A stretch of DNA of 64,000 bases from an uncultured Gemmatimonadaceae bacterium (GCA_963790305.1 CAWBOC010000009.1:288001-352000), one strand, 5' to 3'. Counted from the stretch's first letter, positions 1 through 64,000 are shown. Notes: generated by a model from the letters alone, not told the origin. A program made the numbers and translations.

Positions 1-359
1 CGTCGCCCAGGGCAAGGGTATGCTCGCGATTCAACCGGTCGCGCAGCGAACCGCCCGGGACGTAAACGCGAGACGTAGTACAACCGACCGTCGGCCTCGC
101 CGGAGTCGATGAGGGGCACGATGTGGGGATGCGACAGACGCGCCGCAATGCGGATCTCGCGCTCGAACCGCTCCGCGCCTAACGCCCTCGTGAGATCGGG
201 ATGGAGCACCTTGATCGCGACCCGACGGGAGTGTTTCTGCTCCTCCGCCAGGTAGACCGTCGCCATTCCGCCATAGCCCAGCGGGCGCTCAATGACGTAG
301 CGGCCGGCCAGTACATGGCCGGGCTCGAAAGCGGCTGGCGACGAGATGGGGGTGGTCAC
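1..359 (-). CDS. Hanks-type Ser/Thr protein kinase, N-terminal part (runs off window; frameshift near 70)
   Basis: Hand translation from GTG 359 gives YVIERPLGYGGMATVYLAEEQKHSRRVAIKVLHP...FEREIRIAARLSHPHIVPLIDSGEADGRLYYV; another frame continues YVPGGSLRDRL. Confidence 0.9.
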   Translation of the reverse strand, partial: MTTPISSPAAFEPGHVLAGRYVIERPLGYGGMATVYLAEEQKHSRRVAIKVLHPDLTRALGAERFEREIRIAARLSHPHIVPLIDSGEADGRLYYVSRLRPGRFAARPVESRAYPCPGR

Positions 360-472
360 GAGGATACAACGCGCGGAAGGGACGGATCGTGCGAGGCTGT
401 TGGAGCCTTATCATCCGCCCCCATCGGCGGCCCCGCAAGGCGGGCGGCCGGGCATTATCGTATCATACAGGA

Positions 473-1657
473 ATGGCACAACTGACCGCTCCGCGCGACT
501 GGGATTCACGCCTCCGCGGACTTCCCGAGCTGAGCAGCGCCGAGCTGCAGCGGTACGGGAGGCACCTCGTCCTGCCCAACGTGGGCCTGGACGGGCAGCG
601 CCGGCTGAAGGCGGGTCGTGTTCTGCTGGTGGGCGCGGGCGGGCTCGGGTCCCCGGTGGCGTTGTACCTGGCAGCCGCCGGCGTCGGCACACTGGGCCTC
701 ATCGACTTCGACGTCGTGGACCTCTCCAACCTCCAGCGGCAGGTGCTCCACGGCACCAGCGACGTCGGCCGCTCCAAGCTGGATTCGGCACGGGACCGCA
801 TTCGGGACGTCAACCCGCACGTCGCGGTGGACACGTACGAGATGCGGCTGACGTCCGCCAATGCGATCGACATCCTGAGCGAGTACGATGTCGTGGTCGA
901 CGGCACCGATAACTTCGCGACCCGCTATCTCACCAACGACGCGTGCGTCCTCCTCGGCAAGCCTAACGTCTACGGATCGATCTTTCGATTCGAGGGTCAG
1001 GCCTCCGTGTTCGCGACCGAGACCGGACCCTGCTATCGGTGCCTGTATCCCGAGCCACCGCCGCCCGGCCTCGTGCCCAGCTGCGTGGAGGGTGGCGTGC
1101 TGGGGGTGTTGCCGGGGATCGTGGGCACGATCCAGGCGACGGAGGCGCTCAAGCTGCTGCTCGGTATCGGCGATCCGCTCGTCGGGCGACTCCTGTTGAT
1201 CGACGCACTGGGCTCGCGCTTCCGCACGGTGCAGCTGGATCGCGACCCTGCCTGTCCCGCCTGCGGCACCCGGGAGATCCGGGAGCTCATCGATTACGAC
1301 GCGTTCTGCGGGGCGGCGGCGCCAGGGAATGCAGGTGTCGCGTCTGACGTAACCCCGATCGAGCTTGCGCGACGTCTGGCGCGCGGCGAGGTGCCTGACA
1401 TCATCGACGTGCGCGAGCCGTACGAGTGGCAGATCGCCCGGATTCCCGGCGCGCGGCTCATCCCGCTGGGCACGCTCAACCAGGCGCTGTCATCGCTTGA
1501 CCCGAGCCGTGACATCCTGGTGTACTGTCACCACGGCATTCGCAGCGCACACGCCGCCGAACAGCTCCGCGCCGCGGGATTCACGCGGGTGTCGAATCTC
1601 GCCGGGGGTATCGAGCGCTGGAGTCAGGACGTAGACCCGAGTGTACCGAGGTATTAG
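473..1657 (+). CDS. moeB: MoeB/ThiF-family adenylyltransferase with C-terminal rhodanese domain (MoeZ-like)
   Basis: RYGRHL, GAGGLG, DFDVVDLSNLQRQ, PCYRC, CPAC and rhodanese CHHGIRS; start taken at ATG 473. Confidence 0.93.
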   Translation: MAQLTAPRDWDSRLRGLPELSSAELQRYGRHLVLPNVGLDGQRRLKAGRVLLVGAGGLGSPVALYLAAAGVGTLGLIDFDVVDLSNLQRQVLHGTSDVGRSKLDSARDRIRDVNPHVAVDTYEMRLTSANAIDILSEYDVVVDGTDNFATRYLTNDACVLLGKPNVYGSIFRFEGQASVFATETGPCYRCLYPEPPPPGLVPSCVEGGVLGVLPGIVGTIQATEALKLLLGIGDPLVGRLLLIDALGSRFRTVQLDRDPACPACGTREIRELIDYDAFCGAAAPGNAGVASDVTPIELARRLARGEVPDIIDVREPYEWQIARIPGARLIPLGTLNQALSSLDPSRDILVYCHHGIRSAHAAEQLRAAGFTRVSNLAGGIERWSQDVDPSVPRY

Positions 1658-1670
1658 GGCGAGCCTTGCT

Positions 1671-1694
1671 CTTTATCATAAAGTGCTTTATCAT
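1671..1694. promoter_or_regulatory. Putative transcription-factor operator
   Basis: AT-rich CTTTATCATAAAGTGCTTTATCAT: direct repeat CTTTATCAT x2 and palindrome ATAAAG-TG-CTTTAT, just upstream of the 1718 ORF. Confidence 0.45.
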
Positions 1695-1717
1695 GCTGCA
1701 GCCCTTACCTCGCCACG

Positions 1718-2023
1718 GTGGGTGACGACATGACGCCATGGACGCTGTTGAAGCACCCGAGCGCATTCCTGCCAGTGGCCATGTCGCTCGGCGCACTGGC
1801 CACGATCGGGATTTTCATCGTCTTGCACGGGACGGCGCCGCAGGTCGATGAAGGGACGGCCGCTCATCTCTGGCAGATCCTGATGGCCGCGCAGGCACCG
1901 ATCGTCTTGTACTTCGCGGTCACATGGGTGACGCGATCACCAAGACAGGCGCTCCCCGTTCTGGCCTTGCAGGTCGTCGCTGCGTTGGCGGCGATGGCGC
2001 CGGTCTTCCTGCTTCACTGGTAG
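1718..2023 (+). CDS. Small three-TM membrane protein, unknown function
   Basis: Three hydrophobic segments around DEGTAAHLWQILM; start may be ATG 1730. Confidence 0.75.
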   Translation: MGDDMTPWTLLKHPSAFLPVAMSLGALATIGIFIVLHGTAPQVDEGTAAHLWQILMAAQAPIVLYFAVTWVTRSPRQALPVLALQVVAALAAMAPVFLLHW

Positions 2024-2042
2024 CCCGCCGGAGCGTTCCGCT

Positions 2043-2645
2043 CTATTCGTCGGGGGATGCGCCCGGCTCCAGCACTCGCGCCTCGACTCCACCCATGAAC
2101 GCGAAGCCAGTCAACCGGACGACCGGCGCGTTTGGATCCCCCGACGCCGGCTGCTTGAGCTGATCCTCGAAGCCGCCCATGAAGGCGAACCCGTCGGACT
2201 CGAGGCGGACGTTAGGCGGAACGGTCACGACGACGCCGCCCATGACCGCGAAGACGTCGATCTCGGTCACGCCCGGATCCAGCGCTGCCTCACGCAGATC
2301 CAGCTCGATCCCGCCCATGAAGGCGACGGCGTGAATGCGATTCGGCACGACCCAGGCACCGCGACGGACGACCCCGCTCATCACGGCGACGAAGTTGCGC
2401 GCACGCGACCGCTTCTCGGCGGGAACGCGCGGGCTCGGGGGCGGGACGATCGTCAGCGCAGGAAGCCCGACGAGCACGGAATCGAGCGCCTCCGGACTGC
2501 GCGCGGCGTACGCCTGCTCGAGCCTCGACTCGAGCTCCTCGAGCGTGAGCTGATCACGGGCGTAGTGAATGCTGAGACGCTCCACGGCGCGCTCTCGCGC
2601 GGCATCGAGACTTGCCGCGGGAACCGGACGGCCGGGGTTGGTCAT
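2043..2645 (-). CDS. DUF1707 (SHOCT-like) plus LiaF/DUF2154-like protein
   Basis: RERAVERLSIHYARDQLTLEELESRLEQAYAA, then repeated AFMGG/AVMGG beta motifs. Confidence 0.85.
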   Translation of the reverse strand: MTNPGRPVPAASLDAARERAVERLSIHYARDQLTLEELESRLEQAYAARSPEALDSVLVGLPALTIVPPPSPRVPAEKRSRARNFVAVMSGVVRRGAWVVPNRIHAVAFMGGIELDLREAALDPGVTEIDVFAVMGGVVVTVPPNVRLESDGFAFMGGFEDQLKQPASGDPNAPVVRLTGFAFMGGVEARVLEPGASPDE

Positions 2646-2655
2646 GCCCGCGGCG

Positions 2656-3525
<870 letters not shown>

Positions 3526-3530
3526 GATCT

Positions 3531-3635
3531 CGAGGTAGTCAAGGTGATCGAGGTAGTCGAGGTGATCGAGGGAACATGCAGTCCGAGGTGTTACCCTCGA
3601 CCACCTGGACTACCTCGATCACCTCGACCACCTCG
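3531..3635. repeat. Palindrome of inverted 9-bp tandem repeats (CGAGGTRRT family)
   Basis: Left arm CGAGGTAGT CAAGGTGAT CGAGGTAGT CGAGGTGAT CGAGGG (3531-3572); complementary right arm 3594-3635. Confidence 0.9.
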
Positions 3636-5105
3636 GCTCAGAACCAGATAAAAGGCAAAGCTCAACCCAAACGTCACAAACCACGCATACGAGTATAGCT
3701 GATCGAACAGATTCGGGTCCGCGACGCGGCCGCCGGGGGTCAGCGCGGCACGAATGAAGCCCGGGACGACGGGAAGAACGGACAGGACAAGGGCCGCGAC
3801 GGCCCGCCAGTTGTAGCCGTTGCGGTAGCTGTACGCGCCCTGCTCCCGGAAGAGATCGCCGACGAGAAGCTTCTGGCGGCGCAGCACCCAGTAGTCCGCG
3901 ATCAGGATCCCGCCAAGAGCACCCATGAGGCTCGAGTAGCCGAGGAGCCAGGTGAAGATGTACGCCGCGGCGTCGGAGTAGAGCTTCCACGGCATCATCA
4001 GGACGCCGATCACCGCCGTGATCAGGCCGCCCCGCACGTAGCTGATGCGCTTCGGGCTCAGGTTCGAGAAGTCGTTCGACGGGGAGACGACATTCGCCGC
4101 CATGTTGGTGGTGATCTGCGCCGCCAGCACGATGAGCGCGGCGAAGATGATGAGCCCTGCCCCGCCGATGCGACTCACCAGCACGACGGGATCCCAGATC
4201 GCCTCACCGAAGATCACGATCGTCGCCGCGGTCACCGCGACACCGATGAACGCGAACAGCGTCATCGTCGTCGGCAGGCCTAACGCCTGGCCGAGCGCCT
4301 GCGATCGCTGGCTCTTGGCGTAGCGGGTGAAATCGGGGATGTTGAGGCTGAGCGTCGCCCAGTAGCCGACGTTCGCCGTCAGTGCGGCGGGAAAGAGCAC
4401 CCAGAATGGCGTCCCGCCAGGTCCCTGCAGTCGTTGCGATTGCGCCAGGACGTTCGTTAGGCCCCCGCCGTTCCGGATGCCCCACCACAACAGCAGGAGT
4501 CCGCCACCGAGCAGAAGGGGGGCCGACCAGCTCTCGAGCACCTTGATGCCTTCCGTCCCCTTGAGAATGATGGCCACCTGGAGCAGCCAGAAAATCGCGA
4601 AGGCGATCCACGTCGCGCCGGGGATCGACGCCCATGTCGGCCAGGCGGCGCGGAAGAGCGCGTCGAGGGCGAGTGCGCCGATCCACGTCTGAATGCCGAA
4701 CCAGCCGCAGGCCACGATTGCGCGGAGAATGGCGGGAATGTTGGCGCCGCGTACCCCGAAGCTGGCTCGACACAGCACCGGAAACGAGATCCCGTAGCGC
4801 GTGCCGGCGTGGGCGTTCAGGATCATCGGGATCAACACGATCGCGTTGCCGAGGAGGATGACGAGCAGGGCCTGCCACCAGTTCATGCCCTGCGACATGA
4901 GGCCGGAGGCGAGCGTGTAGGTCGTGATGACGACGCTCATCCCGATCCAGAGCGCCGCGATGTTGTACGTCGACCAGGTACGCCGCTCGGGCGGCGTCGG
5001 GGCAAGATCGGGATTCCACAGCGGGCTATCGGAGAGGTCCTCGTGCGTGACGACGACGTCCGGCGTGTATGCGTCCGAACGCGCCGGCGCGACGGGAGTG
5101 CTCAC
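3591..5105 (-). CDS. NCS1 nucleobase:cation symporter (uracil/pyrimidine)
   Basis: WIGMSV, ACGWFGIQTW, YWATLSLNIPDFTRYA; about 12 TMs; GTG 5105 overlaps the hydA stop (GTGA). Confidence 0.92.
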   Translation of the reverse strand: MSTPVAPARSDAYTPDVVVTHEDLSDSPLWNPDLAPTPPERRTWSTYNIAALWIGMSVVITTYTLASGLMSQGMNWWQALLVILLGNAIVLIPMILNAHAGTRYGISFPVLCRASFGVRGANIPAILRAIVACGWFGIQTWIGALALDALFRAAWPTWASIPGATWIAFAIFWLLQVAIILKGTEGIKVLESWSAPLLLGGGLLLLWWGIRNGGGLTNVLAQSQRLQGPGGTPFWVLFPAALTANVGYWATLSLNIPDFTRYAKSQRSQALGQALGLPTTMTLFAFIGVAVTAATIVIFGEAIWDPVVLVSRIGGAGLIIFAALIVLAAQITTNMAANVVSPSNDFSNLSPKRISYVRGGLITAVIGVLMMPWKLYSDAAAYIFTWLLGYSSLMGALGGILIADYWVLRRQKLLVGDLFREQGAYSYRNGYNWRAVAALVLSVLPVVPGFIRAALTPGGRVADPNLFDQLYSYAWFVTFGLSFAFYLVLSRGGRGDRGSPGGRG

Positions 5106-6580
5106 GACGCGCCTGCGATCTCGAGCTCCTCGGCGCGCAACGGCGACAGCGGTCCGCGCGACATGCGCATCGCGGGCGGCTCGCTGCCCATCCCCGCCAG
5201 GCCGGCGCTCGTGCGCGACAGCCATTGGCCTCGCCCTTCCCTCCCGACCACCTTGTAGTCGTCGACGATCACGTCCCCACGAGACAGCGTGGTGCGGGCG
5301 AAGCCGGCGAGCTGCCATCCCTCGAAGGGCGACCAGTCGGCGTTCGTCTCCATGCGCGAGGGGGTCACCGTCTCGCGGCGCTGGGGATGAATGATCGCCA
5401 GGTCGGCGTCGGCCCCGACCTGGATCGCACCCTTTCGCGGATACAGCCCCATGACGCGGGCGGGGTTCGTGCTCAGCTTGGCGCTCATCTCCTCGAGCGT
5501 GAGCCGTCCCTCGAGCACGCCGCGAGTGTACGTGAGCGGAAGAAGGGTCTCGAGTCCCGGCATTCCCATGGGGATCTTCGTCCAGTCACCGTTCCACATC
5601 GCCTTCTGCTCACGCGTGAACGTGCACGTGTCGGTCGAGATCACCGACACCTCACCGCTGCGAAGCCCCTTCCAGAGACGTTCGACATCGGCCGGCTTCT
5701 TCAGCTGCGGGCAGCAGGCGAACAAATGCCCGTCGTCGCGATCGAACACCGAGTCGTCGAGCACGAGATATTGTGCGCACGTCTCGGCGATCACCGGCAC
5801 GCCGCGCGCCTGCGCGGCCCGGATGATGTCCGCGCCCTCGGCGGTCGACATGTGCACGATGTAGAGCTGACCCCCAGTCGCTTCGCTCCATTGCACGGCG
5901 CGCTGGATCGCTTCGGCCTCGATGAAGTTCGGCCGTGTCATCCGGTGCAGCCGGGCGCCGTACTTCTTCATCAGCTCGGGGGTGTGATACCGCGAGATCA
6001 GCTCGTCGAGCACGCGCGCCGACTCGGCGTGGACGAGAAGCATCGTCCCATACTCCTTCATCTTCTCCAGCGTGCCGAACATCGCGCGATCGTCCGACTG
6101 CCACCCCTCGGACTCGTAGATCATGAACTCCTTGAAGGTGGTGAACCCGCGGTCCACCATCTCCTTGATCTGGTTCTTGTGGTCGTTCCACCGCGTGACG
6201 CAGATGTGGAAGGTGTAGTCAATGAGCGATTTCCCTTCCGCCTTCTTGTGCCAGTTGTCGGCCGCCTGTCCTAACGATTCTCCAGCATAGGGAATCGCGA
6301 AGTCGATGACGGTGGTCACTCCTCCGCGCGCGCCCGCCCGTGTCCCCGTGCGGTAGTCGTCCGCGGACACGGTACCGCAGAAGGGCAATTCGAGGTGCAC
6401 GTGGACGTCGAGAACGCCTGGAATGACGTGGTGTCCACGTGCATCGATCACCTGCGCGCCCTCGGCCTCGAGCGACGTGCCGAGCGCCGCGATCTTCTCG
6501 CCGGCAATGCCAATGTCCCCGACGAACGTGCCGGCTGGCGTGACGACGTTGCCGCCCTTGATCACTCTATCGAATCTCAT
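5102..6580 (-). CDS. hydA: Dihydropyrimidinase
   Basis: DVHVHLE, GGVTTVIDFA, VHAE, IVHMST, GADADL amidohydrolase motifs. Confidence 0.93.
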   Translation of the reverse strand: MRFDRVIKGGNVVTPAGTFVGDIGIAGEKIAALGTSLEAEGAQVIDARGHHVIPGVLDVHVHLELPFCGTVSADDYRTGTRAGARGGVTTVIDFAIPYAGESLGQAADNWHKKAEGKSLIDYTFHICVTRWNDHKNQIKEMVDRGFTTFKEFMIYESEGWQSDDRAMFGTLEKMKEYGTMLLVHAESARVLDELISRYHTPELMKKYGARLHRMTRPNFIEAEAIQRAVQWSEATGGQLYIVHMSTAEGADIIRAAQARGVPVIAETCAQYLVLDDSVFDRDDGHLFACCPQLKKPADVERLWKGLRSGEVSVISTDTCTFTREQKAMWNGDWTKIPMGMPGLETLLPLTYTRGVLEGRLTLEEMSAKLSTNPARVMGLYPRKGAIQVGADADLAIIHPQRRETVTPSRMETNADWSPFEGWQLAGFARTTLSRGDVIVDDYKVVGREGRGQWLSRTSAGLAGMGSEPPAMRMSRGPLSPLRAEELEIAGAS

Positions 6581-6613
6581 GTGCTGCTCCTGTCTCTGCC
6601 TCCCTGTCTGGGT

Positions 6614-6817
6614 TCATCGCGCAACGAGTGTAAGGAACCGCAGATAGCCGCAGATAGCCGCAAAAACTGCAATGCCCGCGCGGGCCGCATCGTACGCTCC
6701 GAAAGTGTAGCCAGAGAACTTTTGGAACTTCCATGCCGCGTTTTGCTATCACGCGCCCGGAACAATTTTGCGGCCATCTGCGGCCATCTGCGGTTCCTTA
6801 CACTCGTTGCGCGATGA
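6614..6817. repeat. About 204-bp element with ~54-bp inverted arms containing 10-bp tandem repeats (MITE/REP-like)
   Basis: TCATCGCGCAACGAGTGTAAGGAACCGCAGATAGCCGCAGATAGCCGCAAAA ... TTTTGCGGCCATCTGCGGCCATCTGCGGTTCCTTACACTCGTTGCGCGATGA. Confidence 0.9.
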
Positions 6818-6820
6818 CCA

Positions 6821-8197
6821 CTAACCTCGGCCGATCGAGCCAAGAGCCCGATCGAACACATCGAGCGCGAAGTCGACGTCGGCCCGGGTGATGCACATCG
6901 GCGGCTTGATGCGGAGCACGTTCCCCTCCAGGCCGCCCTTCCCGATCAGCACTCCCGCCTCACGAGCGGCCTCGAGCACGTCGAGCGTCTCACCCTTTGC
7001 GGGCTCTTTCGTGGTGCGGTTGCGCACGAGCTCGACGCCCAGCATGAGACCCATGCCGCGCACGTCGCCGATGAGCGTGTGCGAGCGCGTGAGACGCTCG
7101 AGCCCCGCCTTGAGCCGCCCGCCGGCAACGCGCGCGTTCTCCTGGAGGCCATCGGCGTCGATCACGTCCAGCACCGCCAGACCGGCCGCCGTCGACACCG
7201 GATTGCCGGCGTACGTGTTGAAGTGAATGCGCTGAGTGAGGGCCTTCGCGATCTCCATCCGCGTCGTCACCGCCGCGAGGGGTGCGCCATTGCCAATGCC
7301 CTTCGCCATCGTCACGAAGTCCGGCACGACGCCGTAATTCTGGAATCCCCAGTAGTTCTCGCCCGTCCTCCCGAAGCCCGTCTGCACTTCGTCGGCAATG
7401 CAAAGCCCGCCGTGGGCGCGCACAATGCCGTAGGTCTCCGACAGGTAGTTTCGCGCGCCAGCGGTCACACCGCCGACACCCTGAATGGGCTCGCAGATGA
7501 ACGCGGCCACTTTGCCCGGTGTGGAATAGCGAATCAGGTCACGCACGTCTTCCGCGCTCTTCGTCGCGATTTCTTCCGGGGTGCCGCCGAAGGGGCTTCG
7601 ATACGGATCGGGGTTTACCGCGTGATGCACACGGCCGTCCCCACCGGTCGGGTATTTCCAGGTGTGGTGCGAGGTGAGCCCCATCGCGGTCGGGCTGCCG
7701 CCATGGTAGGCGTTGCGCAGCGCGATCACATCGGTGTTGCCGGTGGCGAGGCGCGCCATCTGGATGGCGAGATCGTTCGCTTCGCTCCCGCTGTTCGTGA
7801 AATACGTGACGTCCAGGCCCGGCGGCATCTTCGACGCCAGCTTCTTCGCCAGCTGAGCGACGTTGGGATGCAGGTAGATCGTCGTCCCGTGCGGGAGCGT
7901 CGCCAGCTGTTCCTGCATGCGCTTCACGATCGTGGGATGCGCGTGACCGCATGACACCGTCGCGATCCCGGCGAACAGATCGAGATACCGGCGGCCCGTC
8001 TCATCCCACACGTACTGCATGTGCCCTTCGACGATCATCAGCGGATCGCGATAGATCGTGAAAATCGCAGGGTTCATGTACTGCCGGCGCATCGCGAGCA
8101 CTTCTTCGCGGGGCGGACCGCTGTACGGGCGCGGCTGGTGCTCGGTGGGCGGCATCTCGAGTCGTGGAGCCGCCGTCTGCGGCGCGATCGTCGTCAT
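6821..8197 (-). CDS. Class III PLP aminotransferase (AGXT2/PYD4-like, likely beta-alanine transaminase)
   Basis: FTNSGSEAND, DEVQTGFGRTG, MAKGIGNG; ATG 8197 overlaps the preA stop. Confidence 0.9.
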   Translation of the reverse strand: MTTIAPQTAAPRLEMPPTEHQPRPYSGPPREEVLAMRRQYMNPAIFTIYRDPLMIVEGHMQYVWDETGRRYLDLFAGIATVSCGHAHPTIVKRMQEQLATLPHGTTIYLHPNVAQLAKKLASKMPPGLDVTYFTNSGSEANDLAIQMARLATGNTDVIALRNAYHGGSPTAMGLTSHHTWKYPTGGDGRVHHAVNPDPYRSPFGGTPEEIATKSAEDVRDLIRYSTPGKVAAFICEPIQGVGGVTAGARNYLSETYGIVRAHGGLCIADEVQTGFGRTGENYWGFQNYGVVPDFVTMAKGIGNGAPLAAVTTRMEIAKALTQRIHFNTYAGNPVSTAAGLAVLDVIDADGLQENARVAGGRLKAGLERLTRSHTLIGDVRGMGLMLGVELVRNRTTKEPAKGETLDVLEAAREAGVLIGKGGLEGNVLRIKPPMCITRADVDFALDVFDRALGSIGRG

Positions 8198-9330
8198 CGC
8201 ACGCTCGCCGCGCTTGGATCGGGCGACGCGTAGCCTTCGACCGGCTCGTATCCGCCCTGATACGTCGACGCGTCGGGACGGCGAATCTGCGATTGCAGCA
8301 CGACGCGGTCGCGGCGGATGCCGCGGAAGTCCTCGATGGACGTCCAGCCCTTGTCGGCGTGCTTCTCGAGGAACGCGTCGAGACCGGCGTTCAGGCGCTT
8401 GATGACGCTCGGGCCCACGGCCTGATCGAGCATGGCGGCGGTGCACACCTGCACGGTGCCAGCGCCGAGGAGAAAATACGACAGCGCCTGCGCAAAGTCG
8501 GAGATCCCCCCGATGCCAGAGAATGCGCCCTTGGGGAATGCCTGCGTCATGCGCGCCATGTTCGCCAGCGACATTGGGAGGATGGCCGGTCCGCCCAGTC
8601 CGCCGCTCGAGACGAGGCCGTCGACGTTCATCTCGAACTCGAGCGTCTCGGGATCGATGACCGGCAATGACGGGAACGTGTTCGACGACACGATCGCGTC
8701 GGCGCCACCCCGGAAGCACGCCGCCGCCTCGACGACAATGTCGTGGGTGGCCGGCGTCAACTTGGTCCACACCGGCACCTTGGCGACCTCCTTCACCGCC
8801 TCGGTGACCACCGAGCACAGCCCTTCATCCTTGCCAATGTTGGACCCCATGTCCTTCCGGTCCATGTGGGGACAGGAAAAGTTGAGCTCGAGGCCGTCAG
8901 CGCCGTTGTCCTGCGACGCCTGCGCCAGCGTCTGCCAGTTCCGAAGCTCCTTGTCGCTCCCCGAGCCGGCCATGATCGACGCGATGAGCACGCGATCGGG
9001 AAACTCCGACTTGATGCGGCGAATGCGCGGCACCCACCAGTCGAGCGCCTTGTCGGAGATGAGCTCCCAGTTCCACGATGAGTGCAGCGCCGCGCCGGGG
9101 CGTTTCTTCATCGAGACGTAGGCGTCGTCAGGCGACGTGCGCATGAACTTCGCCTTCGCGCCGACGACGTTGACGACGGGGTGCAGCCCGATCGTCTTGG
9201 TGACGACCCCACCCCACCCCGCCTCGAAGGCGCGCAGGATGTTGTTCTCCGACTCCGTGGGGGGCGCGGAGGAGAGCAGGAAGGGATTCTCGAACCGAAT
9301 CCCGGTGAAGGTCACCGATCGTGTGGCCAT
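8194..9330 (-). CDS. preA: Dihydropyrimidine dehydrogenase FMN subunit, without the C-terminal ferredoxin domain
   Basis: NPFLLSSAPPT, GWGGVVTKT, NWELIS, ELNFSCPH, KLTP, GIGGI, VQVCT. Confidence 0.88.
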   Translation of the reverse strand: MATRSVTFTGIRFENPFLLSSAPPTESENNILRAFEAGWGGVVTKTIGLHPVVNVVGAKAKFMRTSPDDAYVSMKKRPGAALHSSWNWELISDKALDWWVPRIRRIKSEFPDRVLIASIMAGSGSDKELRNWQTLAQASQDNGADGLELNFSCPHMDRKDMGSNIGKDEGLCSVVTEAVKEVAKVPVWTKLTPATHDIVVEAAACFRGGADAIVSSNTFPSLPVIDPETLEFEMNVDGLVSSGGLGGPAILPMSLANMARMTQAFPKGAFSGIGGISDFAQALSYFLLGAGTVQVCTAAMLDQAVGPSVIKRLNAGLDAFLEKHADKGWTSIEDFRGIRRDRVVLQSQIRRPDASTYQGGYEPVEGYASPDPSAASVR

Positions 9331-9340
9331 AACGACTCCC

Positions 9341-9396
9341 CGGAAGGATTCAGAATGAGGGCGGTTCAGCTTCCGATTTCCGCATTCCGCATTCGC
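9341..9396. repeat. Heptamer (TTCCGCA) tandem array with a degenerate opposite arm
   Basis: TTCCGAT TTCCGCA TTCCGCA TTCG between the mmsA stop and preA start; same unit as 63249-63342. Confidence 0.65.
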
Positions 9397-10851
9397 CTAT
9401 GACATCCAGTTCACACCAGCCTCGCGATTCCACTTCGTCGTCATCTTCTTCGCCTGCGTCCAGAACTCGATCGATCCGCGCCCGGTGATGTCCCCGACGC
9501 CGAACTTCGAATCGTTCCAGCCGCCGAAGGAGAACGGCTCACGCGGCACCGGAACGCCCACGTTGACGCCGACCATTCCCGCGCTCGCGCGCTCCATGAC
9601 ATAGCGCGCCATCCCCCCGCTCTCGGTGAACACGGAGGCCGCATTCCCGTACGGCGACGCGTTCTCGATCGCGATCGCCCTGTCGACATCGGGCGCACGC
9701 ACGATCACGAGCACGGGGCCGAACACTTCTTCCTGCGCGATGCGCATCTCGGGCGTCACGTAGTCGATGATCGTCGGTCCCAGATAGTAGCCACCTTCCC
9801 GGCCGGCCACCGTGGTCTTTCGGCCGTCGACGATCACCTTCGCACCCGCCGCCTCGGCCTCAGCGATATACGACTCGATGCGCTTCTTCGCCTCGGCGGA
9901 GATCACGGGCCCCAGATCCTTGCCCGCCACCATGCGGCTGGCCACCGCCTTCATGCGGTCGATGATGTGATCACTGGTCGAGACGGCGACCATGACCGAC
10001 GCGGCCATGCACCGCTGCCCCGCACACCCCGACATGGAGGCGACGATGTTCGTCGATGCCATCTCCGGATCGGCATCGGGAAGGACGATGAGGTGGTTCT
10101 TGGCGCCGCCTAACGCCAGGCAGCGCTTGAGCGCCGCGGTCGAGCGGCGATAGACGATCTTCGCCGTCTTGGTCGAGCCGACGAAGCTCACCGCCGCGAT
10201 ACCCGGGTGGTCGCAGATCGCCTCGACGGCGTCCTTGCCGCCGTGCACCACCTGAAAAACCCCTTCGGGAAGTCCCGCTTCCGCCAGGAGCTCGGCAATG
10301 CGCCCCGCGCTCAACGGCACGAGCTCCGAGGGCTTGAGGATCAGGCAGTTGCCGAGCGCGATCGCGTTGGGGATCGACCAGTTCGGCACCATGTTCGGGA
10401 AGTTGAACGGCGTGATCGCGGCGACGACACCCACCGGAAAGCGCTCAATGCGGCACTCGACACCCCTGCTGACTTCGAGCACCTCTCCCGGAGCGATCTG
10501 CGGAAGCGAACACGCAAACTCGGTGAGCTCGGCGGACTTGAGGACCTCGGCCCGCGCTTCGCTGACGATTTTTCCATTCTCCTCGGTGACCAGCGCCGCG
10601 AGGTCATCAATGTCGCGCTCGAGCAGCGTCTTGTACCGGTAGAAGATCTGGACGCGCTCCTTGATCGGCGTCGCTGCCCAGGCGGGAAACGCCGCCTTCG
10701 CGGAGCGAACGGCGGCGTCGACGTCGTCAGCGGCCGAGAGCGGGACCCGCGAAATGACTGCGCCGCTGCTCGGGTCGTACACGTCCAGCAGCGGGCGATC
10801 CGCGGTCACGAAGGAGCCGCCGACGTAGTTCCGGACTTCGGGATACTTCAT
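9397..10851 (-). CDS. mmsA: CoA-acylating (methyl)malonate-semialdehyde dehydrogenase
   Basis: ITPFNFP, LKPSE, SFVGST, GGAKNH, GQRCMA, EEVFGPV, GVNVGVPVP. Confidence 0.93.
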   Translation of the reverse strand: MKYPEVRNYVGGSFVTADRPLLDVYDPSSGAVISRVPLSAADDVDAAVRSAKAAFPAWAATPIKERVQIFYRYKTLLERDIDDLAALVTEENGKIVSEARAEVLKSAELTEFACSLPQIAPGEVLEVSRGVECRIERFPVGVVAAITPFNFPNMVPNWSIPNAIALGNCLILKPSELVPLSAGRIAELLAEAGLPEGVFQVVHGGKDAVEAICDHPGIAAVSFVGSTKTAKIVYRRSTAALKRCLALGGAKNHLIVLPDADPEMASTNIVASMSGCAGQRCMAASVMVAVSTSDHIIDRMKAVASRMVAGKDLGPVISAEAKKRIESYIAEAEAAGAKVIVDGRKTTVAGREGGYYLGPTIIDYVTPEMRIAQEEVFGPVLVIVRAPDVDRAIAIENASPYGNAASVFTESGGMARYVMERASAGMVGVNVGVPVPREPFSFGGWNDSKFGVGDITGRGSIEFWTQAKKMTTKWNREAGVNWMS

Positions 10852-10930
10852 TGGTCAACAATGCGATGTGCACCGCCGACAGGCAAGGAACCAGGGCGGT
10901 TTCGGGGGGCGTGGCACGTCACACGGGACG

Positions 10931-11383
10931 TTACTCCCCAATGTCCTCGTTCCAGAGGGCGGGATGCGCAGCAATGAAGTCTCGCATCAACCGCACACAG
11001 TCCTGGTCGTCAACGACCTCGAGCACGACGCCGCGCTGTCTGAGATAATCCTCGGGGCCGCGGAAGGTGCGGTTCTCTCCAATCACGATCCGCGGAATGC
11101 CGTACAACAGCAATGCGCCGCTGCACATGTCGCAGGGCGACAGCGTCGAGTAGAGCGTGGCGCGGCGGTAATCGGCGGCTCGCAGTCGCCCCGCGTTCTC
11201 GAGACAGTCCATCTCCGCGTGCAGGGTCGCGCTTCCCTTCTGGACTCGACGGTTGTGGCCGCGCCCGACGATTCGCCCGTCGATGACGAGCACGGAGCCG
11301 ATCGGAATCCCGCCTTCGGAGAGTCCCGCGCGCGCCTCGGCAATCGCGGCGTCCAGAAAGGGATCACTCGTTGGGCTGGACAT
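10931..11383 (-). CDS. Zn-dependent cytosine/nucleoside deaminase (CDA fold, yeast Fcy1-like)
   Basis: GGIPIG, HAE, LSPCDMC, WNEDIGE; TGATG overlap with the upstream cytochrome gene. Confidence 0.9.
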   Translation of the reverse strand: MSSPTSDPFLDAAIAEARAGLSEGGIPIGSVLVIDGRIVGRGHNRRVQKGSATLHAEMDCLENAGRLRAADYRRATLYSTLSPCDMCSGALLLYGIPRIVIGENRTFRGPEDYLRQRGVVLEVVDDQDCVRLMRDFIAAHPALWNEDIGE

Positions 11384-13599
11384 CACTGAACGCGGTGCCG
11401 CACGATGCCGAAGGACAATGACTGTGCGGGCACCGCCCGCCCGGACGGATCGCGCCCCTGCACGACCGCCCGGTACACTCCGCTGGCGATCGGCGCTCCA
11501 GCCTCGTTGACCAGATTCCAGGTCAGCGATGGCTGGTCCCCAGCAGGCAGAGCGCGGACGAGCGTGCCATCCGGCTCGAGTATTTGCACGAGCCCTCCGG
11601 GCGGCAGGTTGGCGAAGACGAGACCGGGAGTCTCGGTGGGCCCGGTGATGCTCAGCCGTACCGCCCGAGGACCGCGACTCCGCACCGGCAATGACGTGAT
11701 CGGAGAGCCAAGGCTACTGACGCCGATCACGACAGTGCCTCGCGTCCGGACCTCATGCAACGGAGACAGGGCCTCGGCGAGCGCCGGATCCAGGTGCACC
11801 GCCTGCTGAAATGCGCTCGACGCTTCCCGAAGACGCCCCTGATCCGCGAGCAGCGTTCCGAGGGTGAAGTGCGCCAGAGGCAGGCTTGGCTGCTCGGCAA
11901 GCGCGCGACGATACTCCTGCTCGGCGTCGTCGCGCCGACCCTGGGCTTGCAGGAAGTCGGCGTAGTCGGCGCGAATCCACGCCAGCGCCGGCTGCAGGGC
12001 AAGGGCGCGGCGATAAAGCGAGTCAATGACCGCGGGAGCCCGCCCGGCGCGCTCGTACGACTGCGCCAGGGCGCGCAGCCGATCGGGCCGATTCGAGTCG
12101 GCCCGCACCGCCTGCTCGAGTGCGCGAATGGCCTCATCGTTTCTGCCGAGCTGCTGATAGGCTACGCCGAGCAGAAAGTGTGCTTCCCCTCGCGTCGTGT
12201 CGGTTCCGAGGGCGCGGTGGAGTGCAGCGGCGCCGCCGGCAAGCGCACTGGCATCGGTGGCACGGGCTGCATAGACGATCTGCCCCATGCCGCCGTACAC
12301 CGCGGCGTCGGGCCCGTTCTTGTCCCGCTCGAAATACGCCTCGATGAGTTGGTCCGTCGACTGCCTAACGGGCGCCGCTGCCGACCCTGGCGCCACGACT
12401 CGAATCCAGTGGTCGGTGAACGTTCCGTGGGGGACGGCGCGTTCCTTCACACGGGGCATATGGCAGCTTGCGCAGTCCGCCCCGGCGCTGTGGTCGGCGC
12501 GCGCCGGTGAACGCTCGAATCGCTCGGCCAGGGCCGCCGCCGCATGGCAGCCAAGACAGGGTTGGTTACGCGCCGCGGAGTCCGGCGGTGGACGGTGCGG
12601 GTTGTGGCAGATTGCGCACTCGAGCGGGCGCGAGGTGGCGCGCGTCGCGAGGAAGCAGGCGCTTTGCCGCAGGCGATCGGCGTGGGATACGATGTCGATG
12701 CTCCCCGCCACCTTGAAGAACGCCCACTGCTCGCGCAGCGGCTGCGAGGGAAGGTAACTGAAGGCGTCCTTTCCCTCACGCAGGACCGTCACTGGCGTGT
12801 GCACGTGACATTGCTCGCACACGTCCAGCCGGCGCGCGAGAGGAAGTCGCGCCGGATTTACGATCGTATTGTCGAACGTGGTGTCGCCGTCCACCGTCGC
12901 GCGTCGCTGACCGACGTGAAGCGCCCCGGGCCCATGGCATCGCTCGCATCCGATCCCGGGGCGGAGCTCGGCGTACTTGCCCTCGAGAAATGGAAATGGC
13001 CGCGGATAGCTCGAGTGACAGGCGATGCATCGATCGGGCATGACACGATCGAAGCGCGCGTTGTTCAGCTCGTACCCGGGACTGAAATCCCATCCATGCT
13101 GTCGATACCAGGTGAGCGGCAACTGGAACAGCCGTCCGTTCTCCTCGGTAAAGTAGGTGCGTGCGACCACCCCGCTCCCCATCACGTAGTCCATGCGCCG
13201 GCGCTGCTCATGGATGCGCTTCCCGCCGGCGCCGAGAATGAGCTCGACCTGGTACAGCTGACCGCCGTCATCGACGACGGAGTAGTGGAATCCCGTTGGG
13301 CGGTGCACGAGCGCCGTGTCGAGCGTGGTCTCGATACGATCCGCCGGCGTCCAGCGATGAAACGACCGCGACATCGCATGTTGGTCGTACGCCGCTGCTT
13401 CGGCGCTGTGACAGCTCTCGCAGGCCGCGTCACCGACATAGTCGGTGGGGGCACTGACGTTTCGAAAGACCGGCGATGGCTCGTCAGGCAGGTCCGGCGG
13501 CACGTCCGTCCGCGACGAGCGGTCGCATGCGGTGATTGCCGCTGCGGCAAGGCACAGTGAAACGAGGAGCGCCTTGACTCTCGGGCGGCGGAACGTCAC
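11383..13599 (-). CDS. Multiheme c-type cytochrome lipoprotein with TPR repeats and C-terminal FlgD-Ig-like domain
   Basis: Lipobox-like AAITAC; seven CxxCH motifs (CESCH, CIACH, CERCH, CEQCH, CAICH, CLGCH, CASCH); TPR helices; DGTLVRAL...W...SGVY tail. Confidence 0.85.
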   Translation of the reverse strand: MTFRRPRVKALLVSLCLAAAAITACDRSSRTDVPPDLPDEPSPVFRNVSAPTDYVGDAACESCHSAEAAAYDQHAMSRSFHRWTPADRIETTLDTALVHRPTGFHYSVVDDGGQLYQVELILGAGGKRIHEQRRRMDYVMGSGVVARTYFTEENGRLFQLPLTWYRQHGWDFSPGYELNNARFDRVMPDRCIACHSSYPRPFPFLEGKYAELRPGIGCERCHGPGALHVGQRRATVDGDTTFDNTIVNPARLPLARRLDVCEQCHVHTPVTVLREGKDAFSYLPSQPLREQWAFFKVAGSIDIVSHADRLRQSACFLATRATSRPLECAICHNPHRPPPDSAARNQPCLGCHAAAALAERFERSPARADHSAGADCASCHMPRVKERAVPHGTFTDHWIRVVAPGSAAAPVRQSTDQLIEAYFERDKNGPDAAVYGGMGQIVYAARATDASALAGGAAALHRALGTDTTRGEAHFLLGVAYQQLGRNDEAIRALEQAVRADSNRPDRLRALAQSYERAGRAPAVIDSLYRRALALQPALAWIRADYADFLQAQGRRDDAEQEYRRALAEQPSLPLAHFTLGTLLADQGRLREASSAFQQAVHLDPALAEALSPLHEVRTRGTVVIGVSSLGSPITSLPVRSRGPRAVRLSITGPTETPGLVFANLPPGGLVQILEPDGTLVRALPAGDQPSLTWNLVNEAGAPIASGVYRAVVQGRDPSGRAVPAQSLSFGIVRHRVQ

Positions 13600-13779
13600 T
13601 GGAGTGACAACTGGGCCATTCGTGCGCGGGTCTGGCGGAAATCGATGGCGAACAGTGGTCGGAGTCGCGCGCGAGCGTCAAGGACTGGACGGGAACTTTC
13701 GCGGCGTCGTCGACCCGTCCGTTCTTGATGTCAGCGCGCTGAGCAGTTGTATTCCGGCAATGCATCCAGACCGCATCGC

Positions 13780-15117
13780 GTGACGGAGCTCGCCCGCCGC
13801 CTCGGCGTCTTCGATGCCACCATGATCGTGATGGGCGGCATCATTGGCGCCGGCATCTTCATCAGCCCGTACGTCGTCGCGCGACACGTCAACACAACGC
13901 CGCTCATCCTCGGGGCATGGGTCGCGGGCGGTGCCATCGCGCTCGCCGGTGCCTTCGTGTATGCCGAGCTCGCGGCCCTGCGACCGGAAGCGGGCGGCGT
14001 GTACGCGTATCTCCGGGATGCCTTTCATCCCATCGTCGCATTCCTGTTCGGCTGGACGCTCCTCCTCGTAGTGCAGGCGGGAGGAATGGCGGCGGTCGCG
14101 GTGACCTTCGGTCTGTACGTGAGGGATCTCACCGGCATCGCGCTTTCGCCGACCACGCTCGCCGTGGGGGCACTGGTCGCCCTCACGATCATCAACTGCT
14201 TTGGGGTTCGCACCGGCGCGAACGTGCAGAACACGTTCATGGTGCTGAAGATCGTCGCCATCGGGGCATTGGTGACGATCGGATGGCTCGCGGTGGGAAC
14301 GGCGCCGCCCACGCCCGAGGTCGCGCGAGCGACCGGCTTCGGCGCGGCGATGGTTCCCGTACTCTTCGCCTACGGCGGATGGCAGACCGCCAGCTTCGTC
14401 TCCGAGGAAATGCGGGATACCCAACGCGACCTGCCCCGGGCCATGCTCTGGGGGATCATCGGTGTCGTCGTCCTGTACCTGGCAGCGAACCTCGTGTACG
14501 CGTTGGTGCTGAGCCCGGCCGGGCTCGCCGCAACGACCACGCCCGCCTCGGAGGTCATGCGCCGCGCCATCGGCGAGCGAGGCGCCCGCTTCATCGCGTT
14601 AGGCATCGCCATCTCGACGATCGGCTACCTCAGCCAGGGCATGTTGACCGCGCCGCGCGTCTACTTCGCCATGGCGCGCGACGGCGTCTTTTTCTCGAAG
14701 GTGGGCTGGCTTCATCCGCGAACACGCGCGCCGGTCTACGCCATCGCTCTTCAGGGCGTCTGGGCGGTCGCGGTCGCGTTGTCAGGCCGGTACGAGCAGA
14801 TCCTGAACTATGTCGTGGCGATCGACGCGATCTTCTTCGGGCTCACGGGCGTGGCGCTCATCGTCTTCCGACGACGTGAGTCTCGCGAGGCAGGCTCGAG
14901 ACGATTCCGTACCCCCGGTCACCCCTGGACGACGATCCTCTTCGTCGCCGCCTTCTGGATTGTCGCCTTCAACACCGTGCTGCAGTTTCCGACGTCGGCT
15001 GGCATCGGTGTCCTGGTGCTTTTGGCCGGGGTTCCGGTCTACCTGTGGTGGTCCAGGCAGCGCGTCAGGCTGGCGGCTCGATCCTCAGCGGCACCACCGT
15101 CGTCCCCCAGTGCATAA
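13780..15117 (+). CDS. APC-family amino acid permease
   Basis: GGIIGAGIF, YAELAAL, GGVYAY, FAYGGW, PRVYFAMARDG; start GTG 13780. Confidence 0.92.
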   Translation: MTELARRLGVFDATMIVMGGIIGAGIFISPYVVARHVNTTPLILGAWVAGGAIALAGAFVYAELAALRPEAGGVYAYLRDAFHPIVAFLFGWTLLLVVQAGGMAAVAVTFGLYVRDLTGIALSPTTLAVGALVALTIINCFGVRTGANVQNTFMVLKIVAIGALVTIGWLAVGTAPPTPEVARATGFGAAMVPVLFAYGGWQTASFVSEEMRDTQRDLPRAMLWGIIGVVVLYLAANLVYALVLSPAGLAATTTPASEVMRRAIGERGARFIALGIAISTIGYLSQGMLTAPRVYFAMARDGVFFSKVGWLHPRTRAPVYAIALQGVWAVAVALSGRYEQILNYVVAIDAIFFGLTGVALIVFRRRESREAGSRRFRTPGHPWTTILFVAAFWIVAFNTVLQFPTSAGIGVLVLLAGVPVYLWWSRQRVRLAARSSAAPPSSPSA

Positions 15118-15610
15118 CCAGCTCGCCAGTCAGTCCGTCCACGTCCGGGAAGTAGAACGTCAACAGCTCCACCGGAGGCCCTTCGCGCACGGTAGTCTCG
15201 ACGCGCAGAACGTCACTGCCGCTGGGATACGGCAGATGCCACACCGGATGCGCGCTGCTGAAGATGACGGTCCAGCGGGTTTGGTCGGGAATCATCGAGA
15301 TGCTGTACGTGCCGGCGGCTAGCGCCTGGCCGTTGACGCGCACCGCGCTGCTGAACGTGATGCTCGTGGCCGTGTCGGCGCCAGGAGTCCACGGTCGCCC
15401 CCAGGGCACGAGGGCGCCAAACAGCTCGCGTCCGCGTGCGCCTGGCCGGCTGTACTTCACTTCGATCCGCGTCGGGCCTAACGCCTGCGTCACCGAAGCT
15501 TGCTGACTCCGTCGCGGGCGGCGTGTCTCCTGAGCGCATAGCGACGACGTCAGCATGAGCCCGGCGAACGGGGCCAGAACACCAATCGTCCGAATGCCGA
15601 CGGCCGGCAT
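15065..15610 (-). CDS. DUF2911 family secreted protein
   Basis: Signal peptide; SQQASVTQ, YSRPGARGRELFGALVPWG, WTPGA, AGTYS. Confidence 0.88.
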   Translation of the reverse strand: MPAVGIRTIGVLAPFAGLMLTSSLCAQETRRPRRSQQASVTQALGPTRIEVKYSRPGARGRELFGALVPWGRPWTPGADTATSITFSSAVRVNGQALAAGTYSISMIPDQTRWTVIFSSAHPVWHLPYPSGSDVLRVETTVREGPPVELLTFYFPDVDGLTGELVMHWGTTVVPLRIEPPA

Positions 15611-16029
15611 CAGTTGGCAAACTCCTCGTCGACGGCGAGCCGAATCTCGGCGAGGGTCTTCCCGTCGCGCGCGAGCCGGGCGACCAGCTCAGCCTCCTCG
15701 CGACACGCCATGCAGCCAATGGCCTGACGACTCTCGAAGCAGCTCAGCAGCGAACGGTGGCCCATGCTCTTGTCGCACTCGCACGCACAGTAAACGCCGT
15801 CGAAGACTTCGGGATGCGTGCGCGCCGCCGCGTACGCTTCCCGGGCACGGCGGCGTTCACCGACCTCCGATTCCGGCAGCACGTTCTCGCCGGTAATTCC
15901 GGGGCGCGGATCGGGATGCGGGAAACCAGCCCGAGGCTTCGCTACGTGATGCGCAACTCCGTCTCGCCAGATCGCGGGGGGTGCGAGGAGCGCGGAAAGC
16001 GCCAACAGAAATCGCCGGCGGGTTGTCAT
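15610..16029 (-). CDS. PCYCGC-motif family Cys-rich protein with Tat-like signal
   Basis: TTRRRFLL; YCACEC...GHRSLLSCF...GCMAC. Confidence 0.8.
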   Translation of the reverse strand: MTTRRRFLLALSALLAPPAIWRDGVAHHVAKPRAGFPHPDPRPGITGENVLPESEVGERRRAREAYAAARTHPEVFDGVYCACECDKSMGHRSLLSCFESRQAIGCMACREEAELVARLARDGKTLAEIRLAVDEEFAN

Positions 16030-16133
16030 GCACCGAAATTAAGCGCGGAGGTGCCAGTTCAAAACAGTCAGCGCGTCAGGAATCCGTTAGTGTCCCATCC
16101 CGGGCCTCAGGGCTCGAAAAGCTCATTTCAAGC

Positions 16134-18011
16134 ATGCCCCGACCGACCGGCATCCCATCTCCGATGATCACTTTCACGCTCTTCGCCCTCGCGCTGGTGA
16201 TGTCTCCCGCGCTCTTGGCACAGCATGCCTTCGGCCACCACACCGAGGCGCTCGAGATCCGATTTGCACGAACGGACCCGGTAATCGCCTACGTCCTGCG
16301 TCTCGATTCCGCCGACCTTTCCGGATTCGATGTCGAGATGCGGATTCGAAGCGCACCCGACACCTTTCGCGTCGCCATGGCGGCGCACCCGGAGTACGAC
16401 GACCGCTTCTCGCGGTTCGTCGAGGGAATGCGCGTCGAGACGCCGCGCGGCGCCGGCGAGATCGTCCGCCTCGACACCGCGCTATGGCGCATCCGTGCAC
16501 CCGGAGGCGAAGCCACCCTTCGATATCGCATTCGACTTCCCGCTCCCGAAGGTGGTCAGCGCGCTTCGTGGCGACCGTTCATGTCGCTCAGCGGTGCCTT
16601 GAGTGGTGGACCACATGCCTTCATGTACCTCGTGAGTGCTCCCCTCGCGCCGGCACACGTGAAGGTCGACGTGCCGCCCAGCTGGGAGATAGCGACCGGG
16701 CTCGTCCCCACCTCCGATCCGCACACGTTCTTCGCACCGACTGCCGAATTCCTCATCGACTCCCCAATCCTCGCCGGCCGGTTTCGCAACTGGCGCTTCG
16801 ACGTCGATGGGACGCCGCACCGCGTGGTCTATTGGCCTCTGCCCGACGCCACCCCGTTCGACACGACCGCCTTCGTCTCCTCGCTGGAGCGCCTGAGCCG
16901 TCAGGCGGTCGCGCTCTTCGGGCGCGCCCCATATCGCGAGTTCACGTTTCTCTTTCAGGACGGCGCGTTCGGCGGCCTCGAGCACGCCAATTCGGCGACG
17001 TTAGGCGCCCCGAGTGCCGAGCTCGCCCGCGGCCAGGCGGAGCTGCTGGGTGAGGCTGCGCACGAGTACCTCCACGCGTGGAACCTCGTCCGCATCCGGC
17101 CAGCGGAGCGCGGGCCAATCAGCTACCGGCAGACCGGGCAGACACGAGGTCTGTGGTGGAGCGAAGGCCTTACCATGTTCTACGCGGACCTGCTCGCTCG
17201 GCGCGCCGGGATCCCCACCGTCGATTCGACACGCATCGCGCACGTCGAGCGGCTCATCGCCCGCTATCGCTTCAGTCCCGGCAACGCCCGAATCTCTGCC
17301 GAGCGGGCGGGCCTCGCCGAGTACGGCGCGCCACCCGGATCGCTTGGTGACTACGATCCGAGTCCGCACACCCAGGGAGAGCTCCTCGGGACAATCCTCG
17401 ACCTGGTGATTCGAGAGGCGACGCACGATCGTCGCTCCATCGACGACGTCATGCGGCTCATGATGCAACGGTACTCCGGGAGAACGGGATTCACCGGCCG
17501 TGACATCGAGCGCGCTGTCACGGAAGTCTGTGGCTGCAGCGTTCGCCCGATATTCGACGCGCATGTCCGCGGTGCCGCGCCGATCGACGTGAACCGATAT
17601 CTCGGCGCCGTCGGGCTGCGAGCCGACGTCACCGACGAACCGGTGCGGAACGCGGAGGGTGAGGCCACCCCCGACCTGCGAGTGTTCGGCTGGCAGCCGG
17701 AGGAGGGACGGGTCGCGCTGCTCATCAACAATCCCGAGAGCGCCTGGGGTCGCGCCGGCCTTCACACCGGCGATCGTCTCATATCGATCGACAATCAGCC
17801 AGTCGCCACATTACGAGAGCTTCGGGCCGCGGTCCTGCGCGCACGCATTGGCGATACCGTGATCGTCCGGGTGCAGCGGCCTAACGGTCCCTTCCGCGCG
17901 TCGGTGATGGTCACGGGGTACAGCTACCCGCGGGTGCGACTCGAGGAGAAGCCCAATGCCACCCCGCTCCAACGACAGCGGCGCGAGCGCTGGATCAACG
18001 CGTCACCGTGA
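16134..18011 (+). CDS. M61 glycyl aminopeptidase family metallopeptidase with PDZ domain
   Basis: GGLEHANS, AHEYLHAWN, WWSEGLT, C-terminal AGLHTGDRLISID; start 16134 or 16164. Confidence 0.9.
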   Translation: MPRPTGIPSPMITFTLFALALVMSPALLAQHAFGHHTEALEIRFARTDPVIAYVLRLDSADLSGFDVEMRIRSAPDTFRVAMAAHPEYDDRFSRFVEGMRVETPRGAGEIVRLDTALWRIRAPGGEATLRYRIRLPAPEGGQRASWRPFMSLSGALSGGPHAFMYLVSAPLAPAHVKVDVPPSWEIATGLVPTSDPHTFFAPTAEFLIDSPILAGRFRNWRFDVDGTPHRVVYWPLPDATPFDTTAFVSSLERLSRQAVALFGRAPYREFTFLFQDGAFGGLEHANSATLGAPSAELARGQAELLGEAAHEYLHAWNLVRIRPAERGPISYRQTGQTRGLWWSEGLTMFYADLLARRAGIPTVDSTRIAHVERLIARYRFSPGNARISAERAGLAEYGAPPGSLGDYDPSPHTQGELLGTILDLVIREATHDRRSIDDVMRLMMQRYSGRTGFTGRDIERAVTEVCGCSVRPIFDAHVRGAAPIDVNRYLGAVGLRADVTDEPVRNAEGEATPDLRVFGWQPEEGRVALLINNPESAWGRAGLHTGDRLISIDNQPVATLRELRAAVLRARIGDTVIVRVQRPNGPFRASVMVTGYSYPRVRLEEKPNATPLQRQRRERWINASP

Positions 18012-18066
18012 CCGGGTGGACTGGCTTTTGCGCCGCGCGGCGTGCGACCCTTTTCAGGAGCGACCA

Positions 18067-18339
18067 ATGCCTCGGGGCGACAAGTCGAAGTACACGCACA
18101 AGCAGGAGCGCATGGCCGAGCATATCGAGGAAGGCTACGAGAAGCAGGGCGTGAGCGAGAAAGAAGCCGAGCGCCGCGCCTGGGCGACGGTCAACAAGCA
18201 GACGGGCGGCGGCAACAAACCCGGCGGCTCTGGCCGCGGGAAGCCGGACACCAGCCGAGGGAGCATGACGCGCGCGGAGCGCAGCCGTGCGGCCAAGAAG
18301 GGGGCGGCCACTCGGAAGCGGAACTCGAGCTCCGGGTAG
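18067..18339 (+). CDS. Small basic protein (family often annotated 'plasmid stabilization protein')
   Basis: MPRGDKSKYTHKQERMAEHIEEGYE...AERRAWATVNK...RSRAAKKGAATRKR; AGGAG RBS. Confidence 0.85.
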   Translation: MPRGDKSKYTHKQERMAEHIEEGYEKQGVSEKEAERRAWATVNKQTGGGNKPGGSGRGKPDTSRGSMTRAERSRAAKKGAATRKRNSSSG

Positions 18340-18426
18340 TCGAGGTCATCAAGGGTGTCGAGGTGATCGAGGGACCGTCGTTGCCTTCCTCGCTTACCTC
18401 GACGACCTCGACACCCTCGACTACCC
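18334..18426. repeat. Palindrome of inverted 9-bp tandem repeats (same family as 3531-3635)
   Basis: GGGTAGT CGAGGTCAT CAAGGGTGT CGAGGTGAT CGAGGG ... CCTCG CTTACCTCG ACGACCTCG ACACCCTCG ACTACCC, between convergent stops. Confidence 0.88.
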
Positions 18427-19026
18427 CTACTTCATATGCTTCCAGTTCCGTGGCTTCCCGTCCGCGAGCCACTCCACTGCCGTCGCCAACCGGCGCGCGC
18501 GCGTCTCTTCCTGCTTGGCCGTCGTCACCCACTCCAGGTACTCGCGCCGGTGGCTCGGCGTAAAGTTCTCGAACGTCGTTAGGGCCTTCTTGTTTTGCTT
18601 GAGGGCCGCCATGAAATAGGGCGGCGTCTTGATCGGTTGCTTGGGGTGTTTTGGAGGACGCGCCGCTTTCACGCCCTGCTCGTTCAGCGCCATCGCCTTC
18701 TTGATGTAGCCGATGAGGGTTTTCTTCGACGGAAGATCCGAGAGAGAGCGGATACGTCCGAAGTGCCCCGCCGCTTCCTGCGCCTTGGGATTCCTGTCGT
18801 CGAGCACGAGCGCGCCCTTCCAGAACCCGAACGCGCAGTGCTCCTTGAACGCAGCCATGCTGCACAACGTCCCGTGATAGTCGAAGAAGGGTGAGCTCCA
18901 CTTCGTCGTCTCCTCTACCTCGGGGCACGCCTCGTGAACCACCGAGCGAAGGTAGGTGAGGATCGGACGCGCAAAAGGCGCCGACTTCTCAATGTAGGCG
19001 TCAATGCGTGGATCGCGGGTGCCCAT
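18427..19026 (-). CDS. YdeI/OmpD-associated family protein (DUF1801)
   Basis: DPRIDAYIEKSAPFARPIL, KWSSP, FKEHC, REYLEWV, GKPRNWK; GAGGAG RBS. Confidence 0.9.
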   Translation of the reverse strand: MGTRDPRIDAYIEKSAPFARPILTYLRSVVHEACPEVEETTKWSSPFFDYHGTLCSMAAFKEHCAFGFWKGALVLDDRNPKAQEAAGHFGRIRSLSDLPSKKTLIGYIKKAMALNEQGVKAARPPKHPKQPIKTPPYFMAALKQNKKALTTFENFTPSHRREYLEWVTTAKQEETRARRLATAVEWLADGKPRNWKHMK

Positions 19027-19063
19027 TGGTGCTCCTCGAGTCAGGGTAAGGGCCGCGGCTCGT

Positions 19064-19342
19064 TTACACGTCGGGGATGGATATCGATTTCGCCTGCACG
19101 ATCTCACAGCGCGGCGGCAGCACAATCGTGTCCTTCGAGGTCGCAAAGAACGCGAGTCCCCGGTATGACGTGAGATATTGATTGTGCTTCTTGAACATGC
19201 CGCCAACGCCGATCACGACCAGTGGTCGGTCCGTTCGCTCGAGGATCTTCAGCCAGTCCGCGATCTCGAGGCGCACGACTACTCCCACCGCCTTGAGTGC
19301 GTTGACGCGTGCCGCGTGAGCGGCGGCTGCGCTTGCATCCAT
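19064..19342 (-). CDS. Conserved hypothetical protein
   Basis: Protein-like 92-aa ORF containing QYLTSYRGLAF. Confidence 0.7.
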   Translation of the reverse strand: MDASAAAAHAARVNALKAVGVVVRLEIADWLKILERTDRPLVVIGVGGMFKKHNQYLTSYRGLAFFATSKDTIVLPPRCEIVQAKSISIPDV

Positions 19343-19531
19343 TCGGCTCTCGTTGCTTATGAAAGTCAGGAGATGGCGGGCGCACGGGCTTAGCGACCCC
19401 AAGCTACTATCGCGTCGACGCAGTCACTAGGATACGCCGAGGCAACTCTTTCATACCGGGACGGCTCCTAGAAAAGGGGCTTCTCCCCGCGCCGCCCGAC
19501 CGTCGGTCCCCTAGCCACATTCCGAGGAATC

Positions 19532-21005
19532 ATGCGAAACGCCTTGTGTCACCTCTCGCTTGCTGCGGCCGTGCTTATCGCGGCCGAGGGACTCCCACGC
19601 ACCGCGAACGCCCAGGCAGCGCCTGCCGCTTCCGAGCGCGCGTTGCGCGACCTCGTTCGGGTCATGAATCTCGGCCACCGTGACTCCCTCGAGCGCTTTG
19701 TGCGTGAACGGTTCGTCGTCGCAGGTCCGGGAAGCGTTCCGGCGGCTGATCGCGTGGAGCGCCTCTCCCGTCTGCGCTCCATCTTCGGCGAGCTCACGCT
19801 TCGCGCGATCGACTCCGTCGCGCCCGCACGTGCGTCAGGCGTTGCCCAGTCGGCTCGCACGGAAGCGTGGCGCCGACTCGGGGTGATCATGGATACGACA
19901 CCACCGGGTCGCATTGTCCGCGTTTCGATCGCACCGGCCACCGCACCGGACGCACCGACACGTCGCCTTACCGATGCTCAGGTCGTCGAGCAGCTCAGTG
20001 CGTACATGGACCGGTTGGCTCGCCGCGATGTGTTCTCGGGCAGTGTACTGCTCGCCAAGGCAGGCAAGCCGCTCTTCAACGCCGCCTATGGCGAAGCGAA
20101 CAAGGACTTCGGCGTCAAGAATACTGTCGACACCAAGTTCAACCTCGGCTCCATGAACAAGATGTTCACGTCGGTCGCCATCATGCAGCTCGTCGAGGCG
20201 GGCAAGCTCTCGCTCGACGACACCCTGGGGAAGTTTCTCCCCGCGGGATCGATGCGCGCCGACGTGCTGGCGAAGGTGCGCGTGAAGCACCTCCTGACGC
20301 ACACGTCGGGGCTCGGCAGCTACTTCTCGCCGCGCTGGGACAGTCTTTCGCGCTCGATGTTCCGAAGCGTCGACGACTGGATGCCTCTGGTGAAGGATGA
20401 GACGCTCGCTTTCGAGCCCGGCACGCGATGGTCGTACAGCAACACCGGAATGCTGGTGCTCGGGAAGGTGATCGAGTCCGTCAGCGGGAAGGACTATTTC
20501 CAGTACGTGCGCGAGCGGATCTTTACGCCGGCGGGGATGACGTCGACCGACTCGTATGAGCTCGACCTGGTGACGAAGAATCTTGCCGTCGGGTACGAAC
20601 GCGAGGAAACCGCCGCCGGCCCGCGGTATCGCAACAACATCTTCCAGCACGTGATTCGCGGCGGTCCGGCGGGCGGCGGGTATTCGACCGTCGGCGATCT
20701 CACGCGATTCGCGGCGGCGCTTGCAAAGTGGGAAGCTCGTGAGCCGCGATGGTATGAGGATGCTCACGACGCCGAAGCCGGAGCTCGGCTCGCCCGATTA
20801 TGGCTTTGGGTTTGGCGTGATTGATGGGGGGCGGATCGTGGGCCACAGCGGCGGGTTCGAGGGGATCAGCGCCCAACTCGACATCTATCTCGTGGACGGC
20901 TACACGATGGCCGTCATGGCGAATTACGGAGGCGCGGCGCAGCCAGTCATCGAAAAGGTGCGTACGCTTCTCTTCGCGGGACGTAAGGAGACGGCGTCAC
21001 GTTAG
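19532..21005 (+). CDS. Serine hydrolase, beta-lactamase/AmpC-like family (frameshift near 20722)
   Basis: Signal peptide; SMNK, LLTHTSG, YSN; GHSGG lies in the second frame (20721-21005). Confidence 0.9.
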
Positions 21006-21078
21006 GCGCACAGTTCCACCGAGACATGGCCGAGCGGCGGCGTGGGTCCCATCACCACGCCGCCGTTCGCCGTTCTCG

Positions 21079-21936
21079 TCAAAATGCAAACATAACGCCG
21101 ACTTCGGGTGCGAAATCAGTCGCGTTCCGTGTGATCCCCCACCCGTTGTTTAGCTTGATGAACGCTCGTGGCAGCAGGTGCCACTGCACCTCGGTGATGA
21201 GCGCAACCTCATCGAGCTGGTTGCCTTCGATGACGGAGGCGACGCGCCATTTCGGCGACAGCCGCCGCAGGTACTCGATGGCGTACTCCCCGGCCTCGAG
21301 CTTGCGCTCCTCGCCGCTGTACTCGCCTGCGGCACGCAGCGTCATCGTGCCCCACCGGTAGCCGCGCGTCATCCCGAAGCCCAGCTTGTATTCCCACGCG
21401 GATGTCCCAATGAGCTTCCGGTGTTTCTGGAGCGGAAAGACCGTTTCGAAATAGGTGAATAGCTCGGGCCGCGTTTCAGTCTCGCGACGGAAGCGCCATC
21501 GTATCTGCGCCTCCACGTCGCCGAGCCCGTGCTCCTCGATCTCGGAAGGCATGGCCGAAGGGTCATTGGGCGACTTCTCAAGCTCGGCGCTGATCACCGC
21601 ACCTTCGAGCTCGAGCGCGACGTCTTCGGTCAAACCATAGCCAAGGAAGAGGAGTGCTTCCGAGGCGCTGTAGCGCCCGCGGAAATCTTCGGCGATCCCG
21701 TAGCCCAGCTCGCTCGGCTTGTACTCGAGATCCTTGTCTGCGTACCACTCGGCGAATGGGTAGAAGAGCAGCTCACCTTTCCGCACGTAGGTCCCGAACA
21801 TCAATGTGGCGACGCCGGTGCCTCGGTCGCGGAGATGCTGCGGGAGCTGCTGAGCGACGAGTCGCTCGGGGAAGGTGACGGGGGCGAGTGCAATGGCGAG
21901 CGTCAGCGTGTGTACTACCCGGTTCATGCGACACAT
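21079..21936 (-). CDS. Putative outer-membrane beta-barrel protein
   Basis: AAGGAGG RBS, signal peptide, amphipathic strands, GLGDVE motif, terminal Phe. Confidence 0.7.
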   Translation of the reverse strand: MCRMNRVVHTLTLAIALAPVTFPERLVAQQLPQHLRDRGTGVATLMFGTYVRKGELLFYPFAEWYADKDLEYKPSELGYGIAEDFRGRYSASEALLFLGYGLTEDVALELEGAVISAELEKSPNDPSAMPSEIEEHGLGDVEAQIRWRFRRETETRPELFTYFETVFPLQKHRKLIGTSAWEYKLGFGMTRGYRWGTMTLRAAGEYSGEERKLEAGEYAIEYLRRLSPKWRVASVIEGNQLDEVALITEVQWHLLPRAFIKLNNGWGITRNATDFAPEVGVMFAF

Positions 21937-22014
21937 AGCGATGCCTCCTTCGGGATGAGGAGACCAGCCCAGCTGCGTCCCTGTACAGAAAACACTCCCT
22001 GTCTGACCTCTCCG

Positions 22015-23227
22015 TCACCTCGCCGTCCGAAGGCGGTCGCCGATGACGGCGAGCAGCGTTCCATCGTCGCCTCCGATCTCCCAGATCATGATGCCGCCGA
22101 GCCCGTGCGCCCGTACGTACTCGGCCTTGTGGCCGATGGACTCGGCGTCATCGTAGGTGATGAACACGCCGAGCGAGTCGTTATGCAGCCAGGGCACCAG
22201 TGCCTCGGGGTGCCAGAAGCGAGTGAATCCCTGTGCGGTGAGGTTTCTCGACGCGATCTGTCGGTAATCGAGGCCGGTTGCCCACTCGCGCGGCGCCGGC
22301 GACGCGGCCTGGAACAACCCACCGTTGGCGCCGTGAACGCCCCCGTACGCGCGCCCATAGAACGGCGCTCCGATGACAATCTTCCCCGACGGGACGCCGC
22401 CCCGACGGTAGACCGCGACCGTGGAATCGATGTTGTAGTACGGCGTCGGATCGTTCGTCGCCGCGTGGAGGGGTGCGTTGAAGTGCGCGATCGCCGAGCC
22501 GGAGTGGTAGTCGTACGTCATCACGTTGAACCAATCCAGCAACGGGGCGATGCGATCGAGCTCCAGGCTCCCGAATGAGCCGCGCGCCAGCGGCCGTGGC
22601 GGCCGTAAGGAGATAGCGGCGCCCGTCGCGCGCGCCCTCAGCGTCGAGCTGCCGGCGCAGCTCGGCGAGCAGAAGCGTGAAGTTCTGCCGGTCCTCCGGC
22701 CGAGTGACATTCTCCCTGGCTCCCCCGAACACCGGATACTCCCAGTCAATGTCGAATCCGTCGAACAGTCCGGGCCATCCGCGCAGGAACAGCTCGATGC
22801 CGGATGCGGCGAAGCGCTGTCGGGCTTCCGGGGTCAGGGCCGCATCGGAGAAATTCACCGAGCGCGTCCATCCGCCGATGGCGACGAGGAACTTCAGATG
22901 CGGGTACCGCTCCTTGAGTGCGCGCAGCTGGCCGAAGTTTCCGCCCCTCGCCGCGGCACTCCCGCTTCCGCATCGCCCGGCATCGAGGCACGGATCCTCG
23001 AGCGCTATGGTGCCGTCGGGTCCTACGTTGGCGAAGGCGTAGATGACGTGCGTTAGGCGGTCGCCAGGCAGCTCGGCGATCCTCGTCCCCTTGGAACGAA
23101 CGCCCCACGACGCCAGATAGGCGACGACCCTTGGACTCTCGGTCCGAGGTGTGGATGGGGGAGCCGGCGACCTCGCCGTCGCGCACGCCATGAGGGCGAG
23201 CGCGAGCACGGAGAAGGAGTACCGCAT
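22015..23227 (-). CDS. GH18 chitinase-like lipoprotein (frameshift near 22580)
   Basis: ALMAC lipobox; THVIYAFA, AIGGW, FDGFDIDWEYP; second frame NVMTYD, GAPFYGR, GGIMIWE. Confidence 0.9.
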
Positions 23228-24114
23228 TACCTGCGCGCCGGGCTGTCGGCCGCGCGCGAGACGCTCGACAGGAATTCGAGCAGTGCGGCGTTGAAACGTT
23301 CCGGCTGGGCGAAGTGCACCCCGTGGCCTCCGTCGGCAATCACGACCTGGCGCGCGTTTGGTATTCGTCGCGCGAGCGTATCAGCGACCAGGCGAAACAA
23401 CGGAATTTCATGGTCCCCGACGATCATCAGCGTCGGCACGCGGATCTTCGCCAGATCGTCCATCCGTGCCGGGGAGACGCGTCCCGACGGCGGACGGGGG
23501 TTGAGCAAATCGCGGCCGTCGTATCTCGCCCACATTCGATCTATCCGCTTGCGATAGCCCGGATTGTTGGGAGGCTCCCAGTCGAGTCCGGTCGATTCCA
23601 CGAACTTTCGCAGGGAATCGAGGCCGTGAGTTCTCGCGATCTCCCCGAATCTCGCACCGGGCAGCGGACCGGATGGCATCGGCTGAAACCCGCCGGGTGG
23701 GCCCGAGCCGTACAGAACGAGCGCGGTGAGACGTTCGGGGAACGCAACGGCAAAATTGAGAGCGGTTCGGGCTCCGGCTGAAAGACCGAGGACGACCGCC
23801 GAGGGAATCTTCAGGCTGTCGAGCAGGATGCGCAGGTCGTCCGGATCGGCGGTCGGATCGGCGTGTCCTGTCGAGCTCCCGTACCCGCGTCGGTCGTAGC
23901 GCAGCACGCGATACGTTGGCGACAACGCCGCGACCTGATCGTCCCAGATGGTCAGGTCCTGCGCCGCCCCGTGGATGAGCACGACCGTCGTTCCCTTGCC
24001 GGTGAGCTCGTAGTTGATCGATGCATCACCCACGTTCACTTTGCCGGTCTGTGCGGAAAGCGCGAGCGGTGCTGCGCACACGACCGTCGTTGTCATCATG
24101 AGTCGGCGTATCAT
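23227..24114 (-). CDS. Secreted alpha/beta hydrolase
   Basis: LIHG, YDRRGYGSS, GLSAG nucleophile elbow, GHGVH. Confidence 0.9.
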   Translation of the reverse strand: MIRRLMMTTTVVCAAPLALSAQTGKVNVGDASINYELTGKGTTVVLIHGAAQDLTIWDDQVAALSPTYRVLRYDRRGYGSSTGHADPTADPDDLRILLDSLKIPSAVVLGLSAGARTALNFAVAFPERLTALVLYGSGPPGGFQPMPSGPLPGARFGEIARTHGLDSLRKFVESTGLDWEPPNNPGYRKRIDRMWARYDGRDLLNPRPPSGRVSPARMDDLAKIRVPTLMIVGDHEIPLFRLVADTLARRIPNARQVVIADGGHGVHFAQPERFNAALLEFLSSVSRAADSPARR

Positions 24115-26502
24115 CGAAGCCTCCCGCCGGTGGGCGAGGTGAAGATCCGATCGTCGAGGCCCACGCGCCTCACGACGGCCGCGAAGCGCGCGTTCCCTCG
24201 CACCTGGTCGAAGAAGGGCTCACTCAGCGGAAGGTATACGGGCCAGAAATCGCCGGCGTCGGTGAGACGTTCCATCTCGTCGATGGCTCGGGCCGTATCA
24301 CCGAGCGCCAAAAAGAGCGAAAAAACAACCCGGGGACGGCCGCTCACGTCTCCCGCCGTGCCGCCGGTCGCCCGCGTCAGCCGCAGTGCGGGCTCTCGAT
24401 TCCCGAGAAGCGCGTGGAGATGAGCAGCCGGCACTTGCCACGACGGCACGTGCACCGTGAGGCGATCGGCGAACGTCCTCGCCGTCGCCGTGTCGCCCTC
24501 CTCGAGGTACGCCTGCGTTGCCATGAAGAGGACGGGGGGATTGATAGAGTCGATCTCCAGCGCTCGGGTGATTTCGGCGATCCCTTCCCGGTTGCGCCCG
24601 GTGAGTGAGAGCAGCCGCCCATGCCAACCCGAGGCCACGGCGGAATACGGATCGAGCAGACGCGCGCGCTCGAACTGCCCCCGTGCATCGAGGAGACGTC
24701 CCGTATAGAGGAGCAAGCGCCCGTACTGTATTCGCGCCGATGCGTCGTTCGCATCGAGCTCGATTGCGCGGCGGTGTGCTTCCTCCGCGCGGCGCCACTC
24801 GTATGCATGAAGATGCGCGAGCCCGAGCGCGGTATACGCTTCCGAGAGCGTGCCGTCGAGAGCCAGGGCGCGGCGTGCCGAGGCAATGGCGCGCTCGCGA
24901 ACGTCCTGCGCGCGTACGCCTGAAAAGTACGGCAGCAGCTCGAGCGCTACCGCGAGCCCGGCGTGGGCCCGCGCGAAACTGCTGTCTCGCGCGATCGCCT
25001 CCTCGAAACGATCGATCGACTGACGCACTCCGTCCGATCGCCTCGCGAGCGCGAAACGACCGCGCAGGTACAGATCATAGGCTTGGGCATCCTGCGTTCC
25101 GGAGCTGGCCGTCACCGCTACGCTGGTGCCGCGAGCGCCAGGATCGAGCCTCGCGCGCAGCGCTGCCGCAATCGCGCGCGTAATCTCGGTCTGCATCTCG
25201 AAGACGTTGGTCGAATCGCGTCGATAGCTCTCCGACCAATACTCGCGATTGTCCTCGGCAGCTCGTCAGCTGAGCGGACACCCGGAGCTGCTCTCCCACT
25301 CGGCGCACGTTGCCGTAGAGCACGTAATCCGCCGACAGCGTCCGTCCGACTTCGCCCGCGTCGACGTCGCGTCCAGTGTAGCGGTAGCTGAGCGTGCGGG
25401 AGACGACGCGTATTCCCTGCAGCTTTCCCAGCGATGTGGCCAGCTCGTCGGCGAGTCCGTCGGCGACGTACTGCGCCGAGTCGGTGCCCAGCGTCGCGAA
25501 CGGAAGCACGGCGACGGCGAGCTCCCGTGCTGCCCCGTCGCGCGCTGCGATCACGGCGATGGCGATCACAGCCGCAACGATTGCCGACCAGCCCCGCCGC
25601 CCTCGAGCCGCGTGAGATGACGAAGGATCGGCGCGAAGCCCGAGCTCGTCTCTCCATCGAGCGCGCGCAGAGACGTCGCGCGCCGACTGCGGGCGGGCAG
25701 CCGGATCCTTCTCGAGGCATCGCATGACGAGCTGCGCCAACGGCAGAGGGCAATCGGCACGCTTTTCACGGAGCGGAGCCGGACGCTCGCTGATGTGGGC
25801 GAGCATCTGGTGGCCTGGCCGCGACGCGAAGGGCGTCTCCCCGGCCAGCAGCTCGTAGGCGACACAGCCAAACGAGTAGAGATCGGCGCGATGATCGATG
25901 CCAGGATCGGCGGCGATCTGCTCCGGTGCCATGTATGCCGGTGTGCCGATCACCGTTCCCGCCTGCGTCACGGTGGTCGTGTGCTCCGTCGCCTCCTCCG
26001 AGCTACGTGCGTCGCTGATCGCTTTGGCGATCCCGAAGTCGGCGACGACGGCGGCGTCCCCCGAGAGCAACACGTTCTCGGGCTTGATGTCGCGATGCAC
26101 GACCCCGCGCTCGTGCGCGTACGCGAGCGCGCGCGCGACGTCGCGCAGAATTCCGACCGCTTCAGCGATGGGCAGCGCGCCACTCGCACTGAGCCTGTCG
26201 CGCAGCGCGAGGCCCTCGACGAAGGGCATCGTGTAATACGGCAGCCCCCCGATCTCGCCGCTCGCCAACACCGGAACAATGTTCGCCTGCTGGAGCGATG
26301 CGACGAGGCGGATCTCGCGCGCGAACCGTCGGCTCGATACACCGGCGGCAAGCTCCGGCGACAGCACCTTGATGACGACCGTTCGCCCCAGCGAGGTCTC
26401 GACCGCGGTGAACACCCGCGCCATTCCCCCTCCGCCGAGCTCACGCCCGATCGAGTATCCGGAGAGGCTGGACTGGAGGTGAGACCGGAGGTCCGCGGTC
26501 AC
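24111..26502 (-). CDS. Ser/Thr kinase with TM, TolB-like and TPR domains (frameshifts near 25670, 25605, 25262)
   Basis: LGGGGMA, HRDIKPEN, DFGIAK, GTPAYMAPE; AVLPF...GLADEL; AYDLYLRGR TPR region in ORF 24111-25196. Confidence 0.88.
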
Positions 26503-26642
26503 GAACGCCTCGGAAAGGGTGTTCGAATGTAGAGGTCGGCCTCAGCAGCCGAAAGAACAGCGGCCATCGCCCCTCTTCACGCGGACCAGTGCACCGACGT
26601 ATGATGTTCCACTCGTCGATCGATCACTTCTGGAGGCCATTC

Positions 26643-27200
26643 ATGCGTTCCGTGCTGCGTACTGCCCTTCCCGCCCTCGCGATGCTCGCCGCGCTCGCCG
26701 CTGCCGCCGAGGCGCAACATCACGCCTCGACCGTCGCCGCGGATCTGCGCGCAGATATCGAGCAGGTCGAAAAGAAGATGCTCGACCTCGCACGCGCGAT
26801 TCCCGAGGACAAATACGGCTGGCGTCCCGGCGCTGGCGTTCGCTCCATCGGCGAAGTCGTGATGCATGTCGCCGCGGACAACTATCTGATTCCGGCGGCG
26901 ATTGGATTTCCGGCCGACCCCGCCACCGGCATCAAGGGCAACGACTACAACACCGCCGTCGCGTTCGAGAAGCGCACCGCCAACAAGGCGGCGGCGATCG
27001 CCGAGCTCGAGAAGTCGTTCGCGTTCGTGAAGAAGTCGCTCGACGCCTCGGGCGACAAGCTTGCTCAGCCGGTGTCGATGTTCGGGATGAACCTCACGTC
27101 GCAGAAGGCGTGGATCATGGCGACGACGCACCTGCACGAGCATCTGGGCCAGCTCATCGCGTACGCGCGGAGCAACGGCATCGCCCCACCCTGGAGCTGA
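26643..27200 (+). CDS. Secreted DinB-family protein
   Basis: GGAGG RBS; signal peptide; WRPGAGVRSIGEVVMHVA; HLHEHLGQLIAYAR. Confidence 0.88.
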   Translation: MRSVLRTALPALAMLAALAAAAEAQHHASTVAADLRADIEQVEKKMLDLARAIPEDKYGWRPGAGVRSIGEVVMHVAADNYLIPAAIGFPADPATGIKGNDYNTAVAFEKRTANKAAAIAELEKSFAFVKKSLDASGDKLAQPVSMFGMNLTSQKAWIMATTHLHEHLGQLIAYARSNGIAPPWS

Positions 27201-27268
27201 CCGCTCGAGGTCAGGCGTTAGGCTCCCGGTCGGCTTTCACGGCGGCCGGGAGCGGCTCCAGACGCTCG

Positions 27269-29868
27269 GTGATCCCGCCTGGGTCGATCGCGCGCGTTGC
27301 GCTGGCGGCTGGGCTCCTCGCGGCACCCTGCACCGCTCAGAGCATCGAGGCCGCCCGCATCCTCGGCACACCGCCACGCCTCGATGGGCGTCTCACGGAG
27401 GACCTCTGGTCCACGGCGCAGCCGCTGGCGGGGTTCCTCCAGCGCGACCCGGACCAGGGCGCACCCGCGACCGAACGTACCGAGGTGCGCTTCGCCTACG
27501 ACGACGACGCGCTCTACATCGGGGCGCGTATGTTCAGCACATCACCCAACGCCATTCGCGCGTTGGTCACACGCCACGATCGTGAAGGAAGCTCCGAGCA
27601 GCTGCTCGTCTCCCTCGATACACACCTTGATCGCCGCACCGCCTATACCTTCGCCGTCACGCCCGCCTCCGTCCGCATCGACTACTACCACTCATCGGAT
27701 GAGGAGGATAGCCGTGACAACGGCTTCAACCCGGTGTGGCAGGCGCAGGCCCGCATCGATTCCCTCGGATGGACGGCGGAGATGCGCATTCCATTTTCGC
27801 AGCTGCGCTTTACCGCGGCAGAGGTGCAGGTGTGGGGAGTGAACGTCGTCCGTAGTGTGCCGGCGAAGAACGAACGCAGCTATTGGGCGCTGATCCGCCG
27901 TGATGAGCCAGGGTGGGCGTCGCGCATGGGAGCGCTGGTGGGGATTCGCGACGTTCGCCCCTCGCGGCGCATCGAGATCTCCCCCTACCTCGCCGTGGAT
28001 TCGCGGTTGGACAGCGACATCGACCGGGCAGATCCCTTCGCGAGGGAGCACGAGACGAACGCGCGCGTGGGAGCGGATCTCAAGCTTGGGCTGGGCCCGA
28101 GCTTCACGCTCGACGTCACCCTCAATCCCGATTTCGGCCAGGTCGAGGCAGATCCCGCCGAGGTCAACTTGAGCGCCTTCGAAACGTTCTTCGACGAGCA
28201 ACGGCCGTTCTTTGCCGAGGGTGCGGAGCTGCTCGAAGGGCGCGGCCTCTTTTACTCGCGACGCATTGGCGCGCCGCCCCCTGGGGATCCCGACGCCGAC
28301 TACGCCGAGCCTCTCCAGCACACGTCCATCCTCGGCGCCGCCAAGCTCACCGGCCGTACGCAGTCGAAGCTCGCTGTCTCCGCGCTGGCCGCGGTGACGC
28401 AGCGAGAGCGGATTCGCACCTTCAATGCGACCACGCGAACGTTCGGCGACGCCGTTGTGGCGCCGCTCGCCGCCTACGCCGCGGTCGGGGCGCAGGCAGC
28501 AGTTTGGCGCAAGCGGGTCGACGTTAGGCGGAGTGCTGACGGCCGTGCACCGCGACGTCGATGAAGGATCCCCACTGGCTGGCGCGGTGTCACGCGATGC
28601 ATTCTCCGGCATCGTCGAGGGACGCGTGCGCTGGGCGGGAGGCAGGTATGACGCGAGCGCGCACGTGGGCTTTACCCACGTTCGCGGCGACTCCGGCGCC
28701 ATCCTCGAGCTGCAGCGTTCGTCCCGACGGTACTGGCAGCGCCCCGACGCGTCACACGTCGAGATCGACCCGCGACGCTTGACGCTATCCGGCACGATGC
28801 TCGGCATCAATCACAGCAAGCTCGCCGGCGCGCACTGGCTGTGGGACATCGACTACTGGCAGGAGGCGCCGGGCCTCGAGCCGAACGACATCGGGGCCTT
28901 CGGCAGCGTCGACGATCGCGGCGTTGCCTGGGACCTGATCTATCGGGAGACGCGGCCGAAGGGGTGGTACCGATCGTACTCGATGGCGATCGGGTCGAGC
29001 GTGGAGTGGAACTTCGACGGCGTGCGCCGCGGGTCCGAGGCATTTCTGGAATTCAACACCACGTTCGCGAACTACCTTCGCTTCGGCAGCGACTTCTGGC
29101 ATAACCCGCGGGGATACTCCGATGACCTCACGCGCGGCGGCCCGCTCATGGGGACGGGACGCGCGTGGGGGATGGCATTCGAGCTGGAGGGTCGAGAGGG
29201 TGCGCGCACGGCGTGGAGCGTGGAGCTCGACGGTGAGCGCGAGGAATTCGAATGGATGGTCGGGAGAGCTGCAGGGAGACTTCAGCTTCCATCCGGGGAC
29301 ACAGTGGGAGATCAGCGTCAGCCCCAGCTGGGAGCTGGGCGAGGACCCGCGGCAATACGTGACGACGCTGGATGACGGGCGGCCAGAAACGTTCGGGCAG
29401 CGTTATGTGTTCGCGCGCGTGGAGCGCAGCGAGATCGCAACGCGTGTGCGCGTGAACTACACATTCACGCCGAACCTCACTCTGGAGACGTACGCCGAGC
29501 CGTTCGCGTCGAGCGGCACTTTCTCCCGCTTTGGGGAGCTGCTCGCACCGCGATCGCGCGAGCTGCTCGAGTACGGGACATCCGGAACGACGATCGCGCG
29601 AAACCCGGACGGATCGCACATCGTGACGGTGGGCTCGGACACCCTCGCCATCGCGAACGAAGACTTCAACGTCCGTTCGCTGCGGAGCAACGTCGTGCTG
29701 CGGTGGGAATGGCGGCCGGGGAGCGCGCTCTTTCTCGTCTGGCAGCAGAATCAGGAAGCGGACCGCCCGTTCGGGAGAGTGCGTCCGCGCGACCTGTGGG
29801 ATGCGCTGAGCACGAGCGGCGACAGCTTCTTTGCGGTGAAGATCAGCTACTGGCTGCCGGTGCGTTGA
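27269..29868 (+). CDS. CBM9-like/DUF5916 outer-membrane protein (frameshifts near 28495 and 29250)
   Basis: PRLDGRL, GWTAEMRIPFSQLRF, NPDFGQVEAD, FYSRRIG, NVVLRWEWRPGS, KISYW across three frames. Confidence 0.85.
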
Positions 29869-29907
29869 CTGACACGTAGATTCCTGCAGTCGCCTGCACG
29901 AGGGGTC

Positions 29908-31656
29908 ATGGCCACACGATCGCGCGAGCTGCTCGATCTCGAAACGGTCCTCAGCAAGCAGTACACGCTCGAGCGCGAGCTCGGGCGTGGTGGCATGGGA
30001 GTGGTCTTCCTTGCCCGCGATCTGAGGCTCGACCGCCTGGTGGCGATCAAGGCGCTTCCGCTGCATCTCGCTGACGACGAGCGCGTACGCGAGCGCTTCC
30101 TGCGCGAAGCGCGGACCGCCGCACGCCTCTCGCATCCGAACATCGTCCCCATCCATCGCGCCAATGAGATCGATGGCCGCGTGTTCTTCGTCATGGGGTA
30201 CGTCGACGGAGAGTCGCTCGCACAACGCGTGACCGGCCGCGGTGCGCTCCCGGCAGGAGAAGTCGTCGCCCTCCTGCGAGACGTGGCCGCCGCGCTGCAC
30301 GAGGCTCATCGCCTCGGCATTGTCCATCGCGACGTCAAGGCGGAGAACATCCTCTTCGACCAGCGGACCGGGCGCGCCATGGTGACCGACTTCGGAATCG
30401 CCCGCGTCGCCGAGGCCGCGCCGTTGACCGCGACGGGCCTCCTGCTCGGCACGGTGCAGTACATGAGTCCGGAACAGGTCGTGGGCGAAACCGTCGACGC
30501 GCGAAGCGACGTGTACTCGCTAGGCGTCGTCGCCTTCCATGCCTTGACGACACGCTTCCCCTTTCAGAGCGAATCGGCATCAGCGGTGCTCGTCGCACAC
30601 GTGACGAAGACGCCGCCCAAAATCCTCGACGTCGACCCATCGATTCCGCTGGCGCTCGCCGAGATCGTCGATCGGTGTCTCGCGAAGGAGCCGGCGCAAC
30701 GCTTCCAGTCAGCGGGAGAGCTGGGCGATGCACTGAGCGCGCTGTCACCGTCGATCCTCCCGGCTCCCCGGCGTGAGGACTCCACCCCCGTGGCGAAAGC
30801 GAGCGATGTTCTCCTCTCGGATCGCGAGGCACGTGCTGTCTGGGATCGTGCGGCAAACCTTCAGGCGCAGGCGACCGGCACCGTCACGCCGATCCCGCCG
30901 CCTCCGCGGGAGGCCGAGCGTCAACCGGTGTCGCCATCATCCGCCTATCGACTCAATGTCGTCCGCGACTCGGCGCGGGAGGCGGGAATAGGCACCGAGT
31001 ACGTAGATCGCGCATTGGCGGAACGCGGCCTTGGTGAGAAGGGCGCCGCGCGTCCGGCGCCGGTAGTGCCAGCGTCGACACCCGCGGCGGCAATGGAGAT
31101 TCGCGACATGCGCGTCAAGCCCTTCTCGCGCTGGGTCGGTGCGCCGTCGTTGATCGAGTACGAGGTCGTCGTCGACGGCGAGGTCTCGGAGCGCGATTTC
31201 GAGCGGCTGGTCGAGCCAATCCGTAGCACGCTGTCCGACGTCGGGACCGTCGGAGCGATGGGGCGCTCGTTCACATGGAGCGCGACCGATCCAAAGCGAC
31301 GCGTGCACGTTGCGGTGCAGGTGCGGAGCGGACGCACGACGATTCGCGTCGCGGAGCCCCTCCGGGCGCTCAGGGGAAACGTCTTCGGCGGCGGTCTCGG
31401 AGGATTCGGGGGCGGGTTTGCCGGCCCGCTGTTTCTGATGGTCAGCTCTGCGACGGGTGCGGTCGAAGCGGGCGTCGCCGCTGGCCTGACAGCGGCCGCA
31501 ACCGCGTACTTTGGGACGCGGACCGTGTACAAGGGACTCGTGAAATCTCGGCAGACGGAGCTGCGCGCTCTGATCGCCCGGCTCGCGGAGGAGGCGCGGC
31601 GGTCGATCGACGAGCCCTCGGAGGAGCGGAAGCGTCCGGTCCTGCCAAGACGCTAA
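29908..31656 (+). CDS. Ser/Thr protein kinase with C-terminal Gly-rich membrane domain
   Basis: LGRGGMGVV, VAIK, HRDVKAEN, DFGIAR, GTVQYMSPE. Confidence 0.92.
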   Translation: MATRSRELLDLETVLSKQYTLERELGRGGMGVVFLARDLRLDRLVAIKALPLHLADDERVRERFLREARTAARLSHPNIVPIHRANEIDGRVFFVMGYVDGESLAQRVTGRGALPAGEVVALLRDVAAALHEAHRLGIVHRDVKAENILFDQRTGRAMVTDFGIARVAEAAPLTATGLLLGTVQYMSPEQVVGETVDARSDVYSLGVVAFHALTTRFPFQSESASAVLVAHVTKTPPKILDVDPSIPLALAEIVDRCLAKEPAQRFQSAGELGDALSALSPSILPAPRREDSTPVAKASDVLLSDREARAVWDRAANLQAQATGTVTPIPPPPREAERQPVSPSSAYRLNVVRDSAREAGIGTEYVDRALAERGLGEKGAARPAPVVPASTPAAAMEIRDMRVKPFSRWVGAPSLIEYEVVVDGEVSERDFERLVEPIRSTLSDVGTVGAMGRSFTWSATDPKRRVHVAVQVRSGRTTIRVAEPLRALRGNVFGGGLGGFGGGFAGPLFLMVSSATGAVEAGVAAGLTAAATAYFGTRTVYKGLVKSRQTELRALIARLAEEARRSIDEPSEERKRPVLPRR

Positions 31657-31660
31657 GCGC

Positions 31661-34177
31661 TCAGCCGCACTCCGAGAAGCCGCAGACGTGACACTTCACG
31701 CACCCTTCGGCAAACTCGAGCTGCGATCCGCAATCGGGGCACGTCCCCATGAAGGACTGGGTGTACCCACTCATGTCGAACCCGAGCTGCTCAGGCTCCG
31801 GCGCGCCGGCTCCTCCGCCAGATCCCTCGGATACCGGGTTGGCGATCTGCTCCAGCGCCGGGATGCCTGCCTGACGGGTGTCGGGCGGCAAGAGCTCCGC
31901 CTGCACGCCCTGGTGCTTGTCGCGCCACCAATCCTCGAGCGCGATGCCGATGGCGTCCGGCACCGAGAGTACCTTGTTCGGGCCGAGGCCGACCGCACGA
32001 TCCGACGAGATCCCACGCAGCTGACGGTGGATCGACGGCAGCGGAATGCCGGACCGCAGCGCCAGCGAGATCAGGCGTCCCATCGCCTCGGCATCCGCCA
32101 TCGCCGCGCCGCCAGCCTTGCCTAACGTGATGAACACCTCGAACGGCTGCCCGCGGTCGTCCTCGGTGATGTTCACGAACATGGTGCCGAGCGGGGTCTC
32201 CTTGCGGATGGTGGTCCCGCGCAGCTTGTCGGGACGTGCCCGCTTCGCGCGGCGCTGGAGGTTTTCGGCCTCCACCTCGAAGAGCTGCTTGCGCAGCCGC
32301 TCGATCTCATGGTGCAGTTCCGCCGTGGTGCCCTCGAGCTCCCCAATGCGACGCTTGTCCGACGTCGCCTGCTCGCGAGTCTGCTTCGCCTGCTCGGTGG
32401 CGCCTGTCGAGAGCACCTGATTGTCACGCGACCCGTCACGGTACACGGTGACGCCCTTGCACCGCAGCTCGAAGGCGAGCTCGTAGATGGTGCGAACGTC
32501 CTCGACCGCCGCGGTGTGCGCGAAGTTCGTCGTCTTCGAGATCGCCGAGTCGCAGTGGCGCTGGAAGGCGGCCTGCATGCGGATGTGCCATTCCGGGGCG
32601 ATCTCGTTCGCGGTCGTGAAGACGCGCTGCCACTTCACGGGGACCTCGGGGAACTTGATCGTCCCCTGCTTCGCGATGCGCTCCATCAGCTCATCGGAGT
32701 ACCATCCCTCGCGCTTGGCGATCGCCACGAAATCCTCGTTGACGTCGGGCATGAGGACGCCAGCCTGGTTCCGCATGAACGCCACGGCAAAGAGCGGCTC
32801 GAGACCCGAGGAGCAGCCCGCGATGATCGAGATCGTCCCCGTCGGCGCAACCGTGGTGACGTTGCAGTTGCGGATCATCTTCATCGGACGGATGCGCTGC
32901 CCACGCGCATCCTTCGCCGCCGTCTCCTCCGGCCCCCAAATGGACCGGGCCCAGTCGGAGAACGGGCCGCGCTCCACCGCCAGCCGCTCGCTTTCGCGCT
33001 TCGCCTCGACGTCGACGAACTCCATCACCGTCCGGCCGAACTCGACGCCCTCTTCGCTGTCGTAGGGGATGCCGAGCCGCACGAGCGCATCGGCGAAGCC
33101 CATCACGCCCAGTCCGATGCGACGGATGCGCTTGGCGAGCGTGTCGATCTCGACCAGCGGGTACTTGTTGACGTCGATGATGTTGTCGAGGAAGTGCGTG
33201 CTGAGGTGGATGTCGCGCTTGAACGCGTCCCAGTCCATCTGCCCGTCGCGCACGTAGTAGCCGACGTTGATGGAGCCGAGGTTGCAGACATCGTAGGCGA
33301 GCAGCGGCTGCTCCCCGCAGGGATTGGTCGCCTCGTACGAGCCTAACGTCGGCACCGGGTTGTGCCGGTTGGCTTCATCGATGAAGAACACACCCGGCTC
33401 GCCGGTGCGCCACGCGCCCTCGATCATCTTGTCCCAGACCATGTTCGCGTCGAGTCGCCCCGCTTCCTTGCCGCTGTGCGGATCGATCAGCGAATACTCG
33501 GTGCGCTCCTTGACCGCCCGCATGAACGCGTCGGTGATCGCGACCGAGATGTTGAAGTTCGTGATCTGGGTGAGGTCTTCCTTGCAGGTGATGAACTCGA
33601 GGATGTCGGGATGATCGACCCGGAGAATGCCCATGTTCGCGCCGCGGCGCGTGCCCCCCTGCTTCACCGCCTCGGTGGAGGCGTCATACAGCTTCATGAA
33701 CGACACGGGGCCGCTGGCGACACCAGTCGTCGAGCGCACCATGCTTCCCTTGGGGCGCAGTCGCGAGAACGAGAATCCGGTACCCCCGCCCGACTGGTGG
33801 ATGAGCGCCATCGCCTTCAACGTGTCGTAGATGCCGTCATGCCCGTTCGAGAGAGAATCGTTGACGGGCAGCACGAAGCACGCGGAAAGCTGGCCTAACG
33901 GGCGGCCCGCGTTCATGAGCGTCGGCGAGTTGGGCTCGAACCGGCGCTCCGTCATCAGCCGATAGAACTCCTCGGCCACCGTCTCGACCGCGCCATCACT
34001 TGCGCCGTATCGTCTATCCGCCTCCGCCACGACCGTTGCCACGCGCCAGAAGAGCTCCTCCGGCGATTCGGTCGGCTTTCCGCGCTCATCCTTGACCAGG
34101 TAGCGCTTCTGAAGGACGGTGCGCGCGTTCTGGCTGAGCGCACCGGCGGGGATGGGCGGCTTGGACGACAGGGACAT
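31661..34177 (-). CDS. nrdJ: Adenosylcobalamin-dependent (class II) ribonucleotide reductase with TSCPD and Zn-ribbon tail
   Basis: PNSPTLMNAG, SACFV, GGTRRGANM, TNPCGEQ, APTGTIS, KGVTVYRDGSR, CPDC...CHVCGFSECG. Confidence 0.95.
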   Translation of the reverse strand: MSLSSKPPIPAGALSQNARTVLQKRYLVKDERGKPTESPEELFWRVATVVAEADRRYGASDGAVETVAEEFYRLMTERRFEPNSPTLMNAGRPLGQLSACFVLPVNDSLSNGHDGIYDTLKAMALIHQSGGGTGFSFSRLRPKGSMVRSTTGVASGPVSFMKLYDASTEAVKQGGTRRGANMGILRVDHPDILEFITCKEDLTQITNFNISVAITDAFMRAVKERTEYSLIDPHSGKEAGRLDANMVWDKMIEGAWRTGEPGVFFIDEANRHNPVPTLGSYEATNPCGEQPLLAYDVCNLGSINVGYYVRDGQMDWDAFKRDIHLSTHFLDNIIDVNKYPLVEIDTLAKRIRRIGLGVMGFADALVRLGIPYDSEEGVEFGRTVMEFVDVEAKRESERLAVERGPFSDWARSIWGPEETAAKDARGQRIRPMKMIRNCNVTTVAPTGTISIIAGCSSGLEPLFAVAFMRNQAGVLMPDVNEDFVAIAKREGWYSDELMERIAKQGTIKFPEVPVKWQRVFTTANEIAPEWHIRMQAAFQRHCDSAISKTTNFAHTAAVEDVRTIYELAFELRCKGVTVYRDGSRDNQVLSTGATEQAKQTREQATSDKRRIGELEGTTAELHHEIERLRKQLFEVEAENLQRRAKRARPDKLRGTTIRKETPLGTMFVNITEDDRGQPFEVFITLGKAGGAAMADAEAMGRLISLALRSGIPLPSIHRQLRGISSDRAVGLGPNKVLSVPDAIGIALEDWWRDKHQGVQAELLPPDTRQAGIPALEQIANPVSEGSGGGAGAPEPEQLGFDMSGYTQSFMGTCPDCGSQLEFAEGCVKCHVCGFSECG

Positions 34178-34674
34178 TGACTGCGCTCCCAGGTGAGTGT
34201 CCTACAAGCTACGCGGACGTGGGGATCTTGGAAGACCAGCGATCCCGCGCGGGAACTGCGTGGGCGCGGAGGATACCCGGGTTCGTGTTTCCGCGCAAGC
34301 GTTTTGTAAACGACGTACACGTAATGAGTTGAACTATCAACATCACGAATCGGTTCCTGGTAGTGCCTTTTCCACGCGCAAGACCGACGACGTAACCGGC
34401 GTCATATGTGACCTGCGTCCACATTGCCGTGGTCCCGCCAGGCGCGAGCCGCCGGTCTGCGATCCTGATCTCGCCCAAGAGCTTGCACTTCCCCGATCGC
34501 GCCGCGAGCTCGCCGGCGCCACCGTTTGTCTCGAGGCCGAAGCGCCTCGCGACGTCGTCGCCAGCGCGTGCGCCTTGCCTCGAAACACGTGCATGCGACG
34601 GACCATTGGGGCCCATAAGCGGCGGCGACGTCGAGCATGGTGCAACCGAGCAACTTGCGCTGGATCCGGAAATA

Positions 34675-34700
34675 CGTTAGTACTTACGTAACTGCTAACG
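34675..34700. promoter_or_regulatory. Palindromic operator upstream of the MarR fusion gene
   Basis: CGTTAGTACTTACGTAACTGCTAACG (22 of 26 positions symmetric), 9 bp before GTG 34710, overlapping a possible -10; TTGCGC at 34655 is a possible -35. Confidence 0.65.
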
Positions 34701-34709
34701 GAGTTTCCT

Positions 34710-36191
34710 GTGGATTACGTTCGTGAGCTCGGCGTCCTCGTCCTCGATCACCGGTTCCGCCGCATGACGGAGACCCTCCTCCGCACGGCAGACGAGCTCT
34801 ATGAGGCTCGCGGGCTCCCATTCCGCGCGCGCTGGACCTCGACCTACCAGCTCCTCTTCTCCCATGGGCCCCTCGGAATCACCGATCTCGCCGAGCGGCT
34901 GCGACTCACGCACCCGGCGATCATCGGCATCACCAATGCCATGCGCGAGGAAGGGCTCGTGAGCGACGCGCGCGACCGGCATGACGCACGGCGGCGCATG
35001 ATCGCCTTGACCGCACGCGCGCGGGAGCTGGACCCCGAGCTGCGAGCACTCTGGAAAGCGCTTGCCGACGTACAGCACGAACGCTTCGCGGCCGCCGGCG
35101 TCGAGATCGTCGCGGTACTCGACGCGGTCGAGGACGACATGACGAAGCGACCGCTGACCACGGAGGTCCTCGACCGTCTGGGTCCCGTTGCGACGCCAGC
35201 CTCGCGCGCGCGAGGGCGCCGCGGAGCCGTTGCCACGGTCCTCGCGTTATGCATCGCCGGAGCGAGCGCGTATGCCCAGGCACCCTCGCCTTCTCCGCGT
35301 GTTGTCGTGCAGGCGATCGCCGACTCCCTCGTTGGTGGCTACATCTACGAAGCCACCGGGCGCGTATTCGCCGACAGCCTGCGCGCGCGCTTAGCCAGAG
35401 GGCACTTCGACACGTTGCGTGGTACCTCGTTGGCGAACGAGGTGACGAGCGTCCTGCAACGCGTCAGCCCCGATCGCCACCTCGGTATCCGCTTCGACGC
35501 GGCACCTGTCGCTCCGACCGGCGGCCCGGTGCGGGTGCGGCGCCGTCCAACCAATGCCCCCGGCGGCGTGGCCTCCAACGATCCGGCACGCTTCGGCTTC
35601 GCCCGCGTCGAGCGGCTTCCCGGGAACGTTGGGTATCTCGACGTACGGGGCTTCTCCAACGACCCCGAGGCGCTGCGGTTCGCGGATTCCGCAATGGCCA
35701 GCTTCGCCGGCGTGAGCGCCCTGATCATCGACGTCGGGCAGAATCGCGGGGGTGGGCCGGAGATGGTGCGATTGCTCTCCACCTACCTCTTCGATGGGCC
35801 TACACACCTCGTGTCGTCGTTCAGGCGCGGAATGTCCGAGCCATCGGAGCGGTGGACGCTCGAAGAGGTGCGCGGTCCGCGGCTCGCGTCGGTGCCGGTC
35901 TTCGTCCTCACCAGCAATCTCACGATTTCCGCCGCGGAATCGTTCACCTTCGGCCTCGAGGCGCACGACCGCATAACGATCGTCGGTGAGCCGACGGCCG
36001 GTGGTGGGCACTTCGGCGACGTGATCCCCCTTCCCGGCGGCTTCTCAATGTTTCTCCCGCGCGGGCGCACGTACGATCCGCGCACCAACAAGGGCTGGGA
36101 AGCGACGGGCATCCAGCCCGATGTCCGGGTGCCCTACGAGCGTGCGCTCGAGACGGCGCTCGGGATGGCCGGAAAGAAGCAAAGGCGCTAA
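34710..36191 (+). CDS. MarR-family wHTH fused through a signal-peptide-like segment to an S41 peptidase
   Basis: ITDLAERLRLTHPAI...DARRRMIALT; RGRRGAVATVLALCIAGASAYA|QAP; GNVGYL, DVGQNRGG, TISAAESF, GEPTAGG, WEATGIQPD. Confidence 0.85.
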   Translation: MDYVRELGVLVLDHRFRRMTETLLRTADELYEARGLPFRARWTSTYQLLFSHGPLGITDLAERLRLTHPAIIGITNAMREEGLVSDARDRHDARRRMIALTARARELDPELRALWKALADVQHERFAAAGVEIVAVLDAVEDDMTKRPLTTEVLDRLGPVATPASRARGRRGAVATVLALCIAGASAYAQAPSPSPRVVVQAIADSLVGGYIYEATGRVFADSLRARLARGHFDTLRGTSLANEVTSVLQRVSPDRHLGIRFDAAPVAPTGGPVRVRRRPTNAPGGVASNDPARFGFARVERLPGNVGYLDVRGFSNDPEALRFADSAMASFAGVSALIIDVGQNRGGGPEMVRLLSTYLFDGPTHLVSSFRRGMSEPSERWTLEEVRGPRLASVPVFVLTSNLTISAAESFTFGLEAHDRITIVGEPTAGGGHFGDVIPLPGGFSMFLPRGRTYDPRTNKGWEATGIQPDVRVPYERALETALGMAGKKQRR

Positions 36192-36277
36192 AGGCGCTAA
36201 AGGCGCTAAGGGCGCGGAACCGCTCGCCTCTAGCGCGTCTAGCGCCTCTAGCGCCTCTAGCGCCTCTAGCGCCTCTA
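36181..36277. repeat. Palindrome of inverted 9-bp tandem repeats (AAAGGCGCT / AGCGCCTCT)
   Basis: AAAGGCGCT x3 plus a variant, then AGCGCGTCT and AGCGCCTCT x4; includes the stop codons of both convergent genes. Confidence 0.92.
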
Positions 36278-37924
36278 GGGTTCCGGCTCCGCGCGCTCCG
36301 CGACCGTCGACGGCGCCTGCGCACGGGTCCGTGCCAGATACGCCGCGCTCAGATTCGCGTACGCCCTCGGCACATCGGGATACTCCATCAGCGCCAGCTC
36401 GAGGATCGCGATCGCGCGGTCATACTCGCGGCGCTCGAGAAAGTGCATCGCCGCCGAGTCGAGGGAGAGGCGCGCATCGGCATAAGCGTGGGTGGAGTCT
36501 TCGCGGAAGGCGGCGAGTCGCTCGCGCGCGGCCGACGTGTCGCCCGCGCTGATCGCCTGACGAATCTCATCCGAGAGACGCGGGCGGGCAACGAATCCGA
36601 GCGCGGTCGTCAGGATGGGATCCTCGTTGCGCACGTAGTCGCTGAAGGAGAGGGCCGCCGCGACATCGGGCGCTGTCCACTGGCGCTGGTCGCTGGGAAG
36701 CCACGCCTGCCAGTAGATCGTGGCGGCGCGCACGGTGATTCCGCTGTTCGGCAGCGAGATGCGCCGTGAATCGCCGTAGTGGTTCCCCTTCGAGGCGGAC
36801 GGCTCGCCGACGAAGGTGACGTCGGCGTACTTCTGCAGGTCGTCGACGAGGAACTGGGCCGCCGACCACGTGCTCCGTCCCGTCAGCACGAGCAGCTTGC
36901 CACGCTCGTTGACGTTAGGCCGTTTGAGAATACCACTCACCAGCGGGCGCAGGAGCACACCGTTGCCGCCGCGATTGAGGCGCAGGTCGAGCACGAGGCG
37001 GTCGGCGTGCACACTGTCGATCGCCGATAGCAGCCGCTGCGTGAACTCGGCGAAACTCTCCGACGGTCCATTCCGCACCTGGTTGATCTGCGCGTACACC
37101 GTCTTCGATTCGGGGAGCACCGTAAACCACCAGAGCACCTTTTCCGGATCGCGGCTGATCCAGAGGGGCTCGGGCGCCGATGCACGGTCACGCGCATCGA
37201 CCCAACCCGGCTTGCGACGCCAGCTCACGTCCGCGTCGGCCGGCATCAGATCGACGGGGCCGACGGGACGCAACCAGACCGAGCGCGTGCTGCCGCCAAC
37301 CTCGAGCTCGAACAGAACGCTATCGGGGCTCGGTGCCAGCCCGGCGGCGTGCAGGACCTCGGGGATGGCGAGCAGATGTGGCGCAAAGAATCTCACGCCC
37401 ATCTCGTTGTCGCGTCCGATGTATGGACGAACGCGACCATAGGCCTCGTCGACGGTCGCATCGCCAATGCGAAGCACGCGCGCTCCGGCGAGGTCGGCGT
37501 GGATGCGGTGCGCCGCACGCACGTAGAGTCCGTCGCGAAACAGGTACAGCGCGACAGGGAGCGCGCGAAAGCCGATCGCGCCGTCTCGGGTCGGGTAGAT
37601 GTTGGTGTGACCGTCGCCGCCGAGGGCGACAATGCGCGCCATCTCGAGGATGATCTCGTGGCGCGCGAGCGTCGGGATGCGCGCGTGCAGCGCTTTCGCG
37701 GCGCTGTCGAACGTCTCCGCGCTCGTGGTGTGATAGAGATTTCGGTGTTGTCGTGGCAGCTCGTCCATCATCATCCGGAGATCTTCTCGCCATTGCTCTG
37801 GAGTGAGCGTGTAGCGGGGAGCGACTGTCTGCGAGAAGACCGGGGGCGCCAGGAGGAGCGCGCTGATGATGGCGACGATGCAGTACCCTGCCCGTAGGGC
37901 ACTGCCGCCAGCACGACGAGTCAT
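36275..37924 (-). CDS. Secreted S41-like peptidase with C-terminal TPR
   Basis: Signal peptide; GDGHT, LDLRLNRGGN, TWSAAQ, FVGEP, APDV; terminal TPR. Confidence 0.8.
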   Translation of the reverse strand: MTRRAGGSALRAGYCIVAIISALLLAPPVFSQTVAPRYTLTPEQWREDLRMMMDELPRQHRNLYHTTSAETFDSAAKALHARIPTLARHEIILEMARIVALGGDGHTNIYPTRDGAIGFRALPVALYLFRDGLYVRAAHRIHADLAGARVLRIGDATVDEAYGRVRPYIGRDNEMGVRFFAPHLLAIPEVLHAAGLAPSPDSVLFELEVGGSTRSVWLRPVGPVDLMPADADVSWRRKPGWVDARDRASAPEPLWISRDPEKVLWWFTVLPESKTVYAQINQVRNGPSESFAEFTQRLLSAIDSVHADRLVLDLRLNRGGNGVLLRPLVSGILKRPNVNERGKLLVLTGRSTWSAAQFLVDDLQKYADVTFVGEPSASKGNHYGDSRRISLPNSGITVRAATIYWQAWLPSDQRQWTAPDVAAALSFSDYVRNEDPILTTALGFVARPRLSDEIRQAISAGDTSAARERLAAFREDSTHAYADARLSLDSAAMHFLERREYDRAIAILELALMEYPDVPRAYANLSAAYLARTRAQAPSTVAERAEPEP

Positions 37925-38019
37925 GCAAGCCTCACATCAGAAGAAGTGATGCTGATCACTTCAACTGCGACACCTCAATCCGATGAGAGGTTTACGCACG
38001 TCGAACGTTGACGTTTTCA

Positions 38020-38511
38020 TTACTTCGCGCTCTTCCGGTATTCCTCCTGAAGGTCGAGGTAGCTCTCCACCGTCTTCCGAATGCGCCCGCGCTCGGCCTC
38101 GGTCGTCTGGCGAACGACGCGCGCCGGCACGCCCAGCACGAGCGAGTTGGGCGGGATCCGCATCCCCTCCGGGCACACCGCGCCCGCACCGATGATCGAC
38201 CCAGTCCCGACCTCGACGCCGTTAAGCAGCACTGCGCCCATCGCAATGAGCACGTCATCCTCGATCGTCGCGCCGTGCACGATCGCCCGGTGCCCGATCC
38301 CGACCCGCGCCCCGATGATCGTGGGCACGCCGTGATCCACGTGGATGATCGTTCCGTCCTGCACGTTGGTGTCGGCGCCGATGACGATCCGATCCGTGTC
38401 GCCGCGAATGACCGCCGTCGGCCACACCGACACGTGTGCGCCGAGCGTGACGTCACCCGTGACGACGGCCGCCGGGTGGATGTAGGCGGTGGGGTGGATG
38501 GTCGGTGGCAT
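38020..38511 (-). CDS. Gamma-carbonic anhydrase family protein (YrdA-like)
   Basis: IHPTAYIHP, VIRGD, NVQDGTIIH, GHRAIVHG hexapeptide repeats. Confidence 0.92.
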   Translation of the reverse strand: MPPTIHPTAYIHPAAVVTGDVTLGAHVSVWPTAVIRGDTDRIVIGADTNVQDGTIIHVDHGVPTIIGARVGIGHRAIVHGATIEDDVLIAMGAVLLNGVEVGTGSIIGAGAVCPEGMRIPPNSLVLGVPARVVRQTTEAERGRIRKTVESYLDLQEEYRKSAK

Positions 38512-38550
38512 CTCAATCCGCAGGTTGGAGGCTTGGTGCGCGGTGAGCCT

Positions 38551-38656
38551 AACTGCATCACCACGGAGGCACAGAGGGCACAGAGGACGGCCACCTGCAA
38601 CGGCCGTTGCAGGTGGCCGTCCTCTGTGCCCTCTGTGCCTCCGTGGTGATGCAGTT
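38551..38656. repeat. Perfect 106-bp loopless palindrome containing GGCACAGAG tandem units
   Basis: AACTGCATCACCACGGAGGCACAGAGGGCACAGAGGACGGCCACCTGCAACGG|CCGTTGCAGGTGGCCGTCCTCTGTGCCCTCTGTGCCTCCGTGGTGATGCAGTT. Confidence 0.95.
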
Positions 38657-38675
38657 GGCTCCTGTCGACACGAAC

Positions 38676-41553
38676 CTAGAATGAAGTCCCAAGCAGCACA
38701 TACACGCTCCCGTCTCCCCGCCTCGAGCCAGCCACGGGCCGAGCGGCTCCGACCCGCAAGCGGTACGCGTCGTCGTAGAGCCACGCAATGTCGAGTGCGA
38801 GCTCGGCGCCCGCGGAGGCAATCCACTCCACGGGTCGCGGATCCCAGCCCGCGCCGGCATCGGCGAAGATCGAGCCCGACAGACGGTCGAAGAAGAGCGG
38901 ACCGGCACCACGAGTGGCGAGGGTCAGCGGGAATCGCCACTCCGCCGACGTAGCGAGCGCGCGCGTCCCCTCGCGTGAGTCAGTCGGCCAGCCACGCACG
39001 CCGAAGGTGCGGCGGGTGCCGGTGCGCACGCCGGGGAGCACCTCCACTGACGAGCCGCTCTCGCCGCCTACGGAGAAGATCTCGGGCGCGATGCCATCGG
39101 ACCACCCAGCCGCCACGCGCGCCGCCAATACGTGGTGCGCGTAGCCCGGCAGGTCGAGCGACTTGTACATCGACAGCACGCCAAGAGCCTCCTTCGACCA
39201 TGGCCGCGACTCACCGGCGATCCATCGCTGACGTCCGAACGCGCCGAGCTGGACGCCATCCTCGAGAGAGATCGCGAGCGGCGGTCGTCGCGCGTTCGCC
39301 CATCCCGCCGAGACGTACGCGCCGCGAAATGACGGTGTACGCCCACGAGAGAAGGTGAGACGGTCGATCACCGGAACCGGATCGGACGTGTAGCGAAGCC
39401 ATTCGTACTCGCCACCAACGGTGATCGACGAATAGGTCCGCACGCGCGGGCGCTCCAGCGACAGCCCCAGCGAGACCTCGCGCGATCGCTCGAGCAGCGC
39501 GCCAATGGGGTTGTCATCGGTGTCGACGATGGTGAACGCGTCCCATGATTGCGCGGCAACGATATCGACGACCGGAAGTCCGAGCCCGCGCCACACCCAC
39601 TCCACGTCGCCAGCGAGCTCATCGTCCTCAGGCGACCACACGACTTCCGCCCCCCAAGAGTGTCGGCCGACGATGTCGGATGCGCTCGTGAATCCGCCGA
39701 GCGAGGTCGCACCACGAGAGCTCTCGCCAATGGTGGGAAGCCAGTAGCGAGGCAAAAGCATCTGCAGCGATGAGTATCGTCGCGTGTGGTGCTTGCGAAG
39801 GCTCAGGGTGCCGCGCGGCGCTGGCCGAGAACCGTTCCAGAGGGGTGGGCCGATCCACACCGATGGTATCGAGGGGAGCCACGCCGACGTGGAATCCATC
39901 GTTGCGGTAATGGACGGCCGCGAGTCGATCGCCCTCGGGCGACGGCTCGGGCTCGAACATGCCGGTGGCCGCCGAGCTGAGCCGCCTGACGAGCGCGCCA
40001 TTGATGGCATCGTCACTGCCGAGCGAGTCCACCGGCACCGCGTAGAGCTGGGTCGCTCCGGTGCGATCCGATGAAAAGAAGAGCCAGCGGCCATCACGAC
40101 TCCACGACGGTGACGCGTCGACCGCGCGGTCGGCGGTGACGCGCGCGATCACCACCCCTGTCGTGTCGAGCAGCACGACGTCGCCGAAACCGCCGTGTGT
40201 CCAGCGCACGGCGGCAATGCGATCTCCGCGCGGTGACCACCTCGGCTCGGCCCACTGTGTATCGGGATGAACGCGCGTGAGCGGAGTGACGACGCCATCC
40301 ATCGTAACGCGGACGAGTCGGTTGGTGGCCGGCGCTCCCTGGACCGCCACGATCGCGCCGTCATCGCGCGCATCGGGCTCGCCGAGGCGGGCGTCGCTCG
40401 TAAGGCGGCGGGCGTTGCCAGGATGGCCGATCCACAGGTCGCTGCGAATGTGCCAGGGACTGGTGAACTCGAGCTGCGCGAACAGCAGCCGCCCGTCACG
40501 CAGCGGGACGTTGACGTCGGTCCCGTTCCGCCGCGCCAGTCGATCCACGCGCCCGCCCATGTCGACCTCATAGACGCCAGGCACTTCCTCGCCGGGTATC
40601 GCGGCAAAGATGAGGGAGCTGTCGGTCGACCACCGTGGCGTCATGGCGACGCGTCCCTCCCGCGTGAGATCGCGCCACCCGGGGATCGGCGTCTCCGGTG
40701 CCCCCACGACGCCCCTCGCAAGCGTGTCGCGCCACTCGCGGAACGCATCGCCGAACGAGACACCGAATGCGCCTCGTGAGGCACGTCCGAGAAAGAACGG
40801 GATCGGGAACCTCGACATCCGCTCGATGAACTCCGGCACCTTCTCGGCGCCGCGCGTGCGGGCGAGGTAGTCGAAGAAGAGCGAGCCGAATGCGTACGGA
40901 ATCTCACCCCACGGGTAGCGCGCCGTTGCCGCGCTCCATTCGGCCGGTGGCGGAACGTCGTTCGCCAGCGCGCTCGCGCGCGCGATCATCTCCTGGTGCG
41001 TGCCACGGACCCGGCCGGCGCTGGTGAGGCGCGACTCGTAATACGTCGCGAGCCCCTCGATGACCCACGCCGGGGTGTACAAATTCGGCATGAGCACCGG
41101 CGCGCGGCCAAACAGCTTGCGTGCCGCGCCCCACCACCCCGCTGAGCGATCGAGATGAAAAATGTGAAAGAGCTCGTGCGTTATGACGAGCTCGGTCCAG
41201 TCATCGTAGAACCGAAGCGACCGCGACGCCGTCGGCGGGTTCGCGTAGATGACGATGCGGTTGGTCGGAAAGGGCGTGGCGTAGCCGTTCGTGAAGTCGA
41301 CGTTGTCGGCAATGACGAGATCGATCACTCCGCGCGGAGGGCGCAGCTCTCCCGCCAGCTGCGTCCAGGCGACCTCTGCCTGCGAGGCGGCGCGCCTCGC
41401 GGCGGCTTCGAGGGGCGGCGTGAAGTGCACGCGAAAATGGGGCGTTGCGAGGGTGCGCCACGAATCGTGCGGAACCAGCTGCGCCGAAGCTGGAAGCACT
41501 CCGACGAAAACGGTGACGAGCGCCGCCAACACACCTCGTGCGAACGGCCTCAT
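38676..41553 (-). CDS. HExxH peptidase domain, TolB/PD40 propeller and BamA-like beta-barrel protein (frameshift near 39785)
   Basis: Signal peptide; WRTLATPHFRVHF, THELFHIFH, WVIEGLATYYE; PRWS repeats; VRGW, SAEWRFPL, terminal GTSF. Confidence 0.82.
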
Positions 41554-43458
41554 CGTACCATCCCTCGGAAGAAATCCTCGAGGCCTTCCACGAGCGCCCG
41601 CGCGTAAGCCTCCTGGTACCCAGGCGTTCGCAGCGCCGCCTCGTGCTCCGGCATCATGATGTAGGCACCCTCGGCGAGGATCGACGGCATCCACGTCGGC
41701 CGAGCGAGCGCGAGCGTGCGCGAATAAATGCCATTGTCGCGCAGTCCCATGCGGGCGACCATGCGGCGCTGCGCCGCACGAGCGAGAGGCTCTGCCTGCG
41801 GATGGAGGAAATACGTCTCGGTGCCGTGGGCGGTGAATGGATTCACCCCATCCGGCAGTGCGTTCAAGTGAATCGAGACGAGTGCGTGCGCGTTGGCGCG
41901 ACGCGCGATGATCGGACGGTCCGCGAGCGCCACCGGCTCCGGAGTGGTACGCGTCATCACGACCGTTGCTCCACGCTCCACGAGCAGCGCGCGCATGCGC
42001 TCGCCAACCGCGAGGACCGCATCTCCCTCGTACAGACCCGTCGGCCCCGTCGCGCCGATGGGTGGGTGACCTGGATCGACCGTGATGGTCAGACCACGGA
42101 GCGGCGACCCCGAACCGCGGATCTGCGGCGGGCGACGAACTCGAAGCACGAACGCGCCACGAGCGGCGTCCCAGAACGCGAGGTATCCAAACGGCCGTTC
42201 CGGCGAGATGCAGGGTAAAGCGGAGCCGATCGCTCGCCTGCTGGTCCCAGGTCACCATCCGGATGAGCGAGTCGTTCGAGACGAAGCGGGTGACGTCGCT
42301 GCTGCTCGCGGTGCCGTAGAGCGTCAGGGAGATGCTCTGGTCGCTCTGGGTGACCAGGTACGCGGGTCGCTCCGTCATCGGCACGACGAAGTCGGACCAC
42401 TCATCACCGGGCACCACGCGTGCGTTGCGCGCGACGCGTCGCGGGATGGACACCCCGGCCTCGAGAAAGCGCGCGTCCGCCGCAGGTACCCACGCCTCCA
42501 GAGTCGCGTCGAGGCGCACACGCACGAATCCGCCGCTCCCCCCGGTAAGCTCGAGGCGTGTACCGGGGAGAAGAAACCACTTGTACGTATCGTCCGGCTG
42601 CGGCCGCCCGAAGATCACGCGATCGGTGTCGCTCATCGGCGCGGGGTCAGCGCCCAGGATGACGAAGCGCGGCGCCGTGTCGGTGAGCGCAACGGCCGGC
42701 AGCGTGAGTCGCACCGTGTCGAGACCCCGCGCGACGACGATTCGCTTTGGCGAGGCGAGCATCGCGGCGGCGATCTCGATCGCCCAGGAGTCAGCTGCGC
42801 CAAGAAACCTCGCCACCGAGTCGCGCGGGAGCACCGTCGTATCGCGGCCGGTGGCGCGGAGCCCCGGCACTGCCGCTCCGTTCAGAAGCATCCGGCGTCC
42901 GGCGACCGTAGTGTCGATCTCCACCCACACCAGCGCATTCGCGGGCGCACGCAGGCTCACGCGAACGCGTTCCTCGGGACGCAGCATGAGTCCCGCAGGT
43001 GGAGTAACGCTCGCCGAGTCCACCACGAGCGGACCGTCGGGCGTGAGCGCCGCGCGCACCGCCGGTAGACGTACCGGGTGCGACACTCGTACGGTGTCGG
43101 CGCCGAGGGCCGCCACGAGGTCGAAGCGCGCGGAATCGGGGCGCGGGAGGGGCAAAAATGCGAGATAGCTTCCGTTGGGAAGCACGGGAACCCGATTACC
43201 GTTTATCGTCAATGTCGCACGGCCGTTGCCCACGTGCCCGAAGATGAAGCTCGAATCGCGGGCTTCGACCAGGGCATTCGCCAATGGATACTGCACGTGA
43301 ATGCGGAGAGGGCCTTCGATGAGCGGCACCGGCGGCAGCGCCGGGGAGCGGGATGGCGCGGGCGGCGGTGCGCTGGCGGGCGCCGCCGAGGCGCATGCGC
43401 TTACCGCCACGAGAAGCGCGACACCGGCGGGGCGTCGCGCGATCGAATGACGCAACAT
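41550..43458 (-). CDS. N-acetylmuramoyl-L-alanine amidase (Amidase_3) lipoprotein (frameshift near 42195)
   Basis: VAVSAC lipobox-like; C-terminal VDPGH, VVMTR, VSIHLNA, SILAEG in ORF 41550-42149. Confidence 0.87.
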
Positions 43459-43646
43459 GAGGTCAAGCTAACCGCGCCCCCTGAGGTGGGCGAGGTTGTC
43501 ATGGTTTGCCGCGCTTCACCGGCATTTCTATATTGCCGCGGCACCCGAACGGGAGGTGGCGCACCGCCGGGCGGCATCGTGACAACTCAACCGCCGGAGA
43601 CGTCTATTCTGTACGCCCATCCCGGCTCGACCCGCTTCCCCACTTC

Positions 43647-44822
43647 GTGACGACGCCCAACCCCTCCGCGAGCGCCACTCCGCGCGGCGATATCACCGCC
43701 CACGTCCTCGGCCGCACCGATGTCGGGCGTACGCGCGAGCACAACGAGGACGCGTTCCTCGTCGCCGATCTCAGCGCCGGCACCGTCAGCGATCAGGCCG
43801 AAGCGGTGACGTACACGCTTGGCCCGCGCGGGGCACTCTTCATGGTCGCCGATGGGCTAGGAGGCGCCGCAGCAGGCGAGATCGCGAGTGGAATGGCGGT
43901 CGATATCGTCCTTCAGGAGCTGCGCCGCACCTGGGTGAACGTGCCGGCAACCGACCCGGACGCCTTCGCTCACGCATTGAAGAAGGCCTGCGAGCTCGCC
44001 AACACCCGTATTTACGAGTACGCGATGAAGAACCCGGATCATCGCGGACTCGGCACCACGGCGACCATTGCCGGCCTGCTCGGCAACACCCTCTATCTCG
44101 TGCAGGTGGGGGACTCGCGCGCGTACATCGTGCGCGGCGGTGTGGCGCAGCAGATCACGAAGGACCAATCGCTGATGCAGCGTCTCATCGAGGCCGGGGA
44201 GCTGACGGCCGAGGAGGCCGAGCAGAGCGAGCGACGCAACATCATTCTTCAGGCCCTCGGTCCCGAGCCGGTCGTGAAGATCGATCTCACGCACCAGCCG
44301 GTGCGCCGCGGCGATCTGCTCGTGCTGTGCACCGATGGCCTCTCCGGCCAGGTCCGCAAGGAGGAGATCGCGCGCATCGTTGTGGAGGAGCGCGACCTCA
44401 CCACGGCAGGGCAGACTCTGATCGACCGCGCGAACGAGAATGGCGGTCCCGACAACATCACCGTTGTGATCGCGCACCTGGAGGGCGAGGGACTCGCGCC
44501 GCCCACGGAAAGCGACGTGGTTGGCCATTCCGTCTTCGAGCTGCAGAATGCGACGCCGTCGACGCCGCTCGCCCCGTTGCGACGCATCACCGGCAAGATG
44601 CGCAGTGTCATCACGCCTACGGAGGCGGCGAGCACCGAGGACGCGTCGCCGTTGAAGACCGCGCAGGCGTCGCGATGGAATCAAGTCCTGTTGGTGGCCC
44701 TCGCGGCGGCGCTGGTGATCGCGCTGGTTGCCTTCCTGTACGTCCACGTGCGCGGCGCCGTTGGCGGCGATAGCGCCGCACCCGCGGTCGATTCGGCCGC
44801 GGGAGCGGCCAGTCCGCAATAG
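43647..44822 (+). CDS. PP2C/Stp1 Ser/Thr phosphatase with C-terminal TM
   Basis: TDVGRTREHNEDA, VADGLGG, GTT, VGDSRAY, CTDGL, GGPDNIT. Confidence 0.92.
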   Translation: MTTPNPSASATPRGDITAHVLGRTDVGRTREHNEDAFLVADLSAGTVSDQAEAVTYTLGPRGALFMVADGLGGAAAGEIASGMAVDIVLQELRRTWVNVPATDPDAFAHALKKACELANTRIYEYAMKNPDHRGLGTTATIAGLLGNTLYLVQVGDSRAYIVRGGVAQQITKDQSLMQRLIEAGELTAEEAEQSERRNIILQALGPEPVVKIDLTHQPVRRGDLLVLCTDGLSGQVRKEEIARIVVEERDLTTAGQTLIDRANENGGPDNITVVIAHLEGEGLAPPTESDVVGHSVFELQNATPSTPLAPLRRITGKMRSVITPTEAASTEDASPLKTAQASRWNQVLLVALAAALVIALVAFLYVHVRGAVGGDSAAPAVDSAAGAASPQ

Positions 44823-44908
44823 CGGACACCGCGCGATGCGTTTTCCCGCAGATGGGCTTCGCGGCGTCGCCCGTCGGGTGACGGCCGCGCCCGACAACGC
44901 GTTGGCGG

Positions 44909-46815
44909 ATGCTTCCGCTCACGGTGCAGCTCATGCTGCTCGGGGCGGCAATGGTGGTGGCCTGGGTCCTGACGACGCGGGCTTACGACCGCATCGCAGG
45001 GCCGAAGCAGGTGGAGTCGCGCGTGCGGCATTGGCAGCTCGCCGAGGTCATCGCCGGGCGAGTCGCTGCCGCCGCGTACGAGATGCAGGGCGCCTCGCGG
45101 GCATACGCGCTCACCGGGGACAGCGCCCGCCGGCGCGAAGCCGATCACGCCGCACGGACGCCATGCAGCCCTCCTCGACTCGCTGCACACGCTCGCGGCC
45201 GTGGATCGAGACATCCTGACGCATGTGGTCGCCTATCGGGAGCTCGCATCCCGCTGGCGCGACGCACTGCAGGCGAGTGTCGCGGCACGCGACGCTCGAC
45301 GCGATTCGCGCCCTTACATCGCGCGTGAGCGCCCGCTCTCCGACAGCGCCCGCGCTTTGGCGAGATCCCTTCTCGAGGAAATGCGCGGCCGCGAGCATCT
45401 CGGCACAGATGGAGACAGAGGCGCGGATTGCCTCACGAGAGTCGTTCCTGTTGCGCGTCGGCCCGATCGTCACCGTGCTCCTGCTTCTCGGGATCGCGGG
45501 GCTCCTGTTGCGGCGTACGCTGCTCGCCGTGTCCCAGGCTGCCCGCGCGCTCGCGGAAGGGCGGTACTCCGATGTGCGCCTTCCCGCCGAGCTCGGCGCC
45601 AATCGTGAGATGCGAAAGATCGCGGACACGTTCGAGGAGCTGGCGCTCGCCATCGAGGAGCGCGAGCAGATTCTGCAAAGCGACATTCTGCAGCTGCGGG
45701 AATACGAGCAGCTCAAGAGCGACTTCGTCTCGACAGTGAGCCACGAGCTCCGAACGCCCCTGACCTCCATGCGCGGGGCATTGGGACTCGTGCTGAGCGG
45801 CGCCGCCGGTCCCTTGTCGCCCCAGGGAGACGAGCTGCTTCGGATCGCGAATCAGAATACCGAGCGGCTCATCCGACTCATCAACGACATCCTGGACGTC
45901 GAGAAGATCGAATCGGGGACGATCACGGTGCGCCGCGATCGATGCGACCTCCGCACCGTTGTCGAGACCACGATCGCGGGAGTGCATGGCTACGCCATGG
46001 AGCACCGTGTACGCATCACGGTGCGCGCACCGGATACGGCGGAGGTCATCGGCGATCAGGATCGCCTGATTCAGGTGTTCACCAACCTGGTCTCCAACGC
46101 GATCAAGTTTTCACCGGCGGATGGCGAGGTCCTGGTCACGATCGAGGTGGAACGCGAGACCGCGCGAGTGAGCGTGCGAGATCAGGGACCGGGCATTCCC
46201 ACCGAGTTTCAGCCGCGCGTCTTCGGCAAGTTTCAGCAGGCGGAGAGCTCCTCGTCCAGACGCCATGGCGGCACCGGTCTCGGCTTGGCGATCGCGCGCG
46301 CGATCGTCGAGCGACATGAGGGGCACATTCACTTCCGGACCGCTCTGGGGGCGGGCACGACGTTCACCGTCGAGCTTCCGTGCTCCGCCGGTCACGCCGC
46401 GGAGCTGAAGATCCCTGACTCCACCCTTCCGCGTGTGCTGGTCGTGGACGCCGATCGCGACATCGTGCAGATCCTCCAGAGCCTCGCCTCCTCACTCGCA
46501 CTGCTCGTTCCCGCCCGGTCGCGGGAGGACGCGCTCCGCATCGCTCGCGGGACCACGGTCGATGCCGTCATCGTGGAGCCCGAGATCCCCGGTGGAAATG
46601 GCTTCGCGGTCGTGCACGAGCTGCGATCGCTCCGCGGCTATTCAGACCTTCCGGTGATCGTCTTCTCCTCGCGCGAGTTCACCGCGACCGAGCTGCACGG
46701 TGTGACCCTGACTCCCGCGCACGCCTACGTGAAGGCGCGCGACACGGCGAAGGACGTGGTCATGCGATTGAGGGCGGTGCTTGCCGCTCGGGCAGGAGTG
46801 AGGAGTGAGGAGTGA
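44909..46815 (+). CDS. Membrane sensor histidine kinase (HAMP-HisKA-HATPase-degenerate REC; frameshifts near 45165 and 45395)
   Basis: VSHELRTPLT, NLVSNAIKF, DQGPGI, GGTGLGL; N-terminal TM and sensor region in upstream frames. Confidence 0.85.
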
Positions 46816-46860
46816 GGAGCTAGTTCGTGAGAAAGCCCTCCGGCCCCCTCGCCTCCTCGA
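46794..46860. repeat. Heptamer AGGAGTG x3 array at convergent stops with a degenerate opposite arm
   Basis: AGGAGTG AGGAGTG AGGAGTG AGGAGC supplies the HK stop; CCCCTCG CCTCCTCG opposite. Confidence 0.6.
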
Positions 46861-48268
46861 CGGCCGCGTCCCACTCCGGCGCTTCGCCTGGCTTGTTGAG
46901 TCGGAGTGAGTCCAGCAGCCGCCGAGCCAGTGCAGAGGGCGCATCGAGGATCAGGAGCAGCGCGAGATCATCGCGGTAGGCGGCGAAGCGCGCCGTCGCA
47001 CCGATGGCTCGGACCAGACGCCGCGACTCGCGCAGCCACGCGACGACACGCGGAGCGTCACTCGCCGATATGCGCGGACTCAACAGGACCGACGTCACGC
47101 GTCGCCCCGCCGCGGCAAGCACGCGATGCTGCTCGATGCTCTCCGCGACCCGCGGGGGCAAGGCGATCGCCGTCATCGCGTGCACTCCCTTGGTTAGGCG
47201 ATCCACCCGCAGGCGCTCGAGGCGGCTCGCGACCCGGGCGCGAAGCTCCAGGGGAATGAGCGGCTTGGCCAGCGTCTCATCGACCCCGGCGTCGTAGGCC
47301 GCCAGCGACGTAGCGCTGTCGAGGTTCTCCCCGAGCAACAGCACCGGAAGATCCCGATAGGCGGGCATGCCACGCAGGAGCCGAGTGAAGGCGATCGCGT
47401 CGAAGGACGGGAGTCGCGCCTCGAACAGCAGGACGACCGGCTGCTCGCGCTCGAGCGTCTCGAAGAGCTGAAGGGGTGACTCGATCGTGACGACGCGAAG
47501 CTCCTGACCGAGCGCATAACGCGCGATCTCGAGAATCGAAGGATCGTCGTCGAGGAGCAGGATCGTCGGACGGAGCCAGGTGGTGGCAAGGAGAAGCCGG
47601 TCCGCGCGATCGAACAGTGCGTCCACATCGCCCGGGCCATCGGGGCCTTCATCGACGGCGAGCGTGGGGAGCCAGCGCTCCGGCCCCGACCGCGCGACCC
47701 GAAGCGCACGTTCTCGCGACATCACCACGAGGTGCGGGATCCGGTCGCGGGTGGGCGGGCTCGTCGCTTCGCCATCCATGGTCTCGAGGACGTAGCCCCG
47801 CCTCGACGCTTCCGCCGCCAATGCGCTCTGCGTGCGTTCCCCCAGAGAGACCAACAGCATTCGACGCCGAGGCGCTGCGGTCAGCGCGGGCAATCGGTCT
47901 GCCTCGACGGGATTCTGGAACGCGAGACGAAGCGCGCTTCCGAAATGACTGATGATCGTCGCGCGACTATCGAGCTCGAGCTTGGGATCCACGATCCAGC
48001 CCGCCACCCGCTCCTCGAGTTTCGTCGCGAGCGTGCTCGCATCGAGGAATCCGTAGCTTCCCGCCGTTCCCTTGACTCGATGGAGCTCGCGCCTGAGCGC
48101 CTCGAGCGCGCGCGGCGCGGCGGGCGACGCCGTCAGCTGGGTCGCGAGCCGCTCGAACGCCGCGACGATCGGCCCGGAGGACGCGCGAAAGTGCTCGCGC
48201 AGTGCCGCGAGCGCGTGACCCACATCCGAGGTCGTTCCGCCGTTGGTGCCGATGCTTGTACTCGTCAT
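46820..48268 (-). CDS. Hpt plus atypical receiver(s) plus degenerate GGDEF-like protein
   Basis: ELHRVKGTAGSYGF Hpt; ILLLDDDP...LAKP receiver; tail lacks GGDEF. Confidence 0.75.
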   Translation of the reverse strand: MTSTSIGTNGGTTSDVGHALAALREHFRASSGPIVAAFERLATQLTASPAAPRALEALRRELHRVKGTAGSYGFLDASTLATKLEERVAGWIVDPKLELDSRATIISHFGSALRLAFQNPVEADRLPALTAAPRRRMLLVSLGERTQSALAAEASRRGYVLETMDGEATSPPTRDRIPHLVVMSRERALRVARSGPERWLPTLAVDEGPDGPGDVDALFDRADRLLLATTWLRPTILLLDDDPSILEIARYALGQELRVVTIESPLQLFETLEREQPVVLLFEARLPSFDAIAFTRLLRGMPAYRDLPVLLLGENLDSATSLAAYDAGVDETLAKPLIPLELRARVASRLERLRVDRLTKGVHAMTAIALPPRVAESIEQHRVLAAAGRRVTSVLLSPRISASDAPRVVAWLRESRRLVRAIGATARFAAYRDDLALLLILDAPSALARRLLDSLRLNKPGEAPEWDAAVEEARGPEGFLTN

Positions 48269-48359
48269 GTCGACGCGAAGCGTGACGCAACCCGCGCGGT
48301 GCTCGTCGCTCGGGAATTCGCGTAACATACAGGGCCTTCTCGCGCTTCGCGCCCCCGTC

Positions 48360-48731
48360 ATGCCGATCCGTCTGCTGTGCGCCGACGATGAAGACGACAT
48401 TCGAACGATCCTTCGATTGGCGCTTGCGCTCGATCGGGAGCTCGACGTCCACTTCGTCGCTTCGGGGGCGGAGGCGCTGGCGCAGGCGAAGGCAGGCCGC
48501 TTCGACGCCATCGTGCTCGATGGGATGATGCCGGGCCTCGACGGCTACGAGACGTGCCGCCGGCTCAAGGCCGATCCGGCAACCGCGGAGATCCCGGTCG
48601 TCTTTCTCACCGCGAAATCGCAGCGCGACGAGACGCATCGCGCGCTCGCGCTTGGCGCGATCGCCTGTCTCACCAAGCCCTTTGACCCAATGACCATCGC
48701 CGGCGACCTCCGTCGCGCACTCGGCCGCTAG
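48360..48731 (+). CDS. Single-domain response regulator
   Basis: CADDEDD, VLDGMMPGLDG, FLTAK, TKPF. Confidence 0.92.
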   Translation: MPIRLLCADDEDDIRTILRLALALDRELDVHFVASGAEALAQAKAGRFDAIVLDGMMPGLDGYETCRRLKADPATAEIPVVFLTAKSQRDETHRALALGAIACLTKPFDPMTIAGDLRRALGR

Positions 48732-48788
48732 CAGCTCGATCGCGGGGCTGGTGAAGGCGGGCGCCGCTCGTCCATATTCGCGGCGCCC

Positions 48789-50006
48789 ATGACGACGCCC
48801 GAATCTCCGCGCGCGGCTGCGCCGGTCTCCCTGCGCACGAAGCTGCTGTGGGTCGCCGCCTTTTACTTCGCATCGGGCTTCCCCTTCGGCATCACGACGG
48901 AGCTGCTGCCGGTCTATTACCGCCAGCGCGGCGTCAGTCTCACCGACATTGGGCTGCTGAGCGTCATCGCACTCCCGTGGACGTTCAAGTTCCTCTGGGC
49001 CCCGCTCGTCGATCGCATCGGGACATACAAGCGGTGGCTGCTTGGCGTGCAGATCGGGCTCGCGGGAACAATGCTCGCGCTCCTGCTGGCCGATCCGGCG
49101 CGCGCGATGCCGCTGTTGTGGGTCGTGCTGATGGCCATGGCAACGCTCTCGGCCACGCAGGACATCGTCGTCGACGCATACACGATCCGCCTGCTCGACA
49201 CGCGGGAGTACGGGGCGGCGAACGGGGTGCGCGTCACCTCCTATCGAGTGGCGATGCTGGTCGCTGCCGGGGTGTTGCTCACCGCCGCGGGCCGCATGGG
49301 ATGGCCGACGATCTTCATGCTCGCGGCGGGGATCATGCTGATCCTGACCGCGATCTCCTTCACGATTCCGAGCAGCAATGTGCCGCGAGCTGCTGCGCAC
49401 GGGGGTCTCCGCGATCTCGTCGAGCCATTCCGCGAGCTGCTGACCCTCCCTGCCGCGATCGCCGTCCTCATCTTCGTGCTGACGTTCAAGCTGGGCGACA
49501 TATCGCTCATCCCGATGACGAAGCCGTTCTGGGTCGATCGTGGCTTTTCGACCGAGAGCATCGGGGCCGCGAGCACACTCGGGATCATCGCGGCGATCGC
49601 GGGAGCGCTCCTAGGGGGCGCGCTGACGACACGGTGGGGAATCTTCACCGCACTCTGGAGCCTCGGCCTCGTGCAGGCCCTCTCCAACCTCGGCTACTGG
49701 GCGGCGTCGCAGCTGCCCGCCGAGCAGAGCGTCCTCTACGGGACGATCCTGCTGGAGCAGGTCACGTACGGGATGGGCACCGCCGCTTTCCTTTCCTTCC
49801 TCATGTCGCTGTGCTCGAAGCGATACGCGGCGACGCAATACGCGCTGCTGTCGGCGCTCTTTCGTGTTGGCGGGCTCATCGCCGGAGCGATCTCCGGCGC
49901 GATCACCGAGGACGTGGGCTACGGGACGTACTTTTTCATCACGTTCCTGCTCGCGTTGCCGGCGTTCTCGCTGCTTCCCTGGGTGCGTCGGACGGTCGCT
50001 CGTTAG
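48789..50006 (+). CDS. ampG: AmpG-like muropeptide MFS permease
   Basis: FASGFP, LPWTFKFLWAPLVD, SATQDIVVDAY, ATQYALLSAL. Confidence 0.88.
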   Translation: MTTPESPRAAAPVSLRTKLLWVAAFYFASGFPFGITTELLPVYYRQRGVSLTDIGLLSVIALPWTFKFLWAPLVDRIGTYKRWLLGVQIGLAGTMLALLLADPARAMPLLWVVLMAMATLSATQDIVVDAYTIRLLDTREYGAANGVRVTSYRVAMLVAAGVLLTAAGRMGWPTIFMLAAGIMLILTAISFTIPSSNVPRAAAHGGLRDLVEPFRELLTLPAAIAVLIFVLTFKLGDISLIPMTKPFWVDRGFSTESIGAASTLGIIAAIAGALLGGALTTRWGIFTALWSLGLVQALSNLGYWAASQLPAEQSVLYGTILLEQVTYGMGTAAFLSFLMSLCSKRYAATQYALLSALFRVGGLIAGAISGAITEDVGYGTYFFITFLLALPAFSLLPWVRRTVAR

Positions 50007-50045
50007 GCTTTCCAGTCGAGCGCGCCCGTGTACAGCGGAACTCGG

Positions 50046-51509
50046 TCAACGCGCCTTGAGAAGCCACCGCGCCGCCGCCTGCTGCATGACCGTCTCCCCG
50101 CCCCACGCACTCGCGACGTGCTTGGGCTTCTTGAGCTCGGTCGCCAGCCGCGGATGCGAGAACTGCATGACGACTGCCTCGGGCGCCTTGTCGATGACCT
50201 TGTCGACGGCTTTCCGCGCTTCGGGCGAGTAGCCTGGGCGTCCCTTCCAGCTGCGAACGTCGCCGAAGAGCGCGATGACGACGGACGCACGCCCGTCGCC
50301 ACTCACCTTGTCGACGCGCTTCACCTCGGCCCCCGCCAGCGACAACGTCTGAAAGAATGGATCTCGCGACGGCGCGGGGTATGGGCCGCCAAGGTCATCG
50401 TCGACGACGACCACCTCGACCGGCGACGTCACCCGCGGCGGGGCGCCGCGTACCACGTGCATCACGCGGTCAGCGAGCGTCGAGCCCCAGGCGACATCGG
50501 CCGCTGACGCGCGGCGGTACTCGTTGGGCGGGGACGCCCACTGCGCCCACTTCTGACGCCGCCGCAACGAGTGCTGTACGCGCTCGCGATCGAGCGTGCC
50601 GTTCTCCACCGCCTTCTCGATGGCGTGCGCCACCGCCGCGAGATCCTTGGGGTACAGCAGCACATCGCAGCCGGCATCGATCGCCCGGATGGCGGCTTCG
50701 CCCTCGGTGCGCCCCTCGAGGACGCCGTCCATGATGAACGCATCCGTGACAATGAGTCCTTCGAACTTCATCTGCTGGCGCAGCAGCCAGCGCAGGATCT
50801 CTCGGGACAGCGTCGCGGGCATCCCGCTCGGATCGAGTGCGGGAAAGGCGACGTGCGCGGTCATCACCGACGCGACCCCGGCTTCGATCGCCGCGCGGAA
50901 GGGCAAGAGATCGTTGTCGAGCAGATCCTGCCTCGACGCGTTCACGACCGGCATCGTCATGTGCGAGTCGACCGTGGTTCGCCCATGCCCCGGGAAATGC
51001 TTCGCGCACGCGAGCACTCCCTCCGCCTGGCAGGCGTCGATCCACTCGCTCGCGAGCTTCGCCACGAGCCGGGGGTTGCTCCCTAACGAGCGCGTGCCAA
51101 TGATCGGATTGGTCGGCTCAATGTCGAGGTCGCACACCGGTGCGTAGTCCCAGTTCACGCCCATCGTACGAGCCTCACGGGCGGTCAGCCGTGCGGCGCG
51201 ACGGACCGCGTCGGTGTCCCCGAGCGACGCGATGGCCGCGAGCGGCGGCAACCCCGTGGCGCCGGAGATCTGCTGCCCGGCACCGCGCTCGAGGTCTGCC
51301 CCGATGAGCAAGGGCACTCGGGAGCGCTGGCGGAGCTCCTTCGTCAGGGAGCGCACCGCATCTTCGACCCCGCCGAACAGAATGAATCCGCCGACGCCGA
51401 GCTGCAGCCCCTTCTCGATGAGCGGCCGCTCCTTCTCCCATCCAACGGCCGTGTCCCAGCGAAGCGCGGGGAGGAGCAGCTGCGCGACGCCGTTCACGCG
51501 GGACTCCAT
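50046..51509 (-). CDS. nagZ: GH3 beta-N-acetylglucosaminidase
   Basis: ADLERG, APVCD, KHFPGHG, VMTAH, IVTDA; next to anmK and murQ. Confidence 0.85.
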   Translation of the reverse strand: MESRVNGVAQLLLPALRWDTAVGWEKERPLIEKGLQLGVGGFILFGGVEDAVRSLTKELRQRSRVPLLIGADLERGAGQQISGATGLPPLAAIASLGDTDAVRRAARLTAREARTMGVNWDYAPVCDLDIEPTNPIIGTRSLGSNPRLVAKLASEWIDACQAEGVLACAKHFPGHGRTTVDSHMTMPVVNASRQDLLDNDLLPFRAAIEAGVASVMTAHVAFPALDPSGMPATLSREILRWLLRQQMKFEGLIVTDAFIMDGVLEGRTEGEAAIRAIDAGCDVLLYPKDLAAVAHAIEKAVENGTLDRERVQHSLRRRQKWAQWASPPNEYRRASAADVAWGSTLADRVMHVVRGAPPRVTSPVEVVVVDDDLGGPYPAPSRDPFFQTLSLAGAEVKRVDKVSGDGRASVVIALFGDVRSWKGRPGYSPEARKAVDKVIDKAPEAVVMQFSHPRLATELKKPKHVASAWGGETVMQQAAARWLLKAR

Positions 51510-52681
51510 TTGCCGAGGAGGCGTCGACCGCGCGCGCCGGTCGCTCCCGGCATGTTACCCGATCGCCCTTCGACGAAGAGATATCCCATCAATGCGAATG
51601 CCACCGCTTCCTTGGCTTCCCCGTCGAAGAAGAGATCATCGAAGCGCGTGACGGCCACGGGCGCGAGTCGGGTTGTGATCGCATCGACGAGCGCCGGGTT
51701 GCGTGCGCCGCCCCCCGACACGACCACCTCCGCCACCGGTTCGGGAATGAAGCGTCGGAACGCGTCGGCGATGCTTGCCGCGGTGAGCGCGACCGCCGTC
51801 GCGACGATATCCTCGGTGGTGGCTGTGCACTGCTCGCGACAGATCGCGATGAGCCGCTCCATGTACGCGCGAGTGAAGAGCTCACGGCCCGTGCTCTTCG
51901 GAGGCGGTGCCGCAAAGTAGGGCTCGGCAAGCAGCTCGCGGACGACGGCTTCACACTCACGTCCCCGCCTCGCGAGCGCCCCATCAATGTCGTAAGGCAA
52001 TTCGGGAACGAGCATTCGCGTCACGCCGTCCATGACACCCACGCCTGGACCCGTGTCGAACGCGCGCACACCTTCGAGCCCGCCGCCGGGCGGCACCACG
52101 GTGATGTTCCCAATGCCACCGAGGTTCTGGAGTGCGCGCCATCGCTGCACGTCATGAAAGAGCAGCGCGTCGGCGATCGGAACCAGCGGTGCGCCCTGCC
52201 CTCCCGCAGCGACATCGCGAACCCGGAAGTCGCTCACGACACCGATGCCGGTTCGCTCGGCGATCACAGCCGGCTCGCCGAACTGCCAGGTCGAATGACC
52301 CGGCTCATGCCACACGGTTTGACCGTGCGAGGCGATCGCGCGCACGTCTTCGCGCGAAACCCCGGCGTCAGCCAGCACGGCCACCGCCGCGTCGGCGAGC
52401 CAGGCGCCCAGCTCGAAGTTGAGGCGGCAGTACTCGGTGGGCGACGTTCCCTCGAGTGCGCGCAGCAGACGGTCACGCTGTTCACGCGTGTAGGAGAACG
52501 AACGATACGCGAGCAGCTCCGCCGAGATATGGTCGACACCCGGGACGAATCGCGTCACGGCAGCGGAGATTCCGTCGAGCGACGTGCCCGACATGAGCCC
52601 CACGACCACGGCCGGGGTCAGCGGCCGCTCTTCCGTGAGTTGGGAGGCGCGCGCGGAACCAGTGCGAGGCGCGGCGGTCAC
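51494..52681 (-). CDS. anmK: Anhydro-N-acetylmuramic acid kinase
   Basis: GLMSGTSLDG, SHGQT, DVAAGGQGAPLVP, FDTGPG, PKSTGRE, KEAVAFA. Confidence 0.95.
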   Translation of the reverse strand: MTAAPRTGSARASQLTEERPLTPAVVVGLMSGTSLDGISAAVTRFVPGVDHISAELLAYRSFSYTREQRDRLLRALEGTSPTEYCRLNFELGAWLADAAVAVLADAGVSREDVRAIASHGQTVWHEPGHSTWQFGEPAVIAERTGIGVVSDFRVRDVAAGGQGAPLVPIADALLFHDVQRWRALQNLGGIGNITVVPPGGGLEGVRAFDTGPGVGVMDGVTRMLVPELPYDIDGALARRGRECEAVVRELLAEPYFAAPPPKSTGRELFTRAYMERLIAICREQCTATTEDIVATAVALTAASIADAFRRFIPEPVAEVVVSGGGARNPALVDAITTRLAPVAVTRFDDLFFDGEAKEAVAFALMGYLFVEGRSGNMPGATGARGRRLLGKWSPA

Positions 52682-53604
52682 GTCGACGGCGGCGGAGGCG
52701 CTCCCGGAACGACGCGACGCACCACGCCGCGGGACGAGGCGAGCAGTCGCTCCGCCTCCTCGCGCGTCGTCGAGAGCTTCTGCATAACGATCGCCGTTTT
52801 CACGCTCCCGTGCGCGGCGTGGATCAGGCGACGTGCCGCCTCGCGCTCGACCCCGCAGACCTCCATCAGAATGCGCTCGCCGCGGTCGACGAGCTTCTGA
52901 CTCATCGCGCGAAGGTCCACCATGAGGTTGCCGTAGGTCTTCCCGAGGCGAATCATGGCCCCGGTCGTAATCATGTTCAGGACGAGCTTGGTCGCGGTGC
53001 CGGCCTTGAGCCGCGTGGATCCGGTGACGACCTCGGGCCCGGTGAGGGGAACGATCGCGACATCCACCCGCTCCACGAGGTCCGCGGGCGGGGGCGAGCA
53101 GGCGAGAATCGCCGTGCGAGACCCGCGCTCGATCGCGCGCTCGAGTGCGCCACGCACGTAGGGCGTCGTGCCTGACGCGGCGATCCCGACCACGAAATCG
53201 TTGGACCCGACCTCGCGCTCATCCATGGCGGCAGCGCCGTCGGTGGCGACGTCCTCGGCCCCCTCCTGCGACTTCGTAAGCGCGGGGAAGCCGCCGGCAA
53301 TGATCCCCTGCACCATCTCCGGATCGGTGCCGAAGGTCGGCGGGCATTCACTGGCATCGAGCACGCCGAGCCGACCCGACGTGCCGGCGCCAATGTAAAA
53401 GAGCCGGCCCCCCGCGCGAAAGGCCTCCTCGGCAAGCTCGATTGCGCGCGTGATTCCATCGCGCTGCGTCGCCACCGCCTCGGGCACGCTTCGATCTTCG
53501 GCATTCATGAGATCGACTATCTCGGCCGGAGACGCGAGGTCGATGCTGGCGGTACGCGGATTCCGCCGCTCGGTCAGGCGCGGATCGATGAAAGACAGCG
53601 TCAA
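52678..53604 (-). CDS. murQ: N-acetylmuramic acid 6-phosphate etherase
   Basis: TERRNP, GAGTSGRLGVLDASECPPTFG, GSTRLKAGTATK, NLMVD; start uncertain (TTG 53604). Confidence 0.93.
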   Translation of the reverse strand: MTLSFIDPRLTERRNPRTASIDLASPAEIVDLMNAEDRSVPEAVATQRDGITRAIELAEEAFRAGGRLFYIGAGTSGRLGVLDASECPPTFGTDPEMVQGIIAGGFPALTKSQEGAEDVATDGAAAMDEREVGSNDFVVGIAASGTTPYVRGALERAIERGSRTAILACSPPPADLVERVDVAIVPLTGPEVVTGSTRLKAGTATKLVLNMITTGAMIRLGKTYGNLMVDLRAMSQKLVDRGERILMEVCGVEREAARRLIHAAHGSVKTAIVMQKLSTTREEAERLLASSRGVVRRVVPGAPPPPST

Positions 53605-53739
53605 TCGCGAAGCAGTTCGAGGGATTCTGACGGGGATAACGTTTGGCCGGCGCATGCCAGGGTCGCGGGCGCAGTGCGCCCCGCATTCCGGAATTCGCGC
53701 CCCTTCCCCTATCTTACCCATCACCCATCCCCTCGACCA

Positions 53740-54391
53740 GTGCAATTTACTCTCGCTCGTGTTCTCACGGTCGCGCTCGGCGTGACGATTTTCACCGCTG
53801 ACGCCGCCGCACAGATTCTGCAGCTGCCGACCAAGCGGCGCGATGTCGTGTGGGCGACGGCGTGGGCGGGGTATTACGATCCTGGTTCCTTCGCCGATGG
53901 CCGCACGAACACCGACTGGCTTTTCTCGGATGGGCTCGGGTGGCGCGCGTCGCTCGAGTACGGGATCGGCGGTGGATCGGCGATCGGCATCCTGGGAACG
54001 TTCGCGCGAATGCCGCTCGAAGTCCGCAGCCGAACCGGAGCGCTTTCGCGCGACGCCAATGGGGACATTCTCTCGCTGCAGGCGCTCTTTCACGGAGGCG
54101 GTGGTGCGGGCCTCCACCAGGTGATCGAAGTCTCCGCGGGCGTGATCGAGTTTCGGAACTTTCGCGCGAAGGACAACGGCGAAAACATTGGTCCGCCGGA
54201 TGGCGATCGCGATCTTACCTTCGCGCTGGGATACGGATTCGGCTTTGGAATCTCCAATCGGGCACAGATCGCGCTCGTGCAGGACTTCGGGTACACGTTT
54301 CACCAGCGAGAATGGCCTTCCCGCAAGCTCGTCCCGCACGACAATGAATCGGTCAACGCGCATCGGGCTCCGCGTAGGCTTTGGCGGGTAG
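53740..54391 (+). CDS. Small outer-membrane beta-barrel protein (frameshift near 54312)
   Basis: Signal peptide AAA|Q; alternating strands; second frame ends TRIGLRVGFGG. Confidence 0.65.
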
Positions 54392-54392
54392 C

Positions 54393-56144
54393 ATGCGCTT
54401 CTTCGGATTCCTGGAGCATCGAATGACTGCTGGACGGCGGGTTGGTCTTGCCCTCTTGCTCATCACGGTGGCCACATGCAGGCCGCCCTGGAGCCGTTCG
54501 AGCGGCCTCTTTCCCGCGGAATGGCGTTTCAGCTCGGGGCGCACCGCCGCGTATGCGCCGAGCGCGATGGTCTCCAGCAACGACTCGCTGGCGAGCCTGG
54601 CCGGGGTGGAGATTCTGCGCCGGGGCGGCAACGCGGTAGACGCCGCGGTCGCGGTCGGATTCGCGCTGGCGGTGACGTATCCCGAGGCCGGCAACCTCGG
54701 CGGCGGTGGATATATGGTCATCCGAATGGCCGACGGCCGCACCGCCGCGCTCGACTATCGCGAGCGTGCGCCGCGGGGCGCCACGCGCGACATGTATTCG
54801 CAGACCTACGCCAGCGTTCCCAACGCGAGCCTGGTCGGTCATCTCGCGTCCGGCGTTCCTGGCGCGGTGGCGGGAATGGTCGAGGCGCACGCGAAATACG
54901 GCATCCTCCCGCTCGTCGATGTGCTTGCTCCGGCGATTCGCCTTGCCGACTCCGGGTTCACGGTCGACTCGGCGCTGGCGCGGTCGCTGGAGAATGCACG
55001 TGAGCTCATTGCGGCCTACGCGGGCGGTGCGCTCTTCATGCCTAACGGCGTTCCGCTGCCGCGAGGAACCCGCCTGGCGCAACCAGACCTCGCCAACACG
55101 CTTCGGCGCATCGCCGAGCGCGGGGCGCCAGGCTTCTACGAGGGGGAGACGGCGCGCCTGCTGGCCGAGGAGATGCGTCGCGGCGGTGGTCTGATCACCG
55201 AAGAAGATCTGCGCGACTATCGCCCGGCATGGAGGGCCGCCCTCGAAGGCACATATCGGGGATACCGGCTCATCGGAATGCCGCCGTCCTCGTCGGGCGG
55301 CGTGACGATGATGGAGACGCTCAACATTCTCGAGACATTCCCCGACCTGCCCCCGTTCGGAAGCGCCGCGTACACGCACGTGCTCACCGAGGCGTTTCGT
55401 CGAGCCTTCATCGACCGCAACACAAAGCTCGGCGATCCCGATTTCGTCAGCGTTCCCGTCGTGCGCCTGACGAGCGACTCGTACGCCCGTGAGCTCGCCG
55501 CCACGATCGATCCGGCCCGCGCATCCGTCACGGTGGCGTTCGACAGCGCGGCCCGGGAGAGCGACCACACCACGCACTACTCGGTGGTGGACGCGGCCGG
55601 CAACGCGGTCGCAACGACGACGACGATCAACGAGCTGTACGGCTCCGGGGTGTACATTCCCGGTGCGGGCTTCTTCATGAACAACGAGATGGATGACTTC
55701 GCCACGCGCCCTGGCGAGCCCAATCTCTTTGGCCTGGTGCAGGGGGAGACGAACGCCATCGCGCCAGGCAAGCGCATGCTGAGCGCAATGTCTCCGACGA
55801 TCGTCCTCGACACGGCGGGGGCGGTAGTTCTCGTCCTGGGCGGACGCGGTGGTCCGCGCATCATCTCCAGCACGCTGCAGGTGGTCGTAAACGTGATCGA
55901 TCACGGGATGAGCCTCGCCGACGCCCTGGCGGCGCCGCGCATCCACCATCAGGCGTGGCCGGATACGCTACGGTACGAGCAGGAGGGCCTCACGGCGGCA
56001 GTCGTCGATTCGCTCCGCGCAATGGGCCACGGGGTGTCCGCTGGACGTGCGAGCGGATTGGTGAAGGCGATCATGCGTGCGCCAGGCGGAGGATGGCACG
56101 GAGCGTACGATCCTCGGTCGTCTGGGGGCGCGGTCGGATACTGA
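54393..56144 (+). CDS. ggt: Gamma-glutamyltransferase
   Basis: GGNAVDAAVA, LDYRERAP, PPSSSGG, TTHYSVVD, NNEMDDF, KRMLSAMSP, PRIHHQ. Confidence 0.95.
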   Translation: MRFFGFLEHRMTAGRRVGLALLLITVATCRPPWSRSSGLFPAEWRFSSGRTAAYAPSAMVSSNDSLASLAGVEILRRGGNAVDAAVAVGFALAVTYPEAGNLGGGGYMVIRMADGRTAALDYRERAPRGATRDMYSQTYASVPNASLVGHLASGVPGAVAGMVEAHAKYGILPLVDVLAPAIRLADSGFTVDSALARSLENARELIAAYAGGALFMPNGVPLPRGTRLAQPDLANTLRRIAERGAPGFYEGETARLLAEEMRRGGGLITEEDLRDYRPAWRAALEGTYRGYRLIGMPPSSSGGVTMMETLNILETFPDLPPFGSAAYTHVLTEAFRRAFIDRNTKLGDPDFVSVPVVRLTSDSYARELAATIDPARASVTVAFDSAARESDHTTHYSVVDAAGNAVATTTTINELYGSGVYIPGAGFFMNNEMDDFATRPGEPNLFGLVQGETNAIAPGKRMLSAMSPTIVLDTAGAVVLVLGGRGGPRIISSTLQVVVNVIDHGMSLADALAAPRIHHQAWPDTLRYEQEGLTAAVVDSLRAMGHGVSAGRASGLVKAIMRAPGGGWHGAYDPRSSGGAVGY

Positions 56145-56168
56145 CGCTCAATGGGAACGGCCGAGACG

Positions 56169-56270
56169 TCAGAGGTCAGAATACGGATTTCAGAATTCAG
56201 AAACGACTACGGGGAGCCACCAGCTGGCTCCCCGTAGGTTCTTTCCGAATTCTGAATTCTGTTTTGCTGT
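56169..56270. repeat. GC hairpin flanked by inverted TCAGAAT/ATTCTGA heptamers; likely bidirectional terminator
   Basis: CTACGGGGAGCCA-ccagc-TGGCTCCCCGTAG (56207-56237) with flanking heptamer arrays, between convergent genes. Confidence 0.8.
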
Positions 56271-56300
56271 TCAAGCAACCCGCCTGCACGCGCGCGATGC

Positions 56301-57152
56301 TTATTCGGCCTGGATCTGCGCTGCCGAGTTGAGCTTCACCGTAATGTTGCCGCCGTTCGGGATGCAGCCAGCGTAGTCGCCCGTGCCCATCGCGACCGCC
56401 GTACCCGCGGCAGCGCCCGTCGCCGCGCCAATCACGGTCGACTTGGTGTCCTTGCCGAGGATCTGGCCGATGACCGCGCCGGCGATGGCGCCGCCGATCA
56501 CCTTCTTCGCATCGTCGCCCTTCGTCGATTCACGCTGGGTCTCGGTCGCAACGGCGGTGATCGACGCGTCGATCGGATAGGTCTTGCCGTTGAAGCGTAC
56601 CGACTGCACGACGAGGCCGAGGCGCGCCGGGTCGTTCGCATTCTCGGAGCGTTCCACCGAGGTCACTTGGACGACGGCGGTGGCACCGGCGGGAATCACC
56701 GCGCCGTTGGAGCCCTGCACTGCATTCGTCACCGTGGCGGTAAACCTGTCGCCCGGCTTGTGCGTGTTGGTGCAGACGCGTGCGCCCGAGGTCAGCGCGA
56801 TCGTCGTGCCCGCGCCGATGCTCGCAACGCGGCCTTCACTACCGCTCGGCGACGTCGAGACACGGTTGCCGCTCGGCGTCGTGCTCGGCGTGCTTGGCCG
56901 AGGTGCCGGCGTGGCGGGTCTCGACGTGCTTGGACGTGACGTGCTCGGCCGGCTCACATTGCCGCCGCTCGATGAAGTCGCGGGGACGTCGCTCAGCTGC
57001 GGCTGCAATGTGTCGCTGTTCGCGAGCTCGAGATCGCGGTTCAGCGCCGCGGTGTCGCCCGCCAGGTCATCGCCATCGTCTCGACAGGCGCCAACCGAAA
57101 GAACCGCCGCAAGTGCGAGCGGGGTGACAGCCCACCGGATATATTTCGACAT
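56301..57152 (-). CDS. Lipoprotein with Pro/Ser/Thr linker and glycine-zipper C-terminus
   Basis: GGGAGG RBS; SVGAC lipobox; GGAIAGAVIG...GAATGAAAG. Confidence 0.82.
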   Translation of the reverse strand: MSKYIRWAVTPLALAAVLSVGACRDDGDDLAGDTAALNRDLELANSDTLQPQLSDVPATSSSGGNVSRPSTSRPSTSRPATPAPRPSTPSTTPSGNRVSTSPSGSEGRVASIGAGTTIALTSGARVCTNTHKPGDRFTATVTNAVQGSNGAVIPAGATAVVQVTSVERSENANDPARLGLVVQSVRFNGKTYPIDASITAVATETQRESTKGDDAKKVIGGAIAGAVIGQILGKDTKSTVIGAATGAAAGTAVAMGTGDYAGCIPNGGNITVKLNSAAQIQAE

Positions 57153-57275
57153 ATTGCCTCCCTCTAGGGTCGTACTGCGTTCTGTAAACGCTTGCAATCT
57201 GCATCGTTACGTGCGGCCGGCGCTTCGTGACATGCCGCGCACATCAATGATATCCGGGCAAGGGGTGTGCCAGTC

Positions 57276-59063
57276 ATGAGGGCTCTCTGGCAACTCCTTC
57301 CCTACTATCGGCCCTACCGTAGGCGGTTCGTCGCCGGCCTGGCCCTCGTGATTGTCTCGTCCGGGTTGGCTGGGATCATCCCCTGGCTGCTCCGCCGAGC
57401 CATCGATGACATGCGTGCCGGCACGTCCGCCGGGCGCATTGTGCTCATCGCCGCCAGTATGGTGGCCATCGCACTCCTCAGCGGTGCCGCGCGCTACGGG
57501 ATGCGCGACCTCATGAACGGCGTGTCGCGATCGATCGAGTACGATCTGCGCAATGGCCTGTTCCGCCACCTCGCCTCGCTCAATGCGTCGTTCTTCGCCT
57601 CGATGCGCACCGGCGACATCATGGCCCGCCTAACGAACGATCTCAGCGCGGTCCGGATGGCGGTGGGTCCGGCGATCATGTATCTCGTCAACACGATCGC
57701 GGGTGGCGCCTTCGCGCTCGTCTTCATGCTGAGCATCGATCCGCGGTTCACGCTCGTCGCCCTGCTGCCCGTCGTGCTGTTGCCGATCATCATGGCGAAG
57801 GGCGGCACGGCCATTCACCATCGCTTCGAGGCGGTGCAGGAGCACTTCTCGACGATGACCACCCGTGCCCAGGAGAACATCTCCGGAGCGCGGATCGTCA
57901 AGGCCTATCGGCAGGAGAGACCCGAAATCGATCGCTGGCGTGACATGAACGAGGAGTACGTCCGCCGGAACATGCGCCTCGTGCGGCTGTGGGGCCTGTT
58001 GAACCCGGGATTCTCGCTGCTGGCGGGGTTGGGAGGCGTCATCGTGCTCGGGTACGGCGGGCGCCTCGTACTCGCGGGAGAGATTTCGGTCGGCTCGCTG
58101 GTCGCGTTCGGCTTTTATCTGGGGATGCTCACCTGGCCCCTCATAGCGCTCGGCTGGGTGACGAACCTCTTTCAGCGCGGGGCGGCGTCCCTGGCACGGC
58201 TCAACCAGATCGTTCACGCGCGCTCGGCGATCCGCGAGCGCGCGGATCCTCGCCCGCTTCCACCGGCCCGAGCGGGACGCTCGATCGAATTCCGCAACGT
58301 CGGGTTCCACTACCCCGTAAGACAGGGGGAGACGCCACGGTGGGTGCTGCGAGAGATCTCGTTCTCGCTTCCCCCAGGTGGGACGCTGGGCGTGGTGGGA
58401 GCGACCGGCAGCGGCAAGAGCGCGCTCATCGACCTCGTTCCGCGCATTCACGACCCCCAGGAAGGGGAGATTCTCATCGACGGCCTGTCGATTCGCGACC
58501 TTTCTCTCGCCGCTCTGCGAGCCGAGATCGGGTACGTGCCACAGGAGACCTTCCTGTTCAGTGATACCGTCCGAGCCAACCTGCTGTACGGCGCGGAGGA
58601 CCTGTCATCGACCGAGTGGGCGGCGGGCGTCGCCCAGCTGGACGAGACCATCGCAGAATTTCCTGGCGGATATGAAACACTTCTGGGCGAACGCGGTATC
58701 AATCTCTCCGGCGGGCAAAAACAACGCGCAGCACTGGCGCGAGCGCTCGCCCGGCGGCCCGGAATCGTCCTGCTGGACGACGCGCTCTCAGCCGTCGACT
58801 CTCACACCGAAGCAGAGATTCTCCACGGCCTTCGCGACGCGCTGGGCGGTCGGACGGCGATCATCGCCTCGCACCGAATCAGCGCTATCCGCGAAGCCAG
58901 CTGGATCATTGTGCTCGACGACGGACGGATCGTCGAAGAAGGACGTCACGCGGAGCTGCTCGCCGCTGGCGGTCGGTATTGGTCGCTGCTGAACCGCCAA
59001 CTGCTCGAGGACTCGATCGAGCACGAACGCGACGTCATGGCACCGAGTGCCATTTCTCAATAA
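57276..59063 (+). CDS. ABC exporter, fused TMD-NBD (MdlA-like)
   Basis: RTGDIMARLTND, GATGSGKS, LSGGQKQR, LLDDALSAVD, SHR. Confidence 0.93.
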   Translation: MRALWQLLPYYRPYRRRFVAGLALVIVSSGLAGIIPWLLRRAIDDMRAGTSAGRIVLIAASMVAIALLSGAARYGMRDLMNGVSRSIEYDLRNGLFRHLASLNASFFASMRTGDIMARLTNDLSAVRMAVGPAIMYLVNTIAGGAFALVFMLSIDPRFTLVALLPVVLLPIIMAKGGTAIHHRFEAVQEHFSTMTTRAQENISGARIVKAYRQERPEIDRWRDMNEEYVRRNMRLVRLWGLLNPGFSLLAGLGGVIVLGYGGRLVLAGEISVGSLVAFGFYLGMLTWPLIALGWVTNLFQRGAASLARLNQIVHARSAIRERADPRPLPPARAGRSIEFRNVGFHYPVRQGETPRWVLREISFSLPPGGTLGVVGATGSGKSALIDLVPRIHDPQEGEILIDGLSIRDLSLAALRAEIGYVPQETFLFSDTVRANLLYGAEDLSSTEWAAGVAQLDETIAEFPGGYETLLGERGINLSGGQKQRAALARALARRPGIVLLDDALSAVDSHTEAEILHGLRDALGGRTAIIASHRISAIREASWIIVLDDGRIVEEGRHAELLAAGGRYWSLLNRQLLEDSIEHERDVMAPSAISQ

Positions 59064-59075
59064 CATTTGGACGTC

Positions 59076-59906
59076 ATGAAAACTACGCTGTCCGATCAGA
59101 TCAAGCTCGAGGCGCGCTCAATCGAAGAGCGTTTGGCGCTGTTCGAGGAGCAGCACCTTCAGCTCACCCGCCAGATCTCCGAGCTGCGCAACGAGGACGC
59201 GATGAAGACGCAGTTCCTCGCGAACATCTCGCATGATTTGCGTACGCCCCTGACCGCCATCATCACCCACGCCGAAATTCTGCGCGATGGCATCCTGGGC
59301 GAGCTCAATCCGCGACAGCGCGAAAGCGTCGTCGGCATGATCAACGGCGGTCGCCAGCTGCTCGACATGGTCAGCGACATCCTGACCTACGCGCGCAGCG
59401 CGGCCAATCAGCTCACCACGTCGCACACCGAGTTCGGCATTGAGGCGTTGATCCACCAGGTCACCACGCTCAATGGGCCGCTCATCGCCAAGCGGACGCT
59501 GACGCTGACCGTCGACGTCGCGCCGAATCTCCCCCACGTGCGCGCCGATCGCGACAAGATTCACCACGTCCTCAGCAACCTGCTCGGGAACGCCATCGAC
59601 TTCACATCGTCGGGCGGCCGCGTCTGGATCCGCGCCGCTGTGGCCTCCGAGGAGCCACGGCCGACGATCTTCGTGGAGGTCGGCGACACCGGGATCGGTA
59701 TCGCGCCGGAGCATCACGAGCTCGTCTTCCGCGAGTTCGCCCAGGTCGACGCCTCCCCCTCGCGGGCGCACCACGGCACGGGCCTGGGTCTGGCCATCGC
59801 GCGGAAGTTCGTCGAGCTCCACGACGGAAAGATCTGGGTCGAAAGCGCCCTCGGTCAGGGAAGCCGCTTCTGCTTTACCCTGCCGTGCCGACCAAGGACG
59901 GAGTGA
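59076..59906 (+). CDS. Cytoplasmic histidine kinase with no evident sensor domain
   Basis: ISHDLRTPL, NLLGNA, DTGIGI, GTGLGL; only a short coiled coil upstream. Confidence 0.9.
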   Translation: MKTTLSDQIKLEARSIEERLALFEEQHLQLTRQISELRNEDAMKTQFLANISHDLRTPLTAIITHAEILRDGILGELNPRQRESVVGMINGGRQLLDMVSDILTYARSAANQLTTSHTEFGIEALIHQVTTLNGPLIAKRTLTLTVDVAPNLPHVRADRDKIHHVLSNLLGNAIDFTSSGGRVWIRAAVASEEPRPTIFVEVGDTGIGIAPEHHELVFREFAQVDASPSRAHHGTGLGLAIARKFVELHDGKIWVESALGQGSRFCFTLPCRPRTE

Positions 59907-60292
59907 CGCCGGACACGGCCCACGTACTCGTCGTTGAAGACAACGCGCTCGTGACCAGTGCGATGCGCATTCTGCTCGAGGATGCCGCGTTTCGAGTGAG
60001 CACGGCCGCCAGCCTGGCTGAGGCGCACGCGCTCTGCCTGAAGGATCCGCCGGCCGCGATACTCCTCGATCTCCGTCTCCCGGACGGCGACGGGCTGTCT
60101 CTGCTCAAGCGACTCCGGGCAGACGGAATCGTCCCGGGCGTCGTCGTGGCGCTCACCGGGCGAGACGAGCCCGACATTCGCGCACGCTGCCTCCGGGCGG
60201 GGTGCCTCGACGTATTGCTGAAGCCGGTGGACGTCCGCTCGCTCGCGCCGCGGCTCAGGTCGTGGTTGGCAGCGAGCGCGGGCGCGTCCTAA
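59903..60292 (+). CDS. Single-domain response regulator
   Basis: VVEDN, LLDLRLPDGDG, ALTG, LKPV; GTGA overlap with the HK. Confidence 0.9.
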   Translation: MTPDTAHVLVVEDNALVTSAMRILLEDAAFRVSTAASLAEAHALCLKDPPAAILLDLRLPDGDGLSLLKRLRADGIVPGVVVALTGRDEPDIRARCLRAGCLDVLLKPVDVRSLAPRLRSWLAASAGAS

Positions 60293-60600
60293 CGAGCGCT
60301 GCGATAGAACTCCTCGACGCACATCGTCACGACCGAGTCGAAGAGGGGACCGGTCTCCTCACGCGACATCCTGTGAAGCTCGGGGCGGCCCTGCCAGGTT
60401 CGCTTGAAGAGGACGATCAGCTCCTCGGCGCGCATGCCCTGTCGGCGCGCCTCCTCGCACACGGCTCGCATGGCACGCTGAACATCGAGTTCACGGGCGC
60501 CGCCATCGGACTGAAGGGCAAGCTCCAGGGTTCGATCGGTCACCGTCATGAGGTAAGACGAGGAGGATTCGCCCGCAATCGGAGCCTGTTCGAACTCCAT
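60289..60600 (-). CDS. Hypothetical helical protein
   Basis: AAGGAGG RBS; EARRQGMRAEELIVLFKRTW...VTMCVEEFY. Confidence 0.75.
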   Translation of the reverse strand: MEFEQAPIAGESSSSYLMTVTDRTLELALQSDGGARELDVQRAMRAVCEEARRQGMRAEELIVLFKRTWQGRPELHRMSREETGPLFDSVVTMCVEEFYRSAR

Positions 60601-60780
60601 GCAAGCCTCCTTGTTCCGTTCGCGGAGTGAGCAGCGTCGCTCACACGCCCGCACCCATAATACGAAATGCGACCTAGCCTGTCAAGCTACTGTCGTATAA
60701 GGAGTTATGGCACATCGATGAGCGGCGCGAACCCTTCAGTGCCCTGTCGTTCAACGCGCTGTTGCGAACGTTAGGCAACG

Positions 60781-61509
60781 TCAAATGCGGTTTCGTATCG
60801 CGTCGGGCGTCAGTCGCTGCAGGTACCCCGCGAGAACGGTGAAATAGTCCGTAAGGAGCAGCACGCCGACCAGAATCAGCAACACGCCACCCGCTCTGCT
60901 GACCCACATCATGTGGCGTCGCACGCGCGTGAAGAACGAGATGAAGTGATTGATGGCCAGCGACGCGGCGAGAAACGGGACGGCCAGGCCCATCGAGTAC
61001 GCGGTCAGCAGGCCGAGACCGCGCCCGAGATCAGCGGAGCTCGACGTGTAGATGAGAATGGAGCCGAGAATCGGGCCTATGCACGGCGTCCATCCCGCGC
61101 CGAAGGCGATCCCGACGAGCACCGTGCCCAAGTACCCAATCGGCTTGTCCGCCAGGTGCACCCGGCGCTCACGCGCCAGCACCGCCATATTGAACGCGCC
61201 GAGCAGATACAGGCCGAAGACGATGACGAGGACGCCCCCCACGCGGCTGATCCACTCCCGATACACGAGCAGTGCACGCCCCAACACCGTCGCGGTCGCC
61301 CCAAGCGCCAGGAAGATGAGCGTGAAGCCGAGGATGAACAGCAGCGAGTGGATGAGCGCGAGACGGCGCGTCTTCTGCACTTCCTCCAGGCTCAGTCCGG
61401 TGATAAACGTGACGTAGCTCGGAATGAGTGGCAGAACGCACGGCGACAAAAAGCTCAGCAACCCGGCGGTAAACGCGATGACGATGCCCAACGAGGCTGT
61501 TTCTTCCAT
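60781..61509 (-). CDS. ccdA: Cytochrome c biogenesis protein CcdA
   Basis: AGLLSFLSPCVLPLIP, AGWTPCIGPIL, YSMGLAVPF. Confidence 0.93.
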   Translation of the reverse strand: MEETASLGIVIAFTAGLLSFLSPCVLPLIPSYVTFITGLSLEEVQKTRRLALIHSLLFILGFTLIFLALGATATVLGRALLVYREWISRVGGVLVIVFGLYLLGAFNMAVLARERRVHLADKPIGYLGTVLVGIAFGAGWTPCIGPILGSILIYTSSSADLGRGLGLLTAYSMGLAVPFLAASLAINHFISFFTRVRRHMMWVSRAGGVLLILVGVLLLTDYFTVLAGYLQRLTPDAIRNRI

Positions 61510-61546
61510 GCAGGCTCCGAGGGTGGAGCGCCGGCGCCGCAAGCGC

Positions 61547-63322
61547 ATGGGCCGGGTGCTCCGCTGGTACTACTCGCTCAAATACGGCGCCTTTCGACGT
61601 GAGAGACGACCTCGCGATGAACGGCGCGGGCTCGTCGCGCTCCAGATCGATGCGCTCGCCTACTCCGACCTGCGCCGCGCCCTCGACCTTGGCTACTGCC
61701 CGACAATCGCGCGGCTCCTGGATGACGAAGGCTTTCACTTGCGCCGATGGTTCTCCGGCCTTCCCTCGGCGACGCCGTACTGCCAGGCGGGAATCTTCCA
61801 CGGCGAGAATGACCTCATCCCCGCCTTTCGCTTTTACGACCGCAAGGCGCGCCGCATCATCACATGCAACGCCCTCGACGGCGTGCAATATATCCGCGAT
61901 CGCATCCATTCGCCCGGGGCGCTTGCGGGTGGGTCGAGCTACGTGAACCTGCTCGATGGCGACGCGGAGACGGTCGCGTTCACGATCGCCACGCGGGAGC
62001 GATCGTCGATCTTCCGCCGCCTCGGCGGCCTCCGCATGGCACTGCTGATCCTCGTGCACCCGATTCGCGTCGCACGCATGGGTCTCCAGTCGGTGGCCGA
62101 GTGGCTGCGCGAGGAGTTCGAGCGGCTGCGACACGAGCTGGCCGGCAAGGCGACGCATGCCGAGGGCATTTTTCCGTTCCTTCGCGTCTTCACCAACGTC
62201 GTCGTCCGCGAGCTGCAGACGATGGCGATCATGCTCGACATCTACCTCGGCGTGCCGGTCATCTATAGCACCTTCATGCAATACGACGAGCTCGGTCACC
62301 ACTTCGGCCCGTCGAGCCGCGTGTCGCTCGCCGATCTGCGACGGACCGATGCCCGCATCAAGGAGATCTATCGCATGATCGGCGCGGTCAGCTCGCGGCC
62401 GTACGACCTCGTGATCCTGTCCGACCACGGCATGACACCCGCCTCGAGCTATCGCGTGCGTTTTGGCGAGTCCCTCGGCACCACTGTGCAGCGGATGCTC
62501 GAGGAAGAGGCGAAGGAGGTTGGCATCACCCCGCTGTCCAATCTCATGACTGTCGCGCCGCCTGACGAGTACGTGGACATCGGCGCCCAGATCGTCGATG
62601 AGGTTGCCGCGGCGGCTGACGAGAAGCACGTGCGCACCGGTCGCGTCCTTCGAGGATTCCGTGACTGGTTGCGCAGCCGCTACGGTGTGCGAGAGCTGCT
62701 ATGGCCTCAGAAATACTGGGTGAGCCAACGCCACGAGGTCGTCGTGACCTTCAGCTCATCACTCGCGCACGTCTACTTCGCGGATTCCGAAACACCGCTT
62801 ACCCTCCCTGATATCGCCCGCGATCGGGGACGGGCGCATCTCTACGCATCCTTGCTCGCGCATCCCGGCATTGGCGTCCTGTTTGCGCGCCTGAAGGAGG
62901 GCGTGCACGTCCAGACGCCCAGCGGCCGGGCGATCATCGTGGGGGAGCAGCTCGAGGTGCTCGAAGGCAGCAATCCCATGGATCGGTACGGGATGGAGCC
63001 GTGCGTCCTTCGCGCGGTGGCGTCACTCGTCAGGCAGGGCAACGCCGGTGACATCGTGATCTTCGGCGCGTACGATGGCTACGACATCATCTCGTTCGAC
63101 GACCAGGTCGGCGCACACGGCTCCGCCGGCGGCGACCAGGTGTGGCCCTTCCTCGTGACGCCGGCAAGCGTCGACGTCTCCGCTGAGCGCATCGAGGACG
63201 CGAGGGACATCCATCGCGTCATCATGCTGAAATGGGCGAAACCAGAAAGCGGAATGCGGAATGCGGATCGTGACGGTAGCGAGAAGGCACTGGTGGCGAC
63301 GGAAGCAGCTCCGAATCGCTGA
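61547..63322 (+). CDS. Alkaline phosphatase superfamily / phosphodiesterase protein
   Basis: QIDAL, LPSATP, YDELGHH, LSDHG, GAHG; start uncertain (61508 to 61547). Confidence 0.85.
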   Translation: MGRVLRWYYSLKYGAFRRERRPRDERRGLVALQIDALAYSDLRRALDLGYCPTIARLLDDEGFHLRRWFSGLPSATPYCQAGIFHGENDLIPAFRFYDRKARRIITCNALDGVQYIRDRIHSPGALAGGSSYVNLLDGDAETVAFTIATRERSSIFRRLGGLRMALLILVHPIRVARMGLQSVAEWLREEFERLRHELAGKATHAEGIFPFLRVFTNVVVRELQTMAIMLDIYLGVPVIYSTFMQYDELGHHFGPSSRVSLADLRRTDARIKEIYRMIGAVSSRPYDLVILSDHGMTPASSYRVRFGESLGTTVQRMLEEEAKEVGITPLSNLMTVAPPDEYVDIGAQIVDEVAAAADEKHVRTGRVLRGFRDWLRSRYGVRELLWPQKYWVSQRHEVVVTFSSSLAHVYFADSETPLTLPDIARDRGRAHLYASLLAHPGIGVLFARLKEGVHVQTPSGRAIIVGEQLEVLEGSNPMDRYGMEPCVLRAVASLVRQGNAGDIVIFGAYDGYDIISFDDQVGAHGSAGGDQVWPFLVTPASVDVSAERIEDARDIHRVIMLKWAKPESGMRNADRDGSEKALVATEAAPNR

Positions 63323-63342
63323 ATTCCGCATTCCGCATTCCG
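63249..63342. repeat. Inverted GCGGAAT/ATTCCGC heptamer arrays
   Basis: GCGGAAT GCGGAAT GCGGAT ... ATTCCGC ATTCCGC ATTCCG, spanning the phosphodiesterase stop. Confidence 0.82.
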
Positions 63343-63345
63343 TCT

Positions 63346-63783
63346 TTACCTCGCCCTGCAGACCCCGCAAATCCCCTCGATCACGAGCTTGTGCCGAGTC
63401 CGCGCAAAGTCGTGCTGCTCCGCGATCAGCATCGTCATGCGGTCCAGACGCTCCTCGCGAAACTCGACCACGCGCCCGCACACGGTACAGATCACATGCT
63501 CGTGGTTCGGCTCGTCGCGTGCCGGCTCGAAACGACGGAAGCCCTCGCCGAAGTCGCGCTCGACCACCAGACCTGATCGCACCATGACGTCGAGCGTGCG
63601 ATAGATCGTCGCGGTGCCGACGGCCGCGCCGCGGGCCCACAGCTCTTGCTCGATCTCGTCGGCCGAGACGTGGCGGTCGCTGCACAACACGACTTCCGCA
63701 ATGGCTTGCCGCTGCGCGGTGACGGGCAGGTTGTGATCGCGCAGATACGCGAGAAACCCCTCTATGGCCGAGGCGCAGTCCAC
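63346..63783 (-). CDS. Fur-family transcriptional regulator
   Basis: TAQR, HVSA, ATIYRTL, HEHVICTVCG, GICGVC. Confidence 0.92.
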   Translation of the reverse strand: MDCASAIEGFLAYLRDHNLPVTAQRQAIAEVVLCSDRHVSADEIEQELWARGAAVGTATIYRTLDVMVRSGLVVERDFGEGFRRFEPARDEPNHEHVICTVCGRVVEFREERLDRMTMLIAEQHDFARTRHKLVIEGICGVCRAR

Positions 63784-63995
63784 GGCTCTACGACCAGCGC
63801 CTGCCGAAACGATTCGCCGGTGAGGCGCTCTGGCTCGTCGTCTTCGCCCGCACGGCGAAGGACCCCGCGCACGACGGCTTCCACCGCCACGAGCGGCGCA
63901 TCAGCCTCTGCCGTCACCGTGGTCTCCCAGCGGCCGCGATCAGGGCCTTTGAGAACCAGGCGATACCGCGCCGAATACACGATGTGACGCGTCAT
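63762..63995 (-). CDS. Small hypothetical protein
   Basis: 77-aa protein-like ORF overlapping the Fur-family start. Confidence 0.55.
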   Translation of the reverse strand: MTRHIVYSARYRLVLKGPDRGRWETTVTAEADAPLVAVEAVVRGVLRRAGEDDEPERLTGESFRQALVVEPWTAPRP

Positions 63996-64000
63996 GGAAG

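Follow-up and report, generated by a model that had tools for sequence, protein, structure and literature searches.

The window, the whole 64-kb stretch of Gemmatimonadaceae DNA analyzed here (GC content, 65 to 68%), includes genes for NrdJ and an ABC exporter and carries 23 exact copies of the octamer GCCTAACG, 12 on the plus strand and 11 on the minus strand (Table 1). All were recovered at exactly the coordinates given in the original prediction, and the six one-mismatch copies that it named (6269, 18577, 38547, 47192, 51081, and 60287) are likewise present, as 6 of the 54 members of that class in the window. In 100 dinucleotide-preserving shuffles of the window, the octamer occurred 1.02 times on average and at most 5 times; matches with no more than one mismatch show only a modest excess (77 versus 43.6 in the shuffles). 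The codon contexts described earlier (xCG-TTA-GGC, CCT-AAC, CTA-ACG, and a TAG stop) are found as stated, with nCG-TTA-GGC accounting for about 9 of the 23 copies, CCT-AAC for 5, and CTA-ACG and GTT-AGG for 1 each. About 6 of the 23 lie outside any gene called by the conservative gene caller that was applied to the window. The copies at 4278 and 4455 form one of only 11 adjacent pairs in the entire genome that are at most 300 bp apart.

Table 1. Exact copies of GCCTAACG in the 64-kb window and their gene and codon contexts
Positions	Strand	Gene context	Codons (peptide)	Remarks
177..184	+	no called gene		
961..968	+	sense in gene 389-1657(+)	AAG-CCT-AAC-GTC (KPNV)	
2210..2217	-	sense in gene 2043-2645(-)	CCG-CCT-AAC-GTC (PPNV)	
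4278..4285	+	no called gene		pairs with copy at 4455
4455..4462	-	no called gene		pairs with copy at 4278
10108..10115	+	antisense in gene 9397-10851(-)	GCG-TTA-GGC (ALG)	
12363..12370	+	antisense in gene 11383-13599(-)	CCC-GTT-AGG-CAG (PVRQ)	
14597..14604	-	antisense in gene 13747-15117(+)	GCG-TTA-GGC (ALG)	
15476..15483	+	antisense in gene 15065-15610(-)	GCG-TTA-GGC (ALG)	
16999..17006	-	antisense in gene 15981-18011(+)	ACG-TTA-GGC (TLG)	
17879..17886	+	sense in gene 15981-18011(+)	CGG-CCT-AAC-GGT (RPNG)	
21000..21007	-	no called gene		
23051..23058	-	no called gene		absent from congeners L001 and L003
27216..27223	-	no called gene		
28522..28529	-	in called gene 28425-29375(+)	ACG-TTA-GGC (TLG)	missing in 4 of the congeners covering the site
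32120..32127	+	in NrdJ (31661-34177, -)	ACG-TTA-GGC (in ITLGK)	
33341..33348	+	in NrdJ	ACG-TTA-GGC (in PTLGS)	
33893..33900	+	in NrdJ	CCG-TTA-GGC (in invariant RPLGQ)	
36913..36920	-	sense in gene 36275-37924(-)	CGG-CCT-AAC-GTC (RPNV)	
50001..50008	-	ORF 48789-50006(+)	TAG (stop)	stop codon at 50004-50006 on +
55040..55047	+	sense in gene 54381-56144(+)	ATG-CCT-AAC-GGC (MPNG)	
57628..57635	+	sense in ABC exporter gene 57267-59063(+)	CGC-CTA-ACG (RLT)	
60769..60776	-	no called gene		

Genome-wide excess, orientation, and spacing

The source genome (G000; 4.31 Mb) contains 855 copies of GCCTAACG where Markov nulls predict 40 to 68, and the word ranks top among its octamers at Markov orders 1 to 3. 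A codon-aware null leaves the excess intact, with 620 copies in called genes versus 39 after synonymous-codon shuffling. The word distorts codon usage, since 299 of the 1,023 TTA codons (29%) lie inside it. Every frame in which it creates no stop is used; copies lie in four coding frames and in noncoding DNA, and the word fills 3 to 22% of the synonymous opportunities. A 273-kb sample of a relative, G016, has 341 copies versus 7 expected. Information in the flanks does not exceed 0.1 bit at any position, so that the word is a bare 8-mer. It has a graded neighbor profile (position 1, G>A>C>T; position 8, G>A; position 3, C>A), one that is identical in G000 and genus g9, as would be expected of one conserved protein-DNA specificity. 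In the literature, we found no paper describing GCCTAACG as a hyperabundant word.

The lack of strand polarity claimed for the window extends to the genome, where the two orientations are represented 436:419. Over five contigs, orientation runs number 324 against 318 expected for random order, and orientation has no link to GC skew in G000. Contig G067:C2 is likewise mixed, and the forward share is 46 to 54% in each of the 53 enriched genomes of the family. Copies avoid each other: G000 has 1, 4, 34, and 109 pairs within 100, 200, 500, and 1,000 bp versus 17, 34, 85, and 170 expected, and G016, with 1.25 copies/kb, has 2, 11, and 33 pairs within 50, 100, and 200 bp versus 20, 39, and 73 expected. 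This self-avoidance scales with copy density. Near pairs in G000 are about as often in the same orientation (54) as in opposite orientations (55). The longest stretch free of the word, 54 kb, holds ordinary housekeeping genes and no foreign DNA.

Distribution in the family and cost to proteins

Among 147 Gemmatimonadaceae genomes, 53 carry at least 50 copies/Mb and 83 are at background level, a bimodal distribution with densities of up to 1.25 to 1.3 copies/kb. Word status is uniform in 48 of the 49 genera with at least two genomes, and all nine genomes of the genus of G000 are enriched. Genus g56 shows a contrast of about 950 copies/Mb versus 13/Mb. For detailed comparison we used a panel of 31 relatives, 12 word rich and 19 word poor, of which G016 is the richest. 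A second word, GCCTGACGA, is also overrepresented (5.4-fold against a Markov null and 7.6-fold against codon shuffling). Both words are present in 40 of the 147 genomes, GCCTAACG only in 13, and GCCTGACGA only in 3; in other words, GCCTGACGA co-occurs with GCCTAACG yet is separable from it, like a dialect. Close pairs of GCCTGACGA show no deficit, and the spacing effect is confined to GCCTAACG. A 400-kb sample of G010 yielded no substitute word.

Congeners with 77 to 88% nucleotide identity retain 26 of 36 GCCTAACG sites, compared with 15 to 44% for any 8-mer. The three sites in NrdJ illustrate how far coding sequence accommodates the word. Of 60 aligned NrdJ genes, 19 have GCCTAACG at the site of the copy at 32120. 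At 33341, 52 of 53 other rows of the alignment have His, and Thr or Ser is found only in this genus; a conserved His has here become Thr/Ser, spelling the word. At 33893, within RPLGQ, 13 rows carry the word and the remaining rows spell Leu as CTN or TTG; the word has turned CTN into TTA at this invariant peptide. Spelling the word in NrdJ amounts to a 4- to 5-base rewrite. In L046 and L049, which are rich in GCCTGACGA, NrdJ keeps ACG-TTA-GGT/GGG, and these are relics of the first word.

The original proposal of a lineage-specific, nonpolar signal that acts at the DNA level and is kept against codon bias is therefore borne out by the Markov and codon nulls, the orientation and frame data, the congeners, and the bimodality. 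None of the three findings that it named as refuting was made: the excess outlasts codon shuffling, related genomes have the word, and 29% of TTA codons fall within it. It had not mentioned the second word, the self-avoidance, or the identity to the attC core described below.

Possible readers of the word

Among the functions that had been suggested (uptake, a nucleoid protein site, or a motif linked to modification or repair), an uptake-like signal fits best. Our analysis tentatively points to GCCTAACG as a self tag resembling DNA uptake sequences, with a putative sequence-specific reader, a reading that we favor with reserve and at somewhat less than even confidence. Like the DUS of Neisseriaceae and the USS of Pasteurellaceae, it is short, exact, and nonpalindromic, is enriched 20- to 48-fold, up to about 1 copy per kb, has balanced orientations, and lies in genes in several frames and at some cost to proteins. 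It is also spaced more evenly than chance, as USS are, and comes in lineage-specific dialects that track phylogeny. The highest density in the family falls within the range of DUS/USS. Unlike them, GCCTAACG is found in another phylum, in which we know of no naturally transformable member, has 8 bp without an extended consensus, occurs together with a related word in most carriers, equals an integron attC core, and is missing from close relatives whose competence genes are the same. Neisseria DUS commonly form inverted pairs that serve as terminators; GCCTAACG does not, and only one pair in G000 is closer than 100 bp. The literature on DUS/USS includes two preprints (bioRxiv 10.1101/2025.10.24.684340 and bioRxiv 10.1101/2025.06.16.659825).

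The host of the word has competence genes (ComEC, DprA, and a ComEA-like HHH_3 gene) and pilus-type genes (4 secretins and 10 pilin-like genes). ComEC and HHH_3, the two searched across the panel, are each present in 31 of 31 genomes; word-poor relatives are thus equally equipped, and competence genes do not discriminate. Such competence and pilus genes are also found in bacteria that do not transform. The known receptor for an uptake sequence is a minor pilin, and one FimT-like pilin, compared in 5 genomes, did not separate word-rich from word-poor ones. At the level of titles and abstracts, a full-text literature search turned up nothing on natural transformation in Gemmatimonad- taxa. Three further observations were counted against a self tag: the presence of two distinct words in one genome, GCCTGACGA being without self-avoidance; the ordinary housekeeping genes in the 54-kb word-free stretch; and the exact attC-core identity, which hints at a recombinase-type reader.

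As a mechanism for such a tag we infer a bias in uptake or retention combined with molecular drive. A sequence-specific reader would favor double-stranded DNA carrying GCCTAACG, and fragments of kin DNA with the word would be better taken up or retained by cells; better-matching alleles would therefore spread through transformation and homologous recombination. The word would build up wherever protein function permits, in rare codons and sometimes through amino acid changes. Copies would come to be spaced apart because a second copy nearby brings little gain, and drift of reader specificity among lineages could give rise to a related word such as GCCTGACGA.

To our knowledge, uptake-sequence-like genome words are established in two proteobacterial families only; a third case, cyanobacterial HIP1, is debated. 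GCCTAACG is a case of equal strength from a soil phylum that has received little study, in which about a third of the family has the word at hundreds to thousands of copies per genome. If it marks kin DNA for uptake, frequent natural transformation would be implied in abundant uncultured soil bacteria, and the integron-core identity would suggest a route for preferential acquisition of gene cassettes. The on/off pattern in close relatives and the two separable words provide a natural experiment for finding the reader, the best contrasts being genus g56 and the genera with GCCTAACG only or mainly GCCTGACGA. The word could also serve to mark genomes for binning and to flag foreign DNA.

Alternatively, GCCTAACG may be the site of an intracellular chromosomal protein, selected on the resident genome and with no role in uptake, an explanation that we consider rather unlikely. 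Such a protein could be a nucleoid organizer or could mark "self" for a repair or defense machine. The exact 8-mer, its graded profile, nonpolarity, density-scaled spacing, and conservation fit this equally well, and copy density is similar on all 13 contigs of G000 (0.13 to 0.30 copies/kb). Against it, no candidate protein follows the word, and no nucleoid or segregation site known to us has altered conserved proteins to attain 1 copy per 0.8 kb. With 83 of the 147 genomes lacking the word and no substitute in the G010 sample, it is unlikely to be essential to chromosome architecture.

It seems improbable that GCCTAACG is a methyltransferase target enriched by a methylation-linked process of the kind proposed for HIP1, whether through biased short-patch repair of near-matches or through survival of methylated kin DNA. 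The only DNA methylase detected in G000 is a 1,021-aa type IIG-like N6-adenine enzyme with DPACGSG and GNPPW motifs and Eco57I/MmeI-like domains, encoded next to an SNF2 helicase gene. In favor of this option, enzymes of this type read asymmetric 6- to 8-bp sites, many of them ending in AC. However, the gene is present in 29 of the 31 relatives, word-poor ones included, and its tree mirrors taxonomy, with no 100-residue segment more alike among word-rich genomes. Searches of G000 found neither Vsr nor a C5 (PF00145) or N4/N6 (PF01555) methylase; of the 31 relatives, 3 have Vsr (PF03852), none of these being among the 12 that are word rich. These results weaken the modification- or repair-linked option of the original prediction, and repair bias predicts neither self-avoidance nor the rewriting seen in NrdJ. 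HIP1 itself (GCGATCGC) is, like GCCTAACG, an octamer hyperabundant in coding DNA; in PMC13756078 it is described as conserved, quasiperiodic, variable within its phylum, and of debated function, as promoting transformation in a way that depends on methylation, as correlating with T4SS proteins, and as a newly proposed uptake recognition sequence. In contrast to the palindromic HIP1, GCCTAACG is asymmetric and differs from its own reverse complement. HIP1 has known methylases (DmtA and DmtC), whereas no match was found for GCCTAACG, and VirB4 is present in 0 of 31 genomes, with no T4SS found in G000.

The heptamer GCCTAAC/GTTAGGC within the word fits the attC core consensus, RYYYAAC/GTTRRRY, and the attC sites of cassette arrays in this order read GCCTAAC(A) and (C)GTTAGGC. 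In an array of the word-poor G021, 14 of the 14 cassette ends listed finish in CGTTAGGC, and most of those listed have an upstream box near GCCTAACA. Conceivably, a transformation self tag has had its spelling set to the attC core, such that uptake or retention would prefer both kin DNA and the cassette arrays of the order because every cassette carries the core. We give this variant little credence; if true, it would connect the capture of integron cassettes with the specificity of DNA uptake. According to PMC12614218, Vibrio recruits its cassettes from DNA that enters in single-stranded form by transformation.

Decidedly improbable, in our judgment, is that GCCTAACG is simply an integron-type core for the integrase or a related tyrosine recombinase, its copies being cassette landing sites or by-products. 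The letters are identical to those of attC R boxes, position 8 favors G and then A across the genome, in agreement with the CGTTAGGC/GCCTAACA boxes, and G000 has an integron integrase gene (G000:C9:694984-695919). Yet abundance of the word does not track the integrase, which scores above the curated cutoff in 13 of the 19 relatives that are word poor and in 9 of the 12 that are word rich, was not found in the word-rich G005 and G012, and is broken into three out-of-frame pieces in G016. Unlike attC cores, the copies are solitary and double stranded, sit within conserved genes, and lack a partner box; the 1,105 copies of the 7-mer in G000 form 5 close pairs versus about 31 expected and a single attC-like inverted pair. 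Moreover, GCCTGACGA reads GTC instead of GTT and is therefore no integron core, and the genomic attG insertion sites of IntI1 have nothing but a GWT consensus in common (bioRxiv 10.1101/2022.09.11.507474).

A Chi-like or KOPS-like signal steering recombinational repair or chromosome segregation is very unlikely. As with Chi and KOPS/AIMS, GCCTAACG is an overrepresented 8-mer of resident chromosomal DNA, and its density of about 1 per 5 kb resembles that of E. coli Chi. Those signals have an orientation tied to replication, and their readers are RecBCD/AddAB or FtsK, whereas GCCTAACG is nonpolar by run counts, GC skew, and the mixed contig G067:C2. RecC was found in 0 of 5 genomes tested, and an AddAB-type PDDEXK_1 nuclease was not found in G000 or in any of the 12 word-rich relatives, so that G000 yielded neither candidate reader. 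Over the 147 genomes, AddAB is unrelated to the word (8/56 versus 21/91; p = 0.21). As far as sequence analysis reaches, this reading is refuted.

Finally, it can be dismissed almost with certainty that the word is an artifact, be it a piece of a mobile repeat, a peptide that recurs, or simply a bias in codons or composition, as the flanks lack the conservation expected of REP, MITE, or interspersed repeats, the word spans coding frames and noncoding DNA alike, synonymous shuffling removes most copies, and word-poor species encode the same amino acids with other codons. The other enriched octamers of G000, AATGCGGA, AGGCGCTA, CTAGAGGC, and GGAGTCAG, are pieces of tandem repeats.

Abundance, letters, and codon use of the word

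The asymmetric 8-mer GCCTAACG (word 1) is the top over-represented 8-mer of the genome holding the window (G000; 4.31 Mb in 13 contigs, 66% GC, 94% complete) under Markov models of orders 1 to 3, with 436 forward and 419 reverse copies where these models predict 40 to 68. In the window, which spans G000:C9:288001-352000, the 23 exact copies originally counted were all recovered, 12 on the plus and 11 on the minus strand; dinucleotide-preserving shuffles average 1.0, with a maximum of 5. The six one-mismatch copies named with them are also present, and as a class such copies show only a modest excess over chance in the window. The codon contexts claimed for the 23 copies are borne out as well (9 nCG-TTA-GGC, 5 CCT-AAC, 1 CTA-ACG, and 1 GTT-AGG), as is use of the word as a stop, the TAG of one open reading frame coming from the copy at 50001. 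Six window copies lie outside any gene found by our conservative caller.

Genome-wide, 2904 genes covering 75% of the DNA were called by codon usage, a simple procedure that is conservative and crude. The original prediction had named three outcomes as speaking against it, namely loss of enrichment under a codon-shuffled null, absence from related genomes, and TTA codons as frequent outside the word as inside it, and none of them was observed. Thus, 620 genic copies compare with 39 after shuffling of synonymous codons within each gene, each of the nine genomes of the genus carries 382 to 1006 copies, and 299 of the 1023 TTA codons of G000 (29%) fall within the word. The corresponding figure for CTA codons in called genes is 132 of 1679, and the genome encodes a tRNA-Leu(UAA) gene.

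Genic copies fill every frame in which no stop is created: 299 are read as antisense nCG-TTA-GGC, 132 as sense nGC-CTA-ACG, 133 as sense CCT-AAC, and 55 as antisense GTT-AGG in the called genes of G000, with 45 further copies spanning gene ends and 191 outside called genes. Density is alike in genes and outside them. Some, but not all, of the places where the word could be written "free" carry it, the shares being 10% for [STPA]-Leu-Gly tripeptides, 22% for Pro-Asn in an eligible context, 8% for [SRGC]-Leu-Thr, and 3% for Val-Arg.

When the 855 copies are aligned, the flanks carry no information save a weak preference for C/T directly 5', and the word does not belong to any longer repeat. Enrichment of single-letter neighbors in G000 is graded at the ends (position 1: G, 21-fold; A, 9.6-fold; C, 5.9-fold; T, 2-fold; position 8: G, 21-fold; A, 9.3-fold), and A is tolerated at position 3 (6.9-fold). 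Positions 2 and 4 to 7 are strict, with the exception of A to G at position 5, which is still enriched 2.1-fold. The profile recurs in a 273-kb sample of G016, a genome of another genus, as would be expected for one conserved protein-DNA specificity. The one-letter neighbor GCCTCACG is scarce within 200 bp of GCCTAACG copies in G000 (19 versus 47 expected), and GCCGAACG is not depleted at that distance (54 versus 52); each of the four GCCTNACGA words shows a 2.8- to 12-fold enrichment in G000. These patterns hint at a broader recognition rule.

Other top-ranked 8-mers of G000 (AATGCGGA, 628 copies; AGGCGCTA, 324; GGAGTCAG, 352) were rejected as further words, being pieces of tandem repeats. 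Short tandem arrays with units of 7 to 14 bp occur genome-wide, mostly between genes; the window has AAAGGCGCT (x3.9) and CGCCTCTAG (x6) between convergent genes, and arrays elsewhere are of the (GAATGCG)n and AGGGGTCAGGAGTC types.

Orientation and spacing on the chromosome

The claimed lack of polarity held up: orientation is random along five contigs of G000 (324 runs versus 318 expected for random order) and shows no relation to GC skew in 50-kb bins. Apparent long plus-strand runs in four other genomes (G067, G125, G167, and G093) were an artifact of the order in which places were listed; on one 186-kb contig (G067:C2), 25 plus and 44 minus copies are interspersed. Density ranges from 0.13 to 0.30 copies/kb over all G000 contigs. 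The largest word-free stretch spans 54 kb, where about 11 copies would be expected. It carries genes for RNase E/G, RecQ, a sigma-70 factor, AspRS, and PhoH as well as trp genes, and since this is ordinary housekeeping content, we rejected the idea that the gap is a foreign island.

Copies of word 1 avoid one another at short range in both G000 and G016, and near pairs in G000 share an orientation (54) about as often as they oppose each other (55). The deficit is restricted to shorter distances in G016, which has 1.25 copies/kb, so that the exclusion range shrinks with rising density. Judged from these spacings, such shrinkage points to diminishing returns of a nearby second copy rather than to a fixed physical footprint.

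Pairs of word 1 copies at short range in two genomes
Genome	Distance within (bp)	Observed	Expected
G000	100	1	17
G000	200	4	34
G000	500	34	85
G000	1000	109	170
G016	50	2	20
G016	100	11	39
G016	200	33	73
G016	500	141	153

Distribution and conservation among relatives

Twelve of 31 relatives are enriched in word 1 (word-rich), and the other 19 (word-poor) hold 2 to 65 copies; these tallies include an unpublished word-poor genome (G015), without which the figure is 12 of 30 and the conclusions are unaffected. A family-wide search of 151 genomes, 4 of them unpublished and dropped, left 147, of which 53, belonging to 31 of 75 genera, reach 50 copies/Mb or more (maximum, 1327), 83 have at most 12, and 11 are intermediate. 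The forward share is 46 to 54% in all 53 enriched genomes. Status is uniform in 48 of the 49 genera with two or more genomes, the lone exception being genus g56, with 974 and 941 copies/Mb versus 13. On a tree of NrdJ, the product of a window gene with three word copies, most carriers fall within one 27-row clade, with few outliers. The genomes compared are metagenome bins or assemblies, and counts across them are not phylogenetically independent.

Of 36 alignable word sites, 26 persist in congeners with 77 to 88% nucleotide identity, versus 15 to 44% for any 8-mer. A search for relics in the word-poor g56 member G126, at places where G068 has the word, found only ordinary codons; aligned DNA of the two is about 73% identical with synonymous sites saturated, so the direction of change is unreadable. 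A 400-kb sample of the word-poor G010 held no substitute or other hyper-abundant word, which argues that genomes either have the trait or lack it, and do not simply spell it differently.

The three word sites of NrdJ were followed through an alignment of 60 genes. The invariant RPLGQ is spelled CCG-TTA-GGC in 13 genes, the remainder using CTN or TTG for Leu, and ITLGK is spelled ACG-TTA-GGC in 19, with all carrier clades represented. The third site reads Pro-His-Leu-Gly in 52 of 53 genes outside the genus and Pro-Thr/Ser-Leu-Gly, spelled with the word, in all seven genes within it, a change that requires four to five base substitutions and costs a conserved His. Separately, an in-frame stretch of about 1.4 kb splits NrdJ of g56 between query residues 133 and 132, within one 1160-aa open frame; it looks like an intein, and NrdJ of G126, also g56, is uninterrupted.

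A related second word, GCCTGACGA (word 2), has 555 copies in G000 versus 102 expected (Markov order 2), and 419 in genes versus 55 after codon shuffling. All nine of its positions matter, and its flanks favor Y on the 5' side and G on the 3' side. Those of the 31 relatives that are enriched in word 1 are also enriched in word 2, and G017 is enriched in word 2 alone. Of the 147 genomes, 40 have both words, 13 have word 1 alone (g47, g56, and g81 being the clearest cases), and 3 have word 2 alone; the two densities correlate (Spearman, 0.71), and in ten genomes the density of word 2 exceeds twice that of word 1. Word 2 dominates in the genera g40, g52, and g64. Two species enriched in word 2 (L046 and L049) have ACG-TTA-GGT/GGG at the ITLGK site of NrdJ, apparently a degenerated copy of word 1. 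Unlike word 1, word 2 shows no self-avoidance in the close-pair test.

Possible roles and candidate readers

The DNA uptake sequences of Neisseriaceae (DUS) and Pasteurellaceae (USS) are exact, short, asymmetric words with extreme enrichment, no polarity, insertion into genes at a protein cost, conserved sites, density-dependent spacing, and dialects that follow phylogeny. Word 1 resembles them as an exact asymmetric word that is extremely enriched, up to about 1 per kb, without polarity; its genic copies come at some protein cost, its sites are conserved, its spacing loosens with density, and its dialects track phylogeny. The other close analogue is HIP1, now itself proposed as an uptake signal (PMC13756078). 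Given these likenesses and the HIP1 analogue, we tentatively rank first the possibility that the word is a self tag of the uptake type and that molecular drive has spread it. Among the 31 relatives, ComEC and a ComEA-like HHH_3 domain occur in all, and VirB4 of type IV secretion systems, tested after the HIP1 paper, in none. G000 also has DprA, 4 secretins, and 10 pilin-like genes; one of the latter, a FimT-like minor pilin, has matches of about 30% identity in all five test genomes and thus did not discriminate. No reader, that is, no protein recognizing the word, was identified among the candidates searched.

An intracellular binding site under selection would account for the same sequence facts as an uptake tag; we regard it as the less probable of the two and rather unlikely. 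A role in methylation or repair appears improbable, having lost the co-occurrence tests that it predicted. Vsr was found in 3 of 31 relatives, none of them word-rich, and neither a C5 nor an N4/N6 methylase was found in G000. The only DNA methylase detected there is a type IIG-like N6-adenine enzyme of 1021 aa, Eco57I/MmeI-like, with DPACGSG and GNPPW motifs. Of 31 genomes in the order, 29 have this enzyme, with a tree that matches taxonomy, a vertical conservation that is unusual for a restriction-modification-like gene, and it was rejected as reader in view of this conservation and because word-rich genomes do not cluster on the tree.

A recombinase reading, slightly more doubtful still, likewise lost its co-occurrence tests. 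The few word copies of word-poor relatives are grouped on one strand, 500 to 650 bp apart, and the array on G021:C95 consists of integron cassettes, in which CGTTAGGC closes all 14 cassette ends examined, most with an upstream box close to GCCTAACA; hence, the identity of the word with the attC core is real. In G000, only one attC-like pair was found among 1105 copies of the 7-mer, and word 2 is not an integron core. An integron integrase above the curated cut-off is present in 13 of 19 word-poor and 9 of 12 word-rich relatives, that of G016 is in three out-of-frame pieces, and none was found in the word-rich G005 and G012. The integrase was rejected as reader, since its presence does not follow that of the word. 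A Chi- or KOPS-like role is all but refuted: no RecC was found in the five genomes tested, and an AddAB-type nuclease (an open frame of 900 aa or more with a PDDEXK_1 match, judged by eye from a table) was found in 8 of 31 relatives, all word-poor, and within g56 in G126 alone, an anticorrelation that is not significant over 147 genomes (8/56 versus 21/91; P = 0.21).

Full-text searches, with subscription journals outside their coverage, returned no published description of the word, as judged from titles and the openings of abstracts, and no match for "Gemmatimonad" together with "uptake sequence". Papers holding its letters, among the matches listed, concern unrelated subjects by title and abstract.

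Coordinates of features in the window, in G000, and in relatives
Feature	Location	Locus label or further location
Open reading frame ending in a word copy	window 48789-50006	
Tandem arrays	window 36181-36278	
Largest word-free stretch	G000:C6:288266-342699	
Integron integrase	G000:C9:694984-695919	
Type IIG-like methylase with SNF2-family helicase neighbor	G000:C7:233022-238370	L104:5022-10370
Pilin-like gene clusters	G000:C3:167880-186845	G000:C11:32494-43351
Interrupted NrdJ of g56	G068:C56:53619-57026	G168 C104, C174
Cassette arrays of word-poor relatives	G021:C95:1-20000	L098
	G021:C43	
	G021:C80	
	G019:C3	
	G019:C26	
	G029:C1	

Across the order, 22 of 31 genomes have an integron integrase above the curated cut-off, and the cassettes of word-poor relatives measure 500 to 650 bp with very uniform attC sites. 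In G000, the start of contig C11 truncates the ComEA-like gene. Two contigs carry clusters of pilin-like genes; each cluster includes a 662-aa secretin frame, and the two secretins score identically, which may reflect either a duplicated pilus/secretion locus or an assembly duplicate.
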